This document shows, piece after piece, positions 1 through 64,000 of a DNA stretch of 64,000 nt. Both the position numbers and the translations under genes were made by a program. The DNA is taken from positions 682 through 64,681 of the forward strand of contig CAYXSN010000007.1 of assembly GCA_964467655.1 (NCBI GenBank). Direction: 5' to 3'. Position 1 is the first letter of the stretch. Every line of letters begins with the position of its first letter. The notes below the pieces were generated by a model. It did not search any database. It saw only the letters and a list, made by a program, of their open reading frames with translations, and was not told the DNA's origin. The stretch comes from an uncultured Candidatus Saccharimonadales bacterium. Lineage in GTDB: Bacteria > Patescibacteriota > Saccharimonadia > UBA4664.

Positions 1-39
1 GGAGGGCAGCCACATCCCCACACCAAATGGGGCCTCCTG

Positions 40-2004
40 ATGAGTTTATTAATCGTCGGGATTTTGAGTGTGGGGCAGCCGGTGCGAGCAGGCACACCGG
101 GAGTGCAAGCCCCAATCGGGCCGCAGAGTGGCAGCGTGTTTACCGGAACATTCACGTTTAATACCTATATTTACTGCACCGCCGGCTATGAGTTTCCCAG
201 TTCATACTCAAGCAATCTGAACGGCACCCATGGCTTTGCCTTCTATGGGGCACCCGATGGTTCATTGCTACTGAGCATTGATGGTGGCGGTTTGATCCTG
301 CTTACCTCATGTGGCGACCCTTTCGGCGGCGCTGCCACCCACGTGGTTACCTATACCGTCACAAAAACCAACGGCGCGCCACCCACGCCCACGCCTACCC
401 CGGCACCTACTCCTACGCCCACCCCGACCCACACTCCTACACCCACGCCCCATGGTGGGGGAGGCGGCTCCACGCCGACACCCGCCCCCACGGCGACACC
501 GGCACCCGGCGCCGGACCAACTGCACCACTGCCACCAGGCCAGACGCCGACGCCCGCCCCCACAGCCACTCCAGTACCGGTTGGCGCTGGTACACCGCCG
601 CCAGCGGCGACCACGCTTGATCCGGTGACGGGCAAACAACAGCCCGCTGCTGCTACGACTCCCGCGGCTGCACCCATAACAACGGCGCCAGGGGGCCAGG
701 CAAGCGGATTAGTGAGCGCCCTAAAAGTGGCCGGCGTTTGGATGGTGAGACTGTTCATCTTGGTGCTGGTGCTGTGGCTCCTCGTCAAACTCGCCAGGCG
801 TACCAGTCTTGGCCAAGTAGCCGGCCGGTGGTTGGGTCCCGTGTGGCACAAACTGTGGGCCCCTATCTGGTTGCGCTGGCTCGAACCGCGGCTATTTAGA
901 TGGCGATATACTTGGCATCGACATCGCGAAGCCTTGAGCCGCCGCCTGAGCACCGCGAGCCACCATGTGCCGCGCACGTTTCGCAGCCGACTCAACTTGA
1001 GTCCGCGTCACCATAGTGGCCAAATGCTGCCGCACCACCACACATCATATCCGTCGTTAGCGCTGCTCATCATCGTAACGACAGTGTTGGCGGCCTCAAT
1101 GAGTTGGAGTAGCCGGGCGGCCACCACCACCCTTAATCTGACAGTGTTCGGACCACCACCAAGCAGTGGCTCAACCATTACGAGTCCAGCCGATGGCGCT
1201 GTGACGGCTACTTCGCCAATCAGCGTGTATGGCACGTGCCCCAGTGGGTTGCTCATCGAGATTTGGAGGGACGGCCTGTTCGCCGGGAGTGACTTCTGTG
1301 ATGGTAGCGGCTTGTTCTCGGTGCTTGTGACGCTCAATACTGGCGCCAACCACTTGGTCGCTCGCACGGCTGATGCTCTCGGTCAGTACGGTCCCGATTC
1401 GTCGTCGGTGACCGTCACGTATAGCCCGCCACCACCCACTCCAACACCGACCCCCAGTGCGTCACCGGCACCACTGACGCCAACGCCCCAACCAACCACC
1501 CGGCCGACCAGCTCGCCAGTGTTCCCAGTCCCTAAACCCACTTCAGTACCGGCGCCCGGCCCTTTGGTGCTTGACCCCGGCCGTCATTTTTACCAGACTG
1601 TCGAGCCGGGCACTCCAGTAGACTTTGAGCTGGCCGTATCCGGCGGAACGGCTCCTTACCGTGTAGCCTGGGATTACGGCGATGGTCATACAGAACAGAC
1701 AACTGCTGCTCAAGCCGGGCCGCTCAAGGCCACCCATAGTTACACCGCGGCCGGCGCTTACCAAGTAACGGTCAGGGTGAGGGACGCTACCGGACGGACA
1801 GCTCTCATCCAGCTGGCTGTCATTGTGAGTGGTCCTACAGGAGTGCCTACCAGTACGACACATGATGACGGCCTCCTGGGATTCGTCTGGCCACTACTTG
1901 TCTTAGTGGCGCTCATCGTTTTGAGCTTCTGGCTGGGGGAGCGACATAAACTCGATCAGGCCCGCCAAACGCTACCTCTTGACAGCCAACGTCATACCAC
2001 TTAA
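40..2004 (+). CDS. Secreted/surface protein with Pro/Thr-rich linkers, PKD-like repeat (WDYGDGH) and C-terminal TM anchor; reading frame open to window start so may be 5'-partial
   Basis: 654-aa ORF; signal-like N-terminus; PTPTPTP low-complexity linkers at ~nt 370-560 and 1430-1500; PKD-like motif; hydrophobic C-terminal segment followed by basic residues. Confidence 0.5.
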   Translation: MSLLIVGILSVGQPVRAGTPGVQAPIGPQSGSVFTGTFTFNTYIYCTAGYEFPSSYSSNLNGTHGFAFYGAPDGSLLLSIDGGGLILLTSCGDPFGGAATHVVTYTVTKTNGAPPTPTPTPAPTPTPTPTHTPTPTPHGGGGGSTPTPAPTATPAPGAGPTAPLPPGQTPTPAPTATPVPVGAGTPPPAATTLDPVTGKQQPAAATTPAAAPITTAPGGQASGLVSALKVAGVWMVRLFILVLVLWLLVKLARRTSLGQVAGRWLGPVWHKLWAPIWLRWLEPRLFRWRYTWHRHREALSRRLSTASHHVPRTFRSRLNLSPRHHSGQMLPHHHTSYPSLALLIIVTTVLAASMSWSSRAATTTLNLTVFGPPPSSGSTITSPADGAVTATSPISVYGTCPSGLLIEIWRDGLFAGSDFCDGSGLFSVLVTLNTGANHLVARTADALGQYGPDSSSVTVTYSPPPPTPTPTPSASPAPLTPTPQPTTRPTSSPVFPVPKPTSVPAPGPLVLDPGRHFYQTVEPGTPVDFELAVSGGTAPYRVAWDYGDGHTEQTTAAQAGPLKATHSYTAAGAYQVTVRVRDATGRTALIQLAVIVSGPTGVPTSTTHDDGLLGFVWPLLVLVALIVLSFWLGERHKLDQARQTLPLDSQRHTT

Positions 2005-2076
2005 GCTTGATGCATAAGCCCAAAACAGGCTTACCAAAACACTAAAACCAAACATAAAAAGAAAGCAATACGACTC

Positions 2077-3174
2077 ATGATCCGTACTTCTCGTACTCGC
2101 CGTATCCGCAGTGCCGGGCTCGCTCGCGCTTGGATAGCGGCTGTTTTAGTGGTCGGGGGATTGTTCGTGCCCTGGCTCAACGCGCAGGCGGCTACATTGT
2201 CCGCCGCATCCATCGCCCTATCCGACCCTCGTCCGAACACGCCGTCAGTGAATTACACGTTTACCGCCTCGAGCGTATCCACCGGCGGTCCAGGTTTGAT
2301 TCGTTGCATCAAGATGGTGTATGCCGATGCTCCCAGCGCCGGCTCAGTGCCCGCCGGCATGACAACAACGGGCGCAACCGTTAACACCGCTGGTACCAAC
2401 TATGTGCCGACCCCGGCCAGCTGGACCCTCAATGCGACCACGAACGGCACCCTGCAACTGACACTAGCCGGTGGCGAAACTCCCGCCAGTGGTACCGCCA
2501 GAACCGTGAGTATCAATGGCATCACCAACGGCAGCACCGCCAATACTGCCTACTTCCTGCGCTTCAATACCTATTCAAACACCGACTGCGCCACCGGTCC
2601 AGTTGATTCGACAGTTGTCCAGTTCATCATGACCAATGGCTCAACCTTGTCACTGACCGTCGACAACACCTTGACGTTTACCGTAAATGCTGTGGCCTCA
2701 GGTCAGACCTGTAACGGAGCTACCTCGACTGCGGCGTCAACTTCAACCACCATTCCGTTTGGTACCGTATCGCCGGCCTCAAACGCCATCGTCTGCCAAG
2801 ACCTCACAGCCTCTACCAACGCCACCAACGGCTACACCATCTACGCCCGCTATACAGCCGCCCCCACCAACACGCTGTCGCAGACCATTGACCCCGTCTC
2901 TGGATCAAACGCTACACCAGCCGCTTTCAGTGCTGCCGGAACCGAAGCATATGGGTACACTACCAACGATTTCACGCTGGGTACGGGCACTGCCGGCCGC
3001 TTCAACTCAAATCTCTGGGCTGCTATGACCACCAGCAACGCCGAAGTTGGCTATGAATCGGCTGGTGTGACCTCTACGACCTATCGCATCGGTCACCAGG
3101 TCGGCGTCTCTACTCTGACTCAGCCGGGTACCTACACCACGACAGTTATTTACACCTGTACGCCGGTCTTCTAG
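2077..3174 (+). CDS. Secreted cell-surface protein, WxL-like C-terminal domain (tandem paralog 1)
   Basis: 365 aa, signal peptide, Thr/Ser/Asn-rich; long blocks nearly identical to next ORF (YFLRFNTYSNTDCATGP...LVCQDLTASTNATNGYTIYARYTAAPTN); C-terminus TVIYTCTPVF resembles terminal TWTLxxxP of WxL domains with W to Y. Confidence 0.5.
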   Translation: MIRTSRTRRIRSAGLARAWIAAVLVVGGLFVPWLNAQAATLSAASIALSDPRPNTPSVNYTFTASSVSTGGPGLIRCIKMVYADAPSAGSVPAGMTTTGATVNTAGTNYVPTPASWTLNATTNGTLQLTLAGGETPASGTARTVSINGITNGSTANTAYFLRFNTYSNTDCATGPVDSTVVQFIMTNGSTLSLTVDNTLTFTVNAVASGQTCNGATSTAASTSTTIPFGTVSPASNAIVCQDLTASTNATNGYTIYARYTAAPTNTLSQTIDPVSGSNATPAAFSAAGTEAYGYTTNDFTLGTGTAGRFNSNLWAAMTTSNAEVGYESAGVTSTTYRIGHQVGVSTLTQPGTYTTTVIYTCTPVF

Positions 3175-3320
3175 GCTCAACTCGCAGAACGTTAATTGCC
3201 GGTCCATTTTCCCACAAGCATCTGCTCCCTATCTGAAGCATAAGGGGTTTGACAAGCGCGTGTTGTATTCGTTACACTTCTAGCAAGTACACATTAAAAG
3301 CTTGCTGGAGAAATAAAAAC

Positions 3321-4445
3321 GTGAACCGATTCACGCGTGCGGCCCATGCCTTGGGCGTACCGGTTGTCAAACCAAACCGTTCGTTTGCCGTCAAAACCAT
3401 ATCACTTGCGTACGTACTTGCTGAGATATTCTTGCCTGCCGGCTTGGCTCACGCTGCTACCTTCTCGAATGCCCGAGTGTCCTTGAGTGACCCTCGACCA
3501 AGTGCCACCAGTGTCGACTACACAGTGACGGTATCAAATGTCACCAGCGGTACCATTAAATGCATTAAGGCCGACTTCTCGTCCAGCCCCAGTTCATCGA
3601 GTGCCATCGGCAACGGCTTTACGGCTGCCAGCGCTACTATTACGGCTGCTTCGTCTACGCTCGTCAACAGCACATCGAGCGGCTGGACGGCCACGCCGGC
3701 TACAGATCAGATAACGTACACCAATACTACAGGCATCACTCCCGGTACCACCACTGGCGCCACCTTCGTAATTGCCGGCGTGACCAACTCAAGTGTCAAC
3801 AATACGTCGTATTGGTTAAGGTTTAATACTTATAACAATACCGATTGCGCTACGAGCCCCGTCGACAATACCACCATGGGCTTCATCTTTACGCAAGGCT
3901 CAACACTCTCACTGACAGTCGACCAAACACTTACTTTCACCGTGAACTCAGTTGCCACATCCCAAAGCTGCGGTGGGGGTACATCGACGAGCGGTTCGAC
4001 TGCCACCACCATTCCTTTCGGTACTGTCACAACGGCCGCAAACGGCCTGGTCTGTCAAGACCTCACAGCCTCCACCAATGCCACCAACGGCTACACCATC
4101 TTTGCCCGCTATACAGCCGCGCCCACCAACGGTACCGGCCAGACCATTGACCCAGTCTCGGGATCAAACGCTTCACCAGGCTCCTTCCCGGCTGCCGGCG
4201 CCACAGAGGCCTACGGCTACACCACCAATGACCAGACCCTCGGTACCGGCACCGCCAACCGATTCTACAATGGCAGCACCTATTCCTACGCTGCCATGAC
4301 GACAAGTAACGCCGAAGTGGCCTATGAGTCAGCCGGCGTCAGCTCCACCACGTACCGGATTGCCCACCAGGTCGGCATCACAGCACTGACCGACCCGGGT
4401 ACCTACAGCACGACAGTAATCTACACTTGCACTCCGGTATACTAG
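3321..4445 (+). CDS. Secreted cell-surface protein, WxL-like C-terminal domain (tandem paralog 2); start uncertain (GTG 3321 or TTG 3351; ORF opens at 3249)
   Basis: paralog of 2077..3174 over most of length; ends TVIYTCTPVY; signal-like h-region ending AHA. Confidence 0.5.
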   Translation: MNRFTRAAHALGVPVVKPNRSFAVKTISLAYVLAEIFLPAGLAHAATFSNARVSLSDPRPSATSVDYTVTVSNVTSGTIKCIKADFSSSPSSSSAIGNGFTAASATITAASSTLVNSTSSGWTATPATDQITYTNTTGITPGTTTGATFVIAGVTNSSVNNTSYWLRFNTYNNTDCATSPVDNTTMGFIFTQGSTLSLTVDQTLTFTVNSVATSQSCGGGTSTSGSTATTIPFGTVTTAANGLVCQDLTASTNATNGYTIFARYTAAPTNGTGQTIDPVSGSNASPGSFPAAGATEAYGYTTNDQTLGTGTANRFYNGSTYSYAAMTTSNAEVAYESAGVSSTTYRIAHQVGITALTDPGTYSTTVIYTCTPVY

Positions 4446-4446
4446 A

Positions 4447-5400
4447 TTGAAACGCTCCACCTCGCGTCACTTCTCTCTAGCGGCAGCGGCCTCCTTCACG
4501 GGGGCCCTGCTGTGGTTCGGTGGTACTGCCCAGGCGGCGAATAGCGCTAGTTTCCAAATCTCGCCGCCCACCGCCAATTATGCCGGAGACCCCGGCAGTG
4601 TCTCCAAGGGCACTATGAAAATAACCAACCTGACAGATACGCCTTTAGTTCTCAATGTCTCGAAACAAAATTTTGTGGCCAAAGGCGAAGAAGGTGAGAT
4701 AGAGCTGGTCGATAACGCTAACCCGCTTTATTCACTTGCTCCTTGGTTTAACATTCCTTCAGGTCAGGTTGAAGTGGGAGCCCGAGCTACCAAAGAAGTG
4801 ACATACACGATTTCGATTCCAGCCAATGCCGAGCCCGGCGGCCGTTATGGCTCAATTGTGTTTTCAACGATTCCACCGAAACTGCCTTCAGGTCAGTCGG
4901 GTGCCACCGTCCAACAAAACTTGGCCGGAGTGATCTTCCAGCGCATCAATGGTGATGCCAAGGAAGAACTCAAGCTCGAAAGCTTTACCACCGAGAAGAG
5001 TTTTTACGAGTATGCACCCATTAAATTTTTCACAAGGATTTCCAACCAGGGTAATGTCCACGAGAAGCCAACCGGCACGATTACCATCAAGAACTTTCTC
5101 GGTATGAAAGTGGCTGAGGTGCCATTAGACGAGCACTTCATTATCCCCGGTTCAACCCGACGCCTCACCAATGTTTGGCCTGACGGCGATACAAAGCCTT
5201 GGTTGATCGGCAAGTATACGGCTGAGCTCAAGGCTACCTATACCGGTGACCAGACGATCACTGGCACTACCACCTTTGTGGTGGTACCTTGGAAGCCTTT
5301 GGCGGCTGCCGGCACCGTTCTCATTGTGATATTCCTGGTCTTCTGGAAGGGTCGCAAGCGGCTGTCTCGCGCCGTTCGCATACTCGCCGGCCGCGAATAA
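4447..5400 (+). CDS. DUF916/DUF3324-like (CscA-like, WxL-interacting) cell-surface protein with C-terminal TM anchor
   Basis: 317 aa; TTG start immediately after upstream stop; signal peptide; beta-rich domain pattern FQISPP...KGTMKITNLTDTPLVLNV typical of DUF916; C-terminal TM helix followed by KGRKR. Confidence 0.45.
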   Translation: MKRSTSRHFSLAAAASFTGALLWFGGTAQAANSASFQISPPTANYAGDPGSVSKGTMKITNLTDTPLVLNVSKQNFVAKGEEGEIELVDNANPLYSLAPWFNIPSGQVEVGARATKEVTYTISIPANAEPGGRYGSIVFSTIPPKLPSGQSGATVQQNLAGVIFQRINGDAKEELKLESFTTEKSFYEYAPIKFFTRISNQGNVHEKPTGTITIKNFLGMKVAEVPLDEHFIIPGSTRRLTNVWPDGDTKPWLIGKYTAELKATYTGDQTITGTTTFVVVPWKPLAAAGTVLIVIFLVFWKGRKRLSRAVRILAGRE

Positions 5401-5420
5401 GCTTTGCTATAATACTCACC

Positions 5421-6836
5421 ATGAAGCCGTGGAGAGCTCAAGTAAATACTCAAAGGCTTGTCCGTCGGCCCAACCTATTTAGTTGGCGAGGTGCCTTGGT
5501 ATGTGCCGGCTTGTCGGCTCTGCTGGCTTCGGCGTCACACCAGGCCTCAGCCGATCTGATGCAAAGCTCGAATTTCAGGCTTGACCCCAATGTTGCCTCA
5601 AGCTTTGGTGGCACGGGCAGCTCAACCAATTATCAGATGTCGTCGACCGGTGGCGAACCCATTGTGGGCGCCGGGGCCAGTCAGAGCTTCAAGCTGGGCG
5701 GCGGTTACAATGCGCAGCTGCCACACTCCATCCAGCTGTCGGTTTTACCCAGTGGTACCGTGGCCGACTGGTCGCTCGATACTGGTACCGGTACGGCGGC
5801 CTACGACAATTCACTCACGGGCAATGACGGCATTTTACAAAATGCACCCACTTGGGTGACCGGCATTGTCAACCAAGGTATCCAGCTGAACGGTACCACG
5901 CAATACCTGTCGACAGGATTATCGAGTACCGCCCCCCAGGTGTTTACTATTGAGATCTGGTTTAAAACCACCACATCCAGTGGAGGTCGGCTGATGGGCT
6001 TCGGCAGTTCTTCGACAGGTGCCAGCGGTACCCTCGACAGGCATTTGTACCTCGATAACGCCGGCCACGTCATCTGGGGCGTGACTTCAAGTGGCAACCA
6101 GACGGTGACAACGACAGCCACATATAACGACGGGTCGTGGCATCATGTGGCCGCCAGCCTGGGCAGCGGCGGCCTGCTGCTCAACGTCGACGGTGTCCGT
6201 CAGGGTACCAATCAAAGCATCACGTCGGCTTCAAGCTATAGTGGGTACTGGCGCATCGGTTACGACAATTTGGCGGGCTGGACGAGCGCTCCCAGCTCAA
6301 ATTACCTAGCAGCTTCAGTTGATGAAGCGCGAGTGTATAACCGCCAGCTAACCGACCAGGAGATCACCAACGATTACGTCGCCGGGGCATCCAGCCTGCA
6401 AAACGCTTTCACCTTGCCCGATATTGTGCCCGGTACCTCGCAAACGTACTTGGCCGACGCCATCGTGCGCACCGAGGCAGCTGGTTATGATCTGTACGTC
6501 AACAAAACCGCCCCTGTTACCCACACTGATAACACCACCACCATCCCTGACATTTCTGGTAGCATTGCCAGCCCTTCAGCCTGGACCGAAGGTACCACCA
6601 AAGGCGTCGGCTTCACCCTCACCGCCGGTACCCAACTCGAAGGCTCATGGGGCACCAACCCCAATTACATGTATGCTGCGATTCCGTCATCGAGTACCTT
6701 ATTCCACTCACGGACCGGCGAAAACGCTGGCGTTGCCGAAGCCACCACGGTGCAATACCGGGCCGACACCAATAGCACCCAGAAGCAAGGCTTGTACTCA
6801 ACCACTGTCATTTACTCAGCGACGGCTAAGCCATGA
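5421..6836 (+). CDS. Surface protein with LamG/concanavalin-A-like lectin domain and WxL-like C-terminus
   Basis: ATG at 5421 (M45 of the 5289 ORF) gives a signal peptide; TATAAT at 5408-5413 just upstream; LamG_3-like segment (IEIWFKTT...WHHVAASLG...ARVYNRQLT); C-terminus STTVIYSATAKP similar to neighbours. Confidence 0.5.
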   Translation: MKPWRAQVNTQRLVRRPNLFSWRGALVCAGLSALLASASHQASADLMQSSNFRLDPNVASSFGGTGSSTNYQMSSTGGEPIVGAGASQSFKLGGGYNAQLPHSIQLSVLPSGTVADWSLDTGTGTAAYDNSLTGNDGILQNAPTWVTGIVNQGIQLNGTTQYLSTGLSSTAPQVFTIEIWFKTTTSSGGRLMGFGSSSTGASGTLDRHLYLDNAGHVIWGVTSSGNQTVTTTATYNDGSWHHVAASLGSGGLLLNVDGVRQGTNQSITSASSYSGYWRIGYDNLAGWTSAPSSNYLAASVDEARVYNRQLTDQEITNDYVAGASSLQNAFTLPDIVPGTSQTYLADAIVRTEAAGYDLYVNKTAPVTHTDNTTTIPDISGSIASPSAWTEGTTKGVGFTLTAGTQLEGSWGTNPNYMYAAIPSSSTLFHSRTGENAGVAEATTVQYRADTNSTQKQGLYSTTVIYSATAKP

Positions 6837-7735
6837 AGCACTGGCGTTTAACCATGGCCGGCCTGACCGGCGGCTTGGCCATGCTGTGCCTTTGGCCCGC
6901 GGCCGCCAATGCCGGCAGCACCAGCCTGCAGGTGGCACCGCTCCAGTATGAAGCCAAGCTTGAGTCCGGTAAAGTATCAACCGGCTTCATCGATGTAGCC
7001 AACCCCACAGGTACCACCATTACGATTCAATCGTCAGTCCGCGGTTTCAAGCAGACCGGTACCGATGGCGGCCTGGAATTTTTTGACGATCCTATTCTAG
7101 CCGCTGCCATCAAACCGGGCCTAACTGAATTTGCCTTGGGACCGCGCGAGGCAGTCAGGGTGGTGTTTAGCGTCGACGCGACTAAACTGCCTCAGGGCGG
7201 CGTCTATGCGGCTATCTTTTTCAATACGGCACCGCCCCGGGAATCGGCCAGCCATTCCTACATTGCCGAAATCGCCAATATTGGCACTCTACTACTGCTG
7301 ACCAACGGCGAAGGCAGTACCCACCAGGGTCAAGTCCAAGGCTTGATGCTTAAACACTGGCAATGGGGGAGTAGTCTTGAGGGCGCCTTCTCGTTTACCA
7401 ATACCGACCACACAGCCCAGCCCGTCGGGTTTAAGCCGCAGTTGAATGTGAGGGTCATGCCATGGGGTCACCGCCAGGACACCGAGACCGGCTTTGTGCT
7501 TCCGGGTACAACCAGGCAGTTTAGTTTCACGAGACCCGGCGCGTATTTTGGCCTGCTAACGGTGACCGTAGCCGATGCCGATACTGGCACTCATACGACC
7601 AGCTGGGTACTCGCCTGTACCGGCTGGTGCCGCTGGGCAGTACCTGTCGTCATTGTGGCCCTGGGTTATATGGTATACCACTGGCGGCAACGTCGCCGCT
7701 TGCCAGTGGCCAATGACCAGTCAGCCACTGATTAA
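6833..7735 (+). CDS. DUF916-like cell-surface protein with C-terminal TM anchor
   Basis: 300 aa; ATGA overlap with upstream stop; signal peptide; C-terminal TM plus RQRRR tail; similar architecture to 4447..5400. Confidence 0.4.
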   Translation: MKHWRLTMAGLTGGLAMLCLWPAAANAGSTSLQVAPLQYEAKLESGKVSTGFIDVANPTGTTITIQSSVRGFKQTGTDGGLEFFDDPILAAAIKPGLTEFALGPREAVRVVFSVDATKLPQGGVYAAIFFNTAPPRESASHSYIAEIANIGTLLLLTNGEGSTHQGQVQGLMLKHWQWGSSLEGAFSFTNTDHTAQPVGFKPQLNVRVMPWGHRQDTETGFVLPGTTRQFSFTRPGAYFGLLTVTVADADTGTHTTSWVLACTGWCRWAVPVVIVALGYMVYHWRQRRRLPVANDQSATD

Positions 7736-7792
7736 CATCTTGATCGCACCATAAGCGGGATGGTATAATCAAAGCCATAACCAAGGTTGTGC

Positions 7793-10700
7793 ATGGTGTA
7801 TCGCCGACAGCGAAGTGTCAGGGTATTGCAATACCTGGCTACCGCGGGCAGTATTCTGGCAACCCTTTTTGGCGTGCTTGAGACGAGCCAATCAGCCCAA
7901 GCCGCCCAGACAGTTCCATATCTGATAAACTTCCAGGGCCGCCTTACCAACAACGCAGGCAGCACCGTCGCCGATGGTTCATACAACATCAAGTTCACAC
8001 TGTATGACGCCTCCTCTGGCGGCACCAACCGTTGGCAAGCCAGCCGGGTGAGGGGCGCCTCGGATAACCGGGTGACGGTCACCAACGGTCTATTTAACAT
8101 CCAGTTTGGCGACGCCACCAAGGGCGACCCGGCCCTCAGCCCAAGTCTCTTTAATACCCAGACTTACGCCAATCTGTATCTGGAAGTCGAGCTGCCAATG
8201 CCTGCCACGGCCACGTGCTCAACCAATGGCTGCGCAGTATTCACCGAAGGTCCCATGACGCCTCGGCAGCGGGTCGCTAGCGCACCTTACGCCATGCAGT
8301 CAGATACACTTGACGGATTCGATAGCTCAGACTTTGGTCAGCTGGCCGCCGCCAACACCTTCACTGGCGCCAACTTGTTTGCCCCCACTACCAGCAGTAC
8401 TGTTGCTCTCACGGTGAAGGCCACCACTGCTGGCAGCACCAATAGCCTGGAAATCTTTGACTCCAGCGGCGTCCGCCAAGGTTATTTCAATGCCAGTGGC
8501 GGGCTCAACCTCAGTCAGGCCATCACCGCCCCCACCAGCACTAATACCATCAATAACCTGGTGGTTAACAACGGGGCCTTGTCAAATATTTCTGGCTACG
8601 TTCAAGGTTCGGGCACCTTTAGCCTGACGAGCACCACGGCTACAGGCAATGTGTTTGCCGTAGCCGACGCTTCGTTAACCGGCAACGGCGCCAACTTGAG
8701 CAATTTCAGCTTCACCAACGCCAATACCTCAGCCAGCGCCACCACCGTTAATGGCGTCCGCTCGGTCCCGACGGGTACCACAAACGCCAACGCCAACGCC
8801 AATACGCTCAATGCTTTTGAAGCTGGCAACGCTACGACTGCCAATAACAACACCATCAATGCCCTCAATATTGGTACCGGCTACACCAATTATGTGACTT
8901 CGACGAACTTGACGATCAATAGCTCAGGCGACATTACGACTGCGTTTACTCAGCTTGATGGCTCAACCACCACCAACGGCACTGGCACCAACTCCACCAG
9001 CATGACGCTTACGAGCGCCACTAATTTCAATATTGGCAACTACATCAGGGTAGCCAACTCGGCCGCCTGTACTACCGGTGGCCCCAATACCTGTTATGCC
9101 AAGATCACGGCCATCGCCGGAAATGTACTCACAATTACACCGGCTCTCACCTGGGCTACGGGTAGGGCAGTCGTTGAGTTTCATATCCCGGAAATTGGCG
9201 GACTTGACCTTACCCAAACCCTGACAAACCGCTACGGCCGCGGATACTTCATCGCTGGCGTTGCCACTGGTAACGGCACCACCTATTACAACGAGGACGG
9301 TATCGATACAAGTGCTTCAGATTTCAGTATCGTTCCCACAGTGACCAACCTGACAATTGGCAACTCGGGCACCACTGTGGCGGTTCCTGGTGCCCTGACT
9401 GTGGCTGGCCAATCAATCGTCAATGGTTCGGGCCAGATCAATGGTGCCCAACTCCAAACCGGTACGGTAGCTAACGCCGCACTGGCCAACTCGAGCCTGA
9501 CAGTCACCGCCGGTACCGGATTATCGGGCGGCGGTTCAGTCAGTTTGGGCGGTTCCAGCCCCGCTCTCAACGTGGTTTATGGTAGTACGAGCACCTCGGC
9601 CGTCCGCGGCGACACCGCCCTCACGTGCCCCGGTGGCACTGGTCAATTGTCTGGCGGCGGTACCAGTATTACGCTCGGATCGGGCGGTACCTGCGGCAAC
9701 ATTAGTATCTCGGCCACGCCTACCTTCACGAGTGTCACCGCCGGCACCTTCACTGGGAGCGGAGCCGTTAGTGTTGCTTCAGGCGGCACCAGTGCCCTGA
9801 CTTTGGACTCACTGAGTGGTGCTTTAGTCTTGGGCTCAAACACAGCTTCAGTCCAAAAATCGGGCACCGCTCTCTCAATTGACCTCAACAGCGCCTCAGC
9901 TAGTACGCTGACAGTTACCAACAGCGGTGCCGGTGTGGCCAGTCTCTCGGTGGAAGGTGGCCTCACCATCGGCAGCGGCACCGCCATCACGGTGGGCGCT
10001 AGCGCCGGCCAAAGCTCCACAGTATCGTGTGGCGCCAACCAGGCAGTCACGGCTGCTACTTTCACCGGTGGCGTGCTCACCACCGCGCCGAGTTGTAGTG
10101 CAATCGCCGGCACCGGCGCCACCACCACGCTTAATAACGTCGGTAGCACCGCCATTGGTGCCGACCTGTTGCCCGGCACCAACAACACCCGCTCCATTGG
10201 CTCAGCTAGTCTCGTTTGGGCGAATATGTATGCGGCTAATCTTGACGCTGGCACCACGACCACAGCCCTCACAGTTGGGACCGCTGGCACCACTACCGCC
10301 ATCACTATTGGTCGAAGTGGATTGCAAGTCAGTATTCCAGGGGGAGTATCTTCATCCGGGAACATTACCACCAGTGGCAATATATCCACAACGAGCTCTG
10401 GAACAATTACATCTGCCGGAGCTATCAGCGCTCCTACAGCTACAAACACCATTAATAATCTTGTAATCAATAATGGTGCGTTATCGAATGTGGGAAATAT
10501 TACCGGAGCGGCGGCCGTAACTTTGGCTTCAACCACCAGTGCTTTAACGCTAGATTCTGGGTCGAACGTATTGGTAGTTGCCGCCAATGACACTACCCTA
10601 CAGCGGACCGCCTCTGGATCCTATACCGTTGATTTAGTTGATGCTGGCGCCACTTCGCTGGCTGTGACCAACTCAAATGGCACCGGTGTGGCCAGTCTCT

Positions 10701-13700
10701 CGGTGGAAGGTGGCCTCACCATCGGCAGCGGCACCGCCATCACGGTGGGCGCTAGTGCCGGTCAAAGCTCCACAGTTTCCTGTGGCGCCAACCAGGCAGT
10801 CACGGCTGCCACTTTCACCGGTGGCGTGCTCACTACTGCTCCCAGCTGCGCCACTATCAACGGCACCGGCGCTAACACGACCCTGAGCAACCTCGGCACC
10901 ACAGCCATTACGGCCACGTTGCAGCCGGCCTCAGGTAGTAGTAACGCCATCGATCTGGGTACTGCCTCCACCAACCTCTGGCGAACCGGGTATTTTGGCA
11001 CCAGTGTCCAGAGCCCCAGCTACACTGGCACTGGCGCCGTCAGCGTAACTTCAGGCGGGGCAGCTGGCCTCACGCTACAATCAGCTTCGGGTACCGTCAC
11101 GCTTGGTACCAGCACCAACTTAACTGCCGCCGCCGGCTTAACTATCAACCCTACAGGCGCCAACGGCCTCAACCTGGGTACCGCCAACGCCAACGCTATT
11201 GCCATCGGTAACACCACCTCAAACCCCAGCATTAGCATCGACTCTGGCACCAGCGCCACCAACATCGGCGACACCGCCACCACCAAGGGCATCGACATCG
11301 GTGGCAACGACAACTCGGGTACCGACACCATTAGAATAGCCACCAACGCCACTGCTGCCGACGCTGTCACTATTGGCAGTACCAATGCCACCTCGCTCAC
11401 TATCCTGCAGGGTGGTACTCAAGCCACTGGTGGCATCCAGCTCAACTCAAATGTGGTAGCACTCACCGGTACCAACCCAACCATCACCAACACCGGCACC
11501 AACACGCTCACGATCAACACCAACTCCACCGGCCAGCTCAACCTGGGTACCAATGCCAGCGCCAAAACCATCCAGATCGGCCAGACCACTGCCGCTGTGG
11601 CTGATACCGTCAACATCGCCAACTCAGCGTTCTCAGGTTCTACTGCCACAGTGGCCATCGGCAATCTGTTGGGTGCTAGTGCCACCACCATTCAGGCCGG
11701 TACCGGCAACCTCAATCTCAACGTCGGCCAAGCCGCCTCGGGCGTGATCGTCAAACCGTCAGTTGATAGTGCGATCGCGTTTTCTATCAGGAACGCCGCC
11801 TCCAGCCCCATCTTCAATGTCGATACTACAGATACCAATCCCATTAGTATGAGCGGGTTTGAACAAACAGTGCTCACCAACTGGGCAGCGCTGTCTGGTG
11901 GTAGCGTTGCTCGTGACACCACCCAAAAATACGTTGGCTACTCATCGGGCAAGGTGACAGCCGGCACCACGGCCGGTGGCGGTATCTCTCAGGCCATCAC
12001 GCTCACGGTTTCAACCCAATACACTCTGTCGTTCTATGCCAAACTCGATAGCGCCTCGGCCGCTTTCACGACACTCCAAGCCGGCTACTCCAGCACCGGT
12101 GCCGTCGGCGGGGAAGTCGACTGTACACTTAACTCGAGTACGGTGATTACCACCGGCTGGAACCGTTACTACTGTACCTTCACCACCCCGGGAACCAACT
12201 CGGGCACGCCCTACATTTACATCCAGCACAACGACGCCACCAGCGAGGTCTTCTACGTTGATGCTGTCCAGCTCGACACTGGTAGTGTCTTGTCTCCTTA
12301 CGGATCAGGTCAGATCTCGCTCAATGCCAACATCAACTCGCCAGTCAACTTCCAACAATCCGCCAACTCCACCACGGCCTTCCAGATCACCAATTCAACC
12401 GGCCTCAACATCCTCAATGTCGACACGGTCAACTCGAATATTAATAACCTCATCGTCAGTCCAAGCCTTGAGACTAACACCACAGGGTGGGCCGCCCGCA
12501 CCGGTTGTACGTTTAGCCAAGACAACACGGCTGCCTACAATGGTTATTCTTCGGCCAAATGCGTGAATACCGCCACTGCCAACGCCGGCATGAACATCAC
12601 CAATACCACAGGCATTTTGCCAGCACTGGCCTCAAGCACCACCTACACCATTTCGTTCTATGCCAAGGCATCGCTGTATATGACAACCTTTGAGTTCGGC
12701 CGGGCTGACAACGGTTCAACCGACACCGCCTGCCTCACGGCCCAAACCTTAACTATTGGCGACTGGAAACGCTTCAGCTGTACCTTTACTACAGGTACTC
12801 TATCTGGTACACCATATGTTTACTTCAAACAAACCGACGCGGTCGCTCGCACAATCTGGATTGACGCCGTCACCCTGGAAACGGACGCCAACGCTTCGGC
12901 CAGCTACCGCGACGCCCGCTTGTCGCTGGGCAACGCCACTATCTCCAGTCCAGCGGTCTTTCAGACGAATACCAACTCAAGTACCGCCTTCCAGATTCAA
13001 AACGCCAGCGGAATCCAAGTCTTCAACGTGGATACAGCCTCAGACGCCAACCTGGTTGACAATGCCGGATTTGAGGTTAATTCAACCGGCTGGTCGGCCA
13101 TCAACGGTGCTACGGGCCTCATCCGGGATACGTCTAAAACCTACGTCGGTATTGCTTCGGGTAAGGTTACCACAGCGGTTACTGCCAACTCAGGTATGCG
13201 CTACACCTTTAGTTCGGCGCTACCCGCCGTCGCTGGCGTAGCCTACACAATCTCGGCCTATGTCCAGACCAGCGCTGCCGACGCCACGTTTGGCATGGGC
13301 TACAACAACGGCGCCGACACAGCCTGTACCGTCAGTCCCGCTGCCAGTGCCACAGTGCCATCCACCACCGGCTGGACCAGATTCACCTGCTCGACGCCCG
13401 TCAATACTACAGTTAACTCGGTCTACATTACATCTGGCACCACAGCCGTCACGCTCAACATTGATGCCGTCCGAGTGGAGCTCGGCAGTACTGCTACCGC
13501 CTATGGTGCTGCCAACATTAGTTTTAATGGTGTCTTTACCTCGCCGGTAGCGATCAGGAGTCCCAACGATTCCACGAACACCTTCCAGGTTCAATCTTCA
13601 GCTAACATCAATCTATTGACCATTGATTCCTTAAACAAAACGATCAGTGTTGGCTCGACCGTTACCGATACCAATCAGATTCTACTCCAGCTTGATTCCT

Positions 13701-14659
13701 ACGCCGCCGCCTCCCAAGCCATTACCGATACAGTCACCTGCTCATCGTCGGTTAACCCGGGATCGCTCTACTACAACACCAACACCAATGCCATCCGCAG
13801 TTGCATCAGTGGGGCTTGGGAAGACTTAGTGACTACTGCCGGCATGGGCATCCTCCTTTTTGGTGTGGTTCCTGATTCCGGGTTGGCACCGGGTGACCTG
13901 CCCGCCTTGCGAACCTCAGCCGTCACCGGCCCGTGCAAGGTTTCCTGGGCTACTACGACTACCGTCACAGTTCAACCCTGTGTGGCTTTCTCGGGCGGCC
14001 GCAAGATCATCGTCACGGGCGATACTACGCGCCAAACCATGACCACTCAGACCGTCACCATACCGACCGGTACAGCTAACGGTTATACCCATATTTGCCT
14101 CAACGCCGCCAATACCAGCCAGCCCAGTACGACCACGCTTAGCGCCACCGAAAGCGCCAATCTGCCAACGTTTAGTATTACCAGCCCCATACTATGCTTG
14201 GCCGACGTCAGATTAACTGCTGCCGGTACGGCCATTGCCAACGTGTTTGATACACGCACCTTTACGAATACCACCAAAGAATATGCAACCACGGCGGCAG
14301 CTACTTCAATCGGAGTGGCTGTGGTGCCCAGTACGACTGGTGTCGGCCTGCCGGCCGCCGCCAACGCCACCGCCCGCGGGATCGTGGTAGCCTCAAATGG
14401 TGCTGCCGCTGCGGCCGGTGTGCCCAACGCCATCATCGCCGTGGCTGGCCCGGTAGTGGCCAAAGCCTCGGCTGGTACCAACGCTGCCATCGTGACTATT
14501 GCTGCTACCACCGGGTACGTCTCCACGGGTGGCGCCGTCACGAACACCTATAGTGCGCTCGGTGTGTCGCGCAACACCTATCCGGCGACGGCCTGTACGA
14601 CCACAGCCAACGCCGTCAACTGTAACAACTCGCTGTTCTTTAATCTCAACTTAAGGTAG
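7793..14659 (+). CDS. Giant Ser/Thr/Gly/Asn-rich secreted surface protein (~2288 aa) with three CBM4_9-like carbohydrate-binding modules
   Basis: ATG at 7793 preceded by TGGTATAAT (7761-7769) and AAGG; signal peptide; three modules of form (N/S)xGFE...GW...YxGxxSxK...Y(T/S)(L/I)SFYAK at roughly aa 1330-1470, 1530-1680, 1740-1880; internal direct repeats. Confidence 0.55.
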   Translation: MVYRRQRSVRVLQYLATAGSILATLFGVLETSQSAQAAQTVPYLINFQGRLTNNAGSTVADGSYNIKFTLYDASSGGTNRWQASRVRGASDNRVTVTNGLFNIQFGDATKGDPALSPSLFNTQTYANLYLEVELPMPATATCSTNGCAVFTEGPMTPRQRVASAPYAMQSDTLDGFDSSDFGQLAAANTFTGANLFAPTTSSTVALTVKATTAGSTNSLEIFDSSGVRQGYFNASGGLNLSQAITAPTSTNTINNLVVNNGALSNISGYVQGSGTFSLTSTTATGNVFAVADASLTGNGANLSNFSFTNANTSASATTVNGVRSVPTGTTNANANANTLNAFEAGNATTANNNTINALNIGTGYTNYVTSTNLTINSSGDITTAFTQLDGSTTTNGTGTNSTSMTLTSATNFNIGNYIRVANSAACTTGGPNTCYAKITAIAGNVLTITPALTWATGRAVVEFHIPEIGGLDLTQTLTNRYGRGYFIAGVATGNGTTYYNEDGIDTSASDFSIVPTVTNLTIGNSGTTVAVPGALTVAGQSIVNGSGQINGAQLQTGTVANAALANSSLTVTAGTGLSGGGSVSLGGSSPALNVVYGSTSTSAVRGDTALTCPGGTGQLSGGGTSITLGSGGTCGNISISATPTFTSVTAGTFTGSGAVSVASGGTSALTLDSLSGALVLGSNTASVQKSGTALSIDLNSASASTLTVTNSGAGVASLSVEGGLTIGSGTAITVGASAGQSSTVSCGANQAVTAATFTGGVLTTAPSCSAIAGTGATTTLNNVGSTAIGADLLPGTNNTRSIGSASLVWANMYAANLDAGTTTTALTVGTAGTTTAITIGRSGLQVSIPGGVSSSGNITTSGNISTTSSGTITSAGAISAPTATNTINNLVINNGALSNVGNITGAAAVTLASTTSALTLDSGSNVLVVAANDTTLQRTASGSYTVDLVDAGATSLAVTNSNGTGVASLSVEGGLTIGSGTAITVGASAGQSSTVSCGANQAVTAATFTGGVLTTAPSCATINGTGANTTLSNLGTTAITATLQPASGSSNAIDLGTASTNLWRTGYFGTSVQSPSYTGTGAVSVTSGGAAGLTLQSASGTVTLGTSTNLTAAAGLTINPTGANGLNLGTANANAIAIGNTTSNPSISIDSGTSATNIGDTATTKGIDIGGNDNSGTDTIRIATNATAADAVTIGSTNATSLTILQGGTQATGGIQLNSNVVALTGTNPTITNTGTNTLTINTNSTGQLNLGTNASAKTIQIGQTTAAVADTVNIANSAFSGSTATVAIGNLLGASATTIQAGTGNLNLNVGQAASGVIVKPSVDSAIAFSIRNAASSPIFNVDTTDTNPISMSGFEQTVLTNWAALSGGSVARDTTQKYVGYSSGKVTAGTTAGGGISQAITLTVSTQYTLSFYAKLDSASAAFTTLQAGYSSTGAVGGEVDCTLNSSTVITTGWNRYYCTFTTPGTNSGTPYIYIQHNDATSEVFYVDAVQLDTGSVLSPYGSGQISLNANINSPVNFQQSANSTTAFQITNSTGLNILNVDTVNSNINNLIVSPSLETNTTGWAARTGCTFSQDNTAAYNGYSSAKCVNTATANAGMNITNTTGILPALASSTTYTISFYAKASLYMTTFEFGRADNGSTDTACLTAQTLTIGDWKRFSCTFTTGTLSGTPYVYFKQTDAVARTIWIDAVTLETDANASASYRDARLSLGNATISSPAVFQTNTNSSTAFQIQNASGIQVFNVDTASDANLVDNAGFEVNSTGWSAINGATGLIRDTSKTYVGIASGKVTTAVTANSGMRYTFSSALPAVAGVAYTISAYVQTSAADATFGMGYNNGADTACTVSPAASATVPSTTGWTRFTCSTPVNTTVNSVYITSGTTAVTLNIDAVRVELGSTATAYGAANISFNGVFTSPVAIRSPNDSTNTFQVQSSANINLLTIDSLNKTISVGSTVTDTNQILLQLDSYAAASQAITDTVTCSSSVNPGSLYYNTNTNAIRSCISGAWEDLVTTAGMGILLFGVVPDSGLAPGDLPALRTSAVTGPCKVSWATTTTVTVQPCVAFSGGRKIIVTGDTTRQTMTTQTVTIPTGTANGYTHICLNAANTSQPSTTTLSATESANLPTFSITSPILCLADVRLTAAGTAIANVFDTRTFTNTTKEYATTAAATSIGVAVVPSTTGVGLPAAANATARGIVVASNGAAAAAGVPNAIIAVAGPVVAKASAGTNAAIVTIAATTGYVSTGGAVTNTYSALGVSRNTYPATACTTTANAVNCNNSLFFNLNLR
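9932..10112 (+). repeat. Intragenic direct repeat copy 1 (~180 bp) within giant surface-protein gene
   Basis: near-identical to 10685..10865 (GVASLSVEGGLTIGSGTAITVGASAGQSSTVSCGANQAVTAATFTGGVLTTAPSC in both); offset 753 bp keeps frame. Confidence 0.8.
10685..10865 (+). repeat. Intragenic direct repeat copy 2
   Basis: see copy 1. Confidence 0.8.
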
Positions 14660-14661
14660 CT

Positions 14662-15162
14662 ATGTCGATGCTATCAGGCCGTCGTCGCATCATTGGCTGG
14701 GTGAGCGCCATGTTAGTATTTACCATCTTGACGGCTACAGGTATCGCACTGCTCGTAATGCGGCCGGTCCTGCCCAAGACAATCTCGAAGCAAATCACTT
14801 TCACACTGTTGGTACCGAGCCACGAAATCAGCCAGGTCCGTCAAACCGCCAAGTTTGACGGCTCGTTGGGGCAACTCAGCTACATTGTTAAAATCGGCCA
14901 AAACCAGATAACGGTCAGTGAGCAGGCGACACCCGAGAATTTCACTCTCGTACCACAGGCCTACGACAAAGTAGTTGAAGGCATGAAGCCATATGATTCA
15001 TTTGAGACATCATTAGGTAAGATTAGTATTGCCAAAGTTTCAGGCAAACAAACAGCCGTCACCAACACCAAGGGCACGTTGCTATTTGCCCAGGCTAATC
15101 AAGATATGTCAAGCGATGACTGGCGCAAGTTCTTCGCCCAGTTTGCAGTCGTCACGCAGTAA
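14662..15162 (+). CDS. Hypothetical membrane-anchored protein (single N-terminal TM)
   Basis: 166-aa ORF starting 2 nt after stop of the giant gene; N-terminal hydrophobic helix. Confidence 0.4.
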   Translation: MSMLSGRRRIIGWVSAMLVFTILTATGIALLVMRPVLPKTISKQITFTLLVPSHEISQVRQTAKFDGSLGQLSYIVKIGQNQITVSEQATPENFTLVPQAYDKVVEGMKPYDSFETSLGKISIAKVSGKQTAVTNTKGTLLFAQANQDMSSDDWRKFFAQFAVVTQ

Positions 15163-15190
15163 AACTTTGTGGTAAAACTCAATTCTTGTT

Positions 15191-17422
15191 ATGCTTAAAA
15201 ACATGAAAGGTGACGTGAGCCGGCGACTCTCAATAGCTGTCCTATTGGCGGCTTTAGTTCCGACAGCGCCTACCGCCCAAGCAGCGCTTACCAGTTGTGC
15301 CTTTGGGATGTCACCGGCAACAGCCTCCGTCAATACCCAGACTACCTTTAGTTTTGGTATTTATAATAATGCCGCTCAAGACATTCGGTGGATTCAGATC
15401 AACCAACCCGCCGGCGGTGATTACGCCAACATTCAAGCGGCTTCAGCCGGTGATTGGCAGGTGGCTACCATGACTCAAAGCGCCACATTCACGGGGGCAA
15501 CCTTGGCTCCGTATTACAGCCAGGGCTTTGATGTGACAGCCCAAACTGGCACTACCACCGGTCAAACCGGTTACTGGCAAGTGCTGGCCTCAGACTCCGA
15601 AGACGGTGCCGATGCCATAGCCTGCGACGGGCCGGGGGATATTTGGCTTGAAAGAAATGCCACAGCCATTGTCATGAGTGGTTTGAGCCTCACCAGCGTC
15701 AGCCCGACCAGTGTATCCATCCACTGGGACACCGACGTGCCGGCCACCACTCAGATCCTCTATGGTCTTGATACCAACTATGACCGCTCAACCGATTTTG
15801 AAGGCCGGCTGACCACCAGCCATGATGTTAAAATTACCGGCCTGAGTCCGAGCACCGGCTATGTTTACCAGGCAGTCAGTACCACACCCGATGGCGGCCG
15901 TACCCAATCAGGCGATAGTACGTTTTTGACTGCCGTGATTCCGCCATTACAACCGCCACCGTCTACTCCGCCAACCGTGCCAACCGCCTCCGGGAGTGGC
16001 AATGTTCCCGATGTGAAGGTGAAGGCTAGCCCAACTGAGCATGTTCCGCCAGTGGTAACACTAGCAACCATACCGACAGGTGCTGTGGCTACGGCGCCGC
16101 TCATTACCGGCACTGCTACCGACAACGAAGCGGTGGCGCTAATTGAATACTCAATTGACGGTGGTGCCAACTGGCAGCCCGCTGACCAAGCAGCCACAGC
16201 GGCTGGTCAGGCCGCTGGTCGCAGCGTCGGCTTTAGCTTCCGGCCGACCATCACGCAGGATGGCAATTACCGCTTGGTGGTGCGGGCTACCGATGCGTCG
16301 AGAAACACCGCCACAGCTGAGGCCTTCACGCTCATAATCGACCGACTGCCACCGAGACTGAGTCCGGTAATAGTAACGCTCGGTGGTCAGGTCATCCAGC
16401 CCGACGCCAACGGTACGTATCAGCTGGTGCTTGGTGTCAAATATCACGTAAGCGCTACGAGCGTTGGAGGTGCCACCACCGCGGCCGTCCAGCAGGTGGA
16501 TCTAGCCGGCAACCAGGCTGGGACATTTAGTATGGTTCCGTCAAGTGATGGCCTTTGGCAAGGAGTCACAACAGCTGGTCGTTCAGGCGTATACAACCTG
16601 CTCTGGACAGCCCGGGATGGAGCTGGTCATGAGGTCACTCAACCTTTTGGCAAAGCCCAAGTAGGCGATAACGGTAGTATTACGAATGCGGTGAACCGGC
16701 AGCCTGTAGCCAAAGCCGAAATCACTGTCTACACCTATGTTCCAGCTGATGCCGCTTGGCAGGTCTGGGATGCTGGCAGTTGGGGTCAATCAAATCCACA
16801 ACGAACGGTTAATTCGGGCAAATTTGGTTTTGTGCTGCCGCCAGGTCGGTACTACCTGCAAGTCAAAGCCCCTCATTATCAGACCTATACTACCTCAAGT
16901 TTCAGTATAGACACCCCAACCACGCTGGCACCAGAGGTGACGCTGCGCCAGGCTTGGTGGCCAGATTGGTCGGCACACGCCATCGACGTCCAGACCGATA
17001 CCCGGCAGGTTCGCTCAAGCCGTACAGGGCAGGCCTTCCCGGAGTTTAAGTTGCCGGCCGTCGGTGGCGGCAGCCGCCAGACAATCGATTTCCGGGGTCG
17101 TCCCACCTTGTATACGTTTGTGGCTACGTGGGCTCCTGATGGTCAAGCCCAGATTGCCGAACTGGCCGCCTTAGCTCAGAGTAAAGGCTTCAATATTGTG
17201 CCAGTATTTTGCCAGCAGTCAGCCCTTAAGGCGGCAGCTTATTTAACGGGTGCCGGATATAACTACCAGGGTATCGCCGATGCCGACGGTACGTTGTCGG
17301 CAGCAGTCGGGGTGGCTGGCATTCCGTTCCATTATCTCACAGACAATACAGGGCGCATCACAAAGGTCCTCCCGGGCTTTCAGACCAAGGAGACATTATT
17401 AAAGGAGATAGGCGGAAACTAG
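15191..17422 (+). CDS. Secreted multidomain protein: FN3-like, Ig-like, carboxypeptidase-regulatory-like beta-sandwich and C-terminal thioredoxin/redoxin-like domain
   Basis: 743 aa; signal peptide; FN3-like LSLTSVSPTSVSIHWDTD...GLSPSTGYVYQA; CarboxypepD_reg-like AEITVYTYVP...GKFGFVLPPGRYYLQVKAPHYQ; thioredoxin-like tail FPEFKLPAVGGGSRQTIDFRGRPTLYTFVATW. Confidence 0.5.
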   Translation: MLKNMKGDVSRRLSIAVLLAALVPTAPTAQAALTSCAFGMSPATASVNTQTTFSFGIYNNAAQDIRWIQINQPAGGDYANIQAASAGDWQVATMTQSATFTGATLAPYYSQGFDVTAQTGTTTGQTGYWQVLASDSEDGADAIACDGPGDIWLERNATAIVMSGLSLTSVSPTSVSIHWDTDVPATTQILYGLDTNYDRSTDFEGRLTTSHDVKITGLSPSTGYVYQAVSTTPDGGRTQSGDSTFLTAVIPPLQPPPSTPPTVPTASGSGNVPDVKVKASPTEHVPPVVTLATIPTGAVATAPLITGTATDNEAVALIEYSIDGGANWQPADQAATAAGQAAGRSVGFSFRPTITQDGNYRLVVRATDASRNTATAEAFTLIIDRLPPRLSPVIVTLGGQVIQPDANGTYQLVLGVKYHVSATSVGGATTAAVQQVDLAGNQAGTFSMVPSSDGLWQGVTTAGRSGVYNLLWTARDGAGHEVTQPFGKAQVGDNGSITNAVNRQPVAKAEITVYTYVPADAAWQVWDAGSWGQSNPQRTVNSGKFGFVLPPGRYYLQVKAPHYQTYTTSSFSIDTPTTLAPEVTLRQAWWPDWSAHAIDVQTDTRQVRSSRTGQAFPEFKLPAVGGGSRQTIDFRGRPTLYTFVATWAPDGQAQIAELAALAQSKGFNIVPVFCQQSALKAAAYLTGAGYNYQGIADADGTLSAAVGVAGIPFHYLTDNTGRITKVLPGFQTKETLLKEIGGN

Positions 17423-17423
17423 C

Positions 17424-19073
17424 ATGATTTCGGCGCAGTTTTTAGGTATCAACGCTCATTTTGCAGTCAATGTAATGGCCAGTCTGGTGGCATTTGCCGT
17501 CTGTTGGCTGAGGTTTGATGCCTGGACGGTGCGACGGTCGCGAGCCGAACTCCTCAGCTGGGTTGGCTTTGCCTTGCTGACGACAGGCTTTCTGGTCTCG
17601 GGCTCAGCCTTGGCTGGCGGCAGTGGCGTAGCCGATATATTAATAACCATCAGTGTGTGGGCAAAACTAGCCGGCTTAGCGGCCATCACGACCAGCCAGC
17701 TACTCGAACCATTACAATCGGTGCCGGATATCTCAACTGACACCGACAGAATAAACCTAACGGCGTCAGCTAGCAGCAAAACTAAGCCCAAAAAACCACG
17801 CCACACAACCATGCCAATCTGGTTGCCGCCAACCCTGAGCGGTAGTGGCTTAACCGCCACGAGCCTAGCCATCACCTTATTGACGGCACTCGTGGCTGGA
17901 CTGTATTGGCGCCGGGCCACACAAGGTCTTGAGCGACATCTCAAACCGCTGGCTTATGGGTTCCTGGTATGGGCCGCCGCCGAGGCTGCTCTGGCCGCCA
18001 CCACGTTGCCAGCCGGGAATAACCCATTCGTAGAGAGGACTCTGGCGGTCTATGGGCCGGTCTGGTGGTTGGGCTTGGCCGCCAGCCTCACCGGCTCGCT
18101 CATGATGGGCCGTTGGGTGTGGTCGTATCTTACAAAGCGGTTGGTGAGCCAGCTATACATGGCCTTGATCGCCCAGGTAATTGTCATATTTCTGGTAGTA
18201 ACAGCCAGTTTTACGTATCTCATGTTGCGAGATGTCAAAAATGCCCAGCTCGGTGACCTGCAAACAGCCAGCCGGGTACTCGATTATGCTATTGCGAGTC
18301 GCCAGGCCCAAAACCAGGCCGAAGCCCAAACGGCGGCGGCTTCAAGCAACGTAGCCGCAGCTGTGGCAGCCCGAAACCGGGTTGGTCTGGCCGCCAGCCT
18401 CACTTCGTTCTACAGTGAGCACAAAGTGAGCAGTTTACTTGTGACCGATGCGGCCGGAGTAGTGCTGTGGCGGGCCGAGGACCCCGAACGCTATGGTGAT
18501 TCGGTCTCAAGTGACGCTCTCATCCGGCGGGCGCAGGCGGGCCGGACGGCTTCGAGTGTTACTGTGAGTTCAGGTGTATCGGCGCCGGCAGTGGCGCTCA
18601 CGGCCGTCAGTCCGATCACCGGCAGCGACGGCCTCGTGATCGGTACGGTCACACTTGGCTTCGACGTGAGCGAAGGTTTTGTTGATGGCATCGAGGCTTC
18701 CACCGGCCTATCGAGCACGGTTTACGGCGGTCACACCCGGGCCGCCACCACCATCAAGGACGCTCGGGGCAACCGGACGGCCGGGGTGAGTATGGCCGAT
18801 GCCACCATCAACTCGGAAGTGCTCGAACACAACCATTCCTACACCGGCACCACCCTCATCAATAATCGTCAGTACCTCACGGCCATCACACCACTGGTGA
18901 ACATTGATGGCCAACCCGTTGGCATGCTCCAAGCTGCCCGTCCAGCCACAGATTTATTTATGGCAGCCGGTCACTCACTGCAACTCATGCTTTTGGTAGC
19001 CAGTGTCTTGCTGCTGTGCGCGGCAGTTCCGCTGTTCAAGCTGGCTAAACTGATTGAACGGCAGCTGCGCTAA
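17424..19073 (+). CDS. Polytopic membrane protein with extracytoplasmic double-Cache-like sensor domain, no output domain
   Basis: 549 aa; start 2 nt after upstream stop; ~7 TM helices, then ~270-aa soluble region with Cache-like character, final TM. Confidence 0.4.
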   Translation: MISAQFLGINAHFAVNVMASLVAFAVCWLRFDAWTVRRSRAELLSWVGFALLTTGFLVSGSALAGGSGVADILITISVWAKLAGLAAITTSQLLEPLQSVPDISTDTDRINLTASASSKTKPKKPRHTTMPIWLPPTLSGSGLTATSLAITLLTALVAGLYWRRATQGLERHLKPLAYGFLVWAAAEAALAATTLPAGNNPFVERTLAVYGPVWWLGLAASLTGSLMMGRWVWSYLTKRLVSQLYMALIAQVIVIFLVVTASFTYLMLRDVKNAQLGDLQTASRVLDYAIASRQAQNQAEAQTAAASSNVAAAVAARNRVGLAASLTSFYSEHKVSSLLVTDAAGVVLWRAEDPERYGDSVSSDALIRRAQAGRTASSVTVSSGVSAPAVALTAVSPITGSDGLVIGTVTLGFDVSEGFVDGIEASTGLSSTVYGGHTRAATTIKDARGNRTAGVSMADATINSEVLEHNHSYTGTTLINNRQYLTAITPLVNIDGQPVGMLQAARPATDLFMAAGHSLQLMLLVASVLLLCAAVPLFKLAKLIERQLR

Positions 19074-19097
19074 CAAACTCAATGAAAGGCTCAATCT

Positions 19098-19460
19098 ATG
19101 CCGCTAGTTCTGATAGTCGAAGATGATGAATTGCTACTCAATATGTACCGGGTCGTGTTTGAGCAGCACCATTTCCAAGTGGTCATGGCGTCAGATGGCC
19201 AGTCGGCGCTCGATGCTATCGAGCAGGCAATGCCCGATGTCATGCTCCTCGATATCGTAATGCCCAAGGTCGACGGCCTCGAGGTATTACAACAACTCAA
19301 GGCCAATGCCAAGTGGCAAAAAATTCCAGTAGTCGTCACTACTAGCCTGACAGATACGGCTACGGCTGATGCTGCCCTGGCCGCCGGGGCCACCAAATTC
19401 ATCCAAAAAAGTGAGTATCACCCCGAAGAAGTTGTCAAAATTGTCAAACAAGTGTTATAG
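19098..19460 (+). CDS. Stand-alone response-regulator receiver (CheY-like) protein
   Basis: 120 aa; LVLIVEDDELL...VMLLDIVMPKVDGLEVL (acidic pocket, phospho-Asp, conserved Lys region). Confidence 0.75.
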   Translation: MPLVLIVEDDELLLNMYRVVFEQHHFQVVMASDGQSALDAIEQAMPDVMLLDIVMPKVDGLEVLQQLKANAKWQKIPVVVTTSLTDTATADAALAAGATKFIQKSEYHPEEVVKIVKQVL

Positions 19461-19533
19461 CTAGTTTTTTGTAGAACCACAGTATAAAATTTCTGGAGTG
19501 GTTACCCGAGATCATTGACAAAAGGAGTTACCA

Positions 19534-20280
19534 ATGTCGCTCTGGTCAAGACTAATCTGGCGGGTATATGCCAAGTCATACGACGGAATCCGCCAACTCC
19601 TACCATACCAACAGCTCTACCAAGGGGTCTTGTCGGCTGCCGATATCAAGCCCTTTGATCGCGTCATTGATATTGGTGCTGGCACCGGCAATAGCCGCGC
19701 TTATGCCGGCGCCGGCGCTAGCTGGCTATTGGTCGATCAGATACCCGCTATGCTCAGGCGGGCTCGCCGGAAGTTTGTTGACGATCCGCGAGTCCAGACG
19801 CAAAGGCTCGATTTCACTGACCCTCGCGAACGCGACAACATCGTGCCGGGGTACTCGGTTTGTCTGTCGGTCAATGCCCTGTACTGCGATCCAGATCCAG
19901 TTGGACACCTAACTTGGCTCCATCGAATCGCCGCACCCGCCGCCCGGCTGGTACTAGCAGGTCCTTGGCAAAACGGTGACATGAAGGCCATCATCGCCGA
20001 GCATAGGCGCCAACGAATTGTCCAACAGCACAAGCCACGAATCTGGTGGTTGCTCATCAAAAATCTGCCGGTCTATCTGATTAACCGATGGTATTTGCAA
20101 CCACGCATGACCACGGTGCATTCCTGTCCGGCGTCAGCCAAACAGCTTGCATCCTGGCTCAACCAGGCTGGTTGGCAGATTATGAGTCTCCAATCAGCCT
20201 ATGCCGGTACCGCCTATCTGGTACTCGCACACAAACAACCAGAGGAGCTAACGTGGGCCACTATCAACGACGATGCGTGA
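19534..20280 (+). CDS. Class I SAM-dependent methyltransferase
   Basis: 248 aa; motif I VIDIGAGTGNS. Confidence 0.6.
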   Translation: MSLWSRLIWRVYAKSYDGIRQLLPYQQLYQGVLSAADIKPFDRVIDIGAGTGNSRAYAGAGASWLLVDQIPAMLRRARRKFVDDPRVQTQRLDFTDPRERDNIVPGYSVCLSVNALYCDPDPVGHLTWLHRIAAPAARLVLAGPWQNGDMKAIIAEHRRQRIVQQHKPRIWWLLIKNLPVYLINRWYLQPRMTTVHSCPASAKQLASWLNQAGWQIMSLQSAYAGTAYLVLAHKQPEELTWATINDDA

Positions 20281-20372
20281 ACGGTGATGCTGCCGGTCTG
20301 CGCCAATCTTTTGCCTTGCGCTGCCTCGTATACTGCGGAGGCGCTGACGACGCAGCTGTTGGCAGGAGCCTC

Positions 20373-21056
20373 ATGCAGCATCCGCCAGGTCTAGCCTCGG
20401 TAGATCCACACGACGCATCTGATGTCGACCCAGCTACCCGACACTATGTCGTGTATGTACGTTCAGATTTCGACAGCTATGATCAGGACTGGGTGCCAGC
20501 TGCCACCATGAGAGTCATCGGCGATGCTCACCAAGCCCGTGAATTTTGGCCAGCCATCCCTGAATACCCCGAAGCCTCCCGAGTAGCGCTGCATCCATCG
20601 CATTCCAGTGACAGGGTGCTGCTCTACACATTATTCGGCATGGCGGCCCAGGATGCACTTGACCAGGGAATCCGTTACTGGGTGGCAACAATGCGCTACT
20701 CGATGGTAATGGGGCTGTTGCGGCGCGGAATCCCCGTTTATCTGCTCAACGACGGCCAGCCGATCATCTACGAGTCGGCTCCACATCGGCCGTCATCAGG
20801 TGAACCCCTGTATGTTTGTCAGGTGCCGCTCCATCTGGTTCCGATCGCGGTCTGGGGGGACGCACCGGGCGACTTGATCGAGGGAACACGGCTATCGCGT
20901 TTCCAGGCGATGTTTCCTGAAATGGCGGCACAAGGGTATCGCTTGGCTCCTGGCGAATGGCCACTGCAAGTGCTGATTCGCGACCAGATGAAAGAGACGT
21001 TGCTGCAACTCGTGCAGGCCAGAATTGCGGCCAACGCCCAACGGTTGCGAACGTAA
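20373..21056 (+). CDS. Hypothetical protein (ORF opens at 20088 overlapping the methyltransferase; internal ATG 20373 chosen)
   Basis: 322-aa ORF overlaps previous gene by ~190 nt in another frame; first non-overlapping Met is MQHPPGL. Confidence 0.3.
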   Translation: MQHPPGLASVDPHDASDVDPATRHYVVYVRSDFDSYDQDWVPAATMRVIGDAHQAREFWPAIPEYPEASRVALHPSHSSDRVLLYTLFGMAAQDALDQGIRYWVATMRYSMVMGLLRRGIPVYLLNDGQPIIYESAPHRPSSGEPLYVCQVPLHLVPIAVWGDAPGDLIEGTRLSRFQAMFPEMAAQGYRLAPGEWPLQVLIRDQMKETLLQLVQARIAANAQRLRT

Positions 21057-21070
21057 GCAGCCCTCCATAC

Positions 21071-21104
21071 GAGGATTAGCGGCAGAATCATGCCGCTAAT
21101 CCTC
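21071..21104 (+). terminator. Perfect 14-bp-stem hairpin (GAGGATTAGCGGCA-gaatca-TGCCGCTAATCCTC) after the 20373..21056 gene
   Basis: seen directly; no strong T-tract afterwards so intrinsic-terminator function is uncertain. Confidence 0.45.
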
Positions 21105-21150
21105 GTAACAATGCTACAATTAAGCATAAGAACTAAATGGCGGTACCCAT

Positions 21151-23301
21151 ATGCAACAGCTCGTAATCATCGCAGTGCTCGTGATGGTGTCTGCGGCTGA
21201 AATCATGTTAGCACTGGTCGCACTGGTCAGGTCGCCGCGGGATAGGGTCAATCAAATGTACGGCCTCATGACCGCCGGCATGGTGGTATGGGGTGCCGTC
21301 AGCTATTACGATCAAACGGCTGCGGCCAATGATCCACTGCTGCCAATTCTCGGTCTGGTTCCTTTTGCAGCCGCGGCTGGCATCGCCTACTTTTTCATTA
21401 GCTTTGCCTTTTATTTTCCCGAAACCATACCAGTAAATACTACGTTGCGCAGGATAGCGTTAATAACGTTGGCCGTAGCGGGGATCGCTGTGAGCTTGCT
21501 GGCGCTCACGACGAACACTATTGTCGGCGAGATCACCAGCGGACCACACGGCAATCACGTTGAGCCCGGTCGACTCTATATAATGTTCATAGCCTATTTT
21601 CTTACCTGCGTCATCTGGGGATTGGTCCACTTGTACCAGAAGTATCGCCATACGTCGAATCCGATCATTAAGGATCAACTCAGCTATGTGTTTGGTGGAC
21701 TACTCATCACACTCGTCATTGGTTTTTCCTCAAACGTTCTATTACCGCTCATATCGCATAATTCGCTATCGGCGCGCTTTGGCTTTATGACAACACTGGG
21801 TATGGTGTTGTTTATCGGGTATGCAATTGTGGCTCACCAGCTGTTTGATTTCAAATTAGTCGTAGCGCGATCAGTTGCATTTATCATGATCCTGACGGCG
21901 CTCGCAGCTATCTACATTGGGGGATTGCTCTTGATGATCTCGGTCATCTTTCCCGATCTTGATTTCTCGCCAGCCGAGATCGCCATTACGGTCACTATGG
22001 CCTTGGCGGTAGCCATTTCGCTACCCGCCCTGCGACACTTCTTCGAGCGGGCCACCGACCGAATATTCTTTCGCGACCACTACGATGTGCAGGCTTTACT
22101 CGATAGGGTATCAAGTATATTTGCTACTGAGCTTGAACTCAAACCGCTCATGCAAAAATTCCTAAAGGAGCTAACCGGCACCATGCGCCTGGTCAACGCC
22201 CAACTGGTGGTAATGGACGGCAAGAGTGTCTACGGTCAGGCCAGCCAAGGCAAGCTCAATGTCGAACCGCTCGGGCCAGATAGCTTACCAGTCTTCAACC
22301 ATTCTCTGATGATTGCCGACCTCATGCCGGCGAGCCATCCCAAACATGTCATGTCTGCGCAAGGTATCCAGGTAGTCACACAGCTAAGAGCCCATGGCGA
22401 ACTCGTCGGTTACTTAGCTCTAGGTGACAAGCAGGCTGGTACGGTATATTCCAATCAAGATCTGGCGGTTATCGAAATCATGCGCAAAGAACTGGCAGTT
22501 GCGGTGGCCAATGCCAAGGCGTATGACGAAATCTCTCAGTTTAACGTCACATTGCAGCAGCGCATTCGGGATGCCACCAAACGGCTCAAGGTTGCCAACA
22601 GCAACTTGCGGGCGCTCGACAAAACCAAAGACGAGTTTATTTCGATGGCCAGCCACCAGCTAGGTACGCCGCTTACAGCTATTACCGGCTACCTCTCTAT
22701 GGCACTCGATAACGACAAACACAACATGACCCAAGATCAAAAAGAGTTTGTCAGTTATGCCCTGGAGGCCGCCGAAAAGATGGTCTATATGTCGGGCGAC
22801 ATGCTCAATGTATCGCGCCTGAATTCAGGTCGCTTTATGATCCAGCGCCAACCAGCCGAACTGGTCAGTATGGTGCAACAAGAAATGCACCAGCTCGAAC
22901 CGGCCGCCGCTCGCAAGGGACTATCCCTCACAGCCGATTTACCAGATGTACCGGTCACCATTGAACTCGATGAATCGAAAACCCGCCAGGTGATCATGAA
23001 CTTTATTGATAATGCCCTGTATTACACCGAGTCTGGTGGGGTTCATGTCAAACTGGAGCAAACCTCGAACCAAGTCAAGCTAACTGTCACCGATACTGGT
23101 ATTGGGGTCCCGGCAGCCCAGCAGCCGAAGTTGTTTGTAAAGTTCTACCGGGCCGACAACGCCAAGCAAGTACGGCCGGATGGCACCGGCTTAGGGCTGT
23201 ATCTAGCCAAACGGGTGATTGAAGATCAGGGTGGGCAGCTCATATTCACGTCGGTCGAAGGAAAGGGGAGTACCTTTGGGTTCACGCTTCCCCGGTCATA
23301 A
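21151..23301 (+). CDS. Sensor histidine kinase (multi-TM N-terminal sensor, HisKA, HATPase_c)
   Basis: 716 aa; ~8 TM helices; H-box FISMASHQLGTPLTAITGY; G-boxes DTGIGV, GTGLGLYLAKRV. Confidence 0.8.
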   Translation: MQQLVIIAVLVMVSAAEIMLALVALVRSPRDRVNQMYGLMTAGMVVWGAVSYYDQTAAANDPLLPILGLVPFAAAAGIAYFFISFAFYFPETIPVNTTLRRIALITLAVAGIAVSLLALTTNTIVGEITSGPHGNHVEPGRLYIMFIAYFLTCVIWGLVHLYQKYRHTSNPIIKDQLSYVFGGLLITLVIGFSSNVLLPLISHNSLSARFGFMTTLGMVLFIGYAIVAHQLFDFKLVVARSVAFIMILTALAAIYIGGLLLMISVIFPDLDFSPAEIAITVTMALAVAISLPALRHFFERATDRIFFRDHYDVQALLDRVSSIFATELELKPLMQKFLKELTGTMRLVNAQLVVMDGKSVYGQASQGKLNVEPLGPDSLPVFNHSLMIADLMPASHPKHVMSAQGIQVVTQLRAHGELVGYLALGDKQAGTVYSNQDLAVIEIMRKELAVAVANAKAYDEISQFNVTLQQRIRDATKRLKVANSNLRALDKTKDEFISMASHQLGTPLTAITGYLSMALDNDKHNMTQDQKEFVSYALEAAEKMVYMSGDMLNVSRLNSGRFMIQRQPAELVSMVQQEMHQLEPAAARKGLSLTADLPDVPVTIELDESKTRQVIMNFIDNALYYTESGGVHVKLEQTSNQVKLTVTDTGIGVPAAQQPKLFVKFYRADNAKQVRPDGTGLGLYLAKRVIEDQGGQLIFTSVEGKGSTFGFTLPRS

Positions 23302-25660
23302 GGCAGCCTCACCGAACAACTGGTTTGACGTCGGCATACTAGCCTTTGGCGCGGTATTTGTGGTCGTACTGACAGTAACGGTCGCCCATACAGTGCCCAT
23401 CAGTTTTGCCTGGACACCAAACGCCTTTGCCTGGCTACCGGCAGTTAGTAGCGTGGCCAATCTGGCTTTAGTTGCTGTTTTGGCCCGGCGTCGGAACGAG
23501 GGCCAGGCTATGTTATGGTTTGCTCTCTATATTTTGTTTAATGGCTTGTGGGCTATTTTTGAAACCCTTGAACGCCTGACAAATTCACCGGCTGGTGACG
23601 CGTTTTGGAGCCAAATCATTTTCACGGTTCTTGCCTTCCTGCCGACGTTCTATTACCTGTTCATTCGCAGCTATACCGACAGGACGCGGCTGAGCGGCAG
23701 CTGGCGGATCCCGGCGGTACTGCTAACCGGCACCATGTACATTGCCTCTATGCTGGGTGGATCAGGTATGTTTCCGGTCCCAGATATATCGGAACGGCTG
23801 CGTTGGGGCTATGAGGCGCCCCAGACCATGACGTCATATCTACTGATAACTTGGGCCGTTGTTCTGGTGGGCGCTGCTGTTGCCCGGCTGGCCGGCCGCT
23901 ATCGCCACAGCCACAGTGCGACCGAGAGGTACCAAATCTGGTTTATGTCAACCGGCATTGTCTTATTGGTAGCCGTTGAATCGCTGACGGCAGTCATCCT
24001 GCCAGGACTGGGAGCCGGCGGACTGGTACCCTCGATGGGCGTCGCTGTAAATACGATTGTGGCCATCATGATCATCTATAGTGTTCAAAAATACGGCTCG
24101 CTATCATTTAATGTTAGTGACATCGCCGACTCGGTACTGGCTACCATGGCTGAAGCCGTCTTCGTAACCGATGACCAGCACCGGGTAGTGTTCGCCAACG
24201 TGGCGGCCGATAAATTGTTGGCCAGTGACCATCGAGGCATCGTCGGGCGGCCGCTCGCGGAACTGGTGGGAGGGCGACTGGTGGCCCCTCCCCATGTCTG
24301 GTCTCAGGAGGTTCAGCGTCATCACCCTACTGACATCGCTGAGCTCACACTGCCATCGACTACGGGCAAGCGAGTGGTTAATGTATACATCAGCCAATCA
24401 GTCCGGTCTGATGGTGGACATGTGTTCGTCTTGAGTGATGTAACACTCCTGAGCCAAGCCAATGCGAAGCTTCAACAATCGCACAATGAATTGGCGAAGT
24501 CGCTCGAAAAAGCCAAAGCTCTCGAAAGCCAATTGCGTGAGGAAAAGGCTAGTGTTGAGCGGCGAGTTCTGGAGGCCACTGCCGGTGTCCAGCAAGAGCA
24601 TGCCCGACTCCTGGCTTCGATCAACAGTCTTCACATGGGCTATGTGATGACGGATGCCCGCGGAACTATCATTTTGGCCAATACCGCCGCCCAAAGTCTG
24701 GTATCGCTGGGGCTCGGGTTTAAGGGCGGCCGTCTCGAAGTCGATCCTCGGGCATTGTCGGGTTTGCTTGAGCGCCATTTTGGCTTGGTGGCAAAAGTTT
24801 CCCGCTGTCTCAAGTCGGCCAGCCCGCAAACCTACCGCGGTCTGAGGTATCAGGATAAGATCATGAATGTGGGCTTACAGCCGGTCATAGCACCCACCGG
24901 CGAGACCCTCGGTGCCGTCGTCTTGCTCGATGATGTCACCGATCTGGCAAACCTCGAGCGGGCCAGGGATGAGTTCTTCTCGATCGCCAGCCATGAGTTG
25001 CGAACTCCGCTGACAGCCATTCGGGGCAATACCACCATGATCCAGGAATATTATGGCCAAAAGATCAAAGACAAAGATGTCACGTCGATGCTCAGTGACA
25101 TTCATGATTCAAGTGTCAGACTGATTGCGATAGTCAATGACTTTCTCGATATGTCACGGCTCGAGCAGGGTCGCATCAGGTTTAAATTTGAAAAAATCAA
25201 CGCCGTTGATATCTGCCGTAAAGCCGCATCCGAAATTCAGAGTACCCCGGCAATACCAGTGGTACCCATCAAGATCAGCCAGCCCAAGCCGGCGTTGCCA
25301 TTGGTGATGGCCGATCCCGATAGGTTGCTGCAGGTAGTTACCAATCTTATTGGCAATAGCCTCAAATTTACAGAGCGCGGCAGCATCACTATCAGATTTA
25401 GTCAAACCGACCAAAACGTTATCATTACAGTCACCGATACCGGTCGCGGCATCGCTCCAGAAGCCAAGCATCTACTGTTCAGGAAGTTCCAGCAAGCCAG
25501 CGACGACATTCTCACACGCGACTCCACCCGCTCGACGGGCTTGGGCCTCTACATCTCGAGAAACCTCATGCGCTCGATGTCCGGTGACCTCGAGCTCGTT
25601 GACTCGAAGCTTGATGAAGGTTCAACCTTTGCCGTGACTGTGCCAATTGCCAAAAAATAA
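23219..25660 (+). CDS. Sensor histidine kinase (multi-TM, PAS, coiled coil, PAS, HisKA, HATPase_c); true start may be downstream (GTG 23360 or ATG 23510)
   Basis: 813-aa ORF; overlaps upstream kinase by 80 nt as drawn; H-box FFSIASHELRTPLTAIRGN; G-box GRGIAP, GLGLYISRNLM. Confidence 0.8.
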   Translation: MKIRVGSSYSRRSKERGVPLGSRFPGHKAASPNNWFDVGILAFGAVFVVVLTVTVAHTVPISFAWTPNAFAWLPAVSSVANLALVAVLARRRNEGQAMLWFALYILFNGLWAIFETLERLTNSPAGDAFWSQIIFTVLAFLPTFYYLFIRSYTDRTRLSGSWRIPAVLLTGTMYIASMLGGSGMFPVPDISERLRWGYEAPQTMTSYLLITWAVVLVGAAVARLAGRYRHSHSATERYQIWFMSTGIVLLVAVESLTAVILPGLGAGGLVPSMGVAVNTIVAIMIIYSVQKYGSLSFNVSDIADSVLATMAEAVFVTDDQHRVVFANVAADKLLASDHRGIVGRPLAELVGGRLVAPPHVWSQEVQRHHPTDIAELTLPSTTGKRVVNVYISQSVRSDGGHVFVLSDVTLLSQANAKLQQSHNELAKSLEKAKALESQLREEKASVERRVLEATAGVQQEHARLLASINSLHMGYVMTDARGTIILANTAAQSLVSLGLGFKGGRLEVDPRALSGLLERHFGLVAKVSRCLKSASPQTYRGLRYQDKIMNVGLQPVIAPTGETLGAVVLLDDVTDLANLERARDEFFSIASHELRTPLTAIRGNTTMIQEYYGQKIKDKDVTSMLSDIHDSSVRLIAIVNDFLDMSRLEQGRIRFKFEKINAVDICRKAASEIQSTPAIPVVPIKISQPKPALPLVMADPDRLLQVVTNLIGNSLKFTERGSITIRFSQTDQNVIITVTDTGRGIAPEAKHLLFRKFQQASDDILTRDSTRSTGLGLYISRNLMRSMSGDLELVDSKLDEGSTFAVTVPIAKK

Positions 25661-25690
25661 CGTACAATCTAATCAATAAGGAAGGATACC

Positions 25691-26086
25691 ATGGCTAAAG
25701 TTCTGATCATCGAAGACGACCCGTTGATGTCCCGGATGTACCAAAAAATCTTTACATTCGAAAAGTATGATGTGGTCATGGCCAAAGACGGACAGGAAGG
25801 TCTCGACCTCGCCCGTTCAGATAAACCAACTGTTATATTGCTCGATGTCATGATGCCCAAGATGAACGGCTTTCAGGTACTTGAGAAACTCAAAAGCGAT
25901 CCCGAGACCAAATCAACGCCGGTCATCATGCTTACAAACCTAGCCGGCGAGCAAGACGCCGAAACGGCCTTAGCCAAGGGAGCCGTCAAATACATTGTCA
26001 AGAGCGAGTACGAACCCAAGCAAGTTGCCGATATGGTCAAAGAGATCATTGCTGGTTACACGCGCGGAGAAGTTCCCGGGGCATAA
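25691..26086 (+). CDS. Stand-alone response-regulator receiver protein
   Basis: 131 aa; KVLIIEDDPLM...VILLDVMMPKMNGFQVL; SD AAGGAAGGA upstream. Confidence 0.75.
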   Translation: MAKVLIIEDDPLMSRMYQKIFTFEKYDVVMAKDGQEGLDLARSDKPTVILLDVMMPKMNGFQVLEKLKSDPETKSTPVIMLTNLAGEQDAETALAKGAVKYIVKSEYEPKQVADMVKEIIAGYTRGEVPGA

Positions 26087-26119
26087 CTCGGGCATAACAA
26101 GTAAGGCAGGGAGGCGGAT

Positions 26120-26521
26120 GTGCCCAAAGTACTTTTGATCGAAGATACACCCGAAATGCAAAGGATGTACTCGTATGGTTTGACAAAGGCTGGCTACGAT
26201 GTTGAAGTAGTTGGGAGCGCCGGGGAAGGCTTGGCGCACGTCCAGTCAGGGATCGATTTCGACGTTATTCTGGTTGACCTTATGCTGGCGGGCATGAGCG
26301 GCCTCGATTTTCTCAAGAGCGCCAATCTCAAAGCCCTCATGCCCAATGCAAAAATTGCGGTACTCACCAATGTCGACAATCCCGAGATAGTCGCCAAGGT
26401 GAAGGCGGCCGAGCAGATCGATGGTTATCTGATCAAATCGCAGACTGAGCCCGCCATGCTCAATGATTACCTCAACAAATTATTGGCGGCTCCACCCTCA
26501 GATCCGTTGCCAAATGCCTGA
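26120..26521 (+). CDS. Stand-alone response-regulator receiver protein (GTG start)
   Basis: 133 aa; KVLLIEDTPEM...VILVDLMLAGMSGLDFL; SD GGGAGG upstream. Confidence 0.7.
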   Translation: MPKVLLIEDTPEMQRMYSYGLTKAGYDVEVVGSAGEGLAHVQSGIDFDVILVDLMLAGMSGLDFLKSANLKALMPNAKIAVLTNVDNPEIVAKVKAAEQIDGYLIKSQTEPAMLNDYLNKLLAAPPSDPLPNA

Positions 26522-26567
26522 TTTTGCTGTACGATACTGCAGTACCTTTTCGGCAGATGAACTCGGT

Positions 26568-26643
26568 CCGGCGAGATAGCTCAGTTGGTAGAGCAGTGGC
26601 CTGAAGAGCCTCGTGTCCTCGGTTCGAGTCCGAGTCTCGCCAC
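26568..26643 (+). tRNA. tRNA-Phe (anticodon GAA)
   Basis: cloverleaf folded by hand: acceptor GGCGAGA/TCTCGCC, D-arm GCTC-AGTTGGTA-GAGC, anticodon loop CTGAAGA, T-arm CTCGG-TTCGAGT-CCGAG, encoded CCA. Confidence 0.85.
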
Positions 26644-26644
26644 C

Positions 26645-26722
26645 ATGCGGGTGTAGCTCAGTTGTTAGAGCGCTTCCTTGCCAAGGAAGAGGCCCAGGGT
26701 TAGAGTCCCTGTACCCGCACCA
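26645..26722 (+). tRNA. tRNA-Gly (anticodon GCC)
   Basis: acceptor GCGGGTG/TACCCGC, anticodon stem CTTCC/GGAAG with loop TTGCCAA, T-arm CAGGG-TTAGAGT-CCCTG, encoded CCA; 1 nt after tRNA-Phe. Confidence 0.85.
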
Positions 26723-28421
26723 TAAAGGATACATCAGGATTTGGTGTATCTTTTTTGATTTTAAAGAGCTCGTTTATACCTGTTAAGTCCCATACATTTG
26801 TGCCAGAATCGCTGGTTACAGAAGCCAATTCTGCATAGGTTGGAGTTTCGTTAAAAATGACGCTGAAAAAGTCGGCTTTTTTGAGCGGATCAGTCTGTTG
26901 GAGCAGCAAATAATCCATGTGTTGGAGAAAATATTTGGCGTACTGCAAAACGACGTCAAAATTGACCGGTTGCTCTTTCTGTTTTTGCTCCTTTTCTTCA
27001 TTCAGCTTGTTGATTTCTTGTTCGACTTGCATAAGCTCGTCCTCCATGAATTTAATGGCTGTAGGACTGCTCAGAAGCTTGATTTTATCGACTGTGGCAA
27101 ACGCCTGAGCTTGCAGCTCGCCAATGCGCTTGTCGATTAGAGCTTCGTCCTGGCCGAATTCTTCGCGGCGCTGCTGCCAGACCGTCTCTAGCGCCGCCAT
27201 GAGCGTGTCGATGTACTCCTGGGTGAAGGTTATTTTGCGCACGAACGCCTCTACCGTGGCCTCTAGCTTCTCTTTAGGCACGCGGAAATGATGCCCACGC
27301 TTGTTGCAGTGATAGCCTGGGTAGTACTTGTAGCGACCCTTGGCGGCACTGCCAAAGAACGGCCGCCTGCACTCGGAGCAGGTCACAACCTTTCGGTATG
27401 GGTACTCGGCATTGTGTATGCCTTTTCTGAGCTGGTGATCGGGCACCTGCTGCTTGCTGATAGATACGACCCCGTTTTGCATGCTCAAAATTAGCTTGCC
27501 ACGGTTGGCCTTATTGAACGTCTCAAAATCTATCAAGCCGTCAAAGCGGGCTTTCACTGGTTGGTCTTCCGTCCACTTCTCGCGGATGACTCCGGCGTAA
27601 ATCGGGTTCGCAATATAGAGCCAGAAGCGCTTGAGCGTCAGCTTATGGCCGCCGGAGCGCCCTGTGATTTGGGTCTTGTCAGTTTTGGCCCGCCGGTTTT
27701 GATAGCGCGAAGCATAGCCGAGGTTGTTGATCTCCTCGACGATCTTTGTGTCGCTCAAATGGCCCTGGCATCGCAGCTCAAACATCTTCCTGATAAATGG
27801 CGCTTCTTTCTCATTTGGTACCAGGATATAGCGCTTACCATTGCCAGTCTCTACTCGCTGGCTCGTAAGGCCATAGGGAGCTGAGCGCATCCAATAGCCC
27901 ATGCGCGTATAGCGAACCTGCGCACCGATCATACGACTTAAAATATCGCGCACTTCGTCCTTGGCACGTTCTGCTTCCAGCAATTCAGTTTTGCGGGAAG
28001 GGGAGTACTCGCTCCAGCGGTACTTTAGGCCCAGGTGTTCAAGCGTGTTCACCTTCACATTGCTAATAACACCGTAAACGTCTTCAAGTGCTACGCCGTG
28101 CGGCTCAAGTTGGCTTTTCAGCAAGTCATAGGCTGTCGAGCCTGCCCGAGTAAAGCGGTCAATTGACTTCACGATTACGACATCAATCTTGTTCTTCGGG
28201 TCTATGGCGTAATTCACCACGTCCTGCATCGGCTGGTACGACTCCTTTGATGCCGATTCCAGGTAAGTCAAAATTTTGATGATCTTGATATTGCGGCTGG
28301 GCGCGTAGCGCTGGCCCTGCTCAATTTGTGCTTCTGGCGAGTCGCCATCTATGCCCTGACCGATAGTTGAAACGCGAACGGCTAGCAGGCCGTTACGCGG
28401 ACGCTGGTAACTGGGATTCAC
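26700..28421 (-). CDS. Large serine recombinase (resolvase/invertase catalytic domain plus recombinase and zinc-ribbon domains); integrase candidate
   Basis: N-terminal LLAVRVSTIGQ (catalytic Ser); C-terminal CSECRRP...HCNKRGHH zinc ribbon and coiled coil; GTG at 28421 behind GGAGG preferred over TTG 28433; 3' end overlaps tRNA-Gly 3' end by 23 nt on opposite strand. Confidence 0.75.
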   Translation of the reverse strand: MNPSYQRPRNGLLAVRVSTIGQGIDGDSPEAQIEQGQRYAPSRNIKIIKILTYLESASKESYQPMQDVVNYAIDPKNKIDVVIVKSIDRFTRAGSTAYDLLKSQLEPHGVALEDVYGVISNVKVNTLEHLGLKYRWSEYSPSRKTELLEAERAKDEVRDILSRMIGAQVRYTRMGYWMRSAPYGLTSQRVETGNGKRYILVPNEKEAPFIRKMFELRCQGHLSDTKIVEEINNLGYASRYQNRRAKTDKTQITGRSGGHKLTLKRFWLYIANPIYAGVIREKWTEDQPVKARFDGLIDFETFNKANRGKLILSMQNGVVSISKQQVPDHQLRKGIHNAEYPYRKVVTCSECRRPFFGSAAKGRYKYYPGYHCNKRGHHFRVPKEKLEATVEAFVRKITFTQEYIDTLMAALETVWQQRREEFGQDEALIDKRIGELQAQAFATVDKIKLLSSPTAIKFMEDELMQVEQEINKLNEEKEQKQKEQPVNFDVVLQYAKYFLQHMDYLLLQQTDPLKKADFFSVIFNETPTYAELASVTSDSGTNVWDLTGINELFKIKKDTPNPDVSFMVRVQGL

Positions 28422-28679
28422 GCCCACCTCCAATCTGCCGCAAGAGTTTTTGTCCGTTTGTCTGATCCTCGACGATACGGTCGATAATCAGATTTGCGAT
28501 CACAAAGACCCTCTCCTCGGTCGGCATCGTGCAGTACACGGGCACTTCACCTGTATTTTTGTTTTTAGAACCTTTGAGTCTCCCCATTACGTTTGCCCTC
28601 GTTTAGCTTGGATTTTCGCCAAAGCAAAATAAGCTTCGGCTCACAAATGGCGAAACGTTAACAATCGACTAAGCTATGA

Positions 28680-28904
28680 CTAATCTTCGGATTTGGCAGG
28701 CTGCGCGCCGGTTTTCTTGCGGGTTGAAAGCTCACCGTCAACGAGCTTCTTTAACTCGTCGTCGCCACCTTCTTTGGCGATAGCCTGCAATACAAACTCG
28801 GTCAGCGTCTGTCCGCGGCCGTAGGCAACAGCTTTTGCTCTGTTGAGAATCGCTGCACTTGCCGCTACCTGGAATCGAACTCGTGATTCTGACATATACC
28901 TCAT
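28680..28904 (-). CDS. Ribbon-helix-helix (CopG/Arc/MetJ-like) DNA-binding protein
   Basis: 74 aa; beta-strand RVRFQV followed by two helices; acidic/basic tail. Confidence 0.4.
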   Translation of the reverse strand: MRYMSESRVRFQVAASAAILNRAKAVAYGRGQTLTEFVLQAIAKEGGDDELKKLVDGELSTRKKTGAQPAKSED

Positions 28905-28950
28905 TGTACTACAAGTAGCACATGTCCGTATCCTCCATTAGGAGGAGCAG

Positions 28951-29286
28951 TTAATACACCACCCCTCCTTGACCGAAGGCTGCCAGCTCAGATACAGGCG
29001 TTGGCCGGAAGAATATATCCCGCTCAATCGAGATTCCTGCCGGATATTGCACCTTACTCAATTCCGATAGGGAGAAGTACCCGAACTCAGCCTCGTGGCC
29101 GCTCACCAACCCCCAGCACGTATCCTTGCCGTCAAACTCGATTGCGTACCATGTCCAGTTTGACCACGGGTGAAAGAACTTGGCGATAGCGATTTTATCC
29201 TCTGTCGGTACGTCTTCCGTTGCATAGAGCTTTGGCAGCTTTTGTGCTAATGTTTTAGTTAGTAGCTTCATGGATTTACCCTCCAA
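28951..29286 (-). CDS. DUF2958-family protein (conjugative-element associated)
   Basis: MKLLTKTLAQKLPKLY...FFHPWSNWTWYAIEFDG...LVSGHEAEFGYFSLSEL...ISIERDIFFRP matches remembered DUF2958 consensus. Confidence 0.6.
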   Translation of the reverse strand: MEGKSMKLLTKTLAQKLPKLYATEDVPTEDKIAIAKFFHPWSNWTWYAIEFDGKDTCWGLVSGHEAEFGYFSLSELSKVQYPAGISIERDIFFRPTPVSELAAFGQGGVVY

Positions 29287-29289
29287 TTA

Positions 29290-29500
29290 GTTGCTTAGCC
29301 GAGTTGTTAAAGTACCAATTGCTTATGTACTCATTGTAGTAGTATGAGTACATTAAAGCAAGTAAAATAGCCCACTTTCTCGTTGTTATATCTACAAGTT
29401 AGGTGCAATATCCGAATTGCACCTATATTTATACTTACTATCTTATTTTTACTCTTTACTTTCTCTCTTCCTTATATATAAATATATAGAAGAAAGTGAG
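29290..29500. promoter_or_regulatory. AT-rich region with two perfect inverted repeats and an AT palindrome upstream of Replic_Relax gene: candidate oriT/ori and promoter region
   Basis: IR GTACTCAT-n9-ATGAGTAC (29327-29351); IR AGGTGCAAT-atccga-ATTGCACCT (29401-29424); TTCCTTATATATAAATATATAGAAG (29468-29492). Confidence 0.3.
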
Positions 29501-29503
29501 CAT

Positions 29504-30274
29504 ATGGTGACAGTAAAGACAGAACCGAAATATAGGCGGCCATTAAATACAGAGCAGGTACAAATACTAGAACTGCTGTATAAGTTTCGGTTTGCGACAA
29601 TGGCAGTTGTTAAGGATTATTTTGTTGAAACTAATCCTGGCATGAATGTTTTTAGAAGGTTGGAGACGTTAGCGGACCAGGGCTTTATAGCTAAGCGCTA
29701 CTTTGACAACTACAGATTGCTGCATAAGCCGGTCGTGTACTATTTACTACCAGCCGGAGCGCGCAAGCTGAAAGAGTATCGAGACGAGGACGACACTGAC
29801 GAGATCAATATCAAGGGCATTTATCGTGATGGCGATGTCAGTGAGCAATTCGTCATGCATAGTGTGGCGGCCTTGAATCTTTACAATCGCCTCGTAGCTG
29901 AGTATGGAGATGACTTAGACTTCTTCTCTAAGGCCGATCAGGCCAGCTTTGATAACTTTCCGAAGCCCCTTCCAGATGCCTACTTAACGCTACAGGCGGA
30001 CGGCGGCGCGCAGCACTACTTTGTAGAGATATTAGATGATGACGCTCACTTGCTCGTGGATGTCTCGAAAAAGATTAAGCGTTTCATTGACTACAAAAAG
30101 AGCGGCAGTTGGGCATTGGTGGCAAGAGCACCATTTCCAAAGATTATCTTTGTTTGTGCGTCAGAAACGTTCTGTAAACGTGCACAAAAACGCTGCGAGG
30201 CCGCCCTGGATAAGGCTTGGGTTATGGACATAACGGTCGAGGCTGTAACAAGCGACCATATTACGCTGAGCTAA
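29504..30274 (+). CDS. Replication-relaxation (Replic_Relax) family protein
   Basis: N-terminal wHTH LNTEQVQILELLYKFRFATMAVVKDYF...VFRRLETLADQGFIAKRY...KPVVYYLLPAGARKL typical of the family; ATG 29504 preferred over upstream ATG 29417, which lies in the AT-rich repeat. Confidence 0.6.
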   Translation: MVTVKTEPKYRRPLNTEQVQILELLYKFRFATMAVVKDYFVETNPGMNVFRRLETLADQGFIAKRYFDNYRLLHKPVVYYLLPAGARKLKEYRDEDDTDEINIKGIYRDGDVSEQFVMHSVAALNLYNRLVAEYGDDLDFFSKADQASFDNFPKPLPDAYLTLQADGGAQHYFVEILDDDAHLLVDVSKKIKRFIDYKKSGSWALVARAPFPKIIFVCASETFCKRAQKRCEAALDKAWVMDITVEAVTSDHITLS

Positions 30275-30369
30275 CTATTCGAACTCGCTTTTGCCAATGG
30301 CAAATGCGAGTTGTCACTTTTCTGCCAGGAAAAGTGAGTTGCAGCTACCCGATAAGGTATAATCGACAC

Positions 30370-31032
30370 ATGAATATACAAGCATCGCAAAGCGAAGACA
30401 ACGGCATAGCTCTCTTGACTGACAATGACCTTGAAATTTACAGTGTAGGCATATCAACCGGCGGAGTAGCCGAAATTCGGATGGCCGAGGCGAGCCCCTC
30501 GCGGCACATTGTGGCGACAACTGTTGACGAAGAAGGTGTTGCTTTCGCCCAGAAGTTCATAACCGAGAAACACCTAGAGCAACAGATCGAAGCCAAGATT
30601 GAGGACGTAGCTCAGCCGCTGCCGTATGAAGATGATCACTTTGACTATGTATACGCTCGCCTGGTGCTACATTATTTACCAAAAGCTGCACTCGATCAGG
30701 CGCTAGCCGAATTGCACCGCGTACTCAAGCCAGGCGGTAAGCTGTTTGTAGTAGTACGCTCGGTGAATTGCCCGGATGCCAAAGACCCCAGCGCTACCTA
30801 TGATCCAGAAACAGGCCTCACGACTTGCGTGCACACCGATCAGCAAACTGGCAAGACGCACAACTCCGTCCGCTACTTTCACTCAGAAGAGTCTATCAGG
30901 GAGCATGTTACAAAGGCTGGCTTTACCGTTCAGTACACAAAATCATACGATGAGCGGCTATTTACTGATTTCATGCGTACCAAGCTCGCTCCACATGACG
31001 ATAACGTCGTAGAACTGCTGGCTACCAAATGA
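30370..31032 (+). CDS. Class I SAM-dependent methyltransferase (Methyltransf_11-like)
   Basis: GGTATAATC 7 nt upstream of ATG; YVYARLVLHYLP...LKPGGKLFVVV. Confidence 0.55.
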   Translation: MNIQASQSEDNGIALLTDNDLEIYSVGISTGGVAEIRMAEASPSRHIVATTVDEEGVAFAQKFITEKHLEQQIEAKIEDVAQPLPYEDDHFDYVYARLVLHYLPKAALDQALAELHRVLKPGGKLFVVVRSVNCPDAKDPSATYDPETGLTTCVHTDQQTGKTHNSVRYFHSEESIREHVTKAGFTVQYTKSYDERLFTDFMRTKLAPHDDNVVELLATK

Positions 31033-31472
31033 GCAGCGAAGACGTATTCCACCTCGGCATAAAAGCACTCATTCGCAATCAACAAGGTAAAGTGCTGCTG
31101 ATGCAGGTCAACCCAGCTAAGCTGCATGGTGAGCGTCGGGAATATTGGGATTTACCGGGTGGTCGTATCCAAAAAGGCGATTCCGTTGAAGATACGCTCA
31201 GGCGTGAAGTGGTGGAAGAAACAGGGCTAGCAGAAATCGCCAACATTCAACCCGTGAGCATGGTATTGTCCAATATCCGTATCCCAATGGGCAACAACGA
31301 GTCGGTGGGGCTTATTCTGAGTGTGTACGCCTGTACCATACCGGATGATGCGACAATAACGCTCTCCGATGAGCATATTGCCTATGACTGGTTTACGCCA
31401 GATAAAGCTGCTGAGTTGCTGCGGGTGAAGTACCCGGATGGATTTTGTAACGCTATCGGAGAACTAGCATGA
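31029..31472 (+). CDS. NUDIX hydrolase
   Basis: Nudix box LPGGRIQKGDSVEDTLRREVVEETGL. Confidence 0.75.
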   Translation: MSSEDVFHLGIKALIRNQQGKVLLMQVNPAKLHGERREYWDLPGGRIQKGDSVEDTLRREVVEETGLAEIANIQPVSMVLSNIRIPMGNNESVGLILSVYACTIPDDATITLSDEHIAYDWFTPDKAAELLRVKYPDGFCNAIGELA

Positions 31473-32065
31473 TCAAATACGTCCTACAATCCGGTGGCAT
31501 CCGCAACCAGCCAACCCTAAAAAAGCAGTTTCACCAAGAGCTAGTGAAGGGCCTGGGCAACAACCCTAAATTCCTACTGTGCAACTTTGCCCAAGGTCGC
31601 GAATACTGGGAGGTAAAGTTTTCTGGTTATTCAAATGCCATAGCCGAAGATATGTCAGAAGGTGTCACGCCTACCTTTGAATTGGCAATGCCTGACACAT
31701 TCGTTGAGCAGTGCAAAGCAGCAGACGTTATTTACTGTCACGGCGGCGATAACGACCTCGTGCAGTATTGGATGCGCAAGTTTGACGTTCCAGTCATATT
31801 TGATGGTAAAGTGCTGGCCACAAACTCAGCCAGTTCCATGATGCTCGCCAGCAGCTACTGGACATGTGACTGGCGGGCTTGCCGTGACGGTTTTGGCATC
31901 CTGCCCATAAAGTTTATCGCCCACTACCAGTCAGCCTATAGCGCCGATGATCCGCGCGGCCCGATTGACTGGCAAAAAGCGTACGACGAGCTGGCGGCAT
32001 ACGGCGATACCAGCCTGTCAATCCATGCGCTCAAAGAGGGCGAGTATATTGTCTTCGAGAAATAG
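31469..32065 (+). CDS. Hypothetical protein, possibly peptidase S51 (dipeptidase E)-like
   Basis: DVIYCHGGDNDLVQYW...GKVLATNSASSMM loosely resembles S51 GGNTF...G(T/S)SAG pattern. Confidence 0.3.
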   Translation: MIKYVLQSGGIRNQPTLKKQFHQELVKGLGNNPKFLLCNFAQGREYWEVKFSGYSNAIAEDMSEGVTPTFELAMPDTFVEQCKAADVIYCHGGDNDLVQYWMRKFDVPVIFDGKVLATNSASSMMLASSYWTCDWRACRDGFGILPIKFIAHYQSAYSADDPRGPIDWQKAYDELAAYGDTSLSIHALKEGEYIVFEK

Positions 32066-32075
32066 AGGAGCCCAT

Positions 32076-32690
32076 ATGAAACAGCCGACTACTTATCAAG
32101 CAGCTCCCAATGACTCTCGCTATATACCGTTCACTCAGCAAGATTGGTGCTGCGTACCAACCAGTATCCAGATGATCATGTACCGTCACGGCATCCCTTT
32201 GGTGCCAGCCGAGGAAATTGGCTATCACCTGGGGCTAACCGTGCCACCAGATCAGGCCGACCTCTTTTATAACGTTCGAACCTCCGAAAAACCACCGACC
32301 ACCGCCGGCTATGGCACGCAAATATCCAACCCTGACTACACTCCAAACAAAATGTTTGAAAAGCTTGGGATTCCGCTGGAGTTCAGTATCAAGCTCGCTA
32401 GTGAGTTCGCTGACAAGGAAGCGCTCTTGACGGAGCTGAAAGCAATTGAAGCGGAAGATAGCGATGCACTCCTGTGCTTTAATCATGGTGTTATCCGGGG
32501 CGAGTACCAGCCAAACTCTGGGCATGTGGTCGTGTTTGACCGAGTTGTTGATGGCAAAGTCCGCATCGTTGACGCTAGCTGGAAACAACCGAAGTGGCGG
32601 TTTGTCGAGCTTGGTTTGCTTTTTGAGGCAATCAAACGGCACGACAATGAAAATTCTGGTGGCGTTTGGCATTTTGAGAAGCGGGGATAG
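32076..32690 (+). CDS. Papain-like cysteine peptidase domain protein (C39-like)
   Basis: ATG 32076 behind AGAGGAG; DWCCVPTSIQMIMYRHGIP resembles C39-like catalytic-Cys motif. Confidence 0.35.
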   Translation: MKQPTTYQAAPNDSRYIPFTQQDWCCVPTSIQMIMYRHGIPLVPAEEIGYHLGLTVPPDQADLFYNVRTSEKPPTTAGYGTQISNPDYTPNKMFEKLGIPLEFSIKLASEFADKEALLTELKAIEAEDSDALLCFNHGVIRGEYQPNSGHVVVFDRVVDGKVRIVDASWKQPKWRFVELGLLFEAIKRHDNENSGGVWHFEKRG

Positions 32691-32696
32691 ATCAGC

Positions 32697-33248
32697 ATGG
32701 CAAAACGAGCTGTCATCATCCACGCGTGGGGCGAGAACCCAACCTCGTGCTGGTACCCCCGGCTCAAACAAGAGCTTGAGCAACGAGGGATAGAGGTGCG
32801 GGTACCCGCCATGCCCGAAACAGACGCACCTAAGATCGAGTCGTGGCTAGCAACGCTCCGGGAGATATTGCCCAACCCCGACCAAGATACGATACTCATC
32901 GGGCACAGCATTGGCTGCCAGACTATCCTGCGCTATCTGGCCGAACTGCCCGCGGGTCAAACTGTTGGCCAAGCGATTTTCGTTGCACCATGGACACATC
33001 TCACCGGCTTGAGCCCGGCCTCGCAAGAAATCGCCAAGCCCTGGTTAGGAACGCCCTTGGACTGGACTGCTGCCCGTGCCCGCTGCCCTAAGTTCACCGC
33101 CCTCTTCTCTGACGATGACGAATGGGTACCCGTCTCAGAGGAACAAATCTTCCAAGAGAGACTGAACGCACAGACAAAGCTGCTCCACAAGATGGGGCAC
33201 TTTGATGCCATTACTGAATTACCCCAGGTACTGGAGCTATTACCTTGA
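32697..33248 (+). CDS. Alpha/beta serine hydrolase of RBBP9/YdeN family
   Basis: 183 aa; AVIIHAWGENP...; nucleophile elbow ILIGHSIGCQ; size and motif spacing as in Ser_hydrolase family. Confidence 0.6.
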   Translation: MAKRAVIIHAWGENPTSCWYPRLKQELEQRGIEVRVPAMPETDAPKIESWLATLREILPNPDQDTILIGHSIGCQTILRYLAELPAGQTVGQAIFVAPWTHLTGLSPASQEIAKPWLGTPLDWTAARARCPKFTALFSDDDEWVPVSEEQIFQERLNAQTKLLHKMGHFDAITELPQVLELLP

Positions 33249-34642
33249 GCCCACACAAAACTGCACGGCAAAAAAGAAACAACATTGTAATAATCGGTGG
33301 CGGCATGGCCGGTACCGCCGCAGCCTACACACTCAAGAATGCAGGCTATAAGGTAACCATCCTGGAGCGGAGTGACCGGCTGGGTGGCCGCATGCATAGC
33401 GAAGTTGTCGACGGCGTGTCGCTGGAAATGGGCTCGGGCTTCATCTCTCGGGTTTACACAAACGTGCTTGATTTTTTGCGCACAAACAAACTTGACGATA
33501 AACTTTTCCAGCAATCCGGCCGTTCTGGCATGATGCGGAGCGGTTCAATACATATGATCGGGCCTAAAGAGCTTGCCGGAACCAAGGTTTTATCCTGGCG
33601 TGCCAAATGGCCGCTCATAGGGCTCCTAGCCGAAACTATACGGCGTAAGGCAAGGCTTGATCTGCACAAACTGTGGTTGGCAGATATCTACGACAAGCGC
33701 TCGGTTGCTAGCAAATACACAACCCCAGGGCGCAAGGAATTTATGGAATATGTATTACAACCGGTTCTCAATGCATACTTCTATTGGATGCCAGAGCACA
33801 CCAGCGAAGCTGTAATGAGTATTCTGGTAAATGCTGCCCTGCAAAAGGGTGGGACATTCAAGTTCAGAGGTGGGCTGACCAGAATCCCAGAATTTGCAGC
33901 CAAAGATTGTGCAGTCCAGCTAAACTGCGAGGTCAAGAGCGTCACTCGGCAAAACAATGGCCAGTTTGAGATCACCGCGCTGCAAAACAAGCGAGAAATC
34001 ACCTTTGCTGCCGATGGGCTTGTTTGCGCCACCACTGCCACTGTAGTCCCCAAGATTATTACCCATTTGAGCAAGCAACAAAGGGAGTTCTTCGCGGCAA
34101 TCGATTATTCGGCAACAGTAGTCATGGCTCAGTCATACAAAACGAAAGATACACATGAGGCCAAAGCCGTCGCCTTCCCACGCCTGGAAGACAATGATCT
34201 GGCAGCTATCACTCTGTCGCCAGAGCAAGACATTGCCAGTAAGGAGTTCAAGGTCAGTGGCCTCAAGATGTATGCCTCAGGCGCAATTGGTAAACATCTC
34301 GCGCAAAAGTCAGATGAGCAGATCATCCACTTTTTCGAGCGAAAACTTGCGCCTGCGCGCGATCAGTTTCTGCGCGAGGGTGCAACACCGCTGTCAACTC
34401 GTATTCAGCGCTGGCCAGAGGTGATCCCGCACTTCGACGTTGGGCATCTTGCGCGCCTGCGCGCCTTTCACGATGGCGCCATAGAGAACAACACGGTTCC
34501 CCTGGTATTTGCTGGGGATTACATCGGTGCGCCATACATCGAGGGCGCGTTTACGAGTGGGGTTGCAGCCGCTAACCGGCTTGTTGACCGTTTGGCGATT
34601 CAAAGAAGCGGGCCGGACAATAGAGCCACACTAAAGAACTAG
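33245..34642 (+). CDS. FAD-dependent amine-oxidase/protoporphyrinogen-oxidase-like flavoprotein
   Basis: Rossmann IVIIGGGMAGTAAAY...ILERSDRLGGR. Confidence 0.65.
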   Translation: MSPHKTARQKRNNIVIIGGGMAGTAAAYTLKNAGYKVTILERSDRLGGRMHSEVVDGVSLEMGSGFISRVYTNVLDFLRTNKLDDKLFQQSGRSGMMRSGSIHMIGPKELAGTKVLSWRAKWPLIGLLAETIRRKARLDLHKLWLADIYDKRSVASKYTTPGRKEFMEYVLQPVLNAYFYWMPEHTSEAVMSILVNAALQKGGTFKFRGGLTRIPEFAAKDCAVQLNCEVKSVTRQNNGQFEITALQNKREITFAADGLVCATTATVVPKIITHLSKQQREFFAAIDYSATVVMAQSYKTKDTHEAKAVAFPRLEDNDLAAITLSPEQDIASKEFKVSGLKMYASGAIGKHLAQKSDEQIIHFFERKLAPARDQFLREGATPLSTRIQRWPEVIPHFDVGHLARLRAFHDGAIENNTVPLVFAGDYIGAPYIEGAFTSGVAAANRLVDRLAIQRSGPDNRATLKN

Positions 34643-34651
34643 ATTTGAAGA

Positions 34652-35035
34652 GTGATGAAAACGATAGTACTTACCACTAACTCAGAACTATGGGCCCAAG
34701 CTCAAAAATCAGGACAATACACCCAGTCTACAATTGATTCTACACTGGCGGATGTCGGCTTCATTCATGCCACTTTCCCCGATCAGACTATAGCAATGGT
34801 TAACCGCAAGTACGCTGATCAAGATGGGCTCATTTTACTACTGGTTGATCGAGACAAACTGACCTCGCCGGTCAAGGAAGAAGGTTCACTCAGCGGCAAA
34901 GGTGGCCTGTATCCTCATATTTATGGCCCGGTCAATCTTGATGCGGTATACAAAGTGCTGCCGCTCGACAAAGGAGTAGATAGTCACTACATAGAGCCAG
35001 ATGGATTACGGGGTCTATCGAAGGAGCAACCATGA
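34652..35035 (+). CDS. DUF952-family protein
   Basis: GFIHATFPDQ...LLLVDRDKL...YPHIYGPVNLDAV pattern. Confidence 0.5.
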   Translation: MMKTIVLTTNSELWAQAQKSGQYTQSTIDSTLADVGFIHATFPDQTIAMVNRKYADQDGLILLLVDRDKLTSPVKEEGSLSGKGGLYPHIYGPVNLDAVYKVLPLDKGVDSHYIEPDGLRGLSKEQP

Positions 35036-35643
35036 CCCCATACGTCGAAGACACCTACGCTAAGATTGCTCAAGCCTACACCGATGAATTCTTTGACGAC
35101 AAAGCTGACCTGCCATTTGTAGATAAGCTCGTGAGTGTTCTGTCGCAGGGTGCGAGAATACTCGATATTGGCAGCGGCCCCGGTCAGTTCTCAAAATACC
35201 TCACAGAAAAAGGTTTTAAGGTCGAGGGCATTGACGTCTCTGACGAAATGTTAGTTATCGCCCGGTCGAAAGTTCCCGAGGTAGGGTTTGCGAAGATGGA
35301 TATGCGAAAGCTAGAATTTGCAGATCACGCATTCGATGGCATTTTGGCCGCGTATTCCATTATCCATATACCGACGCCAGAGTTGCCGGGTGTACTGGCC
35401 GAGATGAAGCGTGTGCTCAAGCCCGGAGGCTATGCGCTGTTCATCGTGCAGGAAGGCGAAGCCGATCAGGTTGTTGATGAACCACTGGCCGAGGGTGAGA
35501 AAGTATTTATGAACTTTTTTAGCACGGGGCGCTTGAATGACTTGTTGACATCTGCTGGCTTGAAGATCATCGAGCAGCGCATAGGCGAGCAAACCAGCGA
35601 AGAAGTACTGAGCAGCAAGGTCATATTCACCCTAGCCAGCTAG
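35032..35643 (+). CDS. Class I SAM-dependent methyltransferase
   Basis: motif I ILDIGSGPGQFS, motif post-I VEGIDVSDEML, LKPGGYALF. Confidence 0.65.
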   Translation: MTPYVEDTYAKIAQAYTDEFFDDKADLPFVDKLVSVLSQGARILDIGSGPGQFSKYLTEKGFKVEGIDVSDEMLVIARSKVPEVGFAKMDMRKLEFADHAFDGILAAYSIIHIPTPELPGVLAEMKRVLKPGGYALFIVQEGEADQVVDEPLAEGEKVFMNFFSTGRLNDLLTSAGLKIIEQRIGEQTSEEVLSSKVIFTLAS

Positions 35644-38555
35644 ACATCAACCTTATGCCAGGCCATATTCTCCTCATCCCACCCCACTGTCCCACGATGC
35701 AGTTTCTTGAAGGCGTCACGAACCTTCTTGCTGATTGAGGGGTTGCCAAATTCAGTCTGCTCGATGCAACCGCCGCCAAAGTTGTCGTTGAGGTGGTGGG
35801 CTGCCGCTTCTTGCTTGAGCGAACCGGCCTGATTAATCTCGTCCATCATCCACTGAGCGGCCTTTTGGTGGATGGTTCTCGTTCGTTTACGTTTCATTCT
35901 ATCCTGCTTGGGTGGTCTGTCGGCTGTGCTTGCAGGGCTGGCCTTGGCGGCGGGTTTTTGTTGTGGCTGAGGCTTTTCCTGCTCAGGTTTCGGCTCCGGT
36001 GCAACATACTTAGTTGTGTACTTTTCCCTCGAAGACTGAATAACCCTTTCGGCTATTTCATCGCTGCCAGAATTATCAAGCAGCAACGTCTCGCCTGATA
36101 GCGGTTCCTGCGATCTAATGGCCGAGGCTCGCATGTAGAAGTTGTAGGGCGACAGGTTAGCAATATGGCCCTCCTGGAGATATGGGCTGAATAGGGGCAG
36201 CAAAAGTTGCTCATCGGCCGGGTTGCCGGTGCGGAAGCAAATGACAGTGCCAACGTTTGCCAAGATGATATTGACCATCTTTTGGTCGTCTTGCTGTGAC
36301 GTTGACTGTTCGGCCATTGTTAGGAATAGTTTGTACTTGCGGGATTCGGATAGCATCTGCACAAATGACTGCGTGGCGAAGTTTTGGAACTCGTCCACGT
36401 ACAGGTAAAACGGTTTGCGTTCAGCTTCTTTGATCCGGGCACGGCGTAGAGCGGCCATCTGGATTCTAGCTAACACGGCGATGCCGAATAACTCTGATGT
36501 ATCCTCACCGAGCAAGCCTTTCGAGAAGTTGCAAATTAGGATTCTTCCGTCCAGGATGTCGTCGAAGTTGATGGTTGAGTGTGGCTGCTCCAAGACCCGC
36601 TTAGCAGATGCCGAGAACAGGAACCGTCCAATCTTAGCGGTTATACCGGCGACCATTTTGACTTGTTGGAACCCACCGGCCTTGCCAAGCTCGTTCTTCC
36701 AGAAATTTTGCAGGTCTTCGTTTTCGAGTGTAGCTACGACGGTTTTGCAGTAATCGGGGTCGTTGAGGAGATTATAAACGGTGAACAGTGTTGCGTCTTT
36801 GACGGTAAGCGCCGTCTGGATCGCATTACGCAGCACATACTCAATACGGTGGCCGCCCGTGTCATCCTCGGAAAATATCTTGCGGAACATCGAGACGACG
36901 GACTCGGTAACGATATCCTTCTCGCGGATAAGTTCGTCCCCCTCAAGCCCTGGCGTCAGCTCCAGCACGTTTAGGCCGACATTGTAAGCTAGGTCGTCAG
37001 GATTAAAGTAAATAACATCATCTATGCGATTCTCCGGGATACGCATTAACAACTCCTGGGCCAAATCGCCGTGCGGGTCAATGACGCCAAAGCCTTTGCC
37101 GCTCTGTATATCTTGCACGGCGGCGTATTTAATCAAGGTGGTTTTGCCTGCGCCGGTTCCGCCAACGATGAACGCATGCCGTTCGCGCTCAGCCTCAATC
37201 AGACCGATAGGCATGGTGCTACCCTGGTGGTTGTTCTTGCCGAGAATGACATCAAAATCATGAGCATCGGCGTGGTTCTTTATGGCTAACGGTGCGGCTA
37301 GGGTTCGGCTGAGTGACTTAACCACATCGGCATTGTAGTTGGTCTCGCTATTGGGGAAGTGATAAATACTCGCAACCTCGGCGGCAGACAGTAGGCTGGC
37401 GTATTTGTTGAAAACGCCCGGTAGCCGGTGCTCAAACATAAACAAGCGATACTTGTGACGGACGCCATAGGGGAAGTTCAGCCTGCTTACGATGGCCTGG
37501 TATTTTGTCTTGTAGACATTAAACGACTTTCGTATGTCATTTGCCCTGGCGAGGCTGACACGGTCGTTATCGGCCACCACTAGCGCACGAATATTGGTGC
37601 GGTACAGATTGCTATTGAGCTTTTCGCTAACCTGCATCGCCAGCGTATTTTCCAGCGATCCCATCATGCGGGCGGGCTTAATCCCTTGTGCTACCTGGTG
37701 ATGGTGCTGCATCGTGGTGTGATGGGTCTGCTTGCTGTAGTTTGATGGCCCGTGGTGAATCTCGCCCACGGTGTCAATCATCGAGAACATAGCCGAGTTG
37801 ATACCCTGGACAAGCAAGCCACCCAGTGATCGGCGCTGTTTTTTGCCAAGCGCATCCAGGTGTTCCTTATTGTGCAACAGCCGGTTGCTGATCTTATCGG
37901 CACTACGTACTTTAGTTGGCGACAAGATAAGCTGAAGCACCATAACTTCGCCGGGCTTAAGGTTAGCCATCGTACCCAGTAGATAGTCGACGGGGTCGCT
38001 CTGGTCATATGCTTGCTGGTCTTTTAGCGGGTAGTAACGCTCCTTCAGATGCAGCTCTAGTAACTGGGCACGCAACCGCTGCGTTTTGGTAAGGTAATCA
38101 TCAACCTCTTTGACCCGAATATTGCTGTCGAATGACGCAATATCATGCACAAAGCTTTCGCGGCGCTCCTTGGGGACGCAGAAAATAAACCGTATTCCCT
38201 GTTCGCGTATACCAACTATTTCAGCCGCAAAGGCCGACTTGTGCTGCAAGACTTTATCGCTGATGGTGCGTATCGTCTCAAAGCCGTGCAAATCGGAAAA
38301 GAATAGCTGAGTTGCTTGCGGTGACTTGTCGGCAAAGGCGGGCGGCGTTAATTCTAGAAAGACCGTATCTCTGCCAAGCAGACGGCGGAGATCAAATAAC
38401 CGTAGGGCTACGATAACAATTAACTTAACCAGGAAAAATGCCGCAACCGCCAGAACTATGCCGAGCCCGATCTTTGGTAGCGAATCGACGAGCGTGTTCA
38501 AGAAATGCATGAAGCTGTTGAATTGTTCCTGAGTAGGAAAGTCTGTTTCCATCAC
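35640..38555 (-). CDS. virD4: Type IV coupling protein (VirD4/TraG/TrwB family) with long Lys/Pro-rich C-terminal tail
   Basis: 971 aa; N-terminal TM; Walker A FIVGGTGAGKTT; Walker B LYVDEFQNF; TraG-D_C-like region; convergent 3-nt overlap (CTAG) with methyltransferase gene. Confidence 0.8.
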   Translation of the reverse strand: MMETDFPTQEQFNSFMHFLNTLVDSLPKIGLGIVLAVAAFFLVKLIVIVALRLFDLRRLLGRDTVFLELTPPAFADKSPQATQLFFSDLHGFETIRTISDKVLQHKSAFAAEIVGIREQGIRFIFCVPKERRESFVHDIASFDSNIRVKEVDDYLTKTQRLRAQLLELHLKERYYPLKDQQAYDQSDPVDYLLGTMANLKPGEVMVLQLILSPTKVRSADKISNRLLHNKEHLDALGKKQRRSLGGLLVQGINSAMFSMIDTVGEIHHGPSNYSKQTHHTTMQHHHQVAQGIKPARMMGSLENTLAMQVSEKLNSNLYRTNIRALVVADNDRVSLARANDIRKSFNVYKTKYQAIVSRLNFPYGVRHKYRLFMFEHRLPGVFNKYASLLSAAEVASIYHFPNSETNYNADVVKSLSRTLAAPLAIKNHADAHDFDVILGKNNHQGSTMPIGLIEAERERHAFIVGGTGAGKTTLIKYAAVQDIQSGKGFGVIDPHGDLAQELLMRIPENRIDDVIYFNPDDLAYNVGLNVLELTPGLEGDELIREKDIVTESVVSMFRKIFSEDDTGGHRIEYVLRNAIQTALTVKDATLFTVYNLLNDPDYCKTVVATLENEDLQNFWKNELGKAGGFQQVKMVAGITAKIGRFLFSASAKRVLEQPHSTINFDDILDGRILICNFSKGLLGEDTSELFGIAVLARIQMAALRRARIKEAERKPFYLYVDEFQNFATQSFVQMLSESRKYKLFLTMAEQSTSQQDDQKMVNIILANVGTVICFRTGNPADEQLLLPLFSPYLQEGHIANLSPYNFYMRASAIRSQEPLSGETLLLDNSGSDEIAERVIQSSREKYTTKYVAPEPKPEQEKPQPQQKPAAKASPASTADRPPKQDRMKRKRTRTIHQKAAQWMMDEINQAGSLKQEAAAHHLNDNFGGGCIEQTEFGNPSISKKVRDAFKKLHRGTVGWDEENMAWHKVDV

Positions 38556-39097
38556 GGCTCCTTGTCATGGATAAAGTTATAGTCAAGCGCGTCAGCGGCG
38601 GTGAATGATCGAGTACTTACTACATCAAGCCCTTTGACGTTCATCTCCGAGATTGTCCAGGCTTTGGTAGCTGGATCAACGGCCGTCACGTAAGCTACAT
38701 GTCCTAATCCATGAGCTGAGTTAGCGGTCTGCATGATCGCGCCAACCGCCGGTATCTGGTCAACTGCATAGCCTTGCAACTTGGCATAGTAAGCCCAGGT
38801 GGCTGCATCGCCCCACGTATTAGGAATAGGGTCGCCCGCATTTTGCCGCTGAATAAACACCCAATATGTACAGTTGCCCCAGGCGTAGGTGTTGTCTGCG
38901 GATGAGGAGCCCGTATATAGCACGTCATCACCGGAATCTCCGGCGGTTACGCCACTTTTGAACAAATCGTCCATGTTCGTGATTGAGGCCACGGCCGCAG
39001 CAGGCAGTATCATAGCAACAATAAGCGTGCCAAGAATAACACCAGCCTCTATCTTGAACGAAACGAGCCTTTTACCGCGGCGCAGCAACGATATCAT
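38552..39097 (-). CDS. CHAP-domain peptidoglycan hydrolase (T4SS-associated cell-wall lytic enzyme)
   Basis: 181 aa; N-terminal TM; Cys (YAWGNCTYWV) and His (GLGHVAYV) of CHAP domain; ATGA overlap with coupling-protein gene. Confidence 0.7.
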   Translation of the reverse strand: MISLLRRGKRLVSFKIEAGVILGTLIVAMILPAAAVASITNMDDLFKSGVTAGDSGDDVLYTGSSSADNTYAWGNCTYWVFIQRQNAGDPIPNTWGDAATWAYYAKLQGYAVDQIPAVGAIMQTANSAHGLGHVAYVTAVDPATKAWTISEMNVKGLDVVSTRSFTAADALDYNFIHDKEP

Positions 39098-40830
39098 GGC
39101 GCATATAGCTCGGCCGGATTGGTAGTGATAAGCGGGTGTTCCTTGGGCGACGCAATGACCCTGACAGCAACATGATTCTGGTCGGCAATAATCAGGGCAT
39201 CACCGCGTCCGCAAGTCAGTAAGAAACTCTCCTCATATTCGCTGAGATTGAATTCGGACGCGACACCTTTGATGGTTGTAGTGTCTTGTTTCATCAAGAT
39301 GCGCAGGCTACTTTGCGAGGCGATGGCACGGCCGTATTCACTATGCAGGAAGTCGTTCGCCTGCTGCGAAATGATGGATACGCCCAAGTAGTATTTGCGA
39401 GCACGTCGAACCAAACCAGATACAAAGCGGGCGCTTTCTTCATGCTCCAGCAGCATCCAGCCCTCGTCAATTACGAGCAACCGTTTTTCGGGCTTGGCCT
39501 TCACCTGATTCTGTACGAAGTTGGCGATAATCATCATCATGATCTGGCGCAGTGATTCGGGCAGGTCTTTGATGTCGAAGATAACCAGCCGGTTGTCTAG
39601 CTCGATATTCGTCTGGGCATTAAAGACGTGCGCCAATGTGCCGCTGATATATTTCTCTAGCCGTTCCCGTAGTTGGAGCTGGCCCAAATCCTTCAGCTCG
39701 GCATACAAGTCTTCAAGTAGTGGCGGTTCCTTTTTGGCTTTGGCGTAAATTTTTAAGATGGCTTTGTCTACGGCCGCCTTTTCGCGCGAGCTCAAGCCCT
39801 CGGCCATGAGCGAAATTACTTCGGTCAAATCCTGCGCATGCTCGGAAAGATCGCTTGCCGAGTGCGAGGTTGTGGCTAGATCGAACGGGTTGATCTTTTC
39901 GGCCGATTTTGCCGACAGTTTCACGTAGGTGCCGTTAACTGATTCTGCCAGGTTTTTGTACTCCCGCTCCGGGTCGATAACGATGACTTTGGTGCCTTGC
40001 ATGAGCTGACGCAAGATCTCAACCTTGGTGGCGTAGCTTTTGCCACTGCCGGATTGCGCAAATACGATGCTGTTGGCGTTATGTAGACTGAACCGATCAA
40101 GAATGACCAGCGAGTTGTTGGACTTATTGACACCGTATAAGATGCCTTTTTCCTGCACCAGCTCGGACGACATAAAGGGGAAGGCTAGTGCAGCCGATGA
40201 GCTGTCCAAGTTGCGCTTTTGGTTCAGGTCATCTTCGCCACGCGGCAAAACAGATTGCAGGCCCTCAAGCTGCTGGTAGCGTGCGGTCTTGATACTGAAT
40301 AGCCGCGCCGCTAGAGCGTTTTCGAGCATCTTGGTAACTTTGTTGAGCTCATCAAGCGAATCGGCCCGCAGGTTTACATAAATCGCCATCTGAAAGAGCT
40401 TTTCCTGGCCGCGCTGAATCTTGTCGCGCAACTCCATAGCCGATTCCAGCGGGTCAGTGATCTCGGAGCCGACAATCGCACCTTTGCGCATCATTGAGCG
40501 GCGGGTAGACTCTAGCTCGGTGATCTTGCGGTGCAGCTTTGGCAAAGCTAGCTGCGCATCAACTTCATGGATGTGGTAGGCGATGTCGGCGCTGTGGTTA
40601 AAGTGAATGAGGCTGTCGAGCCAGCCGGACGACGCCACAAACGGGTAGCCGGAAATAAACAGTGTACGGAGATACTGGCCGTCAAGCACTAAATGGTCGG
40701 CTTGTTCCTCCAGGCCCTCATACGAAAGGGCATCAACCTGGTCTTGCTCACCAAAGCTAAAAGCTAGCTCGCGCGGGCGTTCGTCTCGCCGCTTCTTCCA
40801 CTCGGCAATTTTTACCATAGGCTCGATCAT
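39094..40830 (-). CDS. virB4: VirB4-family T4SS ATPase, C-terminal (ATPase) part
   Basis: 578 aa; Walker A FAQSGSGKSY; Walker B LLVIDEGW; conserved VirB4 C-terminal motifs. Confidence 0.8.
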   Translation of the reverse strand: MIEPMVKIAEWKKRRDERPRELAFSFGEQDQVDALSYEGLEEQADHLVLDGQYLRTLFISGYPFVASSGWLDSLIHFNHSADIAYHIHEVDAQLALPKLHRKITELESTRRSMMRKGAIVGSEITDPLESAMELRDKIQRGQEKLFQMAIYVNLRADSLDELNKVTKMLENALAARLFSIKTARYQQLEGLQSVLPRGEDDLNQKRNLDSSSAALAFPFMSSELVQEKGILYGVNKSNNSLVILDRFSLHNANSIVFAQSGSGKSYATKVEILRQLMQGTKVIVIDPEREYKNLAESVNGTYVKLSAKSAEKINPFDLATTSHSASDLSEHAQDLTEVISLMAEGLSSREKAAVDKAILKIYAKAKKEPPLLEDLYAELKDLGQLQLRERLEKYISGTLAHVFNAQTNIELDNRLVIFDIKDLPESLRQIMMMIIANFVQNQVKAKPEKRLLVIDEGWMLLEHEESARFVSGLVRRARKYYLGVSIISQQANDFLHSEYGRAIASQSSLRILMKQDTTTIKGVASEFNLSEYEESFLLTCGRGDALIIADQNHVAVRVIASPKEHPLITTNPAELYAP

Positions 40831-41372
40831 GACTGCCCCTTTCGTATGTATGAGTTGTTAAGCAGCTCGGCAACCTGGTCGCTAATAGGCTGGCGCTTTG
40901 CCTGGGCAGGGTTGTAAAAGGTATGGAATAGATCAAGCAGCTCAAGATTGGCGAGCTGCCTTGTCCGGATTCCCAAGCGCATGAGCCCTTTGCTGACCAT
41001 ATCGGCATTAAGCGCTAATTGTTCTTTGGCGGTGTCGAAGTCACGGGCGGTATAAGGCAGGACGACATAGAAATGGCGCGACAGGATTCGGTTGTCTGCA
41101 ACCAGGCTTTGAACGAATTCCGTGTAGTTTTCGATTTGGTTGCGGTAAATTTCTTCCTTCTCGTCGTGCAGCAGCTCTTGGGTGTCGGCTAGGTACTTAT
41201 CCATATCCAGCTCGCGGATGCGAACGACGATCTCTAGCGGGCACGGCAACGAATCAAGAAAACTTTCGTACGTGTCAATGAGGGTATCCTGCTCCTCTTC
41301 GCTCTTGAGCTCGAAGTTAACCGGTGATACTTCAAGCACGACGCGGTATTGGTCACGGTGCAGCAAGAGCAT
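40827..41372 (-). CDS. VirB4-family N-terminal domain encoded as a separate ORF (ORF opens with TTG at 41501; ATG 41372 avoids overlap with upstream gene)
   Basis: MLLLHRDQYRVVLEVSPVNFELKSEEEQDTLIDTYESFLDSLP = CagE/TrbE/VirB4 N-terminal signature; stop TGA overlaps ATG of the ATPase ORF (ATGA). Confidence 0.55.
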   Translation of the reverse strand: MLLLHRDQYRVVLEVSPVNFELKSEEEQDTLIDTYESFLDSLPCPLEIVVRIRELDMDKYLADTQELLHDEKEEIYRNQIENYTEFVQSLVADNRILSRHFYVVLPYTARDFDTAKEQLALNADMVSKGLMRLGIRTRQLANLELLDLFHTFYNPAQAKRQPISDQVAELLNNSYIRKGQS

Positions 41373-41394
41373 ATTGCTCTTAACGCCTTTGATA

Positions 41395-41931
41395 TTAATT
41401 TGTTGCCGTGCCGAGGCTTTCGTCTGGGACTTCCGTAAGATGGACACGCAGCTCTCCTTTCTTGTTTGTGGTGAAGTGAATATTTGCAGTGGGGTTGGCA
41501 AGCAGGTCTTCTATTCGCACACGCTCGGCGGTGGTCAAATTGGCTTTTCTTGTCAGTGCCATAATTGGGGCGGCTACTTCCTCGGCTGCATCTTCATCTG
41601 GTATCATCTGCGACAGGGCTTCTCGGGTGTTGGGATCGTTTTTGTTGAACAGATAGTATTTTGGTCGCGCATTGTAGCGGATCAGCGTGATAGCCCAAAA
41701 CAGCAGAATCTTGCCTTTGATCCGGATTGCTAATAGTGCACTGAGCGACGCGACACAGATAATCAGCACGAGCTTGTAGATCGCGTAGTTAAAGAAGGGC
41801 GGCAAGATCACAAATATGGCGCTCCCGCCAAATATGGGTGATACCAGTAGCAAGAGCTGCGACAACCCAAGTCTGCCTGCAATCCTATCTTCGACAGTGG
41901 TGATCTGAGATGGAACAATGGTGGTTCTCAT
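41395..41931 (-). CDS. Small two-TM membrane protein, VirB3/PrgI-like candidate
   Basis: 178 aa; two adjacent TM helices; position immediately upstream of VirB4 as in Gram-positive T4SS operons. Confidence 0.4.
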   Translation of the reverse strand: MRTTIVPSQITTVEDRIAGRLGLSQLLLLVSPIFGGSAIFVILPPFFNYAIYKLVLIICVASLSALLAIRIKGKILLFWAITLIRYNARPKYYLFNKNDPNTREALSQMIPDEDAAEEVAAPIMALTRKANLTTAERVRIEDLLANPTANIHFTTNKKGELRVHLTEVPDESLGTATN

Positions 41932-43430
41932 TGCCGCTTCCTTCCTTTTGTTGACGGTTTATCTCCAGCATGGCTCGGGCCATCGGCGGCGGGCGTCTTG
42001 CCCGGACGGCTCGTTACCTGCGAGGTTTCGCCGGTGCTAAGCCCGGTTGATTTTGCGCGCGACCTGGTCGAATTGCGGTCGGCTGAAGAGTTGTTACCAG
42101 AGCGGTTCGTGTCGTCATTGCCATAGACTGGCTTCTTCGAACGCTTCTTCTGTGTGGTTTCCTCGCTGCTATTTTCGTCTTCTTCACTTCCGCCACTGCG
42201 TCGCTTTCGCCGACGCGGCCTGCGGAGATGCTCAAGGTAGCTCACGCCTCGTATGAACGACCCGGCCATCTCTCGCGCGGCATGGGGAGTGCTGGCGGCG
42301 TGCGACAACTCTTGCATGACTCCTTGCGTTTTGAGCAAGGCCAGCACGGTAGCTAGGCCTACGATGAGTGCCATAAGGGTATTTGGCTGACCGGCAGTAC
42401 TGTTTTGTAACATACCGCTAAAGATCGATGAAGCCAGCTGCATAATCACTACCTGGACAAACAGTACGAAAATAGTCATCAGGTAGGTTTTGAGTGCGCT
42501 GATTGCAAAATCCTTAAAAGCTGGCAGCAAGTACAGCAGCGCGACGATGGGTGATAATATCGCGCCAATGTAGAGCGTAATCAGACGCATAACGTAGTAA
42601 ACGAGCAACATGACCGTCAGGACTAAAAAGGCGAGCATGACCAGCAGCCCACCCAAGCCAAGGTCAGTTGATTTCTTGGTTATATCCGAGAGTAAATCCC
42701 AGATTGAGGTACTCGGAAAACCGGCTTGCAGCGCATGCACCATGCCATTAGATAGCCCAATGACCGCATCGATGGCAAACAGTGATGTATTCATGAGCAG
42801 GAACACAAACACTAGCTGTGGCAGAATTTGCTTGATGTCGAGTTCTTCAAAGCCAAAGGTGCTGAAGCTCATAACGTGGAAGCCGAGCAGGGCAACCACT
42901 AGGACAAACAACGCATCAGCAATGCCCACGACGGCTAGCCATAGGTTGAATACGTTCGAGTTTTCTCCCATAAGCGGCGTGCTGTTTGTAAAGTAGCCAA
43001 GCGCTTGCACAAAAGGCTCGCCGATTGACTTTATGATGTTCTGAATGACATGGATGATCGCCTTGGTAACAACATCGAAGAGGCTGGTTGAGGTGTCTTG
43101 CTGGATCGGTGCGAGCGTTGGTAGCCTATCGGTGACTGTACCGACCGATGAGCTATAAGCGTGGCTCAAAATTGCTGTGAGCGTCGCGGCTGCAATTACC
43201 AGCACCAGCCCAATGAGAGCATTCTTGATGATGCGCTTGGCGTGTTCCAGGTTCTCGGGCTTGCCTTTACTGGCCATGTATTCGATACCGCCAGTAACCA
43301 GGAAAAACGTCGAAACGAGCGTGGCAATAATGCAGAGGGTTGCAATCGCCGGGTTTAAAAACGACCGCATAGCATTAGATGCGGCTGTTGCGTCTGCGAA
43401 CAGTGCTATAGGCAGGCCAGCATGGAACAT
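41928..43430 (-). CDS. virB6: VirB6/TrbL-like polytopic membrane protein with N-terminal VirB2/TrbC-pilin-like domain and Arg/Lys/Ser-rich disordered C-terminal tail
   Basis: 500 aa; 6-7 TM helices; N-terminal ~100 aa paralogous to the pilin at 43434..43775 (GGIEYMASKGKPENLEHAKR...VLVIAAATL vs GGLGYITSSGNPEHLERSKH...AIVIAAFVI). Confidence 0.6.
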   Translation of the reverse strand: MFHAGLPIALFADATAASNAMRSFLNPAIATLCIIATLVSTFFLVTGGIEYMASKGKPENLEHAKRIIKNALIGLVLVIAAATLTAILSHAYSSSVGTVTDRLPTLAPIQQDTSTSLFDVVTKAIIHVIQNIIKSIGEPFVQALGYFTNSTPLMGENSNVFNLWLAVVGIADALFVLVVALLGFHVMSFSTFGFEELDIKQILPQLVFVFLLMNTSLFAIDAVIGLSNGMVHALQAGFPSTSIWDLLSDITKKSTDLGLGGLLVMLAFLVLTVMLLVYYVMRLITLYIGAILSPIVALLYLLPAFKDFAISALKTYLMTIFVLFVQVVIMQLASSIFSGMLQNSTAGQPNTLMALIVGLATVLALLKTQGVMQELSHAASTPHAAREMAGSFIRGVSYLEHLRRPRRRKRRSGGSEEDENSSEETTQKKRSKKPVYGNDDTNRSGNNSSADRNSTRSRAKSTGLSTGETSQVTSRPGKTPAADGPSHAGDKPSTKGRKRQ

Positions 43431-43433
43431 AGC

Positions 43434-43775
43434 CTATTTCCCGAACGCGCTTGTCGCCAAATCTGTCACGATGTTGCTGATTACGAAGGCGGCAATAACT
43501 ATCGCTAGGCCGATGCCGGAGTAGAGCAGGGTGTGCTTTGACCGCTCCAAGTGCTCGGGGTTGCCCGAACTGGTGATATAACCCAGACCACCGACAACAA
43601 AAAAGCCGGTCGCTACCAGACCGGCGAGGCCCGAAATGACCTTAATCACACTTTTGATAAATGTTTCAACCTGAGCGACGCCAGCGTCGGCGGCAAAAGC
43701 TGGGTGCGCCAGAACGAGCGGTGCGCCCAATGCCACGACAAGTATCACGATTTTTATATCTTTGAGTCGGCTCAC
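43434..43775 (-). CDS. virB2: VirB2/TrbC-family T4SS pilin
   Basis: 113 aa; signal peptide ending AFA; hydrophobic-Gly-rich core and second TM typical of TrbC/VirB2. Confidence 0.6.
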   Translation of the reverse strand: MSRLKDIKIVILVVALGAPLVLAHPAFAADAGVAQVETFIKSVIKVISGLAGLVATGFFVVGGLGYITSSGNPEHLERSKHTLLYSGIGLAIVIAAFVISNIVTDLATSAFGK

Positions 43776-43893
43776 GACAAACCCCCGCTCCGTTCTTTTA
43801 AGTCACTATCTCACTACATATACAACAGACAGTTTACACATGGTAAATATTATTTCAAAGCATAAGCAAAATTCTTAATGTATAATCTGTAAC

Positions 43894-44325
43894 ATGTACA
43901 AGCGATTTCTGGAGAAGCTTCGGAGAACTGACCGCAAGAAGCGGGGCGTAGTTCTTGGCGCAGCAGGCCTGGCGGTGATTATAATTGTCCTGTTGCTAGC
44001 ACAGCTTGCCCGGCCTGAACGCTCAGTAGCCGCGTACTGCAAGGTCTACAAGCAGGAAAAGACCCGACTCAGCGCTATGTCCAGTAACTCCAACCCCTAC
44101 CCATCGGGTGTATTCGACGTAAGTGTCACTGACGCAGCACAGATCGCTACCTCGTTCGGCAAGCTCGACCCGGTCGCACCCAAAGAAGTTGAGCCAGAGG
44201 TAAACAGCCTTCAAAAGCTCTACCAGGACATGCACGATAACCCCTCGCACGCAATTAACAATGCCCTCAACGGCGCGTCACTGGATGATAACTTAAAGAC
44301 TTGGACTGAGGCACGATGCAAATGA
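43894..44325 (+). CDS. Hypothetical membrane-anchored protein (divergent from T4SS operon)
   Basis: 143 aa; basic N-terminus and one TM; TGTATAATC 7 nt upstream of ATG. Confidence 0.4.
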   Translation: MYKRFLEKLRRTDRKKRGVVLGAAGLAVIIIVLLLAQLARPERSVAAYCKVYKQEKTRLSAMSSNSNPYPSGVFDVSVTDAAQIATSFGKLDPVAPKEVEPEVNSLQKLYQDMHDNPSHAINNALNGASLDDNLKTWTEARCK

Positions 44326-45167
44326 ATGACGGTGGCCTAGACAGGGGTGGCATTAATGGCGATATTACTCCGCCTGAACCGGGGAAATTGGCAAAGGGAG
44401 GCCAATATGGGCTTGAGATTGCCGGTGGCCTAGTGCCTTTCGTCGGTGGGGTTCTCTCGGCAACTGCATCGGCTTGGTCGGGTAAAGACCAAGAGCACAT
44501 CAATGATTTTTTCACTCATTGGATACAAATGCTCCGTGACGAAATCCTAGAGAAAGAGCGAACGATTATCGAGATCGCACAACGACTGGACTTACAGGAT
44601 CAAAAAATCGTCGAGCGCATGGAGAGCAAAGCCTACCAATCTATTCTCAAGAAAGCGTTTCGAGAGTGGTCTGCTGCCGAAAGTGATAATAAACGGGAAT
44701 ATGTCCGGAACATATTAGCAAATGCAGCGGCAACGGCTATGGTTAGCGACGATGTTATTAAATTGTTCCTCGACTGGCTGAAGGTTTACTCAGAGTTCCA
44801 TTTTCAGGTTATCAGTGCCGTTTATAACGAAAATGGAATTACGCGCGGAGGTATATGGAAAAAGCTAGGTAGGGAATCTGTGAGGGAGGACTCTGCGGAC
44901 GCAGATCTGTACAAATTGCTAATTCGCGACCTGAGCACTGGGGGCATTATCAGGCAGCACGTTGAACGGGACTACTACGGTAATCCGATTCGGCGTGCTG
45001 CGGTCAGGAGACCTAAGGGTTCTGGGCCACAACCGCCTGTGTCGGCCTTTGACGATAAAGAGCCTTACGAGCTGACGGAGTTGGGCCAGCAATTTGTACA
45101 CTATGCTATGACCGATTTGCCCCTGCGCATAGAAGCGCCCAGTGAGCCCATGTCGGCAGAAGCCTAG
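44316..45167 (+). CDS. Hypothetical protein
   Basis: 283-aa ORF, no recognisable motif. Confidence 0.35.
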   Translation: MQMNDGGLDRGGINGDITPPEPGKLAKGGQYGLEIAGGLVPFVGGVLSATASAWSGKDQEHINDFFTHWIQMLRDEILEKERTIIEIAQRLDLQDQKIVERMESKAYQSILKKAFREWSAAESDNKREYVRNILANAAATAMVSDDVIKLFLDWLKVYSEFHFQVISAVYNENGITRGGIWKKLGRESVREDSADADLYKLLIRDLSTGGIIRQHVERDYYGNPIRRAAVRRPKGSGPQPPVSAFDDKEPYELTELGQQFVHYAMTDLPLRIEAPSEPMSAEA

Positions 45168-45170
45168 CCT

Positions 45171-46142
45171 ATGATTTTTCCGACATTGTTTAGCCCCCTA
45201 AAAACCATAACCTTACCCGATGGGCTGTGTGTCCGTCCGTTAAGCCGCGGCACCCTAAAAGAGAAACATAGCTCGTTGTATTTAGATGCGATTATGTTGG
45301 AGGGGTATGAGAAGACCGATGGTTCTATTAAGAGTTGGGTTATATTCCACACGTTTATCTTAAATAGCAAGCATACGGCAGAACAATATGAGTGGTCATA
45401 TGGCGGCGGCAGGGATTTCGATTTAACCGACGACAAGCTTGCGAATCAGGTGGATTACGATCATATTTTGCCGTGGGTGTACTTTCACGGCAACGAGGCC
45501 GTAATAGGCGAAAAGGACGACAGCTATGCTGAACTTTATCAGAAGTATAAGGTGTTGCCAGCCGAGAAAATAGGCGTCATTCGCAACTATCTAAACGACT
45601 TTGGCAAGGCGTCCAGGGCGCGTACTATCAATCGTTCAATCAGCGATCCGTCCTATTGGCAGATGATGGTTTACTACTCGATTATTGAGAACATACTGGG
45701 CAGACAGACATTTTGTGGCGAGCAACATCAATGCGAAAAATGCGGTACTGCCAATATCTGCCACTATCCTACGTCCCCATTCGAGTGGACGAAAAACAGG
45801 CTCATAGAAATTACTGGCAGCGACGAAATCGCTGAAGCATATAGAGCTGTCATATGGGCTTTTCGGCAGAAGATTCGTCATGATACGGTTCATAGCGCAT
45901 TGACTCCAAGTGCAAGGGAGGGCTTGCCGCAAGATGAAGACAGGGTGCTATTTGACTTGGAACGTTCAATAGGCAATTACAAAACAGACCATCATGCTGT
46001 AGAGTCGCTTACTTGTATGCTTGCCGATATTGCACGGTTTTTATTGCTAGATGATATATATCAACTAGGAATATTCCCGGAACCGCGGCCGCTGGGAGTC
46101 GTGACGTTAAGGCAACCAGGCGTGGCGGTACGTGGCATCTGA
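45171..46142 (+). CDS. Hypothetical protein with CxxC...CxxC zinc-ribbon-like motif
   Basis: 323 aa; CGEQHQCEKCGTANICHY. Confidence 0.35.
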   Translation: MIFPTLFSPLKTITLPDGLCVRPLSRGTLKEKHSSLYLDAIMLEGYEKTDGSIKSWVIFHTFILNSKHTAEQYEWSYGGGRDFDLTDDKLANQVDYDHILPWVYFHGNEAVIGEKDDSYAELYQKYKVLPAEKIGVIRNYLNDFGKASRARTINRSISDPSYWQMMVYYSIIENILGRQTFCGEQHQCEKCGTANICHYPTSPFEWTKNRLIEITGSDEIAEAYRAVIWAFRQKIRHDTVHSALTPSAREGLPQDEDRVLFDLERSIGNYKTDHHAVESLTCMLADIARFLLLDDIYQLGIFPEPRPLGVVTLRQPGVAVRGI

Positions 46143-46195
46143 TACGGCGAACCCCATAATGGTGTGCATTCATGTCGCAATGTCCTTGTCGAACG

Positions 46196-46744
46196 TCACG
46201 ACCCCTTATTGGCTAAAAAGCCTTCGAGTTTCTTCAGGCCAATTCTTCGAAGCGAATAGGTAATCTGCTCTTCTTCGTTCATCTCGCCCCAGGTCTTATC
46301 TTGTCCATCGGGAACAAAGATGCCATCCGTGCCATAGCCGTTATCGCCGCGCAGCTCATGGGCAATGGTACCCTTCATGATTCCATCAAAGATCTCCACG
46401 CCATTTTCGTCGCAATAACCAAAACACGTTTGCGCATAAGCCACGCGGGACGAGTAATGATTGAGCAACCGACATAGTCCTTGTACTTGCAGTTCCTGCA
46501 GAAACCACTTAATGAGCGGGCCGGGTAACCTCCCAAGCGCTTCAAAGCGAAGAGAAAAATCTTCAACTAGGACGGGTCTTTGTAGTATCCGATAGGCTTC
46601 TTCTGCCTTAATCTTAACGACATCATGCGGGTTAAGTGATTGGATTTCAGGTAAATCAAGTTTATGGTGCCTTACCGGATAACCGAGATGCCATGATATC
46701 TCCTCGGCCTTTTTGGCATGACTAGTAATAAATGTGATGTCCAT
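46196..46744 (-). CDS. rdgB: Non-canonical purine NTP pyrophosphatase (Ham1/RdgB/ITPase family)
   Basis: ITFITSHAKKAEE...GTDGIFVPDG...TWGEMNEEEQITYSLRRIGLKKL matches Ham1 family pattern. Confidence 0.65.
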   Translation of the reverse strand: MDITFITSHAKKAEEISWHLGYPVRHHKLDLPEIQSLNPHDVVKIKAEEAYRILQRPVLVEDFSLRFEALGRLPGPLIKWFLQELQVQGLCRLLNHYSSRVAYAQTCFGYCDENGVEIFDGIMKGTIAHELRGDNGYGTDGIFVPDGQDKTWGEMNEEEQITYSLRRIGLKKLEGFLANKGS

Positions 46745-46747
46745 GGA

Positions 46748-47464
46748 TTATACCTCCGGCTGGAATTTATTCCGGCTCCAGTTCCACAATGCCGGATGGA
46801 CTCGGGAAGGGTTAATACCACTACCGCGCAGAAGTTCTTTCCATGCGGACTCAACCTCAAGTGGGGTTGCGCCTACTGGTGTAATACCGAGATATGCACT
46901 GCACTGCAACACATGAGTGTCGGGGATAATAGAAATTTCCTGAGCATTTTTGAACATTACGTCAGTATAGAGCGACAAAATAAAAGGCCAGTAGTTGGAG
47001 AGCTTCGGGCCCGAAAGATAAGGAAACCGCTTTCGATGAGTCTTTTGTAAAAGCGTAATAAGTTGACCTGCGTCACTCTCGGCCTCTTTGATGATATTTC
47101 GTGGGTCATCCTCGTAATACTCATGGAGCGTTTGCGCAATGGTTGTCCATATCAAGGTGTGCTTATTTGGCTGTAGTGCAAGTTTGTGCGCAGTAAGATC
47201 ACGGCGAGCTTGCTCTGGTGACGTTTCGGCTAGACGTTCTGGGGAAAAGACGTACCGCGTTGCTTCGTCATTCCAGGTTGCCAGCGCGGCAGCCCACATA
47301 GCTGGTGAACTACGCTGAAAGTTAATGCAAACGGGGAGGGTGAAGTATAAGTAATTTTCGCGGCTGCCTTTTGGTAACCCTGGGTTAACTTCGTGTTGCG
47401 CGAGCGTAGGTATTAAGCCTTGTTCGTATAAGGCCAGTAGGCGCTTTACTTTGTCTAGTTGCAT
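46748..47464 (-). CDS. HhH-GPD superfamily DNA glycosylase-like protein
   Basis: YLSGPKLSNYWPF (HhH, LxGxGxKxAN-like) followed by IIPDTHVLQCSAYLG (cf. EndoIII VDTHVFRV catalytic Asp). Confidence 0.45.
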   Translation of the reverse strand: MQLDKVKRLLALYEQGLIPTLAQHEVNPGLPKGSRENYLYFTLPVCINFQRSSPAMWAAALATWNDEATRYVFSPERLAETSPEQARRDLTAHKLALQPNKHTLIWTTIAQTLHEYYEDDPRNIIKEAESDAGQLITLLQKTHRKRFPYLSGPKLSNYWPFILSLYTDVMFKNAQEISIIPDTHVLQCSAYLGITPVGATPLEVESAWKELLRGSGINPSRVHPALWNWSRNKFQPEV

Positions 47465-47599
47465 AGCTTTATTGTACCTTTCTTGGTGACTTCTGGTACA
47501 GTCAGGCGTCTTCTGGAAGATAGTGCCAAGGCGCCCTGACGATCACTGGCGAATGCGGTGTCGGGTGTGCTCGAAACGCGGCAACATTAAGCTTGTCGT

Positions 47600-48052
47600 C
47601 TATTGCAGCAAGAAATGGCTCTTGAAACTAAAATGTTCGTTGGTAGTAATGATTAGATGGTCTCGTAAGGTGACGCCCAAGATCTGGCCTGCCGCTGCGA
47701 GCTGCTGCGTTACGTCAATATCTGCTTTGCTTGGCTGAGGTGAGCCTGAGGGGTGGTTATGCGCAACTATGACCGCTGCCGCTCGGTCTGTTAGCGGCCC
47801 AGCAAACACTTCTCTCGGATGAATTAATGCGCTTTCGAGTGTGCCGATAGTCACTACTCGTCGCGCGATGAGCCTGTGACCACTGTCTAACGAAAGAGAA
47901 ATCACGTGCTCCTGCTTTTTGTCGCGGAAATGCTCAAGGTATTTCAGAATATCAGGAGTGGTGCGCACGGGCTTGCTAACTGGTGGTACATAGGGGTTCT
48001 GGCATACGGGGCACACCTGGTCATCCCTGCAAACCTTTAGGTTGTCAGCCAT
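47600..48052 (-). CDS. radC: RadC-like JAB/MPN-domain protein
   Basis: VIVAHNHPSGSPQPSKADIDVTQQL (JAMM H-x-H-x7-S-x2-D motif); N-terminal CxxC. Confidence 0.75.
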   Translation of the reverse strand: MADNLKVCRDDQVCPVCQNPYVPPVSKPVRTTPDILKYLEHFRDKKQEHVISLSLDSGHRLIARRVVTIGTLESALIHPREVFAGPLTDRAAAVIVAHNHPSGSPQPSKADIDVTQQLAAAGQILGVTLRDHLIITTNEHFSFKSHFLLQ

Positions 48053-48479
48053 AGATTACGATTAACCCATCGCTGGGCATCCAACTAGTTAAAAGATGTA
48101 GTTTTATGCGACTAAACTCGTAGGTGATATAAGCGGTCTGGCATATTGAGGATGTCGCCACGAAGTCGTCAGCTGTAGCAAACGTTATATCTGCCGAGAG
48201 CATATCTTCAGGCGGCTTTGCTGAAAACCGCACGCTCTGCATGTGCGATAGCTGGTCATGCATTTTATCCGTGTATTCGCGGTTTAGAGTTCTGGTGCAC
48301 TCAGTTTGGTACTGGTGCTCTAGCTTGAGCCACTGTTTTTTAACGGCGGCCATCATGCCGGGTGGGTTATCTGTTACGACAATGGCACCACCGCGCCGAT
48401 TGGCAAAGTGACGAGCAACATCCTTGGAAAGAGATTGGCCCGGAGCCACATGTCTCTGTTCAACCCTAAGCCCGTGCAT
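48045..48479 (-). CDS. Hypothetical protein (upstream of, and overlapping, radC-like gene)
   Basis: 144-aa ORF, 8-nt overlap with radC-like start. Confidence 0.35.
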   Translation of the reverse strand: MHGLRVEQRHVAPGQSLSKDVARHFANRRGGAIVVTDNPPGMMAAVKKQWLKLEHQYQTECTRTLNREYTDKMHDQLSHMQSVRFSAKPPEDMLSADITFATADDFVATSSICQTAYITYEFSRIKLHLLTSWMPSDGLIVIYG

Positions 48480-48852
48480 CGCCTACCTCAGTGGCTATGC
48501 TTTGGTTCCAAAAAATGAGCAAAATAAATACAGCCCGCACGGCTGCATATTGCCGGTTTGTCATAATTTCCTAGCTTGGATTTATACTTGTATCTGGACA
48601 CACAGAACCCGCCGCCAGCGGGTTTGCACCCCATGACCCTTTCGAGCCATGACCAAGCTAAGATGCTGAACGACGGGATCAGTACCTAGCTTGGCTTTTA
48701 GACCATGCCATTGCAAGCAATGGTTTAGGTCTTTGAATTGTCCGCCCTTTTGAATTGTGGGCTTATACCTAATATATGATACCGGCTTGATAATGACAAG
48801 CCCTAACATTTGTTAGTGGTTGCTAACTTATGTTAGTCCTACGCTTAATATA

Positions 48853-49077
48853 ATGACAAAACGAATCGACACGATTTACAAGGAAATCGGCAAGCGCATA
48901 TCAAGCGCTCGTGCTAAGCGTGGTTGGACGCAGGAAAAGTTGGCAGCCGAAAGTGAAGTCGCCAGTGCGCACATTGGCTTCATCGAACAGGGGCGCAGGC
49001 GGCCAACGGTCACGACCTTGCACAAATTAGCAACGGCACTCAATACAACTCTCGAAGAACTGTTTAAGGGGTTGTAG
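48853..49077 (+). CDS. XRE-family helix-turn-helix transcriptional regulator (apparently leaderless: TAATAT abuts ATG)
   Basis: RGWTQEKLAAESEVASAHIGFIEQGRRRPTVTTLHKLATAL; ATG 48853 inside 48820 ORF. Confidence 0.65.
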   Translation: MTKRIDTIYKEIGKRISSARAKRGWTQEKLAAESEVASAHIGFIEQGRRRPTVTTLHKLATALNTTLEELFKGL

Positions 49078-49079
49078 CC

Positions 49080-49730
49080 GTGACGCAAATATTTATCTTT
49101 GGCGCGAGTACGGCTTATGGTTCAGGTGCAGAACTAGCGGGGTGGGGTGATTTGCTGAAGCAGTCAATGCTCACAAAAATGTATGGCAAGGACGGCCCCG
49201 GCGAGAAATGCGAGGTCTACAACTTTGCCCAACACGGAGCAACCATTGAGTTTGTGCTTGTAGCCGCTCCCGAGCAGCTCAAATATTATCGGAAGTCCGG
49301 AAAAGTTGTCGCAGTAGTTCAGGTCGGTGGGAACAATATTAAAGCCAAGGGTACGCCTGACGGCTTTGTTGTCTCGCTTGAGGAATATGAGAACCTGATG
49401 TCGCAGCTCATTGAGCGGCTGCGTGTAGGTGTGGATGAACTTGTTATGCTTGATGCCCTAATGCCCGTTGACGAGAGCAAGACCAACCCAGAAATTGATA
49501 AGACCACCGGCCGTAAGTCGTATTTCACGAACGATAGGATATTTCTGTTCAATCACGCACTCGGTAAACTTTGTCGAAAGTATAAGGTACATCATATTGA
49601 CCTCACGACTGACCCAAAGGAATGGGTAAAAGACCGTGTTTCTGCGGATGGCCTGCATCCTAATCAAGCTGGCCATCGCTACATCTTCGATAAAGTGTCT
49701 CCCCAGATCGAAAAGTTACTAGAAAGCTAG
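49080..49730 (+). CDS. SGNH/GDSL hydrolase (esterase/lipase family)
   Basis: block I IFIFGASTAYGSG; block V DGLHPNQAGH. Confidence 0.65.
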   Translation: MTQIFIFGASTAYGSGAELAGWGDLLKQSMLTKMYGKDGPGEKCEVYNFAQHGATIEFVLVAAPEQLKYYRKSGKVVAVVQVGGNNIKAKGTPDGFVVSLEEYENLMSQLIERLRVGVDELVMLDALMPVDESKTNPEIDKTTGRKSYFTNDRIFLFNHALGKLCRKYKVHHIDLTTDPKEWVKDRVSADGLHPNQAGHRYIFDKVSPQIEKLLES

Positions 49731-49927
49731 TGCTTATTCTCGCTAAGCTCTTGCTGTAATTGCTCAAGAAGCTCGGGGTTGTTATGCGCCATACTGTGCA
49801 CGCCTGCGCGTAAATCTTCCAGCATAGCGATGGCGTTCTCTCGGGTTGCTTTTTCTGGTTCGTGAGTCTTTAGATAATGCATAACGCTTTCAATATCCTG
49901 CTCGCTGATTTCGTACGTGTCGCTCAT
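49727..49927 (-). CDS. Small acidic hypothetical protein
   Basis: 66-aa ORF downstream of PLD nuclease gene. Confidence 0.3.
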   Translation of the reverse strand: MSDTYEISEQDIESVMHYLKTHEPEKATRENAIAMLEDLRAGVHSMAHNNPELLEQLQQELSENKH

Positions 49928-49936
49928 GACCTCTCC

Positions 49937-50422
49937 TTATACTATGTGCTTGTAAAGTTTCGTAAATTGGATCATCTGTTGTGCGAGTGCCTTCGATTCG
50001 ACCCGGCGCATGATCTCGCAGCTATCGTTTTGCGAAAGGATATTGAGGCTCCCTTCAAACAAAATCTTCCTATCCAGTATAGCCAGCTTGCGATGATGTC
50101 CGCCAGTATAAAGAACCGTTGCGCCGAGATCAAACAGATTACCTAGCGTTTCGTACGCTTCGCCGCGCATATACTCATCTTCGTGCTCGTCGGGGTGCTT
50201 GGTGTTGACGACGATTTTGACACCGCGTGCCCGCAATTTACGCAAAGTTGGCATAAGCCTGGCTAGCCGACGTGAAGTGACGAACGGACTTTCGATTATG
50301 ACCTCTTTAGTGCAGCGCTCCAGATCGCGGATAAACCTCGGGTAGAAGGTATCTTGGTCAAGCAGGCTGGATGTAGGCAGCTCGGTAGGGGACGGGGCGG
50401 CAAAGTTAAAAGGCCTAAGCAT
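49937..50422 (-). CDS. Phospholipase-D-superfamily (HKD) nuclease, Nuc-like
   Basis: HKD motif HHRKLAILDRKILFEGSLN; start taken at ATG 50420-50422 (ORF opens at 50440); ATG overlaps stop of small ORF 50415..50555 (ATGCTTAG). Confidence 0.6.
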   Translation of the reverse strand: MLRPFNFAAPSPTELPTSSLLDQDTFYPRFIRDLERCTKEVIIESPFVTSRRLARLMPTLRKLRARGVKIVVNTKHPDEHEDEYMRGEAYETLGNLFDLGATVLYTGGHHRKLAILDRKILFEGSLNILSQNDSCEIMRRVESKALAQQMIQFTKLYKHIV

Positions 50423-50555
50423 CGCTCGCCTCCATGTCATTCAAATAAACAACTTCACCATTGATGAAAGCCAGCCCGAACCGTTCAAGTTTTGAGTGTA
50501 TCAACCGTAACTCAGCCTCAAAGTGGTTCCACCTACAATCCATTAGGCGCACCAT
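50415..50555 (-). CDS. 46-aa small protein, family member 1 (MVRLMDCRWNHFEAELRLIHSKLERFGLAFINGEVVYLNDMEASDA)
   Basis: four intact paralogs of identical 46-aa length in window; translationally coupled to PLD nuclease gene. Confidence 0.5.
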   Translation of the reverse strand: MVRLMDCRWNHFEAELRLIHSKLERFGLAFINGEVVYLNDMEASDA

Positions 50556-50642
50556 TTTAGAGTTACAGATAGAAAAGCGTTCCAGATCGGGCGCTTTTTT
50601 ATATTGAGACCGCATCGTAATCTGTTGCATTGGTTAGAGTCC
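50525..50642. repeat. Composite repeat unit U1: box1 (GGTTCCACCTAcAATCCAtTaGgCGCACCAT = start of small ORF, antisense) + terminator hairpin AAAAGCGTTCCAGATCGGGCGCTTTTTT (50573-50600) + box3 ATATTGAGACCGCATCGTAATCTGTTGCATTGGTTAGAGTCC
   Basis: near-identical to U2 (51482-51600) over ~75 bp; partial copies at 52415, 53476, 54355, 55367, 55539. Confidence 0.8.
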
Positions 50643-50682
50643 TTTATGGCTGAAAATCTCACTGGTTGATATACTTGTATTC

Positions 50683-51375
50683 ATGTTTAGATCTGTCGCC
50701 TTTTTTGATATCGACAACACCATGTATGACGGGTTTTCTTACTTTGCACTTTTAGAAAGGCAGGTTAGTGAGGGCCTAATAAAGCAGGAGACACTTACCG
50801 CTGCACTGGCGAGTATGCAAAAATATAAGGCCAAGACCCAGGATTATGAAACGACAATCGTTGAGATGCTCGATATTTATGCCGCAGGCTTAAAAGGCGC
50901 CGAACATACTACTGTCCTCGAATCAACGAGGCAGTTTTACGAAAAATCGGACAAATTCTTCGCCTATGTTAGCCCAACCATTAAAGAGCTAAAAGGCTCA
51001 CATGATATCGCCCTCGTGACTGGCGAACCCCAGTTTGTCGCCGAGGCGGTGAAGGATCTCTTCGGTGCGAACTCGTATCATTCTACTGAATATGAGGTTA
51101 TTGACGGGGTATTCACGGGCCGTATTAAGTCCTACCTTGCCTCGCGTCACGAAAAGCACGATGCCATCAAGCATCTCATGCAAGGTCATAGCGTCAAAAA
51201 TTCTTTTGCGTTTGGAGATTCTGAGGGAGATATAGAAATGCTGCGAGCAGTGGAATATCCTATATGTCTCAATGCCACTGACGGCTTACGTGCAATTGCC
51301 ACCGAGCAGGGCTGGAATATGCCCGACATTGACGCGGTGACCAAACTTGTCGCAAGTCTTACTAAGGCGGCCTAA
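50683..51375 (+). CDS. HAD-superfamily hydrolase (HAD-IB/SerB-like phosphatase)
   Basis: motif I FFDIDNT; motif IV FGDSEGDIEML. Confidence 0.7.
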   Translation: MFRSVAFFDIDNTMYDGFSYFALLERQVSEGLIKQETLTAALASMQKYKAKTQDYETTIVEMLDIYAAGLKGAEHTTVLESTRQFYEKSDKFFAYVSPTIKELKGSHDIALVTGEPQFVAEAVKDLFGANSYHSTEYEVIDGVFTGRIKSYLASRHEKHDAIKHLMQGHSVKNSFAFGDSEGDIEMLRAVEYPICLNATDGLRAIATEQGWNMPDIDAVTKLVASLTKAA

Positions 51376-51512
51376 AACTCATTGTCGTACTCTTGACCTG
51401 AGTCGAGTACAATCCGACCGCCGATATTTATTAAGCCAAATAGGACCAATTTTTCATACATCAGGATGCTTATCTCGATGTGGTTCCACCTATAATCCAG
51501 TTGCCGCACCAT
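51372..51512 (-). CDS. 46-aa small protein, family member 2 (MVRQLDYRWNHIEISILMYEKLVLFGLINIGGRIVLDSGQEYDNEF)
   Basis: hand translation; below ORF-track length cutoff; shares N-terminal MVRxxDxRWNH with paralogs. Confidence 0.45.
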   Translation of the reverse strand: MVRQLDYRWNHIEISILMYEKLVLFGLINIGGRIVLDSGQEYDNEF

Positions 51513-51600
51513 TTTCAGAATTACAGATAGGAAGGCGTTCCAGGTCGGGCGCTTTTTTATATTGAGACCGCATCGTAATCTGTTGCATCGGTTAGAGTCC
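51482..51600. repeat. Composite repeat unit U2 (box1 + terminator hairpin 51532-51557 + box3)
   Basis: see U1. Confidence 0.8.
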
Positions 51601-51652
51601 TTTCTGTTTGATGGCCAAGCTCGTTGTGTAACTCTTATGATAAAATGTCAGT

Positions 51653-52300
51653 ATGCAGCTCGCGCGACGCTTTAGAAATTTGAGTAATCGCTATCCATTC
51701 GCTGGGCCACTTATGTGGCTGCTGACGTTTCAGTTCTTCATTGCGGAGATTGTGACTGCGAACAGTTGGGCCAAGTTGCCCTACAGTTATCGATTGAACG
51801 CCATTAGCGATCTGGGCGCAGTTGGATGCGGTCTATTCGATGACGACCGTTTCGTGTGCTCGCCACTTCATGGAATTATGAATGGCTCGTTGATCCTACT
51901 GGGCATCACGATGGCCGTAGGATCGGTGCTCCTGTACACACGCTTACAAAAGAGTAAGGTTGGGTTTAGCCTGATGACATTAGCAGGCATTGGCGCATTC
52001 TTGGTTGGAATATTCCCCGAGGACACGGTCTTTTGGGTGCACATCGTAGGTCAAGACCTGGCGTTCGTATTCGGGAACGTTGCTTTGATAGTTTTTGGTT
52101 TTACACTGCCGGCACCGCGCGTATTTCGTTGGTATAGCATTACATCGGGAACAGTAGCACTCGTAGCACTCGTATTATTTTTATCGCATCATCGCCTCTT
52201 CTTGGAACTTGGCGGTATGGAGCGAACCGTAGCCTATCCGCTCCTCCTTTGGCTGATAGTAGCGGGTGGATATTTTGCAACAAGACGAGTTCGTAACTGA
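51653..52300 (+). CDS. Polytopic membrane protein, DUF998-like
   Basis: 215 aa, ~6 TM; N-terminal ...LNAISDLGAV motif. Confidence 0.4.
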   Translation: MQLARRFRNLSNRYPFAGPLMWLLTFQFFIAEIVTANSWAKLPYSYRLNAISDLGAVGCGLFDDDRFVCSPLHGIMNGSLILLGITMAVGSVLLYTRLQKSKVGFSLMTLAGIGAFLVGIFPEDTVFWVHIVGQDLAFVFGNVALIVFGFTLPAPRVFRWYSITSGTVALVALVLFLSHHRLFLELGGMERTVAYPLLLWLIVAGGYFATRRVRN

Positions 52301-52304
52301 ATAC

Positions 52305-52445
52305 CTAAGCATCGCCTTCCTCAACTTCGCAAAGATAAACGACCTCTCCACTCATGAAAACTAGCCCTAATTGTTCAAGCTTTGACTGTATCAACCGCAG
52401 GCCAGACTCTAGGTGGTTCCACCTATAATCCACTTGCTGCACCAT
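52305..52445 (-). CDS. 46-aa small protein, family member 3 (MVQQVDYRWNHLESGLRLIQSKLEQLGLVFMSGEVVYLCEVEEGDA); ORF track extends it to 52487 with an alternative start
   Basis: paralog; same length and same terminal GATGCTTAG as member 1. Confidence 0.5.
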   Translation of the reverse strand: MVQQVDYRWNHLESGLRLIQSKLEQLGLVFMSGEVVYLCEVEEGDA

Positions 52446-52500
52446 AAACGAAATCACCGTTTTTAATGAACCCGTTATAGGGTTCATTTAGTTTATAAGA
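52415..52500. repeat. Partial repeat unit U3: box1 (52415-52445) followed by two hairpins (AAACG-n7-CGTTTTT; AATGAACCC-gttata-GGGTTCATT) instead of box3
   Basis: seen directly. Confidence 0.6.
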
Positions 52501-52579
52501 CACTTTTGAAACAGGTTTCTTCTACTCTCAGCAAGACGGTAGTTACCTGTATAATGAGGGTAACCTATGGGGTACCTTC

Positions 52580-53317
52580 TTGAAAAACAATAGCTACTAC
52601 AAAGTCACGCAACTTGACACCGATTTGTGGGCTTTTGAAGATGTAAAAAGTAGCGAGGACTCAATAAGCTATCTTTTGTGTGGCAAAAACAAAGCATTAG
52701 TGTTTGATACGGGGCTTGGCTTAAGCCCCGTATTGCCGCTAATTAAAGAAATAACTGAATTACCGCTCATAGCTTGTCTGTCACACTGGCACTTTGACCA
52801 TTCAGGAGGGGCACATGAGTTTGATGAGGTGATTGGCTGGCATTCACAACAGATGAAAAATACTAGTGAGAACGGCGTTAGCTTAGATGTCATTAAAGCT
52901 AACGTTAGCACTACCTTTTGGAAAAGTATTGGAAGAGGTAATTATCAAACAAAAGGTTTCCCACTTCAGATGATTAGCCAGGAACAAACACTAGACTTAG
53001 GAGGTTTTGAACTTAAAGTTTTACATACGCCTGGCCATACTTCTGACTCTATTTGTCTATATGAAGGACAGAAGAAGTGGTTATTCGCAGGTGATAGCGC
53101 ATACCCTGGTCCAATATATTTGCATTTTGCTGATTCTGATACTAATACGTACCAGGATTCTTTAACAAAGCTTGCGAAGCTTGATGTCGAAAGTATTTTC
53201 CCAGGCCATAACTCTCTGAAAACATCAAAAGACTTGCTGGTTGAGTTAGATAAAATGCTAACTAACCCCTCCTACAAGTCACAACTTTTCCCTGAACTGA
53301 GTATTCGAAAGTCTTAG
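52580..53317 (+). CDS. MBL-fold metallo-hydrolase
   Basis: HWHFDHSGG (HxHxDH), downstream H and D ligands. Confidence 0.7.
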   Translation: MKNNSYYKVTQLDTDLWAFEDVKSSEDSISYLLCGKNKALVFDTGLGLSPVLPLIKEITELPLIACLSHWHFDHSGGAHEFDEVIGWHSQQMKNTSENGVSLDVIKANVSTTFWKSIGRGNYQTKGFPLQMISQEQTLDLGGFELKVLHTPGHTSDSICLYEGQKKWLFAGDSAYPGPIYLHFADSDTNTYQDSLTKLAKLDVESIFPGHNSLKTSKDLLVELDKMLTNPSYKSQLFPELSIRKS

Positions 53318-53475
53318 ATCACCTGGATGGGGCTTTATTTTTGATCTAGTGTGAGTCCCGTCCCTTACCTACTAAGTAAATAATTCCGATAAGGGACTTT
53401 CAGTATTTTCCTCCAACGGGCTATTTCATCCCTGATGGGGTGTAAACTTTTTTGGAGCTGCTGTACCAGTTTAGT

Positions 53476-53556
53476 TTTACAGATAAGTGGATGTTCCAGA
53501 TGAGGCGTCTATTCACGTTGAGCTCGACATATAATCTGCTACCTTGGTTAGGCCCT
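53476..53556. repeat. Partial diverged repeat unit U3b (hairpin region + box3-like ...ATAATCTGCTACCTTGGTTAGGCCC) lacking box1
   Basis: alignable to U1 50563-50645 at ~65% identity. Confidence 0.5.
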
Positions 53557-53619
53557 TTCTGTGCGCCGAGCTGCGATTTTAGCTTGACATAGTAAGTACA
53601 CGTAAGTACAATTAAAGTT

Positions 53620-53871
53620 ATGGTACGAGCAATAGTCACGAAATCAGGGAATTCATATGCGCTTCGAGTGCCGAAGCGATATATTGACGACAATAAACTA
53701 CGGCTAGGCGATGTGGTAACTCTTGAGGAGCCACTTACGCTGCAGAGGAATGCTCTGGAAGCGCTCGTGAGGCAGGGGAAAACACACGGAGCGATTAGCG
53801 GAATTGCTGACCCGGTGAAATGGCAACGCCAGCAGCGGCAATCAAGCGACCCCTGGGAAGAACTAAAGTGA
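53620..53871 (+). CDS. AbrB/MazE/SpoVT-fold antitoxin
   Basis: MVRAIVTKSGNSYALRVPKRYIDDNKLRLGDVV swapped-hairpin pattern. Confidence 0.6.
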   Translation: MVRAIVTKSGNSYALRVPKRYIDDNKLRLGDVVTLEEPLTLQRNALEALVRQGKTHGAISGIADPVKWQRQQRQSSDPWEELK

Positions 53872-54239
53872 TTTTGCTAGATAGCAATATAGTAATCTAT
53901 CTCCGTGACCCGCAATGGGGGGAGAAGATTTTCAATCAAATTGATGGAGAAAGACTAGCAACCTGTAACGTAATAATTTCAGAAGTCCTGGGCTTTAAGG
54001 GGCTACCAAAAGCTGACGCTGATCATTTCGAGCGCTTTTTTGTAACCATGAAAAACTTTCAGTTTGATGAGGCGGTTACAAAGATGGTGATAGAGCTTAG
54101 GAGAAGGTATGTAATCCAATTGCCCGATGCAATTATTGCAGCTTCAGCTCTAGTAAACGATCTCACACTTTATACTCATAATGCAGAAGATTTCGAAAAG
54201 ATTTCAGATCTGCTACTCTTTGATCCGCTTGCACCATAG
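53868..54239 (+). CDS. vapC: PIN-domain toxin (VapC-like)
   Basis: GTG start overlapping antitoxin stop (GTGA); VILLDSNIVIYL (first acidic residue), further conserved D/E positions. Confidence 0.6.
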   Translation: MILLDSNIVIYLRDPQWGEKIFNQIDGERLATCNVIISEVLGFKGLPKADADHFERFFVTMKNFQFDEAVTKMVIELRRRYVIQLPDAIIAASALVNDLTLYTHNAEDFEKISDLLLFDPLAP

Positions 54240-54244
54240 AGACT

Positions 54245-54385
54245 CTACTTGAGGCAGCCGAACGGGTACTCGACATACACGTGACTACCATTTATACAGG
54301 CGATCCCGAATCGCTCAAGCTTAGAGTGTACTAGCCGTAATCCAACCTCAAGGAGGTTCCACCTATAATCCACTTGCTGCACCAT
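54245..54385 (-). CDS. 46-aa small protein, family member 4 (MVQQVDYRWNLLEVGLRLVHSKLERFGIACINGSHVYVEYPFGCLK)
   Basis: hand translation; below ORF-track cutoff. Confidence 0.45.
   Translation of the reverse strand: MVQQVDYRWNLLEVGLRLVHSKLERFGIACINGSHVYVEYPFGCLK
54355..54385. repeat. Repeat box1 copy U4 (GGTTCCACCTATAATCCACTTGCTGCACCAT)
   Basis: identical to U3 box1 over 31 nt. Confidence 0.7.
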
Positions 54386-54402
54386 TCTGAAATAACAGGT
54401 AT

Positions 54403-54430
54403 GACACATCGAATAATGTGTCTTTTGTTT
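54403..54430 (+). terminator. Intrinsic terminator (GACACAT-cgaata-ATGTGTC followed by TTTTGTTT)
   Basis: seen directly. Confidence 0.55.
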
Positions 54431-54538
54431 CTCGAGACTACTACATCTACCTCTGTACCGCTGAGTGTAAGTCTCATTTGCTTAAAATGCTCTGCGTACG
54501 CTACGATTAAGTTGAATTATTCATAATCGCGCGCGGGG

Positions 54539-55249
54539 ATGCCTATGAGAAAGACCGATCAGGCAGGCTTCAGCATCATTGAAGCATTACTTATCTTAGT
54601 GGTTGTTGGCATCTTAGGTTTCACAGGTTGGTCTGTATACCATTCTCGAACGGTTACTAACAAAGATTACAGTTCATCAGCTTATACGCAGACCACGTCG
54701 CCTGATCTATATAAGGGTTGGAAATCCGCTAGCCTTAAGTATGAAAAAATGAGTTTTAAATACCCAAACACATGGCAAATCAGCGACACCTCTCAAGATG
54801 AGGTAGGGACGGGCGGTACTGCAACGCCAGGCGCTGATGACGTTACGCTGACAAGCCCTACTGGTCTTTACGTGAGCATTATGTCGGGCCAGGCAGGCGT
54901 TGACACCAACGGCTCGCTGATAGGCTTATCAACCTCGCGACCCATCAACACGCTTGGTGGTAGTTATTTCCTCGTTTATTACACACATAAGGCTCAGAGT
55001 ACTACCGAAGCACGGGGGGCTTGCATTAATAAGACTGCAAGCTCTACGGGTGGCCCGTCGATAGCCAGTAAAAATATCCAACTGGCAGGCATAGCAAGCG
55101 GTGCTGCTATATCTGCAGCTAATCTAATTTGTATTGGCTACCCAGCGCCAAACAGCACATCCCCCGTGCCAGTGAAGCCTGTGTCGGCGTTTGAGCAGGA
55201 CGCGTCATACAACGACGCCAAACTCATTCTTGAGTCACTTACGTATTAG
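54539..55249 (+). CDS. Type IV pilin-like protein (prepilin-type N-terminal cleavage/methylation signal)
   Basis: MPMRKTDQAG/FSIIEALLILVVVGILGF: Gly-Phe cleavage site, Glu+5, hydrophobic helix; Thr/Ser-rich globular part. Confidence 0.55.
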   Translation: MPMRKTDQAGFSIIEALLILVVVGILGFTGWSVYHSRTVTNKDYSSSAYTQTTSPDLYKGWKSASLKYEKMSFKYPNTWQISDTSQDEVGTGGTATPGADDVTLTSPTGLYVSIMSGQAGVDTNGSLIGLSTSRPINTLGGSYFLVYYTHKAQSTTEARGACINKTASSTGGPSIASKNIQLAGIASGAAISAANLICIGYPAPNSTSPVPVKPVSAFEQDASYNDAKLILESLTY

Positions 55250-55290
55250 TTTAGATAGTATAAATGTAACTCCCTACACTTACTTAGAAG

Positions 55291-55571
55291 CTAAATGCTC
55301 TCGATAGGGCTCATCCAATATTTCTCTCCATCGAGCCAGTTCAACAGTAATAGAATGTAAACATTTTCCCACTTGCAGCACCAGGAATAATCTACAGATA
55401 AGAAAGCGCACCAGAACGGGCGCTTTTTGGTTCTGTACTGTAATCTGTTGCAGTGGTTAGGGTGCTTACCGGATCTTAAATCGTAAGTAAAGCCTAGTTT
55501 GTCGAGTTTTGCGTACATACGCATCAGACTTGCCACAAACTGATTCCACCTAAGATCCACCTCGCGCACCA
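55291..55571 (-). CDS. Small-protein family member 5, extended (MVREVDLRWNQFVASLMRMYAKLDKLGF...) reading through repeat U5; ORF track opens it at 55707
   Basis: N-terminus matches family; lacks the usual stop after ~46 codons, so possibly a degenerate copy. Confidence 0.3.
55367..55464. repeat. Repeat unit U5 (truncated box1 CCCACTTGCAGCACCA + hairpin 55401-55427 + box3-like GTAATCTGTTGCAGTGGTTAGGGTGC)
   Basis: seen directly. Confidence 0.6.
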
Positions 55572-55614
55572 TTATATTGTTCGTAACCTTCAACCGGTTG
55601 CATTGGTCAGCGCC
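55539..55614. repeat. Repeat unit U6 (box1-like GATTCCACCTAAGATCCACCTCGCGCACCAT + box3-like GGTTGCATTGGTCAGCGCC, no hairpin)
   Basis: seen directly. Confidence 0.5.
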
Positions 55615-55672
55615 CCTTGCGCGCGCAAAACTCACCACACAGAAAGCCAAAGTATCTTGGTAAACTAGTTGT

Positions 55673-56446
55673 ATGAGACAAAACGATAGCAAGCAGCGGG
55701 GCGCCATAACGAGTGTGCTCTACTATTTCTGCACATTACTTGTCATAATGATCCCGTTTTGGGTATTGGGATCAGTTACACGTATTCACGGCCTGCCATT
55801 CAACATGCAATTGAATGTGTTGTTGGTACTCGTTATGCCGGTAGTTGCGCTCTACTTTATTGCCCGTACGTATGGTACATCGTCACTCAGACGGGTTGCC
55901 ATCGATTGTCTGCCGGGCCATCGCGCCAGTAATCTTGCGCTAGCGATTGCGTTTCTGACGGTGCCAGCTGTGGCAATGCTTGTGTTCTCTGCGGCTCATT
56001 TCTTTGTGGCGTTTGACGGCTGGCCGGTCGCATTCGTACTGGTACCGGCATATTTCATCGTTTACTACTTTGCTGCAGCGTTCGAAGAGATAGGTTGGAC
56101 TTGGTACGCTACGCCGATCTTGGGCAGGAAAATGAGCGTTGTTGGTACGGGCGTCACCGTCGGTGTAGTCTGGGCTGCTCTGCATACATTGCCATGGTAT
56201 CAGCAGAACGGCTGGTGGTTTATGACTGGGATGATCATCTTTTCCGTACTAAGCCGCATTATCATGACCTGGGTATATCTGTGTAACGGCAGACTGCTTT
56301 GGTTAAGCATCGCTTATCACGCTATGATCAATACGACATTCACACTGTTTCACCCAGGTAGCCCGTATGCTAATCCGTTCTTGTATGCAATAGCTCTTAC
56401 GCCATTGGTAATTTGGATCTTGTATCGTGCTAATTCCCATGATTAA
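55673..56446 (+). CDS. CPBP-family (CAAX protease/Abi) intramembrane metalloprotease
   Basis: multi-TM; motif 1 AAFEEIGW; motif 2 AALHT; motif 3 AYHAMIN. Confidence 0.6.
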   Translation: MRQNDSKQRGAITSVLYYFCTLLVIMIPFWVLGSVTRIHGLPFNMQLNVLLVLVMPVVALYFIARTYGTSSLRRVAIDCLPGHRASNLALAIAFLTVPAVAMLVFSAAHFFVAFDGWPVAFVLVPAYFIVYYFAAAFEEIGWTWYATPILGRKMSVVGTGVTVGVVWAALHTLPWYQQNGWWFMTGMIIFSVLSRIIMTWVYLCNGRLLWLSIAYHAMINTTFTLFHPGSPYANPFLYAIALTPLVIWILYRANSHD

Positions 56447-56696
56447 GATGGAAAATCTCCACGTTACGAATACCAGCCCAAGCAGATTGCCTCATATGGT
56501 GTCGGTCCGAACTGACGGCACGATCATTACGCTACCAAGTAACAGGATGCAATCACGAATCGATTGAGCTGCACCAAAAGTCCCACCCAGATATCCTGGG
56601 TGGGGCAGTTCATTGGGCGCCACCTCAGGCAAGGATCGGGGTGGCGCAGCTTGAGATCGCGCTTGTGCTTATATAGTCTAGCGCTACAATAACAGT

Positions 56697-58988
56697 ATGA
56701 AGCACAAATTTGTGAGCTGGTTGCTGCCCATAGTCTCAGTCACTTTGGCCGGAGTTGTCGCCTTCGCTGGCGTAAGGACTGAGGCACCAGTACGTCTTGA
56801 GTTTGAGTGGCGCTGGTTTGGCCTGGCTTTGATGATCGCCATTATCATCACAACTACCGTGCTGGCGATGGTGCTGCGGCGGTTCAAAGTGGTCCAGGCG
56901 TCGTTGCGCTGGTTTGCGGTGCTGCTGGTGTGCAATATTGTCTGGCTATTCTTGACCCTGGCCATGTCGTTGAGTGCTAGTGCTGAAGCTGCAGCGTTTT
57001 GGCAAGGCCTGCTACCTATGGCCTGGATACCTATTCCAGCAGTATTGTTATTTTTTGTGCTGACCTATGTCAATGATGGCGATATGCCGCTAGGACTCGC
57101 GTCGTGGACGTTCACGCTTGCGTCAGTATCGAGCCTGCTCTTTCTGGCTGGGTTTACTGGTTTGATCGAACGTCACGAGCCGTTTCATCCGTCACTCCAG
57201 TATTGGGGCTGGCAATCTGAACCGGGGCCCTATGCCAGTCTTACGTATGCTTGGATAGCGATCCTGGCAATAAGTAGCATCGTGGTACTCATACAAGCGT
57301 ATCAGCGCACAGTCAACCCAATTCACAGGCGACAGCTGAAGCTATTTATCATAGCACTGTCGCAGTACATTACCGTTGGACTGCTATTTGATGCGGTTAT
57401 CTACACTATTGATCCCAATTTCTCTCCGCCGATGGCGTTTGCCTATACCACTACACTGAGTCTGATTATCGGGTACGGTATTTTGCGGCATGGTTTATTT
57501 AATGTCAGTCCAGCAGCGCTATCGGAGCCTATCCTGCAAAATCTGGCAGAGGGCATCCTCGGGCTAAACCGAGACTACATCATCGAATTTTCAAACGTTG
57601 CCGCCAGGCAGATCTTCGGACAAGACGAATCAAAGCTCCAAGGCCGCGGGTTGAGAGACCTTTTCAAGGATCAAGACCGCCGGCGCATTGCGGGATCAGA
57701 CAGTTTACAGTCTGAGTCGACAGTCCTCGAGGATATCGTGGCCCTCGGACCAAATTCTCGTAAGATTCCGGTAACTGTCACCATTAGCCATATACGTGAC
57801 GATCGCGGAGCCATTGGCGGCCACATCCTGGTCATCCAGAACATTACCGAACTCAAACAAAAAACGCTCCAGCTGGCCCGCGAAAAGACCAACATTCAGC
57901 AGCGGATACTGCAGCGAACAGCGCAATTGCACGATGAGCGAACCAAGCTCCAGGCTTCTATTGAGAGCCTAACCGTCGGTTTTGTGCTTTTCGATGTGCA
58001 TGATAACGTTGTCACGCAAAACTCCGCCCTCAGGCAGGTTGTGGCCGCCAGTGATGTTATCAAAGACGTCAAAGATCTAAGCTCACATCTTGACGGTGCC
58101 AGATTGCCGGATATCCTCCTTGGTGCTCGCCAGGCCGGCCGAGCAGGCATTACCAAAGAACTGAGCGCCGGCGGCAAGATATTTAGGGTTTTTGCGACAG
58201 CTGTTGCTAGCCAGGAGGCGTCAGCGACGGCCATTGGCACGGTCATGATCATTGAAGATATCACCGAGATCAAGGTTAGGGAGCGGTCTCGGGACGAGTT
58301 CTTTTCTATTGCCTCGCACGAGTTGCGCACGCCCCTCACGGCCATCAGGGGCAATGCTACAATGATCGCCGATTATTATGGCGCCGAGCTCAAGAGCCCA
58401 GACCTGAAGGCGATGATAGACGACATCCACGAATCAAGTGTCAGATTGATTGAAATTGTCAACGACTTCCTGGACCTTTCGGGACTCGAGCAAGGGAAAA
58501 TTGTCTTTGATCTCAAAGCCTGCGCCCTCGAGCCACTCCTGGAATCTGTAGCGTATGAGATGAAATCGGTGCTGCGCTCAAAACAACTCTATCTCAAGCT
58601 CGATCCTCTCACATTAGACGCGCTGCCCAAAGTGTGGGTAGACGAGAATCGGACCAAACAGGTCATTTATAACCTTATAGGCAACGCCGCCAAGTTTACT
58701 GACTCAGGCGGAGTGACCGTGACGGCTTCAACCAGTGGCGGTTTTGTGAAGGTGGTAGTAACCGACACGGGCCAAGGCATCGAGAAGGAATCGCGCAAGT
58801 TATTGTTTAGGAAGTTTCAGCAAGCCGGATCAAGTATTCTCACCCGCGATAGTACCCGCGGTACCGGTCTAGGGTTATACATTTCCAAACTCATCGTGGA
58901 GCGTATGGGCGGCAAAATCGGCCTCAGGAGTACGGCCGCCGGTAAGGGCTCATCATTTTACTTTACGCTACCAATCGCTCCTCGGTAA
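56697..58988 (+). CDS. Sensor histidine kinase (multi-TM, PAS, coiled coil, PAS, HisKA, HATPase_c); paralog of 23219..25660
   Basis: H-box FFSIASHELRTPLTAIRGN identical to HK at 23219; ~80% nt identity over kinase core. Confidence 0.8.
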   Translation: MKHKFVSWLLPIVSVTLAGVVAFAGVRTEAPVRLEFEWRWFGLALMIAIIITTTVLAMVLRRFKVVQASLRWFAVLLVCNIVWLFLTLAMSLSASAEAAAFWQGLLPMAWIPIPAVLLFFVLTYVNDGDMPLGLASWTFTLASVSSLLFLAGFTGLIERHEPFHPSLQYWGWQSEPGPYASLTYAWIAILAISSIVVLIQAYQRTVNPIHRRQLKLFIIALSQYITVGLLFDAVIYTIDPNFSPPMAFAYTTTLSLIIGYGILRHGLFNVSPAALSEPILQNLAEGILGLNRDYIIEFSNVAARQIFGQDESKLQGRGLRDLFKDQDRRRIAGSDSLQSESTVLEDIVALGPNSRKIPVTVTISHIRDDRGAIGGHILVIQNITELKQKTLQLAREKTNIQQRILQRTAQLHDERTKLQASIESLTVGFVLFDVHDNVVTQNSALRQVVAASDVIKDVKDLSSHLDGARLPDILLGARQAGRAGITKELSAGGKIFRVFATAVASQEASATAIGTVMIIEDITEIKVRERSRDEFFSIASHELRTPLTAIRGNATMIADYYGAELKSPDLKAMIDDIHESSVRLIEIVNDFLDLSGLEQGKIVFDLKACALEPLLESVAYEMKSVLRSKQLYLKLDPLTLDALPKVWVDENRTKQVIYNLIGNAAKFTDSGGVTVTASTSGGFVKVVVTDTGQGIEKESRKLLFRKFQQAGSSILTRDSTRGTGLGLYISKLIVERMGGKIGLRSTAAGKGSSFYFTLPIAPR

Positions 58989-59011
58989 TATGTCATGAAA
59001 GCTGCACCAAC

Positions 59012-59455
59012 ATGCTTACCACACCCCACGCTGTAGTCGGAGCCGCCATCGGAGCACTCATACCCAGCCCCTGGCTAGCGGTGCCGGTAGCAGTGGGCAG
59101 CCATTTTGTACTCGATAGTATTCCGCATTGGCAAGAAACCCTCGCGCCATACAACCCTACTCGCAGGACGTATGTCCGCATCATCTTCGACTTAATGCTC
59201 GCCGGACTCTTAGTAGGCTTGATGGCCAGCTGGCAACCTGATCGTATCGCCGCAGTGTGGCTGGGGGCTGCCGCCGCCAACGCTCCAGACCTAGATACGC
59301 TCACGGTACTGCTACCTAGTCTCAGGCGCGGGCCAGTTCAGCGGTTCTGGGATTGGCATTGCCGCATTCAACGCGAAACCAGCCAGCTCGCGGGCGTCTA
59401 CACCCAGCTGGCCACCATTGCGCTCTGCTTGGGCCTGGCCTATTTCATCCAGTAG
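59012..59455 (+). CDS. Hydrophobic membrane protein, possibly YdjM/DUF457-like metal-dependent hydrolase
   Basis: 147 aa; MLTTPHAVVGAAIG... His-containing N-terminus. Confidence 0.3.
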   Translation: MLTTPHAVVGAAIGALIPSPWLAVPVAVGSHFVLDSIPHWQETLAPYNPTRRTYVRIIFDLMLAGLLVGLMASWQPDRIAAVWLGAAAANAPDLDTLTVLLPSLRRGPVQRFWDWHCRIQRETSQLAGVYTQLATIALCLGLAYFIQ

Positions 59456-59494
59456 CGGTGTATACTGCAACTATACAAATAAAGGAATATCGGA

Positions 59495-60247
59495 ATGGAA
59501 TTTCTGTTTAGCGGCACGGGACTTATGGCCGTAGTGGCGCTGTTTTTGTTGTCGGGTATTCGAATCGTCAACCAATACGAGCGGGGAGTGGTGTTGACGC
59601 TCGGTAAATTCTCGGGCATCAAGGAACCGGGCTTGCGCCTAGTCGTACCGGTTTTTCAGACCATGCAAAAGATCGACATGCGCTCTACGCCGGTCGATGT
59701 GCCGAAGCAAGAAGTGATCACCAAAGATAACGTCACCATTGGCGTTGATGCCGTGGTGTATTTCCGCGTCGTCGATTCTGGCAAGGCCGTGCTCGAAACC
59801 AACGATTATCGCTACGCCACAGCCCAGTTTGCCCAGGCCGCTCTGCGCGACGTCATTGGCAGTGTCGAGCTTGATAGTCTCTTGGGCAACCGCGAAGAAA
59901 TCAGCCAGCAGATTAAGACGATAGTTGACTCAGAGACCGAGCGCTGGGGGATCGACGTTGAAAACGTGAAGGTCCAAAACATCGAACTACCTCAAGACAT
60001 GAAGCGCGCCATGGCCAAACAGGCCGAGGCTGAGCGTGAGCGCCGGGCTGTTATCATTAGCGCCGAGGGTGAAAAAGCCGCCGCCACCCAGGTAGCCGAA
60101 GCGGCCCAGATTCTGAGCAGTATGCCGGGTGGTATAAGCATCAGAACATTGCAAACACTAGAGAAGATCGCCGTCGAGCCTTCACAAAAAACCTTAGTGG
60201 TTCTGCCAGCCGAATTGACTGACGTATTCAAAGCCATTCAGAAGTAG
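59495..60247 (+). CDS. SPFH/Band-7 (stomatin/prohibitin-like) protein
   Basis: N-terminal TM; RIVNQYERGVVLTLGKF...IDMRSTPVDVPKQEVITKDNVTIGVDAVVYFRV; coiled-coil C-terminus. Confidence 0.75.
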   Translation: MEFLFSGTGLMAVVALFLLSGIRIVNQYERGVVLTLGKFSGIKEPGLRLVVPVFQTMQKIDMRSTPVDVPKQEVITKDNVTIGVDAVVYFRVVDSGKAVLETNDYRYATAQFAQAALRDVIGSVELDSLLGNREEISQQIKTIVDSETERWGIDVENVKVQNIELPQDMKRAMAKQAEAERERRAVIISAEGEKAAATQVAEAAQILSSMPGGISIRTLQTLEKIAVEPSQKTLVVLPAELTDVFKAIQK

Positions 60248-60431
60248 GCAATACGTTTCCGCATGCCTAACACGACAACCACTTGCACAGTTTGCAGAAT
60301 TGAAAGAGACAGAAGAATTGACTCAAAGCAATAATCTGGTAGAATAATAAAGTCCATAATCCTATGGGCAACTTTGGATACGGGTTGCTATCCCATAGAG
60401 GAGCTTAACCCACGTCGAAGGGACTGCCATC

Positions 60432-61541
60432 ATGGCGGCAAACCAGGGGAGAACAGCTCTCTCCCAAATCACCATCACCAACGGTGTCCTTGAGATCATC
60501 ATCGACGATGATGGTGCCGAGATCATGGTGTTGCGAGGCAACGTCGACCCCGACTGCCTGCACATGCTGCTCATTGACACCACATATCAGCGTGAAGAGC
60601 TGACTCCAAGAAAGATTGATGCTTTGGCCGACGCTTTCCGTGTCGGTGAGATCTTGCCCGATATCGACCTTGGGATGCGCGGTGATGACTGCATTGAAGT
60701 TGAGGGCGAACCAGGAACGTGGCGATTGTCCGGGCGCACTTACATCATTGACGGCCAGCAACGTCGAGCCGGTGCACTCAAGGCTTTAGAAGAAGGGCAT
60801 CGGCCACGTCTAGGTGCCGTTGTACATTTCAACACAACGCGCGCTTGGGAGCGCCACCGTTTCGACAGGCTTAACCTCTGTCAGACGAAGTTGGGTGCCA
60901 ACGTGGCACTCAGGAATCTTGCTGCCGACGAAGGCAATACGGCAGCACGGGCCATTCTTCAGCTGAGTAGGCATGATGACTTCCTGCTGCAGGGCCGCGT
61001 CCAGTGGAGCCAGAATATGGCACCCAGGGACATGATCACCGCTCGCAACCTCTTGTTGGTCGTCGCGCGGCTTCATGCCCATATGGGCCCGGGCCGCAGT
61101 AATGGTTCAGTTGAGATTGTTGAAGGGCTGCAGAAAATTGCCGAGAACTGCGGCATCCCCAATATGAGAGCTAACATCATCCGGTTCTTCGAACTCATTG
61201 ATGAAGTTTGGGGGATCCCCAACGCTGATGAAGGCTTCAATCGGGCCGATATCGTCTGGATGAAGCAAGGCTTCATCTATGTCCTGGCAGCCTTCCTGTC
61301 TGACCACTACAACTTCTGGGAGGACGGCAAGCTTGTCATAGATAAGCCCACCATCGATAGGCTGAGGCGGATCGACCCGGTCAGCCGAATCATTGCCGGT
61401 TGGATCAAGGGCGGCAATGAAGGCGCAAACAGTCTACTGATGCACCTTGTTGCGGTTGTTGGCAAGAACCGCCGCAAGCGTCTTGAACCCCGGCATAGTT
61501 TCATGGCCGAAGTAAGCGATGACGAAGCAGGAGATGAGTGA
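60432..61541 (+). CDS. ParB/Srx-fold DGQQR-motif protein (DndB-like / DUF262-like)
   Basis: 369 aa; TYIIDGQQRRAG at ~aa 100. Confidence 0.45.
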   Translation: MAANQGRTALSQITITNGVLEIIIDDDGAEIMVLRGNVDPDCLHMLLIDTTYQREELTPRKIDALADAFRVGEILPDIDLGMRGDDCIEVEGEPGTWRLSGRTYIIDGQQRRAGALKALEEGHRPRLGAVVHFNTTRAWERHRFDRLNLCQTKLGANVALRNLAADEGNTAARAILQLSRHDDFLLQGRVQWSQNMAPRDMITARNLLLVVARLHAHMGPGRSNGSVEIVEGLQKIAENCGIPNMRANIIRFFELIDEVWGIPNADEGFNRADIVWMKQGFIYVLAAFLSDHYNFWEDGKLVIDKPTIDRLRRIDPVSRIIAGWIKGGNEGANSLLMHLVAVVGKNRRKRLEPRHSFMAEVSDDEAGDE

Positions 61542-62269
61542 TCATGGCTTACTCTGGCACAGTCCAAGCGTGTATCCAGCATATGGTGCAGGCTGTAGGT
61601 GAAGACCAGGCAGCTCGGGTCCTCGCACTCTTTACGAAGGCCAATGCACGGTCGACGGCAGCAAGATGGGTGCGGGGGCGCAATATGCCTCAGGGCAACT
61701 TCCTGGCACGGCTGATGTATGGCCTCGAGCTTTTGGGTTATGAGATCCACGAGTACAGGCGGCTTCCCAAGTGCAGCAAGACACTAATCCGTCTCGTGGC
61801 ATTAGAAATCGTCACGCCTGAGTATCTACAGGGTCAGCTCAATTACAGAGACTCAAAGTCTTTGTGGAGAGTTGCATTGATGGGGAAGAAGCCGACAATA
61901 GAGCGGCAGTATCGGATTGAGCTGCTTGAGAAGTTCTACGAAGCAGACATCAAGGCCGCCATCGATCGCTGGTCGACTGAGCTTGAAGACACAAGGCTAA
62001 GTTGCCAACAGCGGCTAGTCGATGATAAAGGCAAAGTCTCGTCTGATGAAGGAGGTACGGCAGTAACCGTGGCACCGACTGGTGCCACGATAGGCAATAG
62101 GGCGTCTGCACGGATGCTTGCCAATCTGGTCCAATGCCTCGGACTGGTGCTTGAAGAACTTGGCGAAGTCAATGCTGCGAGTCCAGAAGTCATCTCGGCA
62201 TTTACTTCGGTATCTCCCAAGCATGTCACGAGAGTCGCCGAGTTCTTGATGTGTCGATTGCCATCATAG
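61538..62269 (+). CDS. Hypothetical protein, translationally coupled partner of DGQQR protein
   Basis: 243 aa; ATGA overlap with upstream stop; no motif recognised. Confidence 0.35.
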   Translation: MIMAYSGTVQACIQHMVQAVGEDQAARVLALFTKANARSTAARWVRGRNMPQGNFLARLMYGLELLGYEIHEYRRLPKCSKTLIRLVALEIVTPEYLQGQLNYRDSKSLWRVALMGKKPTIERQYRIELLEKFYEADIKAAIDRWSTELEDTRLSCQQRLVDDKGKVSSDEGGTAVTVAPTGATIGNRASARMLANLVQCLGLVLEELGEVNAASPEVISAFTSVSPKHVTRVAEFLMCRLPS

Positions 62270-62286
62270 ATCATCGGCACATTTGC

Positions 62287-62316
62287 CCCCCAGAGGACAC
62301 ATGTCCTCTGGGGGGC
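62287..62316 (+). terminator. GC-rich perfect hairpin CCCCCCAGAGGA-cacatg-TCCTCTGGGGGG
   Basis: 18 nt after stop of 61538..62269. Confidence 0.55.
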
Positions 62317-62394
62317 AATCCATTTATAACCCCCTTAAACATAATCGGCCCAAATCGGTTGGACTCGCAAAACTGCGGTAGTAAAGTATAAGCC

Positions 62395-62431
62395 CGGCGC
62401 CTCCAGAATGAATCATTCGGGAGGCGCCGGT
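62395..62431 (-). terminator. Long GC-rich hairpin CCGGCGCCTCCAGAATGA-a-TCATTCGGGAGGCGCCGG (one mismatch) 3' of minus-strand gene
   Basis: 20 nt past stop of 62451..63176. Confidence 0.5.
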
Positions 62432-62450
62432 GTCGTGCCTGAAGGCAAAC

Positions 62451-63176
62451 TCAGGCCGGCTGTGCGGCCACACTGGCCGCCGGCACCCCGGCTGCCGGGA
62501 TCAAAATGTGGCCCGGTGGCCGCGCGTGAGTCTGCAGATATCCAGCGGCAGTCAGATCCGAGACAGCCACTGCCAGAGTGAGGTCGGCTAGCGCCCCATC
62601 GACCTCCTTCTCGGCACCGCTCCAGGCGGCGATCAGGTTGAGCGGTGGCAGCTCATCGCGGTAGATCACGAGGCGTTCGGCACCCTGGGAGTTGGGCATG
62701 CCCGGCAGCAGTCCGTTGCCGGTATACGCCTGGCGCAAGCCCATTCCCAGCACATGCACTGCGTGAGCCTTGCAATAAGCGATCTCGCGAGTTGACAAGC
62801 CACCTGTGACCGCCAACGGTTCGTCGCAGTTGGCGCCCAAATAGCTGCCAACCACCCAAGGATCCATCACTGCGATGGCATGCTCGACAGCGGCTTCTGG
62901 AGCCGTCGGGCACGAGCCGTTATCGCAGACCACGTTGGCGCCGCGCGGAGGCTCCACAAACAGTAGTCCGGTCATGGCTGCCGCCGGTGCGATAGCCTTG
63001 GCATTTCGCAAACCGTGCCTGGCGCGCATAAGAGTCGCGTCCAACAGTTGCGCGATCGTCGATGCGCGATCCGCCAGCGCCTGTAGGAGCGCCTCGGCGT
63101 AGGCTTGCTGCACAGCTGACGACAGGCCATGCCACTCAGGATGATCAGCGATCAACTTGTCAATCGAGGGGAGCAT
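62451..63176 (-). CDS. Hypothetical protein (GC-rich)
   Basis: 241-aa ORF; markedly higher GC than neighbours. Confidence 0.4.
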   Translation of the reverse strand: MLPSIDKLIADHPEWHGLSSAVQQAYAEALLQALADRASTIAQLLDATLMRARHGLRNAKAIAPAAAMTGLLFVEPPRGANVVCDNGSCPTAPEAAVEHAIAVMDPWVVGSYLGANCDEPLAVTGGLSTREIAYCKAHAVHVLGMGLRQAYTGNGLLPGMPNSQGAERLVIYRDELPPLNLIAAWSGAEKEVDGALADLTLAVAVSDLTAAGYLQTHARPPGHILIPAAGVPAASVAAQPA

Positions 63177-63343
63177 AATGATGTCAACCTACTCTCGTTT
63201 TAGGGAAAGCGGACCATATATCTATACTGCAATTTGATCACAAATGCAAATTGCCAAAGCTCATCTGCTGGCTAGGCCTCCCGCTCAAACACGGGCTCTG
63301 GTATAATCAAGCACGTTGGCCCTGGTGGTAGGGTCACAGGTTT

Positions 63344-63417
63344 GGCACCTTGGCGGAGTGGCTACGCAGCGGTCTGCAAAACCGTTTACACCGGTTCAAG
63401 TCCGGTAGGTGCCTCCA
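63344..63417 (+). tRNA. tRNA-Cys (anticodon GCA)
   Basis: acceptor GGCACCT/AGGTGCC, anticodon loop CTGCAAA, T-arm ACCGG-TTCAAGT-CCGGT, encoded CCA; TGGTATAATCAA promoter-like motif at 63300-63311. Confidence 0.8.
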
Positions 63418-63482
63418 GCAATTCTTTAGGTTATTAAGCATAAGCGGCTAGGCAGACAGCCCGGCATCTGGCATAATCAGCT

Positions 63483-64000
63483 TCAAGAGTTATGCAGCCC
63501 CAAGGGAAACGCCAAGTCATCATTAGCTTCCGCCCGGAGCACCTCCTTGGTTGGGGGGTGACGATAGCGGCTTGTGTCATCCCTGTGGTGTTATGGTTGA
63601 GAATCCACCCGCTGGCCACCATCCAGGGCTACACAGGTATCATGCTCAGCTTGGGGCGAGTGACGGGCTTGGTCGGTTTCGTGATGTACTCGCTCAATCT
63701 GGTGTACTCCACCCGCTGGCGCTTTCTTGAGCGCTTTTTCGGGGGCCTCAACCGGGTGTACATTGCCCACCACTTGCTCGGTGGATTAGCCCTTATTCTG
63801 CTCTCATTTCATCCAGTATTCCTGGCCCTGCGCTACATTTTTACTTCATTCAAACAAGCCGCCCTGTTGATGTTGCCCAATGGCTTAACGCCGCTGAGTG
63901 CTTTGTTTGATCCGTCGGCCGAGAGTCACGCTCTGGTGCTCGAACAATGGGCCATATTCTTTGGCTTAATAGCGTTCTGGGCCATGGTCGTATTGTTGCT
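63483..64000 (+). CDS. Ferric-reductase-like transmembrane domain protein (3'-partial, runs off window)
   Basis: hand translation MQPQGKRQ...RVYIAHHLLGGLALILLSFHPVF (heme-ligand His pair on TM helix); not in ORF track because no stop in window. Confidence 0.5.

Follow-up and report, generated by a model that had tools for sequence, protein, structure and literature searches.

A probable Pam-type pilus operon in a Saccharimonadia bacterium and the kinship of its membrane-anchored chaperones with WxLIP proteins

Organization of the locus

The window, by which we mean the whole stretch of 64,000 nucleotides that was analysed, carries near its beginning seven co-directional genes, for a PamR-like anchor protein (U), two putative pilins (A and B), a LamG-bearing subunit (D), two chaperones (C and E) and a giant CBM-bearing protein (F). 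The genes and the features within them are as follows.

40-2004, + strand: U, PamR-like putative terminator/anchor protein, 654 aa (NCBIfam NF058578, CPR_pilus_PamR)
1123-1149, + strand: TTTLNLTVF, aa 362-370 of U, candidate donor strand at the N-terminus of the PamR-like domain (resemblance to the linker STLSLTVD)
2077-3174, + strand: A, putative two-domain pilin, 365 aa (NF058581 match; two beta domains in the AlphaFold2 model)
2632-2688, + strand: inter-domain linker of A, TNGSTLSLTVDNTLTFTVN, aa 186-204, candidate donor strand (near-invariant; low confidence in the model)
3249-3278, + strand: promoter-like site between A and B, TTGACA-18-TACACT (consensus scan, 10/12 matches; weak)
3321-4445, + strand: B, paralogous putative two-domain pilin, 374 aa (57% identity to A)
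3891-3947, + strand: inter-domain linker of B, TQGSTLSLTVDQTLTFTVN (from sequence)
4447-5400, + strand: C, membrane-anchored two-Ig-domain chaperone, PamC/PamD-like and WxLIP-like, 317 aa (AlphaFold2, Foldseek, PF06030, hhalign)
5421-6836, + strand: D, LamG-bearing subunit and candidate adhesin, 471 aa (PF13385 at 3.5e-21)
6833-7735, + strand: E, second membrane-anchored chaperone, 300 aa (homologous to C; CPR chaperone profile E 3.6e-76)
7787-14659, + strand: F, giant secreted Thr/Ser-rich protein, 2290 aa (three CBM_4_9 modules, PF02018)

The first-pass annotation had described five co-directional genes at 2077-7735, and all five open reading frames are indeed present on the + strand at these coordinates; the unit extends further, to the co-directional upstream gene at 40-2004 and the 2290-aa gene at 7787-14659. 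The frame of B is open from 3249 to 4445 with a likely GTG start at 3321, preceded by GGAG about 10 nt upstream, and that of D spans 5289-6836 with a likely ATG start at 5421. The start codon of C lies one base past the stop of B, and the start of E overlaps the stop of D (ATGA). The promoter-like site comes from a consensus scan that returned 11 sites against 7.5 expected.

The five-gene pattern is far beyond chance; the C-terminal motif is kept in 120 homologues and the gene order is repeated in about 17 related genomes. The order PamR, two to three pilins, chaperone, LamG-pilin, chaperone, giant protein is seen again in about 17 Saccharimonadia loci. The combination of LamG with the C-terminal domain is kept in about 17 loci (ORFs of 454-564 aa), in 12 or more the fused form of U is encoded by one ORF of 641-768 aa, and a giant ORF comes after the second chaperone in eight or more. 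Named homologues belong to Ca. Saccharimonadia, as do those of the A family, or to Patescibacteria, and so have the CPR distribution expected of a Pam system; the 70 GTDB loci found through the chaperone are nearly all titled as Patescibacteria/CPR or carry no phylum label, with non-CPR taxa (Azotimanducaceae and Balneolia) named in two titles. A Pam operon is ordinary for the Saccharimonadia lineage.

The secreted subunits

In A, a signal peptide ending in AQA, with AT as the next residues, precedes an N-terminal beta-sandwich, which a conserved linker joins to a C-terminal Pam-type pilin domain. The AlphaFold2 model of A (pLDDT 85.9) shows two beta-sandwich domains and, in Foldseek searches, is similar to Ig-like adhesins and pilins with two domains from Gram-positive bacteria. 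Identity between A and B is 57% (E 7e-114); they end in ...GTYTTTVIYTCTPVF and ...GTYSTTVIYTCTPVY, respectively, confirming them as the tandem secreted paralogues with a shared terminal motif that had been recognized at first pass. The linker STLSLTVD.TL.F is near-invariant across 59 homologues of A that average 63% identity, and aa 189-195 of A form the sole internal segment of the monomer model that is of low confidence and not a strand. D, whose likeness to A and B at the C-terminus had also been noted, begins with a signal peptide and an N-terminal S-x-(F/Y)-x-L repeat region, followed by Laminin_G_3 (PF13385, 3.5e-21) and a C-terminal Pam-type pilin domain; homology to the C-terminal domain of A (28% identity, E 2e-8) spans its last ~170 aa, whose final residues are GLYSTTVIYSATAKP. 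This subunit may fill the role of an adhesin.

The Pam system of Candidatus Mycosynbacter amalyticus comprises the pilins PamA/B, the chaperones PamC/D, and PamE, PamT and PamR (Troman et al. 2026, bioRxiv 10.64898/2026.03.03.709456; NF058578, NF058579, NF058581). Its proteins form filaments, as seen by cryo-EM, and in the PamA and PamB structures the donated strand is the linker strand (Troman et al. 2026). A matches the Pam pilin model NF058581 (CPR_Pam_pilin_C) over positions 2-148 of 148 at 7.6e-6 and 26 bits, under the curated cut-off of 55, so that its Pam pilin domain is one by homology; the model matches 52 of the 59 A-family members, with no direct match for B or D at E<=1. Among loci found through the chaperone alone, the adjacent pilins score 118-162 bits against the same model and one locus has a PamR at 399.5 bits (cut-off 300); in two of them, L025 and L066, where the pilins exceed the cut-off, tblastn aligns the chaperones with C at 2e-47 and 5e-24. 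An iterated C-domain profile unites the pilins that pass the cut-off with A, B and D at E 1e-30 to 1e-37 (B 1.5e-32, D 3.9e-32), and in all 158 C-domain matches the end lies no more than two residues from the stop codon. Because A and U fall under the curated cut-offs and B and D are unmatched, we regard the cluster as a divergent branch and not as an equivalog. Within positions 1-20000 the C-domain occurs only in A, B and D, leaving no PamT-like single-domain tip pilin there, and NF058579 matches none of the seven cluster proteins at E<=1. The PamA/PamB structures 25PZ/25QA are absent both from the PDB sequence matches and from the listed Foldseek matches.

Thr+Ser content is high, at 25-32%, and neither A nor B matches Pfam or finds a sequence match in the PDB, as might be expected of lineage-specific Thr-rich surface proteins unrelated to any characterized system. 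Such an origin is hard to credit in view of the NCBIfam Pam matches, the conserved synteny, the confident two-domain fold predictions and the strong chaperone/WxLIP homology set out below; the scenario of no relationship, which the first-pass annotation had linked to it, is contradicted by the Pam and WxLIP matches alike.

The PamR-like protein and the giant neighbor

U matches NF058578 at 2.4e-60 and 204 bits, under the cut-off of 300, over model positions 23-292 of 297. The PamR region covers aa 345-643, with a C-terminal TM helix at aa 615-632, and thus supplies the operon with an RbmA-like PamR carrying a C-terminal membrane helix; a PKD domain is also matched. Fused to this region is an N-terminal module, in which a small domain containing Cys is accompanied by a Pro/Thr linker, a TM helix at aa 233-249, an Arg/Trp-rich loop and a second TM or signal-anchor (aa 339-356). 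The N-terminal strand of PamR has been predicted to insert into the last pilin (Troman et al. 2026), and TTTLNLTVF, which is followed in U by a Pro-rich spacer, is from its sequence the candidate donor strand. In F, PF02018 matches three stretches (1.2e-19), and PDB sequence matches are confined to this CBM region. A conserved tail-fibre-like neighbor has been reported for the pam operon (Troman et al. 2026); F is the conserved neighbor corresponding to it, with a putative role in the pilus.

The membrane-anchored chaperones and WxLIP

Homology between C and E runs through the whole of both proteins (24% identity, E 2e-15), and each ends in a TM helix followed by a basic tail (aa 285-300 and KGRKR in C, aa 268-284 and RQRRR in E). 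The AlphaFold2 model of C (pLDDT 85.2) contains two Ig-like domains and a helix at aa 282-313, and its best match among solved structures is the WxLIP of E. faecium (9i1y/9i25, E 1.5e-12). PF06030 hits C at E 2.5e-4 and 21.5 bits, under the cut-off of 27.3, and matches 39 of 62 members of the chaperone family (best 4.9e-9); PF11797 gives no direct match on C. Aligned by hhalign with six canonical Firmicutes WxLIPs, the C family reaches 98.4% probability and E 6.8e-15 over 241 columns covering both domains, where the reversed control gives P 0.009. C and E are therefore true homologues of the WxLIP (DUF916/DUF3324) of Firmicutes and Actinobacteria and members of the same protein family, C having the WxLIP arrangement of DUF916, DUF3324 and C-terminal TM helix. 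The DUF916/DUF3324-like character of the 317- and 300-aa proteins, with their C-terminal anchors and basic tails, had been proposed at first pass, and PF06030, Foldseek and hhalign agree on it. The occurrence of such proteins outside Firmicutes is not special in itself, as plasmids of Actinobacteria already carry annotated DUF916 proteins.

The next Foldseek matches of the C model are the chaperone-usher chaperones CfaA, YadV, Caf1M, CsuC and FimC (1e-9 to 1e-7), and both C and E qualify as PapD/FimC-like chaperones with a C-terminal transmembrane helix, as PamC and PamD are. The resemblance of C to the FimC, PapD, Caf1M and CfaA class, together with that of A to Gram-positive two-domain Ig-like adhesins and pilins, could suggest a classical chaperone-usher pilus or a sortase-assembled one. 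We consider this very improbable: no usher or sortase family is matched among the cluster proteins and the downstream neighbors scanned, no ORF of at least 80 aa in the window has an LPXTG-type signal, the subunits terminate directly in a beta-strand motif, the chaperones are membrane-anchored and not soluble, and CPR bacteria have no outer membrane (Troman et al. 2026).

Relationship of the subunits to WxL proteins

In the WxL/Csc clusters of Firmicutes, CscA is a WxLIP (DUF916, DUF3324 and TM) and CscB/C are WxL proteins (Siezen 2006; Hassan & Williamson 2022, 2023; 9i1y, 9i25), described as peptidoglycan-bound and not filamentous. The first-pass annotation likened the present locus to such clusters. 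On that reading A, B and D would be divergent WxL proteins held non-covalently on the wall and stabilized by C and E, displaying LamG and CBM modules for carbohydrate capture, with no filament. One part of this idea stands, as C and E are WxLIP homologues, and so does the likeness in composition, with small subunits, a large one whose N-terminal domain is lectin-like and a two-Ig-domain protein anchored in the membrane paralleling "small WxL + large WxL + WxLIP"; the LamG and CBM domains would also suit glycan binding. The part concerning the subunits is not supported. PF13731 matches neither A, B and D nor any of 141 relatives (59 A-family members and 82 small CPR subunits) at E<=1, so that the cluster is without the two or more recognizable WxL-domain proteins of a Csc locus. 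Profile-profile comparison of the pilin C-domain with WxL alignments gives P 0.002-0.05 over 14-25 columns, the same as decoy domains, and 9i25, which also holds a long WxL protein, is absent from the top 50 Foldseek matches of the A model.

The resemblance of the subunits to WxL proteins is limited to collinear short motifs. STLSLTVDNT is collinear with GTLSLSVDNT of L. plantarum, CQDL...NGYTIYA with VSDLRGTNAGWSLTV, and the end of D, GLYSTTVIYSATAKP, with GNYSTTVTWELVQAP of Terribacillus. In place of two Trp-x-Leu motifs the subunits have G-Y-T-I and I-Y-T-C at the corresponding positions, the Cys of IYTC varying among C, M, L, I and A in homologues, a position that is thus hydrophobic like Leu. 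A Pfam-positive WxL protein of Paenibacillus ends in ...GSYKALFTYKATSGI, with Tyr replacing the second Trp, so the literal motif is not strictly required even within the WxL family. At motif level a Tyr-for-Trp substitution is plausible rather than proven. We nevertheless regard the Csc/WxL-type complex as unlikely: the subunits match the Pam pilin C-terminal domain beside a PamR homologue, and homologous proteins form filaments in M. amalyticus. A membrane-anchored donor-strand pilus is favored on these grounds over the non-covalent wall-anchoring system first envisaged.

Proposed assembly of the pilus

We therefore take the cluster, with a probability of about 0.85, to be a Pam-type pilus operon from a Saccharimonadia (Patescibacteria/CPR) bacterium of soil or wastewater. 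The architecture of the cluster agrees with the published description of the pam operon. Steps of assembly can be suggested by homology with the PamA/PamB cryo-EM structures of M. amalyticus and the operon model of Troman et al. (2026). All products of the operon would be exported by Sec, and the C-terminal helix of C and E would keep these two tethered to the cytoplasmic membrane. There they would donate a strand to cap the C-terminal Ig-like domain that is incomplete in each subunit, until the inter-domain linker of the next subunit (STLSLTVD...) displaces this strand by donor-strand exchange; the fibre would consequently grow from its base, with neither usher nor outer membrane. The lectin-like LamG module of D, at the tip or within the shaft, may bind a glycan of the host-cell surface. 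Growth would stop when U inserts its own N-terminal strand (TTTLNLTVF) into the final subunit, and the C-terminal transmembrane helix of U would anchor the fibre.

Like the system of M. amalyticus, the cluster belongs to a Saccharimonadia host and lacks an usher. Its pilins, presumably exported by Sec, likewise have two domains, of which the C-terminal one is a Pam pilin domain, and the linker between them is conserved; its two chaperones are PapD-like and each has a membrane helix at the C-terminus, as has its RbmA-like PamR, and a giant tail-fibre-like protein lies beside it. The cluster differs in that its pilins and PamR score under the NCBIfam curated cut-offs, in having a LamG-bearing subunit instead of a PamT-like single-domain tip pilin or a pilin of the 55-kDa PamA size, in that PamR has an extra module fused to its N-terminus that adds further membrane spans, and in that no ATP synthase genes are seen in the ORFs scanned beside the cluster, which cover part of the window. 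Classical chaperone-usher pili have in common with it the two-domain Ig-like chaperone fold, subunits that are presumably incomplete Ig-like domains joined through donor-strand exchange, and, in FimH or PapG, an adhesin that combines a lectin with a pilin domain. Here, by contrast, there is neither usher nor outer membrane, the chaperones are tethered to the cytoplasmic membrane, and the donor strand would be an internal linker between two domains and not an N-terminal extension; the Pam fibre is moreover extended, not coiled (Troman et al. 2026).

Two surface systems with related chaperones

The homology between PamC/D-like chaperones and WxLIP proteins is shown here. WxL/Csc clusters share with the present one a membrane-anchored protein with two Ig domains that is homologous in the two systems (hhalign 98.4%, top Foldseek match), accompanied by at least two secreted subunits whose shared domain is always C-terminal and of which one is large, with N-terminal binding modules. 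An AlphaFold prediction in which a strand of WxLIP completes the WxL beta-sandwich (PMC10599100) follows the same principle as donor-strand complementation by a chaperone. Set against this, the subunits here are not recognizable as WxL domains by Pfam or profile-profile comparison and do not have the two Trp residues; an LPXTG CscD-like protein is absent and a PamR anchor is present. The Pam preprint does not make this connection, nor does the WxLIP paper, and WxL is mentioned together with CPR nowhere in the literature searched, so that the Pam-WxLIP link is apparently unreported so far.

We would tentatively go further, although we hold it to be somewhat doubtful, and view the Pam pilus of CPR and the WxL/Csc clusters of Firmicutes and Actinobacteria as two branches of one ancient single-membrane, usher-free assembly system, which may use a membrane-anchored chaperone and strand complementation. 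By an extension that is unproven, WxL domains may be homologous to Pam pilin C-domains, with the "WxL" strands corresponding to ...GYTIY... and ...VIYTC..., and the N-terminal strand of WxL proteins may correspond to the Pam donor linker. WxLIP-related assembly chaperones tie together two surface systems that have so far been described separately and, if this wider view is true, WxL proteins would not be simple monomers bound to the wall but subunits that are complemented by a donor strand and can form short fibres.

The surface gene cluster

The five genes between 2077 and 7735 that the first-pass annotation had described as a co-directional WxL/Csc-like surface cluster were all found as open reading frames running in the same direction, and the cluster extends to include one gene upstream and one giant gene downstream.

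Genes of the cluster
40-2004, + strand: U, upstream gene encoding a PamR-like protein
2077-3174, + strand: A, pilin, 57% identical to B (E 7e-114)
ORF 3249-4445, + strand: B, pilin; most likely start GTG 3321, preceded by GGAG
4447-5400, + strand: C, chaperone aligning over its full length with E; hydrophobic helix, then KGRKR
ORF 5289-6836, + strand: D, LamG subunit; likely start ATG 5421; Laminin_G_3 domain (3.5e-21)
6833-7735, + strand: E, chaperone homologous to C; hydrophobic helix, then RQRRR
7787-14659, + strand: F, giant downstream protein

A and B are tandem secreted paralogues as annotated, with signal peptides in both, and they end in GTY(T/S)TTVIYTCTPV(F/Y), which is near-invariant among 120 database homologues. 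The C-terminus said to recur in the LamG protein is also real: homology to the C-terminal half of A covers the last ~170 amino acids of D (E 2e-8). C and E align end to end at 24% identity (E 2e-15). Junctions are tight, with a single base between the stop of B and the start of C, and the stop of D overlapped by E. Threonine and serine make up 25-32% of A, B, D and F. The cluster region (positions 1-16000) has a GC content of 0.55-0.61 and a skew of -0.1 to -0.2, against 0.43-0.54 and approximately 0 in the rest of the window, which fits + strand coding rich in Thr, Ser, Ala and Pro. A promoter and terminator scan gave a result near background.

Relationship to the Pam pilus

Two filaments of Ca. 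Mycosynbacter amalyticus, a parasite belonging to the Saccharimonadia, have been solved by cryo-EM, and the NCBIfam Pam models come from the same preprint (Troman et al. 2026, 10.64898/2026.03.03.709456). The pilins PamA and PamB each have two domains and donate a linker strand, reported as the most conserved pilin region, to the incomplete C-terminal Ig-like domain of a neighbor. The pam operon also encodes the PapD/FimC-like chaperones PamC and PamD, which have C-terminal membrane helices, the pilins PamE and PamT, and PamR, predicted to terminate pilus growth and anchor the pilus; a tail-fiber-like giant protein is a conserved neighbor (10.64898/2026.03.03.709456).

The decisive clue came from two NCBIfam matches, those of A and U. 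For pilin A the match is to NF058581 (“Pam pilus system pilin subunit”, C-terminal domain), at 7.6e-6 with the entire model covered; 52 of 59 members of the A family also match this model. A chaperone-profile scan of one genome per GTDB species returned 70 loci; in four of these the pilins adjoining the chaperone reach 118-162 bits against NF058581 (cut-off 55), and one PamR reaches 399.5 bits (cut-off 300). These high-scoring pilins are united with A, B and D by an iterated C-domain profile (E 1e-30 to 1e-37), which picks up 158 subunits distributed over 69 of 72 loci. In none of the 158 does the domain end more than two residues from the stop codon. By analogy, this strictly C-terminal position recalls the classical chaperones of the Pap and Fim systems, which grip the C-terminal carboxylate of the pilin. 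M. amalyticus was absent from the loci returned by the scan, and the comparison with its type system therefore rests on the NCBIfam models. The Pam structures 25PZ and 25QA were neither matched by the PDB sequence search nor among the fold-search matches listed.

Upstream gene U matches NF058578 (“pilus system RbmA-like protein PamR”) at 2.4e-60 and carries a fused N-terminal module, consisting of a small Cys-containing domain, a Pro/Thr linker of ~130 amino acids, a transmembrane helix (aa 233-249), an Arg/Trp-rich loop and a transmembrane or signal-anchor segment (aa 339-356). At least 12 related loci encode this fusion as one ORF of 641-768 amino acids; in the closest complete genome (L009) it is divided between two ORFs. 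Where PamR matches score high, PamR stands alone, with ~310-330 amino acids. The jackhmmer search from the PamR region drifted into the fused module and is used only qualitatively. Directly after the internal signal-anchor of U comes TTTLNLTVF, which resembles the pilin linker, followed by a proline-rich spacer; as a motif it would fit the predicted N-terminal strand of PamR.

The pilin-family match of the cluster is weak but systematic, and we consider it very probable (about 0.85) that the cluster is a Pam-type donor-strand pilus operon. It is a divergent addition to this recently described kind of pilus, ordinary for its lineage, and departs from the Pam system of M. amalyticus in its LamG subunit, its fused PamR and its lack of PamT.

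Distribution and gene order

Named homologues of A and C belong to Ca. Saccharimonadia or Patescibacteria, and nearly all of the 70 loci are titled Patescibacteria/CPR or have no phylum label, two titles naming non-CPR taxa. Two types of synteny are seen. Type 1, common to the window and ~17 soil-type Saccharimonadia loci, consists of a PamR fusion, two to three pilins, a chaperone, a LamG-pilin, a second chaperone and often a giant protein. Type 2, in most other CPR loci, comprises a small subunit, a chaperone and a small subunit, and its carriers include oral Saccharibacteria and Kaiser-, Nealson-, Nomura-, Zambryski- and Moranbacteria. Its minimal cassette (L032-L076, most non-Saccharimonadia CPR loci), with products of ~240, ~340 and ~260 amino acids in that order, is widespread in Paceibacteria/Parcubacteria lineages and oral Saccharibacteria, often with a protein of >1200 amino acids alongside. 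The range of the Pam system may thus be wider than the Saccharimonadia and Microgenomatia from which its pilins were mainly reported (10.64898/2026.03.03.709456).

Chaperones and WxL-interacting proteins

The WxL/Csc interpretation of the first-pass annotation stands for the chaperones but not for the subunits. C and E, described there as DUF916/DUF3324-like, are indeed homologous to the WxL-interacting protein (WxLIP) of Firmicutes surface clusters. PF06030 (WxLIP_PGBD, that is DUF916) matches C at 2.5e-4 and 39 of 62 members of its family, at best with 4.9e-9, and the solved structures that the C model matches best are 9i1y (“WxLIP from Enterococcus faecium”, 1.5e-12) and 9i25 (“WxLIP ... 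bound to long WxL”, 4.3e-12), both outranking the chaperones of chaperone-usher systems. Canonical WxL clusters were gathered from plasmids (pXO1, E. mundtii, E. faecalis, L. plantarum, Terribacillus, Paenibacillus), and when the C family was aligned by hhalign to six WxLIPs of the canonical type, the probability was 98.4% (E 6.8e-15), with both domains covered in 241 columns; the reversed control gave P 0.009 over 16 columns. In a global protein search at E<=0.001 the chaperone/WxLIP family numbers 11,886 cluster representatives (50% identity).

On plasmids of Actinobacteria, family members are already annotated DUF916 and adjoin WxL-like proteins lacking Trp. On a Clavibacter plasmid (L001, 6095-7909) and a Streptomyces plasmid (L002, 4873-7819) the neighboring secreted proteins have WxL-like C-termini without the second Trp (...GDYSSTITLSLFE and ...GDYAGTLTLTLL), and the literal WxL motif therefore decays outside Firmicutes; one neighbor, a GH43 and ricin protein, matches PF13731 weakly (E 0.0084). 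The WxL and WxLIP cassettes of the Firmicutes plasmids pXO1 (L079, 77943-79704), Terribacillus pT1 (L008) and Cohnella (L005) lie within conjugation, type IV secretion or Tad-pilus blocks, with CpaF/VirB11, CagC, VirD4, TrbL and TadA among the neighbors, which may point to a function in mating-pair or surface contact.

Subunits and the WxL domain

The reading of A, B and D as divergent WxL domains found no support in sequence and profile comparisons. PF13731 (WxL) has no match at E<=1 among A, B, D, 59 family members and 82 small CPR subunits. Comparison of the pilin C-domain with WxL by five hhalign set-ups (shallow or iterated Pam profiles, with or without the linker, local or global) reached no better than P 0.0017 (14 columns). 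Decoys, whether reversed, shuffled or taken from unrelated beta domains, scored similarly, and homology is not claimed on this basis. A search seeded with a Paenibacillus WxL protein yielded only seven close relatives, too few for a WxL profile of good depth, and WxL queries against PDB sequences did not recover the WxL chain of 9i25.

The window and WxL proteins share a set of short, collinear resemblances.

Collinear resemblances (cluster protein; WxL protein)
N-terminal strand or linker: STLSLTVDNT (A); GTLSLSVDNT (L. plantarum)
Short motif: IPFG (A); LSFG
First “WxL” motif: CQDL...NGYTIYA (A); VSDLRGTNAGWSLTV
C-terminus: GLYSTTVIYSATAKP (D); GNYSTTVTWELVQAP (Terribacillus)

In Paenibacillus, a Pfam-positive WxL protein has the terminus GSYKALFTYKATSGI, where Tyr replaces Trp, and the Cys of IYTC is C, M, L, I or A among A-family homologues and thus hydrophobic, as is the Leu of WxL. 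An AlphaFold prediction has a WxLIP strand completing the WxL beta-sandwich (Hassan & Williamson, PMC10599100), and the same authors suspected a rearrangement of the WxL N-terminal strand (PMC9772566). From these motifs, homology of Pam-type subunits and WxL domains is plausible.

Predicted structures and proposed assembly

The model of A (pLDDT 85.9) has two beta-sandwich domains, and residues 189-195 (STLSLTV) are its sole internal low-confidence, non-strand segment. They lie in a linker, T-N-G-S-T-L-S-L-T-V-D-x-T-L-(S/T)-F-T-V-N, that is near-invariant in a family of 63% mean identity, paralleling the conservation reported for the donated Pam linker. The model of C (pLDDT 85.2) has two Ig-like domains followed by a long C-terminal helix. 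Among the cluster proteins scanned there was no match to an usher or sortase family, and the whole window is free of LPXTG signals.

A Foldseek search with the complete model of A brought up only two-domain Ig-like adhesins of a generic kind, at low TM-scores, and the best 50 matches included no WxL chain. The PDB sequence search with A, C and three alignment profiles (A1, A2, A3) gave nothing except a marginal match of A3, the profile of small CPR subunits, to the 182-aa 9jdi_C, “BtpiA” (E 0.021), covering the ...TV.T....GY.L.I... motif region; a literature search for BtpiA found nothing. Giant protein F matched only CBM modules in PHROGs and PDB.

Gene content, homologies, predicted folds and conserved gene order are direct results, and the assembly steps are inferred by comparison with the structures and the model of M. 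amalyticus. Subunits would be exported via Sec, and the tethered chaperones C and E would cover the open C-terminal domain of every subunit until the linker of an incoming subunit ousts the chaperone strand, so that the fiber would grow at its base. D would bring a lectin-like module for host binding, and U would end growth and fix the fiber to the cell. D may sit at the tip of the fiber or within the shaft: its LamG domain and C-domain are joined without a linker of the STLSLTVD type, and its N-terminal segment SFKLGGGYNAQLPHSIQLSV resembles the N-terminal motif of type 2 small subunits.

Other features of the window

Features outside the cluster
15191-17422: 743-aa secreted protein with fn3, Big_13 and CarboxypepD_reg-like beta domains and a C-terminal redoxin/AhpC-TSA thioredoxin-fold domain
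17424-26521, directly 3' of the pilus cluster: sensor protein with a Cache domain, two histidine kinases of the HisKA_7TM type (PAS domains in one of them) and two response regulators made up of a receiver domain alone
26700-28433, - strand: large serine recombinase gene, directly after tRNA-Phe and tRNA-Gly (region 26570-30000)
48620-48731, - strand: LOOT RNA, an sRNA motif (Rfam RF03000; 76.6 bits, gathering score 46.4)

The sensor, kinase and regulator genes could regulate the surface cluster, and a part for the thioredoxin-fold protein in disulfide formation of Cys-containing pilins is speculative. The region 26570-30000 may be a mobile element integrated at a tRNA site; GC falls to 0.47 at 28-30 kb.

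Implications

The Pam preprint (10.64898/2026.03.03.709456) makes no mention of WxL, DUF916 or DUF3324, the WxLIP paper none of chaperones, ushers or donor strands, and among the papers listed in a literature search none treats WxL together with CPR. Within this body of literature the homology of chaperone and WxLIP therefore appears to be an unreported link.

How CPR bacteria, which are obligate epibionts, become attached to their hosts is largely unexplained. The window contributes a divergent soil-type Pam operon and a PamR with an extra membrane module, and its LamG subunit D is a concrete candidate for a host-binding component. The WxLIP homology ties a newly solved CPR filament to the WxL/Csc clusters, which have long lacked an explanation in lactobacilli, enterococci, Listeria and the Bacillus cereus group. 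It suggests that WxL/Csc systems may work by strand complementation via a tethered chaperone, and that Pam pili may have their evolutionary origin among single-membrane bacteria. Though ordinary for its lineage, the cluster offers a link from Pam pili to WxL clusters that can be tested.

What the first reader, a model, noticed from the sequence alone, without database searches (positions are those of the whole stretch)
26568..56500. ICE-like island at tRNA-Phe/tRNA-Gly with serine recombinase and a minimal monoderm T4SS
A large serine recombinase lies directly next to a tRNA-Gly, with its 3' end overlapping the tRNA 3' end by 23 nt. The adjacent region carries:
- RHH and DUF2958 proteins;
- a Replic_Relax protein;
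- a tightly overlapped operon of VirB2-pilin, VirB6, VirB3-like, VirB4, CHAP hydrolase and VirD4;
- RadC and a PLD nuclease;
- an XRE regulator and toxin-antitoxin;
- methyltransferases.
The region is visibly AT-richer than the first 26 kb. There is no VirB7/9/10, so this is a Gram-positive/monoderm-type T4SS. No canonical MOB relaxase is recognisable; Replic_Relax may substitute. Large serine recombinases rarely target tRNA genes, so the placement is notable.
Basis: partly seen in the sequence, partly recalled or inferred. Interest (0 to 1): 0.6.

Follow-up and report, generated by a model that had tools for sequence, protein, structure and literature searches.

The report
Saccharibacterial conjugative island at tRNA-Gly
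An approximately 29-kb island in a Saccharibacteria (CPR) genome carries an integrase, relaxase, coupling protein and type IV secretion genes, and it matters because that secretion system was thought to have lost its DNA-transfer parts.

Summary
tRNA-Phe and tRNA-Gly(GCC) are followed by a convergent large serine recombinase (LSR) whose last 23 nt overlap the tRNA. Downstream lie DUF2958, Replic_Relax, cargo genes, and an operon of VirD4, CHAP, VirB4, TrsD, PrgI, pilin-VirB6 and pilin. RadC, XRE and PLD follow. GC is 0.49, against 0.54-0.56 in the flanks.

The host is a Saccharimonadales bacterium. The T4SS is the lineage-wide Patescibacterial MPF_FATA-like system. Here it sits inside a full ICE gene set.

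- **Relaxase:** Replic_Relax is the MOBC relaxase class, so a canonical MOB is present.
- **Integrase targets:** All seven LSR genes of this family examined at DNA level end antisense inside a tRNA 3' end, at six tRNA species. At least 99 of 120 homologues carry such tails. The reading frame relative to CCA is the same in nearly all.
- **att sites:** attL is CGCACCAT at 26716-26723. Five direct copies at 50.5-55.6 kb each precede a roughly 45-aa "tail" ORF. This ORF is homologous to the C-terminal extension some LSR homologues carry instead of the tRNA tail.
- **Structure:** An ICE proper of 26.72-50.56 kb, followed by four decayed single-gene cassettes.

No excised circle or empty site was found, so current mobility is inferred, not shown.

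The parts
26570..26645 (+). tRNA-Phe(GAA), host
   Evidence: ARAGORN; Rfam
26647..26722 (+). tRNA-Gly(GCC), host gene and integration target (B arm)
   Evidence: The T-stem differs from that of L023 although the 60 nt after CCA are identical, so the tRNA is host DNA.
26716..26723 (+). attL core / direct repeat CGCACCAT (last 7 nt of the tRNA plus 1)
   Evidence: The same 7-10 nt recur at the five tail units. The junction is in phase with the (M/L)V codons of nearly all LSR homologues.
26724..26757 (+). P' arm with hairpin and T-run (terminator for the tRNA operon), inside the LSR tail-coding linker
   Evidence: Sequence; 100% identical in window and L023
26700..28433 (-). Large serine recombinase (573-577 aa). 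The last 7 codons (MVRVQGL) are antisense tRNA-Gly.
   Evidence: Pfam. Catalytic Ser22 and Arg20 are invariant. dN/dS 0.04.
28393..28587 (-). 64-aa ORF overlapping the LSR start (candidate RDF or regulator; inferred)
   Evidence: Conserved next to the LSR in L023, L025 and L027; shorter small ORFs (58-60 aa, homology not tested) occupy the same position in L029 and L030. No family hit.
28680..28904 (-).
28951..29271 (-). DUF2958 protein
   Evidence: Pfam 55 bits; 93% identical in L023
29272..29506 (.). Candidate oriT plus divergent promoters. Hairpin 1 centred on 29327-29351; hairpin 2 at 29400-29425.
   Evidence: 82% mean column identity among window, L023 and L027, although the flanking proteins are 44-69% identical. 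ssDNA fold z = -6.5. 5 of 10 pairs in hairpin 2 covary.
29507..30274 (+). Replic_Relax = MOBC-class relaxase (255 aa)
   Evidence: PF13814 36.1 bits against a cut-off of 25.3. MOBC equivalence from PMC5357655. Alignment.
30370..35643 (+). Cargo block 1: methyltransferase, NUDIX, two unknowns, Ser_hydrolase, amine oxidase, DUF952, methyltransferase
   Evidence: Pfam. Replaced by different genes in L023/L028 and L027.
35640..38552 (-). VirD4-like T4CP (970 aa): one N-terminal TM segment, Walker A GGTGAGKT at residue 465, C-terminal DUF6953
   Evidence: Pfam TraG-D_C and T4SS-DNA_transf above cut-off. NCBIfam TraD and CD1115, weak..
38552..39097 (-). CHAP peptidoglycan hydrolase (VirB1 analogue)
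   Evidence: Pfam; NCBIfam
39094..40830 (-). VirB4 ATPase, CD1110 (CTn2-type, MPF_FATA) family
   Evidence: NCBIfam 362.8 bits against a cut-off of 325; Pfam
40827..41447 (-). TrsD-like protein (VirB4 N-terminal homologue)
   Evidence: Pfam TraC_F_IV. NCBIfam CD1110 N-terminal part and TrsD, weak.
41395..41931 (-). PrgI/VirB3-like membrane protein (weak)
   Evidence: Pfam PrgI 21.8 bits, below the cut-off of 27
41928..43430 (-). T4SS_pilin-VirB6/TrbL fusion
   Evidence: Pfam; TrbL_3 precomputed
43434..43775 (-). VirB2-type pilin (T4SS_pilin/TrbC; Mbov_0395 family)
   Evidence: Pfam. NCBIfam 41.3 bits against a cut-off of 40.
43894..46142 (+). Three unknown genes (143, 281 and 323 aa), divergent from the T4SS operon
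   Evidence: No family hits. The 143-aa gene is conserved in L028.
46196..47464 (-). Ham1 NTP pyrophosphatase and a 238-aa unknown
   Evidence: Pfam
47600..48479 (-). 144-aa unknown plus RadC (JAB) operon
   Evidence: Pfam. Also linked to the LSR-MOBC module in T4SS-less L030.
48620..48731 (-). LOOT RNA (RF03000), leader upstream of the 144aa-RadC operon
   Evidence: Rfam 76.6 bits. Conserved in L028.
48820..50440 (.). XRE regulator (+), GDSL hydrolase (+), 66-aa ORF (-), PLD-like nuclease (-)
   Evidence: Pfam. XRE is 94% identical in L028.
50415..50555 (-). P arm 1 ('tail' ORF MVRLMDCRWNHFEAEL...) with core CGCACCAT at 50548-50555: proposed attR of the ICE proper
   Evidence: The tail HMM hits LSR homologue P0091 at residues 562-596, E = 2.5e-10. 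P0324 carries an LSR C-terminus plus tail.
50556..55572 (.). Four decayed tandem cassettes. Cargo: HAD; DUF998; MBL plus MazE-like/PIN; 236-aa protein. Each ends in a tail unit with a core at 51504-51512, 52439-52448, 54379-54385 and 55565-55572. A D2 hairpin module follows the cores of units 1 and 2; D2-like fragments occur at unit 4 (53469-53567) and around unit 6.
   Evidence: the repeat finder. Six-frame tail HMM, E from 1e-16 to 1e-25. Lowest GC (0.459) and lowest tetranucleotide correlation.
55673..58988 (+). CAAX protease (host or last cassette; unresolved) and a HisKA_7TM histidine kinase (host flank)
   Evidence: Pfam. In L031 the kinase homologue directly follows the homologue of the left-flank response regulator.

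Best explanation
The region from 26.72 to about 55.6 kb is a composite integrated element of a Saccharimonadales (Saccharibacteria/CPR) bacterium.

**ICE proper.** It runs from about 26,723 to 50,555 (23.8 kb). It was inserted by its own large serine recombinase at the extreme 3' end of tRNA-Gly(GCC), by crossover within GCACCAT (discriminator, CCA and one further base).
- The tRNA stays intact.
- The element supplies a new terminator hairpin.
- The recombinase ORF, which spans the attachment site, now ends in seven codons of antisense tRNA.

**Transfer genes present.** MOBC-class relaxase (Replic_Relax) next to a conserved double-hairpin candidate oriT. VirD4-type coupling protein. Patescibacterial MPF_FATA-like channel: VirB4, TrsD, PrgI, pilin-VirB6, VirB2 pilin and CHAP hydrolase. 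An XRE / LOOT-RNA / 144aa-RadC module. Exchangeable metabolic cargo.

**Proposed life cycle (inferred).**
1. The LSR excises the element between attL and the P-arm copy at 50.55 kb. This restores a full-length LSR carrying a roughly 45-aa C-terminal 'tail'.
2. The relaxase nicks oriT.
3. VirD4 delivers the DNA to the channel.
4. The LSR integrates the element at a tRNA 3' end in the recipient.

**Cassettes.** The 5 kb beyond the first P arm holds four single-gene cassettes, each bounded by P-core-P'-like junctions. They are remnants of, or non-autonomous riders on, earlier insertions at the same tRNA.

**Shown:** gene content, junction structure, family-wide tRNA targeting, both junction states for near-identical LSRs, and purifying selection. 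**Inferred:** present-day excision and conjugative transfer.
For: **Gene set**
-. VirB4 belongs to the CD1110/CTn2 family, above the curated cut-off.
- PF13814 corresponds to MOBC.

**Integrase and tRNA**
- All 7 LSR genes examined at DNA level overlap a convergent tRNA 3' end. The tRNAs are Gly (twice), Leu-GAG, Phe, Glu, Leu-CAG and Arg.
- At least 99 of 120 homologues carry antisense-tRNA tails of the form (M/L)V...G(L/F/I/V)EP...SIQLSYG, in one fixed frame.
- Window and L023 tRNA-Gly differ in both T-stem strands, yet the 60 nt after CCA are identical. The crossover therefore lies at the tRNA end.

**attR / P arm**
- Five direct 7-10-nt repeats of the attL core each head a tail ORF.
- A profile built from the tails hits LSR homologue P0091 exactly after its S-L-V junction, E = 2.5e-10.
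- P0324 is 96% identical over 103 aa to the C-terminus of the LSR (P0001) that sits at tRNA-Gly in GCA_035278105.1, and 85% identical to the window's. It continues into a tail instead of the tRNA.
- The tail family has 216 representatives. What precedes the (M/L)V junction varies, as expected of a recombination joint.

**Tandem insertion documented**
- L042 reads tRNA-Arg | LSR_B ... tail | LSR_A, with a GTACCA repeat.

**Unit behaviour**
- The same LSR-MOBC ... VirD4-T4SS backbone occurs at tRNA-Gly (window, GCA_035278105.1) and at tRNA-Glu (L027), each with different cargo.
- T4SS-less versions (LSR + MOBC, with or without XRE/RadC) occur at tRNA-Leu and tRNA-Arg.
- L025 carries two modules in one genome.

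**Composition**
- The element side is about 5 GC points below the host flank in the window, L023, L027 and L030.

**Flank synteny**
- In L031 the homologues of the left-flank RR (72%) and the right-flank HK (46%) are adjacent.

**Function retained**
- dN/dS is 0.01-0.13 for the LSR, DUF2958, VirB4, TrsD and CHAP.

**Candidate oriT**
- Conserved and structured.

**Precedent**
- Streptococcal ICEs with a single serine integrase have one repeat inside the integrase gene and swap C-termini on integration (PMC4701971).
Against: - No empty attB of this species and no attP circle junction was found. Ten contigs from about ten samples are all in the integrated form and 100% identical.
- The one apparent empty site (L010) is best explained as an interspecies chimera.
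- The T4SS is the lineage-wide system. VirB4 is 82-95% identical across the top 120 hits. The homologous system is essential for epibiotic growth in Southlakia, where no coupling protein or relaxase was recognised (PMC10633639). A host function could therefore by itself explain conservation of the channel genes.
- Backbone genes diverge by 47-95% between the window and its nearest relative, which looks like vertical descent rather than recent transfer.
- Canonical LSRs recombine only attP x attB, so the origin of the tandem array is not explained.
- MOBC catalytic residues could not be verified. The PD..E motif is not invariant in the 7-sequence alignment.
- That the T4SS lies inside attL-attR rests on one genome (this window).
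Confidence: 0.7

Rival explanations
1. Domesticated chromosomal locus. The T4SS region is core Saccharibacterial genome, inherited vertically and used for host interaction. The LSR, MOBC and VirD4 are relics of an ancient ICE that no longer excises or transfers. The att-like repeats are fossils.
For: - VirB4 is ubiquitous and highly conserved.
- The T4SS is essential in Southlakia and described as chromosomal (PMC10633639, PMC12102498).
- Synteny is conserved in three genomes.
- Only integrated, identical copies were seen in about ten samples.
- Divergence between relatives looks orthologous.
Against: - The LSR, DUF2958, VirD4 and MOBC are intact. Where it could be measured, purifying selection is strong: LSR dN/dS is 0.04.
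- The backbone sits at different tRNAs (Gly against Glu), and small LSR-MOBC elements sit at Leu, Arg and Phe.
- Near-identical LSRs occur in both junction states (P0001 against P0324).
- Tandem insertion is seen in L042.
- The element is consistently AT-richer than the host flank.
- Cargo turns over between genomes with 95%-identical VirB4.
Confidence: 0.2
2. Two separate things lying side by side. A small LSR-MOBC integrative mobilizable element (like L029 or L030) happens to sit next to an immobile chromosomal T4SS cluster. The T4SS is not part of the mobile unit.
For: - LSR-MOBC modules exist without a T4SS.
- dS of the LSR and DUF2958 (0.8-1.1) is lower than that of the T4SS genes (at least 2, or saturated). 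This suggests the two modules have different histories.
Against: - The LSR-MOBC ... VirD4-T4SS linkage recurs at two different tRNAs.
- The first P-arm/att copy lies beyond the T4SS, RadC and XRE, at 50.55 kb. No tail unit was found between the LSR and the T4SS.
- RadC and XRE, which lie on the far side of the T4SS here, are part of the T4SS-less element in L030.
Confidence: 0.07
3. Prophage or phage-derived island that uses a serine integrase.
For: Serine integrases and RadC are common in phages. RadC hits a PHROG family.
Against: - No capsid, terminase, portal or tail families were hit in any ORF.
- There are no relatives in IMG/VR, by either protein or DNA pattern.
- A full conjugation gene set is present.
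Confidence: 0.01

Closest known systems
Patescibacterial / Saccharibacterial T4SS (Southlakia epibionticum SEML1_0006-0019; Quinonero-Coronel et al. 2025, PMC12102498; Wang et al. 2023, PMC10633639)
   Same: Same component set and order: VirB2-type pilin(s), VirB6, PrgI/VirB3, TrsD, VirB4 and a peptidoglycan hydrolase after virB4. Monoderm MPF_FATA ancestry. No VirB7, VirB9 or VirB10.
   Different: - Here a VirD4-like T4CP immediately follows the hydrolase, whereas the paper found only 148 of 5,713 T4CPs near virB4.
- A MOBC relaxase lies 5 kb away, whereas only 15 relaxases were found near virB4.
- The whole cluster lies between an LSR/tRNA junction and an att copy.
- Only one free pilin plus one pilin-VirB6 fusion, not a six-gene pilin array.
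- Not next to dnaA within the window.
Streptococcal ICEs and IMEs with a single serine integrase (rumA-targeting ICEs, Ambroset 2016 PMC4701971; IME class 8, Coluzzi 2017 PMC5357655)
   Same: - Serine integrase placed at the element's end.
- The attachment site lies inside the integrase gene's 3' end.
- Short direct repeats (2-21 bp).
- Integration exchanges the integrase's C-terminal coding end with target DNA.
- The triad of serine integrase, MOBC (PF13814) relaxase and VirD4 is exactly that of IME class 8.
   Different: - The target is the 3' CCA end of tRNA genes (at least six species), not rumA or other protein genes.
- The reading frame across the junction is fixed family-wide.
- The exchanged C-terminus is a conserved roughly 45-aa module.
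- The host phylum is different.
CTn2-type (CD1110) MPF_FATA conjugative transposons of Clostridioides, and Mycoplasma ICEs
   Same: VirB4 scores above the NCBIfam CD1110 equivalog cut-off. The pilin scores above the Mbov_0395 (Mycoplasma ICE pilin-like) cut-off.
   Different: VirB4 is split into a TrsD-like protein and an ATPase. The relaxase and integrase types differ from the Mycoplasma ICE, which uses a DDE transposase (from my own knowledge; not tested here).
Tandem accretion / CIMEs at ICESt1-ICESt3-type att sites, and integron cassette arrays
   Same: An array of single-gene units in one orientation, each bounded by the same recombination-site module, lying next to an integrase-bearing element.
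   Different: The recombinase here is a large serine recombinase. The comparison with tyrosine recombinases in those systems is from my own knowledge. The mechanism of array growth is unknown. The junction module also codes for a peptide that can be fused to the LSR.

Membership tests
Integrative and conjugative element (ICE) | Site-specific integrase at one end | tested here: met
   LSR with Resolvase, Recombinase and Zn-ribbon domains. Catalytic Ser22 is invariant.
Integrative and conjugative element (ICE) | Relaxase | tested here: met
   PF13814 36.1 bits against a gathering score of 25.3. PF13814 corresponds to CONJscan MOBC (PMC5357655). Active-site residues were not verifiable.
Integrative and conjugative element (ICE) | Type IV coupling protein | tested here: met
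   TraG-D_C 25.2 bits (cut-off 22) and T4SS-DNA_transf 22.6 bits (cut-off 20.1). Walker A motif and N-terminal TM segment. Weak NCBIfam TraD and CD1115 hits.
Integrative and conjugative element (ICE) | VirB4 plus mating-channel genes | tested here: met
   CD1110 family 362.8 bits against a cut-off of 325. TrsD, PrgI (weak), VirB6, pilin and CHAP are also present.
Integrative and conjugative element (ICE) | Defined attL and attR with direct repeats bracketing all of the above | tested here: met
   CGCACCAT at 26716-26723 and 50548-50555, plus four further copies. P-arm homology to LSR C-terminal extensions, E = 2.5e-10.
Integrative and conjugative element (ICE) | Excision to a circle, or an empty site in conspecifics | tested here: not met
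   - All 10 contigs carrying DUF2958 are in the integrated form.
- L010 is probably chimeric.
- Raw reads could not be searched.
- Indirect support only: P0324, a 96%-identical LSR C-terminus joined to a tail.
Integrative and conjugative element (ICE) | Conjugative transfer | not testable with these tools
   Needs mating experiments.
MPF_FATA-class / Patescibacterial T4SS | VirB4 in the FATA/Patescibacteria clade, TrsD or PrgI present, no outer-membrane core (VirB7/9/10) | tested here: met
   NCBIfam CD1110 equivalog (CTn2 is a FATA prototype according to PMC12102498). TrsD and PrgI hits. No VirB7, VirB9 or VirB10 family hit among all ORFs scanned. A formal CONJscan run and phylogeny were not available.
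Large serine recombinase (serine integrase) | N-terminal resolvase catalytic domain with Ser, recombinase domain, zinc ribbon and coiled coil; 2-bp crossover with short repeats | tested here: met
   Domains and the invariant R20/S22 are present. Repeats are 7-10 nt. The exact crossover dinucleotide is not determinable.
MOBC relaxases (PD-(D/E)XK-like, TraX/MobC type) | PF13814 / CONJscan MOBC profile match; nuclease-fold catalytic residues; adjacent oriT | tested here: inconclusive
   - The profile match is met.
- P155 is invariant, but the D and E positions vary in 2 of 7 relatives.
- No solved homologue was found.
- The candidate oriT is conserved and structured.
LOOT RNA (RF03000) | Score above the Rfam gathering threshold across the full model | tested here: met
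   76.6 bits against 46.4, model positions 1-121. 82.6 bits in L028.
Prophage | Virion structural and packaging genes | tested here: not met
   No such Pfam or PHROG hits. No IMG/VR relatives.

The most novel reading that the evidence does not exclude
Three linked readings remain open.
1. The Saccharibacterial T4SS, published as lacking coupling protein and relaxase and as essential for epibiotic life, is in environmental Saccharimonadales still the conjugation machine of a resident ICE, and it moves DNA.
2. The ICE's large serine recombinase belongs to a family of more than 1,600 members specialised on the CCA end of tRNA genes. The gene is split by its own attachment site. A conserved roughly 45-aa C-terminal domain is joined to the enzyme only in the excised (or tandem) configuration and is replaced by antisense-tRNA codons on integration. 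This would act as a built-in switch of directionality.
3. The same sites bound single-gene cassettes that pile up next to the tRNA, giving a serine-recombinase analogue of an integron or CIME array.
Probability: 0.3. Interest if true: 0.85.

Novelty: new variant of a known kind. Interest (0 to 1): 0.68.

Why it matters
- **Function of the CPR T4SS.** Two recent papers concluded that this T4SS has been repurposed away from conjugation because coupling proteins and relaxases are missing. Here, and in at least two related genomes, the same T4SS is flanked by a divergent VirD4, a MOBC relaxase with a conserved hairpin-rich candidate oriT, and an integrase with identifiable att junctions. Whether the system still transfers DNA, and how these tiny genomes exchange genes, becomes testable with specific junction sequences.
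- **Integrase biology.** A large family of serine integrases aimed at tRNA 3' ends, with a C-terminus that depends on integration state, is of interest for integrase mechanism. It may also be useful for tool development, for example integration into conserved tRNA sites in organisms that are hard to manipulate.
- **Annotation practice.** HMM-based MOB and T4CP typing probably under-calls these divergent proteins in Patescibacteria.

Tried and rejected
1. **Empty site via L010.** This contig is identical to the window up to tRNA-Gly position 48, then shows a different T-arm and a tRNA-Val. Rejected for two reasons. Its tail is identical to another species (L022). The 41-nt shared tRNA segment exceeds the assumed assembler k-mer, so it is a chimera or a graph artefact.
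2. **Crossover inside the T-arm, with an element-borne tRNA 3' half.** Rejected. Window and L023 differ on both T-stem strands but are identical after CCA. L018 has the same tRNA without an LSR.
3. **Contig ends at 54356 as an island boundary.** Rejected. They are explained by a 31-mer shared between repeat copies.
4. **The 50-56 kb repeats as degenerate tRNA-Gly 3' copies.** Rejected. Local alignment is no better than background.
5. **Terminal inverted repeats in L029 and L030 to find the far ends.** Nothing convincing.
6. **Right-flank kinase orthologue in the 813-kb relative.** None exists; the best homologue anywhere is 46% identical.
7. **Structure prediction of MOBC with an alignment.** The PDB sequence search was empty.
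8. **IMG/VR scans for the oriT motif and for the LSR.** Empty.
9. **attP junctions among contigs carrying DUF2958.** Only the integrated form was found.
10. **'RHH' annotation for the small ORFs.** No support.

Full report
**1. Observation**

ARAGORN and Rfam place tRNA-Phe at 26570-26645 and tRNA-Gly(GCC) at 26647-26722. A 577-aa ORF on the minus strand (26700-28433) has Resolvase, Recombinase and Zn_ribbon_recom domains. Its stop codon lies 23 nt inside the tRNA-Gly 3' end.

Pfam, NCBIfam and the genes called on identical contigs confirm the listed genes:
- DUF2958 and Replic_Relax.
- A tightly overlapped minus-strand operon at 35640-43775: VirD4-like T4CP, CHAP hydrolase, VirB4, a separate TrsD-like VirB4 N-terminal protein, PrgI (weak), a pilin-VirB6 fusion and a VirB2-type pilin.
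- RadC, XRE, a PLD nuclease, a MazE-like/PIN pair and two class-I methyltransferases.

The 'RHH' call has no support. GC is 0.557 on the left, 0.493 for 26723-56500 and 0.543 on the right. Tetranucleotide correlation with the flanks collapses between about 25 and 57 kb.

**2. Host organism and what is already known**

The 48-nt 5' part of the tRNA-Gly occurs exactly in four GTDB MAGs. All four are Candidatus Saccharimonadia/Saccharibacteria.

The published picture comes from PMC12102498 and PMC10633639:
- Patescibacteria carry a chromosomal MPF_FATA-like T4SS with VirB2 pilins, VirB6, PrgI, TrsD and VirB4.
- It is essential in Southlakia.
- Coupling proteins are rarely nearby and relaxases are almost absent, so a non-conjugative role was proposed.

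The window's VirB4 belongs to this system. It has more than 6,000 homologues, and the top 120 are 82-95% identical. It scores above the NCBIfam CD1110 (CTn2) cut-off. The T4SS itself is therefore not new.

**3. The relaxase**

PF13814 (Replic_Relax) is the family that CONJscan calls MOBC. In streptococcal IMEs it occurs together with VirD4 and a serine integrase (PMC5357655).

The MOBC-DUF2958 intergenic region (29272-29506) has 82% mean column identity among the window, L023 and L027. The flanking proteins are only 44-69% identical between the window and L027.
- As ssDNA it folds into two hairpins, z = -6.5.
- The second hairpin keeps pairing through five double substitutions.
- I take this region as candidate oriT plus promoters. 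This is inferred.

**4. Comparative context**

Exact-protein look-ups of LSR and VirB4 homologues gave these results.
- **GCA_035278105.1** (813-kb contig; LSR 92%, VirB4 95% identical) has the same layout as the window. In order: GDSL, 146aa-RadC, a different defence cargo, the T4SS, VirD4, about 14 kb of different cargo, MOBC, DUF2958, two small ORFs, LSR and tRNA-Gly.
- **L027** (LSR 55% identical) has VirB4, CHAP, VirD4, other cargo, MOBC, DUF2958 and LSR, but at tRNA-Glu.
- **L029 and L030** carry LSR + MOBC, with XRE/RadC in L030, and no T4SS. They sit at tRNA-Leu(CAG) and tRNA-Arg(CCG).
- **L025** has two modules, at tRNA-Leu(GAG) and tRNA-Phe.
- In L023, L027 and L030 the element side is about 5 GC points below the host flank.
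- The LSR, DUF2958, VirB4, TrsD and CHAP have dN/dS of 0.01-0.13.

**5. The recombinase-tRNA junction is a family property**

Alignment of 13 homologues, and inspection of 120, gave three results.
- After the conserved ...NELFKxK plus linker, almost all end in (M/L)V followed by peptides such as G(L/F/I/V)EP and SIQLSYG.
- These peptides are antisense translations of the acceptor, T-arm and D-loop of a tRNA.
- The frame relative to CCA is always the same. At least 99 of 120 match a crude motif.

The window's tail is only MVRVQGL. The reason is that the Saccharibacterial tRNA-Gly T-loop TTAGAGT reads TAA in antisense.

The tRNA is host DNA and the crossover lies in its last nucleotides. Two observations support this.
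- Window and L023 tRNA-Gly differ on both T-stem strands and at position 66, yet the 60 nt after CCA are identical.
- L018 has the same tRNA without an LSR, and its homology to the window ends 3 nt past CCA.

Streptococcal ICEs that target rumA give the precedent. One repeat lies in the target and the other inside the serine-integrase gene, and the C-terminal ends are exchanged (PMC4701971).

**6. The other end**

The repeat finder showed a five-copy unit between 50.4 and 55.6 kb. Each copy begins, on the minus strand, with ATGGTGC. This is the reverse complement of GCACCAT, the attL core. Each copy encodes about 45 aa with the pattern MV(R/Q)xxDxRWNxxxxxL..KL...G.

Four lines of evidence tie these units to the LSR.
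- A profile of the five units hits LSR homologue P0091 at residues 562-596, immediately after its S-L-V junction, with E = 2.5e-10.
- A search of 1.84 billion cluster representatives found 216 members. What precedes the (M/L)V junction varies among them: nothing, a conserved 25-aa 'D2' segment, other sequences, or an LSR C-terminus.
- P0324 is 96% identical over 103 aa to the C-terminus of the LSR (P0001) that sits at tRNA-Gly in GCA_035278105.1, and 85% identical to the window's. It continues into such a tail. The same LSR lineage therefore exists in both junction states.
- L042 shows how tails come to follow LSRs in chromosomes. It reads tRNA-Arg | LSR_B - DUF5681 - MATCAP - tail | LSR_A, with a GTACCA repeat at both joints. 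A newer element has been inserted between the tRNA and an older one.

**7. Model for the window**

- attL is CGCACCAT at 26716-26723.
- The P arm / attR of the ICE proper is at 50415-50555, with its core at 50548-50555.
- Four further units have cores at 51504-51512, 52439-52448, 54379-54385 and 55565-55572.
- These delimit single-cargo cassettes: HAD; DUF998; MBL plus MazE/PIN; and a 236-aa protein.
- The cassettes are the most compositionally deviant part of the window.

Independent support for the outer limits comes from L031. There, the homologue of the left-flank response regulator (72% identical) is directly followed by the homologue of the right-flank kinase (46% identical).

**8. What is not shown**

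- No empty site and no circular junction were found. L010 is a probable chimera.
- All contigs carrying DUF2958 are in the integrated form and identical.
- How a serine integrase builds tandem arrays is unexplained.
- It is also unknown whether the tail is a functional domain or only the footprint of the P arm.
- Whether the T4SS here transfers DNA, serves host interaction, or does both cannot be decided by sequence alone.

**9. Verdict**

The finding is real, and the 'ICE-like' reading is largely right. It is best described as the Saccharibacterial T4SS in its complete ICE form. The element is integrated by a tRNA-CCA-targeting serine recombinase and is followed by cassette remnants. It is a new variant of a known kind.

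Two aspects were, as far as my literature searches show, not described before: the family-wide LSR/tRNA junction with C-terminal swapping, and the att-bounded cassette array.

Noticed in passing
window 48620-48731 (-); L028 822-936: LOOT RNA (Rfam RF03000; 76.6 and 82.6 bits) lies between the XRE gene and the 144aa-RadC operon in both genomes. This gives the orphan motif a host lineage (Saccharimonadales) and a fixed genetic context inside a conjugative element.
   Followed up: partly
window 26697-26703; L018-L023 tRNA-Gly genes: Every Saccharibacterial tRNA-Gly(GCC) seen has the T-loop TTAGAGT, with A where the near-universal C56 would be. Its antisense supplies the TAA that stops the recombinase ORF.
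   Followed up: partly
L019 167-420: tRNA-Gly is followed by an inverted copy of its T-arm and a second direct copy of its last 23 nt about 130 nt downstream. CsoR, DUF305 and Cu-ATPase genes follow. It looks like the scar or att pair of a different element at the same tRNA.
   Followed up: no
L020 1764-3324; L021 1353-1486: An unrelated large serine recombinase (24% identity to the window's) also converges on tRNA-Gly(GCC) and overlaps it by 12 nt. A second LSR lineage therefore uses the same site.
   Followed up: partly
L010 (SRR30654322_582109) 1137-1251: This contig switches from the window's sequence to another species' tRNA-Gly T-arm plus tRNA-Val inside a 41-nt stretch shared between species. 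It is a probable assembly chimera that mimics an empty site.
   Followed up: yes
window 21151-26521 and 56697-58988: HisKA_7TM histidine kinases and response regulators flank the island on both sides. The right-hand kinase has only five homologues of at least 41% identity in 5.8 billion proteins. More distant hits include Chloroflexi- and Gammaproteobacteria-labelled MAGs. The flanks may themselves be accessory DNA.
   Followed up: partly
window 35640-35910 (VirD4 residues 897-967): The coupling protein carries a C-terminal DUF6953 domain (72.5 bits). The domain is missing from the 897-aa orthologue in the closest relative.
   Followed up: no
window 46748-47464 vs L023 2028-2741: A 238-aa unknown gene is 86% identical between the two genomes but sits in different modules: next to RadC in the window, and between VirD4 and MOBC in L023. 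This indicates shuffling within the element.
   Followed up: no
L030 4551-4643 and 9774-9821: The same TTACnnnnnGTAA palindromes occur in both divergent promoter regions (XRE|159aa-RadC and MOBC|small ORF-LSR). This suggests one repressor controls both modules.
   Followed up: no
window vs L023/L028: Synonymous divergence of the LSR (1.1) and DUF2958 (0.8) is much lower than that of VirB4 (3.1) and the other T4SS genes (saturated). The integrase module may have been exchanged more recently than the T4SS module.
   Followed up: no
P0086 (candidate division TM7 genomosp. GTL1): This LSR homologue is annotated as a 791-aa protein fused to a NUDIX domain. NUDIX genes also recur as cargo in the window, L023 and L028.
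   Followed up: no
window 50556-50660, 51513-51620: The 'D2' module after the att core holds a + strand hairpin terminator with G-U pairs. On the minus strand it also encodes a 25-aa prefix of the form MQQIxxxxQNKKAPxxERFxICNxx. This prefix is conserved in at least 20 unrelated database ORFs, so it is a widespread partner of the tail unit.
   Followed up: partly

Follow-up and report, generated by a model that had tools for sequence, protein, structure and literature searches.

The window, a stretch of 64,000 nucleotides from an uncultured Candidatus Saccharimonadales bacterium, carries on its minus strand a type IV secretion system (T4SS) operon in which a second copy of a VirB2-type pilin forms the N-terminus of a VirB6-like protein. 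The features of the operon, in the direction of transcription, are as follows:

43831-43878, minus strand: AT-rich region upstream of the free pilin gene, likely the operon start; two sigma-70-like promoter matches (consensus scan only)
43434-43775, minus strand: free VirB2/TrbC-type pilin gene, 113 aa (Pfam, hydropathy, conserved position)
43431-43433, minus strand: 3-nt spacer GCT between the pilin stop and the fusion start (TAG GCT ATG)
43389-43430, minus strand: residues 1-14 of the fusion ORF, a short uncharged remnant in place of a leader (alignment of both copies)
43155-43388, minus strand: residues 15-92 of the fusion ORF, pilin-like module (PF18895, AF2, conservation)
43083-43154, minus strand: residues 93-116 of the fusion ORF, variable linker modelled at low confidence, in which a single proline is invariant (P104, in LPTLxPI; AF2, conservation)
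42222-43082, minus strand: residues 117-403 of the fusion ORF, VirB6/TrbL-like polytopic body (Pfam, AF2, hydropathy)
41928-42221, minus strand: residues 404-500 and stop codon of the fusion ORF, disordered Lys/Arg/Ser-rich tail with a conserved TGET (residues 466-469; AF2, composition)
41395-41931, minus strand: PrgI/VirB3-like membrane protein, 178 aa (PF12666 PrgI, E 2.8e-4, below the cut-off)
40827-41501, minus strand: TrsD-like protein, remotely homologous to the N-terminal region of VirB4 (PF11130 TraC_F_IV, 2.4e-5; PF26593 TraC-like among precomputed hits)
39094-40830, minus strand: VirB4-family ATPase, 578 aa (P-loop_TraG 6e-27, AAA_10 2e-16, DUF87 1e-11)
38552-39097, minus strand: CHAP-domain cell-wall hydrolase with a VirB1-like role (PF05257 CHAP, 8.8e-15)
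35640-38555, minus strand: VirD4-like coupling protein, 971 aa, with a C-terminal DUF6953 (3e-20) and weak TraG-D_C, T4SS-DNA_transf and TrwB_AAD_bind matches

The free pilin gene starts with GTG, preceded by the Shine-Dalgarno-like GGAGCGGGGG. Its product matched both PF18895 T4SS_pilin (47.3 bits, cut-off 26.6) and PF04956 TrbC (42.6 bits, cut-off 27.9). A leader of about 28 residues (MSRLKDIK, a hydrophobic run and AFA|AD), assigned by heuristics only, is followed by a two-helix hairpin, whose hydrophobic helices at about residues 39-56 and 83-100 are joined by a short basic loop according to hydropathy. Lys or Arg occurred within the first 12 residues in 96% of the free copies, and exactly one free pilin gene lay directly upstream of the fusion gene in 79 of 80 loci. 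The tight spacing of the two genes suggests that they are translationally coupled. They share a reading frame in the window, and a conserved read-through of the pilin stop codon into the fusion ORF was considered; this was rejected because the spacer, which ranges from -4 to 31 nt in relatives, is in frame in only 38 of 78 of them.

The fusion ORF (41928-43430, minus strand) has an ATG start, encodes 500 aa and is bounded by an upstream stop codon. Its module gave a PF18895 match at residues 26-86 (35.8 bits, cut-off 26.6), and PF04956 was not detected. TM helix 1 (about residues 28-49) and TM helix 2 (about 71-92) flank a Lys/Arg-rich loop (50-70) with the motif Y-x-(T/A)-S-x-G-x-P-x-x-L-x-x-A-K, and the AF2 model placed helices at 15-53 and 58-92 with pLDDT 69-81. 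The invariant residues of the module include Y51, G56, P58, K65, N70 and Y92, while A91 is at least 90% conserved. Only 12-14 uncharged residues precede the module; among the fused copies, none (0%) had a hydrophobic run of at least 9 residues in this position and only 20% had Lys or Arg within the first 12 residues. Among 81 orthologues, mean pairwise identity was 51% for the module (56% for the loop and 62% for TM helix 2) and 56% for the VirB6 body, so the fused module, including its loop motif, is conserved about as well as the body. In a comparison of the two copies, pairwise identity was 49% for the fused copy and 68% for the free pilin. The same loop motif is common to the free pilins and to those of the actinomycete outgroup.

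The linker and the tail are much more variable. Linker residues 94-116 had pLDDT below 50 and a mean pairwise identity of 27%; a sortase-like reading of the LPTLxPI motif was discarded, as it does not fit LPXTG. The body contains eight predicted helices, at least five of them strongly hydrophobic by AF2 and hydropathy. Residues 206-364 scored 23.9 bits against PF04610 TrbL, just under the cut-off of 25.9, while PF19590 TrbL_3 is listed, and not flagged as weak, among the precomputed hits of the 500-aa protein and of most of its homologues. Hydropathy gave an ambiguous topology for the body (5 vs 6 segments), which was taken as compatible with the topology proposed below and not as proof of it; predictions of this type over-call TM helices in VirB6 (PMC12857230). 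The tail (404-500) is predicted to be disordered (pLDDT below 50, mean pairwise identity 15%), with T466, G467 and T469 at least 90% conserved. It is presumably cytoplasmic, and residues 372-500 contain 27 Lys and Arg. As a whole, the fusion protein was modelled at medium confidence (mean pLDDT 62.7) as a helical hairpin, a flexible linker and a helical body. Foldseek returned no significant match for this model in the PDB, the best resemblance being a weak one to TrwI/VirB6 of R388 (7o3v_F, TM-score 0.52 on the target, E 2.2), and a profile search of PDB sequences with the fusion protein gave no match.

The coordinates and peptides quoted in the original prediction for both ORFs agreed with the ORF list, and its claim of a duplicated VirB2/TrbC module was borne out by BLASTP, Pfam and the AF2 model. 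Residues 26-112 of the free pilin and 9-97 of the 500-aa ORF shared 33 of 89 positions (37%, E 8e-14, single BLASTP comparison). In addition, an HMM built from the fused modules alone recovered the free pilins of 79 other genomes with E values of 1e-14 to 1e-21, which indicates that the likeness reflects homology and not chance. Thus, both copies are, by sequence, VirB2/TrbC-type pilin hairpins, and their polymerisation, together with phospholipid, into an extracellular pilus is putative.

The original prediction also placed the second copy in frame with a VirB6/TrbL body and a Lys/Arg/Ser-rich tail, and proposed domain mapping and operon comparison as checks. Profile HMMs placed PF18895 on the 500-aa ORF above the cut-off and PF04610 TrbL just under it, and no homologue had a stop codon between module and body. 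The two parts formed a single ORF in all 80 loci, which are species representatives of Saccharibacteria with 40-77% identity. An assembly error had been offered as another explanation, and a sequencing error or a recent mutation erasing the stop of a second pilin gene would have the same appearance. Beyond its a priori possibility, only the reading frame that the two ORFs happen to share in the window speaks for such an artefact or pseudogene. Against it, the identical 500-aa protein is present on 13 independently assembled contigs of different assemblies, 80/80 species loci have the fusion, some with as little as 40% identity, and it recurs in every N-terminally complete 50%-cluster representative down to about 30% identity, so that this explanation is extremely improbable. 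Apparent unfused close relatives among the representatives proved to be N-terminally truncated fragments or contig-edge genes (P0199), and one further apparent exception (P0187/L085) was a frameshift within the module on a long-read contig. The fusion is almost certainly real and conserved.

The genes downstream belong to the same machinery. The start of the PrgI/VirB3-like ORF overlaps the fusion stop by 4 nt, and an orthologue occupied the same position in all 62 loci that had enough flanking sequence for neighbourhood comparison. For the TrsD-like ORF, gene callers place the start at about 41447 (206 aa), and its stop overlaps the VirB4 start (ATGA). A split VirB4 was considered for this pair and set aside, since it matches the known pair of TrsD and VirB4, which are separate in 62/62 loci; TrsD is described as the commonest T4SS component of CPR bacteria (PMC12102498). 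The order fusion, PrgI, TrsD, VirB4 was kept in every one of the 62 loci, while the CHAP hydrolase was found in 44 and the VirD4-like protein, which has DUF8128 among its precomputed hits, in 50. With VirB4 and an adjacent TrsD, PrgI/VirB3, VirB6 and a VirB2-like protein, the operon has the gene content of a patescibacterial MPF_FATA-like T4SS, a type that as a rule lacks an accompanying relaxase. As a test for an integrative element, an att-site repeat of the tRNA-Gly 3' end near the serine recombinase was sought, and none was present in 26-64 kb. The homologous loci are labelled nearly all as Saccharibacteria or Saccharimonadales. The gene fusion is an ancient and conserved one, located in a chromosomal T4SS operon of an environmental Saccharibacteria (Saccharimonadales) lineage.

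The same kit of PF18895 pilin, VirB6, PrgI/VirB3, TrsD, VirB4, cell-wall hydrolase and T4CP has been described for the patescibacterial MPF_FATA-like systems (Quinonero-Coronel et al. 2025, PMC12102498; Wang et al. 2023, PMC10633639), which are likewise chromosomal in Saccharibacteria genomes and have at least two pilin paralogues. In Patescibacteria, epibiotic growth requires the T4SS genes, those for the pilins among them (PMC10633639). However, the published CPR systems have arrays of 2-11 separate pilin genes, whereas here there is one free pilin and the second copy lies within VirB6. In Southlakia epibionticum (SEML1_0006-0019), there are six free pilins and VirB6-like proteins of about 1000 aa for which no PF18895 match was reported (PMC10633639). 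The fusion is unmentioned in both papers (PMC12102498; PMC10633639), and no description of a VirB2-VirB6 fusion was found in the literature searched, which came largely from outside the subscription journals. The architecture is therefore a variant of a known T4SS, with the fusion conserved in at least 80 related species. The earlier description of the fusion as unusual holds relative to the T4SS literature but not within this Saccharibacteria lineage, where it is the rule.

Fused inner-membrane partners have a precedent in other T4SSs. VirB3-VirB4 fusions are one case, and 'extended' VirB6 proteins show that VirB6 tolerates extra domains (PMC12857230; PMC12624023), although the hydrophilic domains of extended VirB6 are central or C-proximal, in contrast to the N-terminal pilin hairpin here. 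More distant relatives point to the origin of the arrangement. Operons of Actinomycetota (for example Haloechinothrix salitolerans, locus L086) have the same order of pilin, VirB6, PrgI, VirB4 and T4CP, and their pilin and VirB6 are separate genes, a PF18895 pilin gene overlapping that of a TrbL_3 VirB6 by 4 nt; this VirB6 is 23-30% identical to the body studied. They differ in having a single pilin, a VirB6 without the module (its body begins at residue ~27), a TraC-like N-terminus on VirB4 itself with no separate TrsD, and a GC content of 68-70%. In the unfused relative P0236, a signal peptide or lipobox-like N-terminus precedes the VirB6 body. Identity between fused and free copies was 34% both within and between genomes, which argues against gene conversion, and from their sequences the two copies are judged to be ancient paralogues. 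Judging from these outgroups, an ancestral pilin-VirB6 pair would have gained a second pilin copy, and the copy adjoining virB6 would then have lost its stop codon and leader peptide. Such an origin, by duplication and then fusion of the virB6-adjacent pilin, is likely, and the operon now encodes a single free VirB2-type pilin with its leader, next to a VirB6 that begins with a pilin hairpin of ~92 residues. The suggestion that a second pilin has lost its stop is thus acceptable as an ancient evolutionary event, given the unfused actinomycete relatives, but in no other sense.

The R388 Trw system offers a guide to function. VirB6 is a pentamer at the base of the five-fold pilus, the top 50 co-evolving VirB2-VirB6 pairs all lie on the N-terminal TM helix alpha1 of VirB6, and the published model places five VirB2 on five VirB6 (PMC9259494; PMC12624023). 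A transient 1:1 placement of the VirB2 hairpin next to the N-terminal part of VirB6 (TrwI) has been proposed (Mace et al. 2022, PMC9259494), and the placement of the fused hairpin would be analogous. In R388, VirB2 and VirB6 are separate proteins of a diderm machine with VirB5 and VirB7-10, whereas here the link is covalent and the cell monoderm; no VirB5 was seen in the fusion system. We propose that the module stays uncleaved, so that each VirB6 protomer has one pilin-like subunit tethered to it, and that it anchors or primes the polymer of free pilin; we give this reading about an even chance. The module would remain attached to VirB6 and insert with VirB2 topology (both ends of the hairpin outside, the Lys/Arg loop inside), which would bring the N-terminus of VirB6 outside. 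Should VirB6 form a pentamer, as it does in R388, each machine would have five tethered hairpins, equal to one layer of a five-fold conjugative-type pilus. They would lie next to the N-terminal part of VirB6, the proposed site of VirB2 recruitment in R388. The hairpins might act as a built-in adaptor or primer for the docking and polymerisation of free pilin, which, supplied by the probably translationally coupled upstream gene, could form a short pilus or a conduit that spans the envelope of the monoderm cell. The attachment of the module, the pentameric VirB6 and any pilus are all proposed from homology and the comparison with R388.

Several observations bear on this role. One ORF in 80/80 loci, one upstream free pilin in 79/80 and a module that is conserved while linker and tail drift all speak for it. 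On the other hand, the AF2 model is of medium confidence and had no significant Foldseek match. Moreover, the R388 model adds pilin layers at the base and pushes older ones out, a movement in which a tethered layer could not take part; the module would thus serve as part of the platform and not as a normal pilin layer. A plain signal peptide or lipobox suffices in unfused relatives (P0236), so the job of the module could be partly topogenic, and the T4SS of the cultured oral species S. epibionticum is laid out differently, without reported PF18895 on its VirB6-like proteins.

The topogenic function could also be the whole function. The hairpin would then no longer be a pilin but an exapted membrane anchor that adds two TM helices, with helix 2 as an uncleaved signal anchor placing the VirB6 N-terminus outside. 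Consistent with this, unfused relatives bear a signal-peptide or lipobox-like N-terminus on the VirB6 body (P0236), and the fused copy has no leader of its own, is less conserved than the free pilin (49% vs 68%) and does not match the canonical TrbC model PF04956. For an anchor, however, hydrophobicity would suffice, yet the loop matches the body in conservation (56%) and still has the pilin motif residues Y51, G56, P58 and K65. The distant fused proteins P0162 and P0163 retain a leader before the module, which was lost in the Saccharibacteria lineage studied, indicating that the module is not a mere replacement of a signal sequence. The strict pairing of one free and one fused copy in 79/80 genomes further suggests that they work jointly, and we regard a pure anchor as rather unlikely. 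Processing of VirB2-family pilins is known, and the protein might instead be a polyprotein, from which the module is cut after insertion, for example by signal peptidase after S-H-A|Y (residues 89-92) or in the linker. KRIIK, TM helix 2 and SHA|Y together resemble a signal peptide with a -3/-1 site, the conservation of A91 and Y92 would fit such a site, and the linker is disordered around its invariant proline. The hydrophobic stretch of ~20 residues is nevertheless more typical of a stable TM helix than of a cleaved signal, and a stop codon, which would give two pilins, has been regained in 0/80 lineages. Cleavage therefore seems improbable to us, and equally so its outcome, in which an additional, minor pilin would be released and VirB6 would be left with its N-terminus free on the outside. 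In all 80 loci the module is encoded as part of the 500-aa ORF, so it is not a stand-alone small protein released by a leader.

Annotation pipelines label these 400-500-aa proteins 'pilin' or 'type IV secretion system protein', and with such split naming the counts of CPR 'pilin arrays' may include VirB6 fusions. The biogenesis of T4SS pili is known mainly from one diderm structure, for which co-evolution and mutagenesis pointed to the N-terminal helix of VirB6 as the place where VirB2 binds. A long-kept fusion of the VirB2 and VirB6 types, paired with one free pilin, provides independent comparative evidence that the two act together in a 1:1 manner. We tentatively suggest, as a view that is more doubtful than not, that nature offers in this fusion a 'Rosetta stone' of the VirB2-VirB6 interaction: with a pilin on each protomer, a pentameric VirB6 would have its first pilin ring, five-fold, already built in, and this ring would nucleate and anchor the pilus or conduit of free pilin. 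If so, a conjugative-type pilus would be started and held in a manner unseen in any studied T4SS, and the R388 model of pilus biogenesis would gain independent evolutionary support. The fusion also provides a concrete and testable model of the way in which a monoderm CPR bacterium might construct a pilus-like conduit. Few machineries besides the T4SS have been shown to be indispensable to the epibiotic life of Saccharibacteria, as is the case in cultured relatives.

On the minus strand, the ORF listing of the window contains a 113-aa ORF at 43434-43775 (the free pilin) and a 500-aa ORF at 41928-43430 (the fusion ORF), which lie in the same frame and are separated by a 3-nt spacer (...GGG AAA TAG GCT ATG TTC...). 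The original prediction that the pilin core is mirrored at the start of the downstream VirB6-like ORF was borne out by BLASTP, in which residues 26-112 of the free pilin aligned with residues 9-97 of the fusion ORF (89 positions, 37% identical, E 8e-14). Profile mapping with Pfam also agreed with the two proposed modules. The free pilin matched PF18895 T4SS_pilin (47.3 bits) and PF04956 TrbC/VirB2 (42.6 bits), each above the curated cut-off, and the fusion ORF matched PF18895 above the cut-off at residues 26-86 (35.8 bits) and PF04610 TrbL/VirB6 just under it at residues 206-364 (23.9 bits). In addition, PF19590 TrbL_3 is on record for the fusion protein among precomputed matches. The highly charged tail was likewise found, with 27 Lys+Arg beyond residue 372 and predicted disorder at residues 404-500. 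Only two pilin modules were detectable in the 64-kb window.

The pilin-VirB6 fusion is almost certainly real and conserved. An identical 500-aa protein was found with the same neighbours on 13 contigs from different assemblies. A word-indexed search returned 1285 related 90%-identity clusters, the best 120 of which were all 410-508 aa long and almost all matched the PF18895 and TrbL models together. When one genome per GTDB species was scanned (80 loci, 40-77% identity), separate HMMs placed the module (the N-terminal pilin-like hairpin, aa 15-92) and the VirB6/TrbL-like body (aa 117-403) in a single ORF at all 80 loci, with no stop codon between them. Exactly one free pilin gene of ~113 aa lay directly upstream on the same strand at 79 of these loci (the exception is at a contig end), and the spacer to the fusion gene ranged from -4 to 31 nt. 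When the body only (residues 100-400) was searched by phmmer, filters off, against a set of 1.84 billion cluster representatives, 504 matches were obtained at E <= 0.001; among the best 150, the module was present in every one not N-terminally truncated, down to ~30% identity. The 13 contigs, the single-ORF loci and the body-only search refute an assembly error as the source of the fusion. One homologue, P0187 (locus L085, 4768-5100), was rejected as an unfused relative: on its long-read contig (ctg...l) a frameshift splits the module, which yields a spurious 51-aa ORF and a seemingly unfused VirB6.

The free pilin and fusion genes are the first two of a co-directional operon, with 4-nt overlaps between several of its genes:

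43434-43775, minus strand, free pilin
41928-43430, minus strand, pilin-VirB6 fusion
41395-41931, minus strand, PrgI/VirB3-like protein
40827-41501, minus strand, TrsD-like protein
39094-40830, minus strand, VirB4
38552-39097, minus strand, CHAP hydrolase
35640-38555, minus strand, VirD4-like coupling protein with C-terminal DUF6953

The order fusion, PrgI, TrsD, VirB4 was kept at 62 of the 62 loci with sufficient flank. Nearly all homologues are labelled Candidatus Saccharibacteria or Saccharimonadales. The TrsD-like ORF (206-224 aa) is remotely similar to the VirB4/TraC N-terminus and ends in an ATGA overlapping the start of the 578-aa VirB4. A broken or split VirB4 was rejected here, since the two ORFs are a TrsD and VirB4 pair that is separate in all 62 related loci, and such a pair is typical of Patescibacteria (PMC12102498). 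In the coupling protein, DUF6953 scores well (3e-20) and DUF8128 is also among the precomputed matches; both are domains of unknown function.

Among 81 orthologues, mean pairwise identity was 51% in the module (56% in its loop and 62% in its helix 2), 56% in the VirB6 body, 27% in the linker (aa 93-116) and 15% in the tail. Residues Y51, G56, P58, K65 and N70 of the module are invariant, and its loop motif F-F-x-V-x-G-G-x-x-Y-x-T-S-x-G-x-P-x-x-L-x-x-A-K is common to the free pilins and, in outline, to actinomycete pilins. Amid variable disordered sequence, TGET in the Lys/Arg/Ser tail (aa 466-469, window 42023-42034) is at least 90% conserved and P104 (window 43119-43121), in the linker motif LPTLxPI, is an invariant proline; these may be docking or processing sites.

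An AlphaFold2 model (72-sequence alignment, mean pLDDT 62.7) showed the module as a hairpin of two helices (residues 15-53 and 58-92, pLDDT 69-81), followed by a low-confidence linker (94-116), eight more helices and a disordered tail. Foldseek of this model against the PDB gave no significant match, and a profile search of PDB sequences gave none. Among the top 16 Foldseek hits, chains of TrwI, the VirB6 of the structurally solved R388 system, occurred three times, weakly (best TM-score 0.52 on target, E 2.2). Five Lys/Arg fall within loop 50-70, and the first 27 residues carry almost no charge. This pattern fits a VirB2-like topology with N out, loop in and C out, in which helix 2 would export the following segment. 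An external body N-terminus agrees with the signal-peptide or lipobox-like N-terminus ahead of the body in the unfused relative P0236. The hydropathy count of transmembrane segments in the body was ambiguous; such counts are known to over-predict transmembrane helices in VirB6 (PMC12857230).

In the R388 structure, VirB6 forms a pentamer with the symmetry of the five-start pilus, and the top 50 co-evolving VirB2-VirB6 pairs all lie in the N-terminal transmembrane helix of VirB6; in the published model, five VirB2 bind five VirB6 and are then levered to an assembly site atop VirB6 (PMC9259494; PMC12624023). The fusion in the window covalently joins precisely these two partners 1:1, at the N-terminal end of VirB6. 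With moderate confidence, we infer that the module would stay attached to VirB6 as a tethered pilin-like base or adaptor for a polymer of the free pilin, whose single gene is kept upstream and would be translationally coupled. New layers enter at the base in the R388 model, whereas a tethered layer could not leave; such a layer would have to belong to the platform, unless the structure is no more than a short stub. The hairpin might instead be a topogenic anchor only, which we regard as unlikely: an anchor would be expected to keep its hydrophobicity, yet the loop motif is conserved. Cleavage of the hairpin as a second pilin is less probable still, although KRIIK, a hydrophobic helix and SHA|Y together look like a site for signal peptidase, with conservation of A91 and Y92. 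The tethered base or adaptor is the best reading.

Module identity averaged 34% between fused and free copies both within and between genomes, 49% among fused copies and 68% among free copies. The equal values within and between genomes indicate old paralogues without gene conversion, each separately constrained. More distant VirB6 relatives (23-31% identity) are without the module. The locus of Haloechinothrix salitolerans (Actinomycetota, GC 68%; L086 4690-6203, GCA_042428975.1) has a PF18895 pilin gene (104 aa) that shares 4 nt with the start of an unfused VirB6 (400 aa, TrbL_3); PrgI, VirB4 and T4CP come next, and a second high-GC locus (L088) has the same gene order. Outgroup pilins obtained similar scores from the 'fused' HMM and the 'free' HMM, as expected if duplication is the later event. 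The simplest history begins with pilin and VirB6 as neighbours, continues with pilin duplication and ends with loss of the stop in the proximal copy. The suggested stop loss thus stands, but as an ancient and fixed event. The distant metagenomic homologues P0162 and P0163 (506 and 498 aa) have a ~95-residue basic leader and a hydrophobic segment before the module, indicating that a complete pilin gene was captured; this leader-pilin-VirB6 architecture is likely an earlier fusion stage. The window lineage has only a 12-14-residue uncharged remnant there. Lys/Arg occurs within the first 12 residues of 96% of free versus 20% of fused copies, and a hydrophobic run of at least 9 before the module is absent from all fused copies. 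A recent review holds VirB2-type subunits to be absent from Gram-positive T4SSs, Patescibacteria excepted; the Gram-positive actinomycete, in which a PF18895 'pilin' gene overlaps a TrbL_3 VirB6 that is not fused (also at L088), contrasts with this. The closest non-CPR relatives are in Actinomycetota, which serve as hosts for cultured Saccharibacteria, and this is a hint of gene exchange.

Elsewhere in the window, at 26570-28433, tRNA-Phe and tRNA-Gly directly adjoin an opposite-strand 577-aa large serine recombinase ORF, which shares ~20 nt with the 3' end of tRNA-Gly. Past this point GC drops from 55-61% to 43-52%, and together these features suggest an integrated element, but a search of 26-64 kb for a repeat of the tRNA end was negative. 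In relatives, the T4SS operon itself is a conserved part of the chromosome. At 50414-55617 (plus strand), the window's lowest GC (43-47%), copies of a ~150-240-nt repeat (61-96% identity) separate five genes of one strand that are unrelated to each other (HAD hydrolase, DUF998, metallo-beta-lactamase, PIN, TPR-like). Within the repeat lie a TATAAT-like box and a hairpin resembling a terminator (GCGTTCCAGATCGGGCGCTTTTTT). The arrangement resembles a cassette array or a repeated small-RNA/regulatory unit; neither an integrase nor a clear attC core was seen. The LOOT RNA family (RF03000) is matched over its full length at 48620-48731 (minus strand; 76.6 bits, gathering score 46.4). The 2290-aa ORF at 7787-14659 (plus strand), whose sole Pfam match is the CBM_4_9 carbohydrate-binding domain, is a candidate giant surface protein, typical of epibiotic CPR bacteria.

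Patescibacterial T4SSs are known with VirB2-like pilin arrays, TrsD, PrgI, VirB6 and VirB4 (PMC12102498), and Southlakia epibionticum requires the pilins and other T4SS components for epibiotic growth (PMC10633639). The system in the window belongs to this known kind. S. epibionticum differs in having six separate pilin genes and VirB6-like proteins of ~1000 aa with no PF18895 match reported (PMC10633639). No mention of a VirB2-VirB6 fusion was found in the searchable literature; a comparative Patescibacteria paper explicitly searched for VirB3-VirB4 fusions only (PMC12102498), and the additions in 'extended' VirB6 proteins are central or C-proximal (PMC12857230). The fusion is therefore unusual relative to that literature, but it is common in one lineage and this genome is not alone in having it. 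Precomputed Pfam matches already show the architecture, and it confuses automatic naming, so that family members are called either 'pilin' or 'type IV secretion system protein'. Comparatively, the fusion supports the model of VirB2 recruitment by VirB6, and it offers a testable proposal for how CPR bacteria might anchor a pilus.
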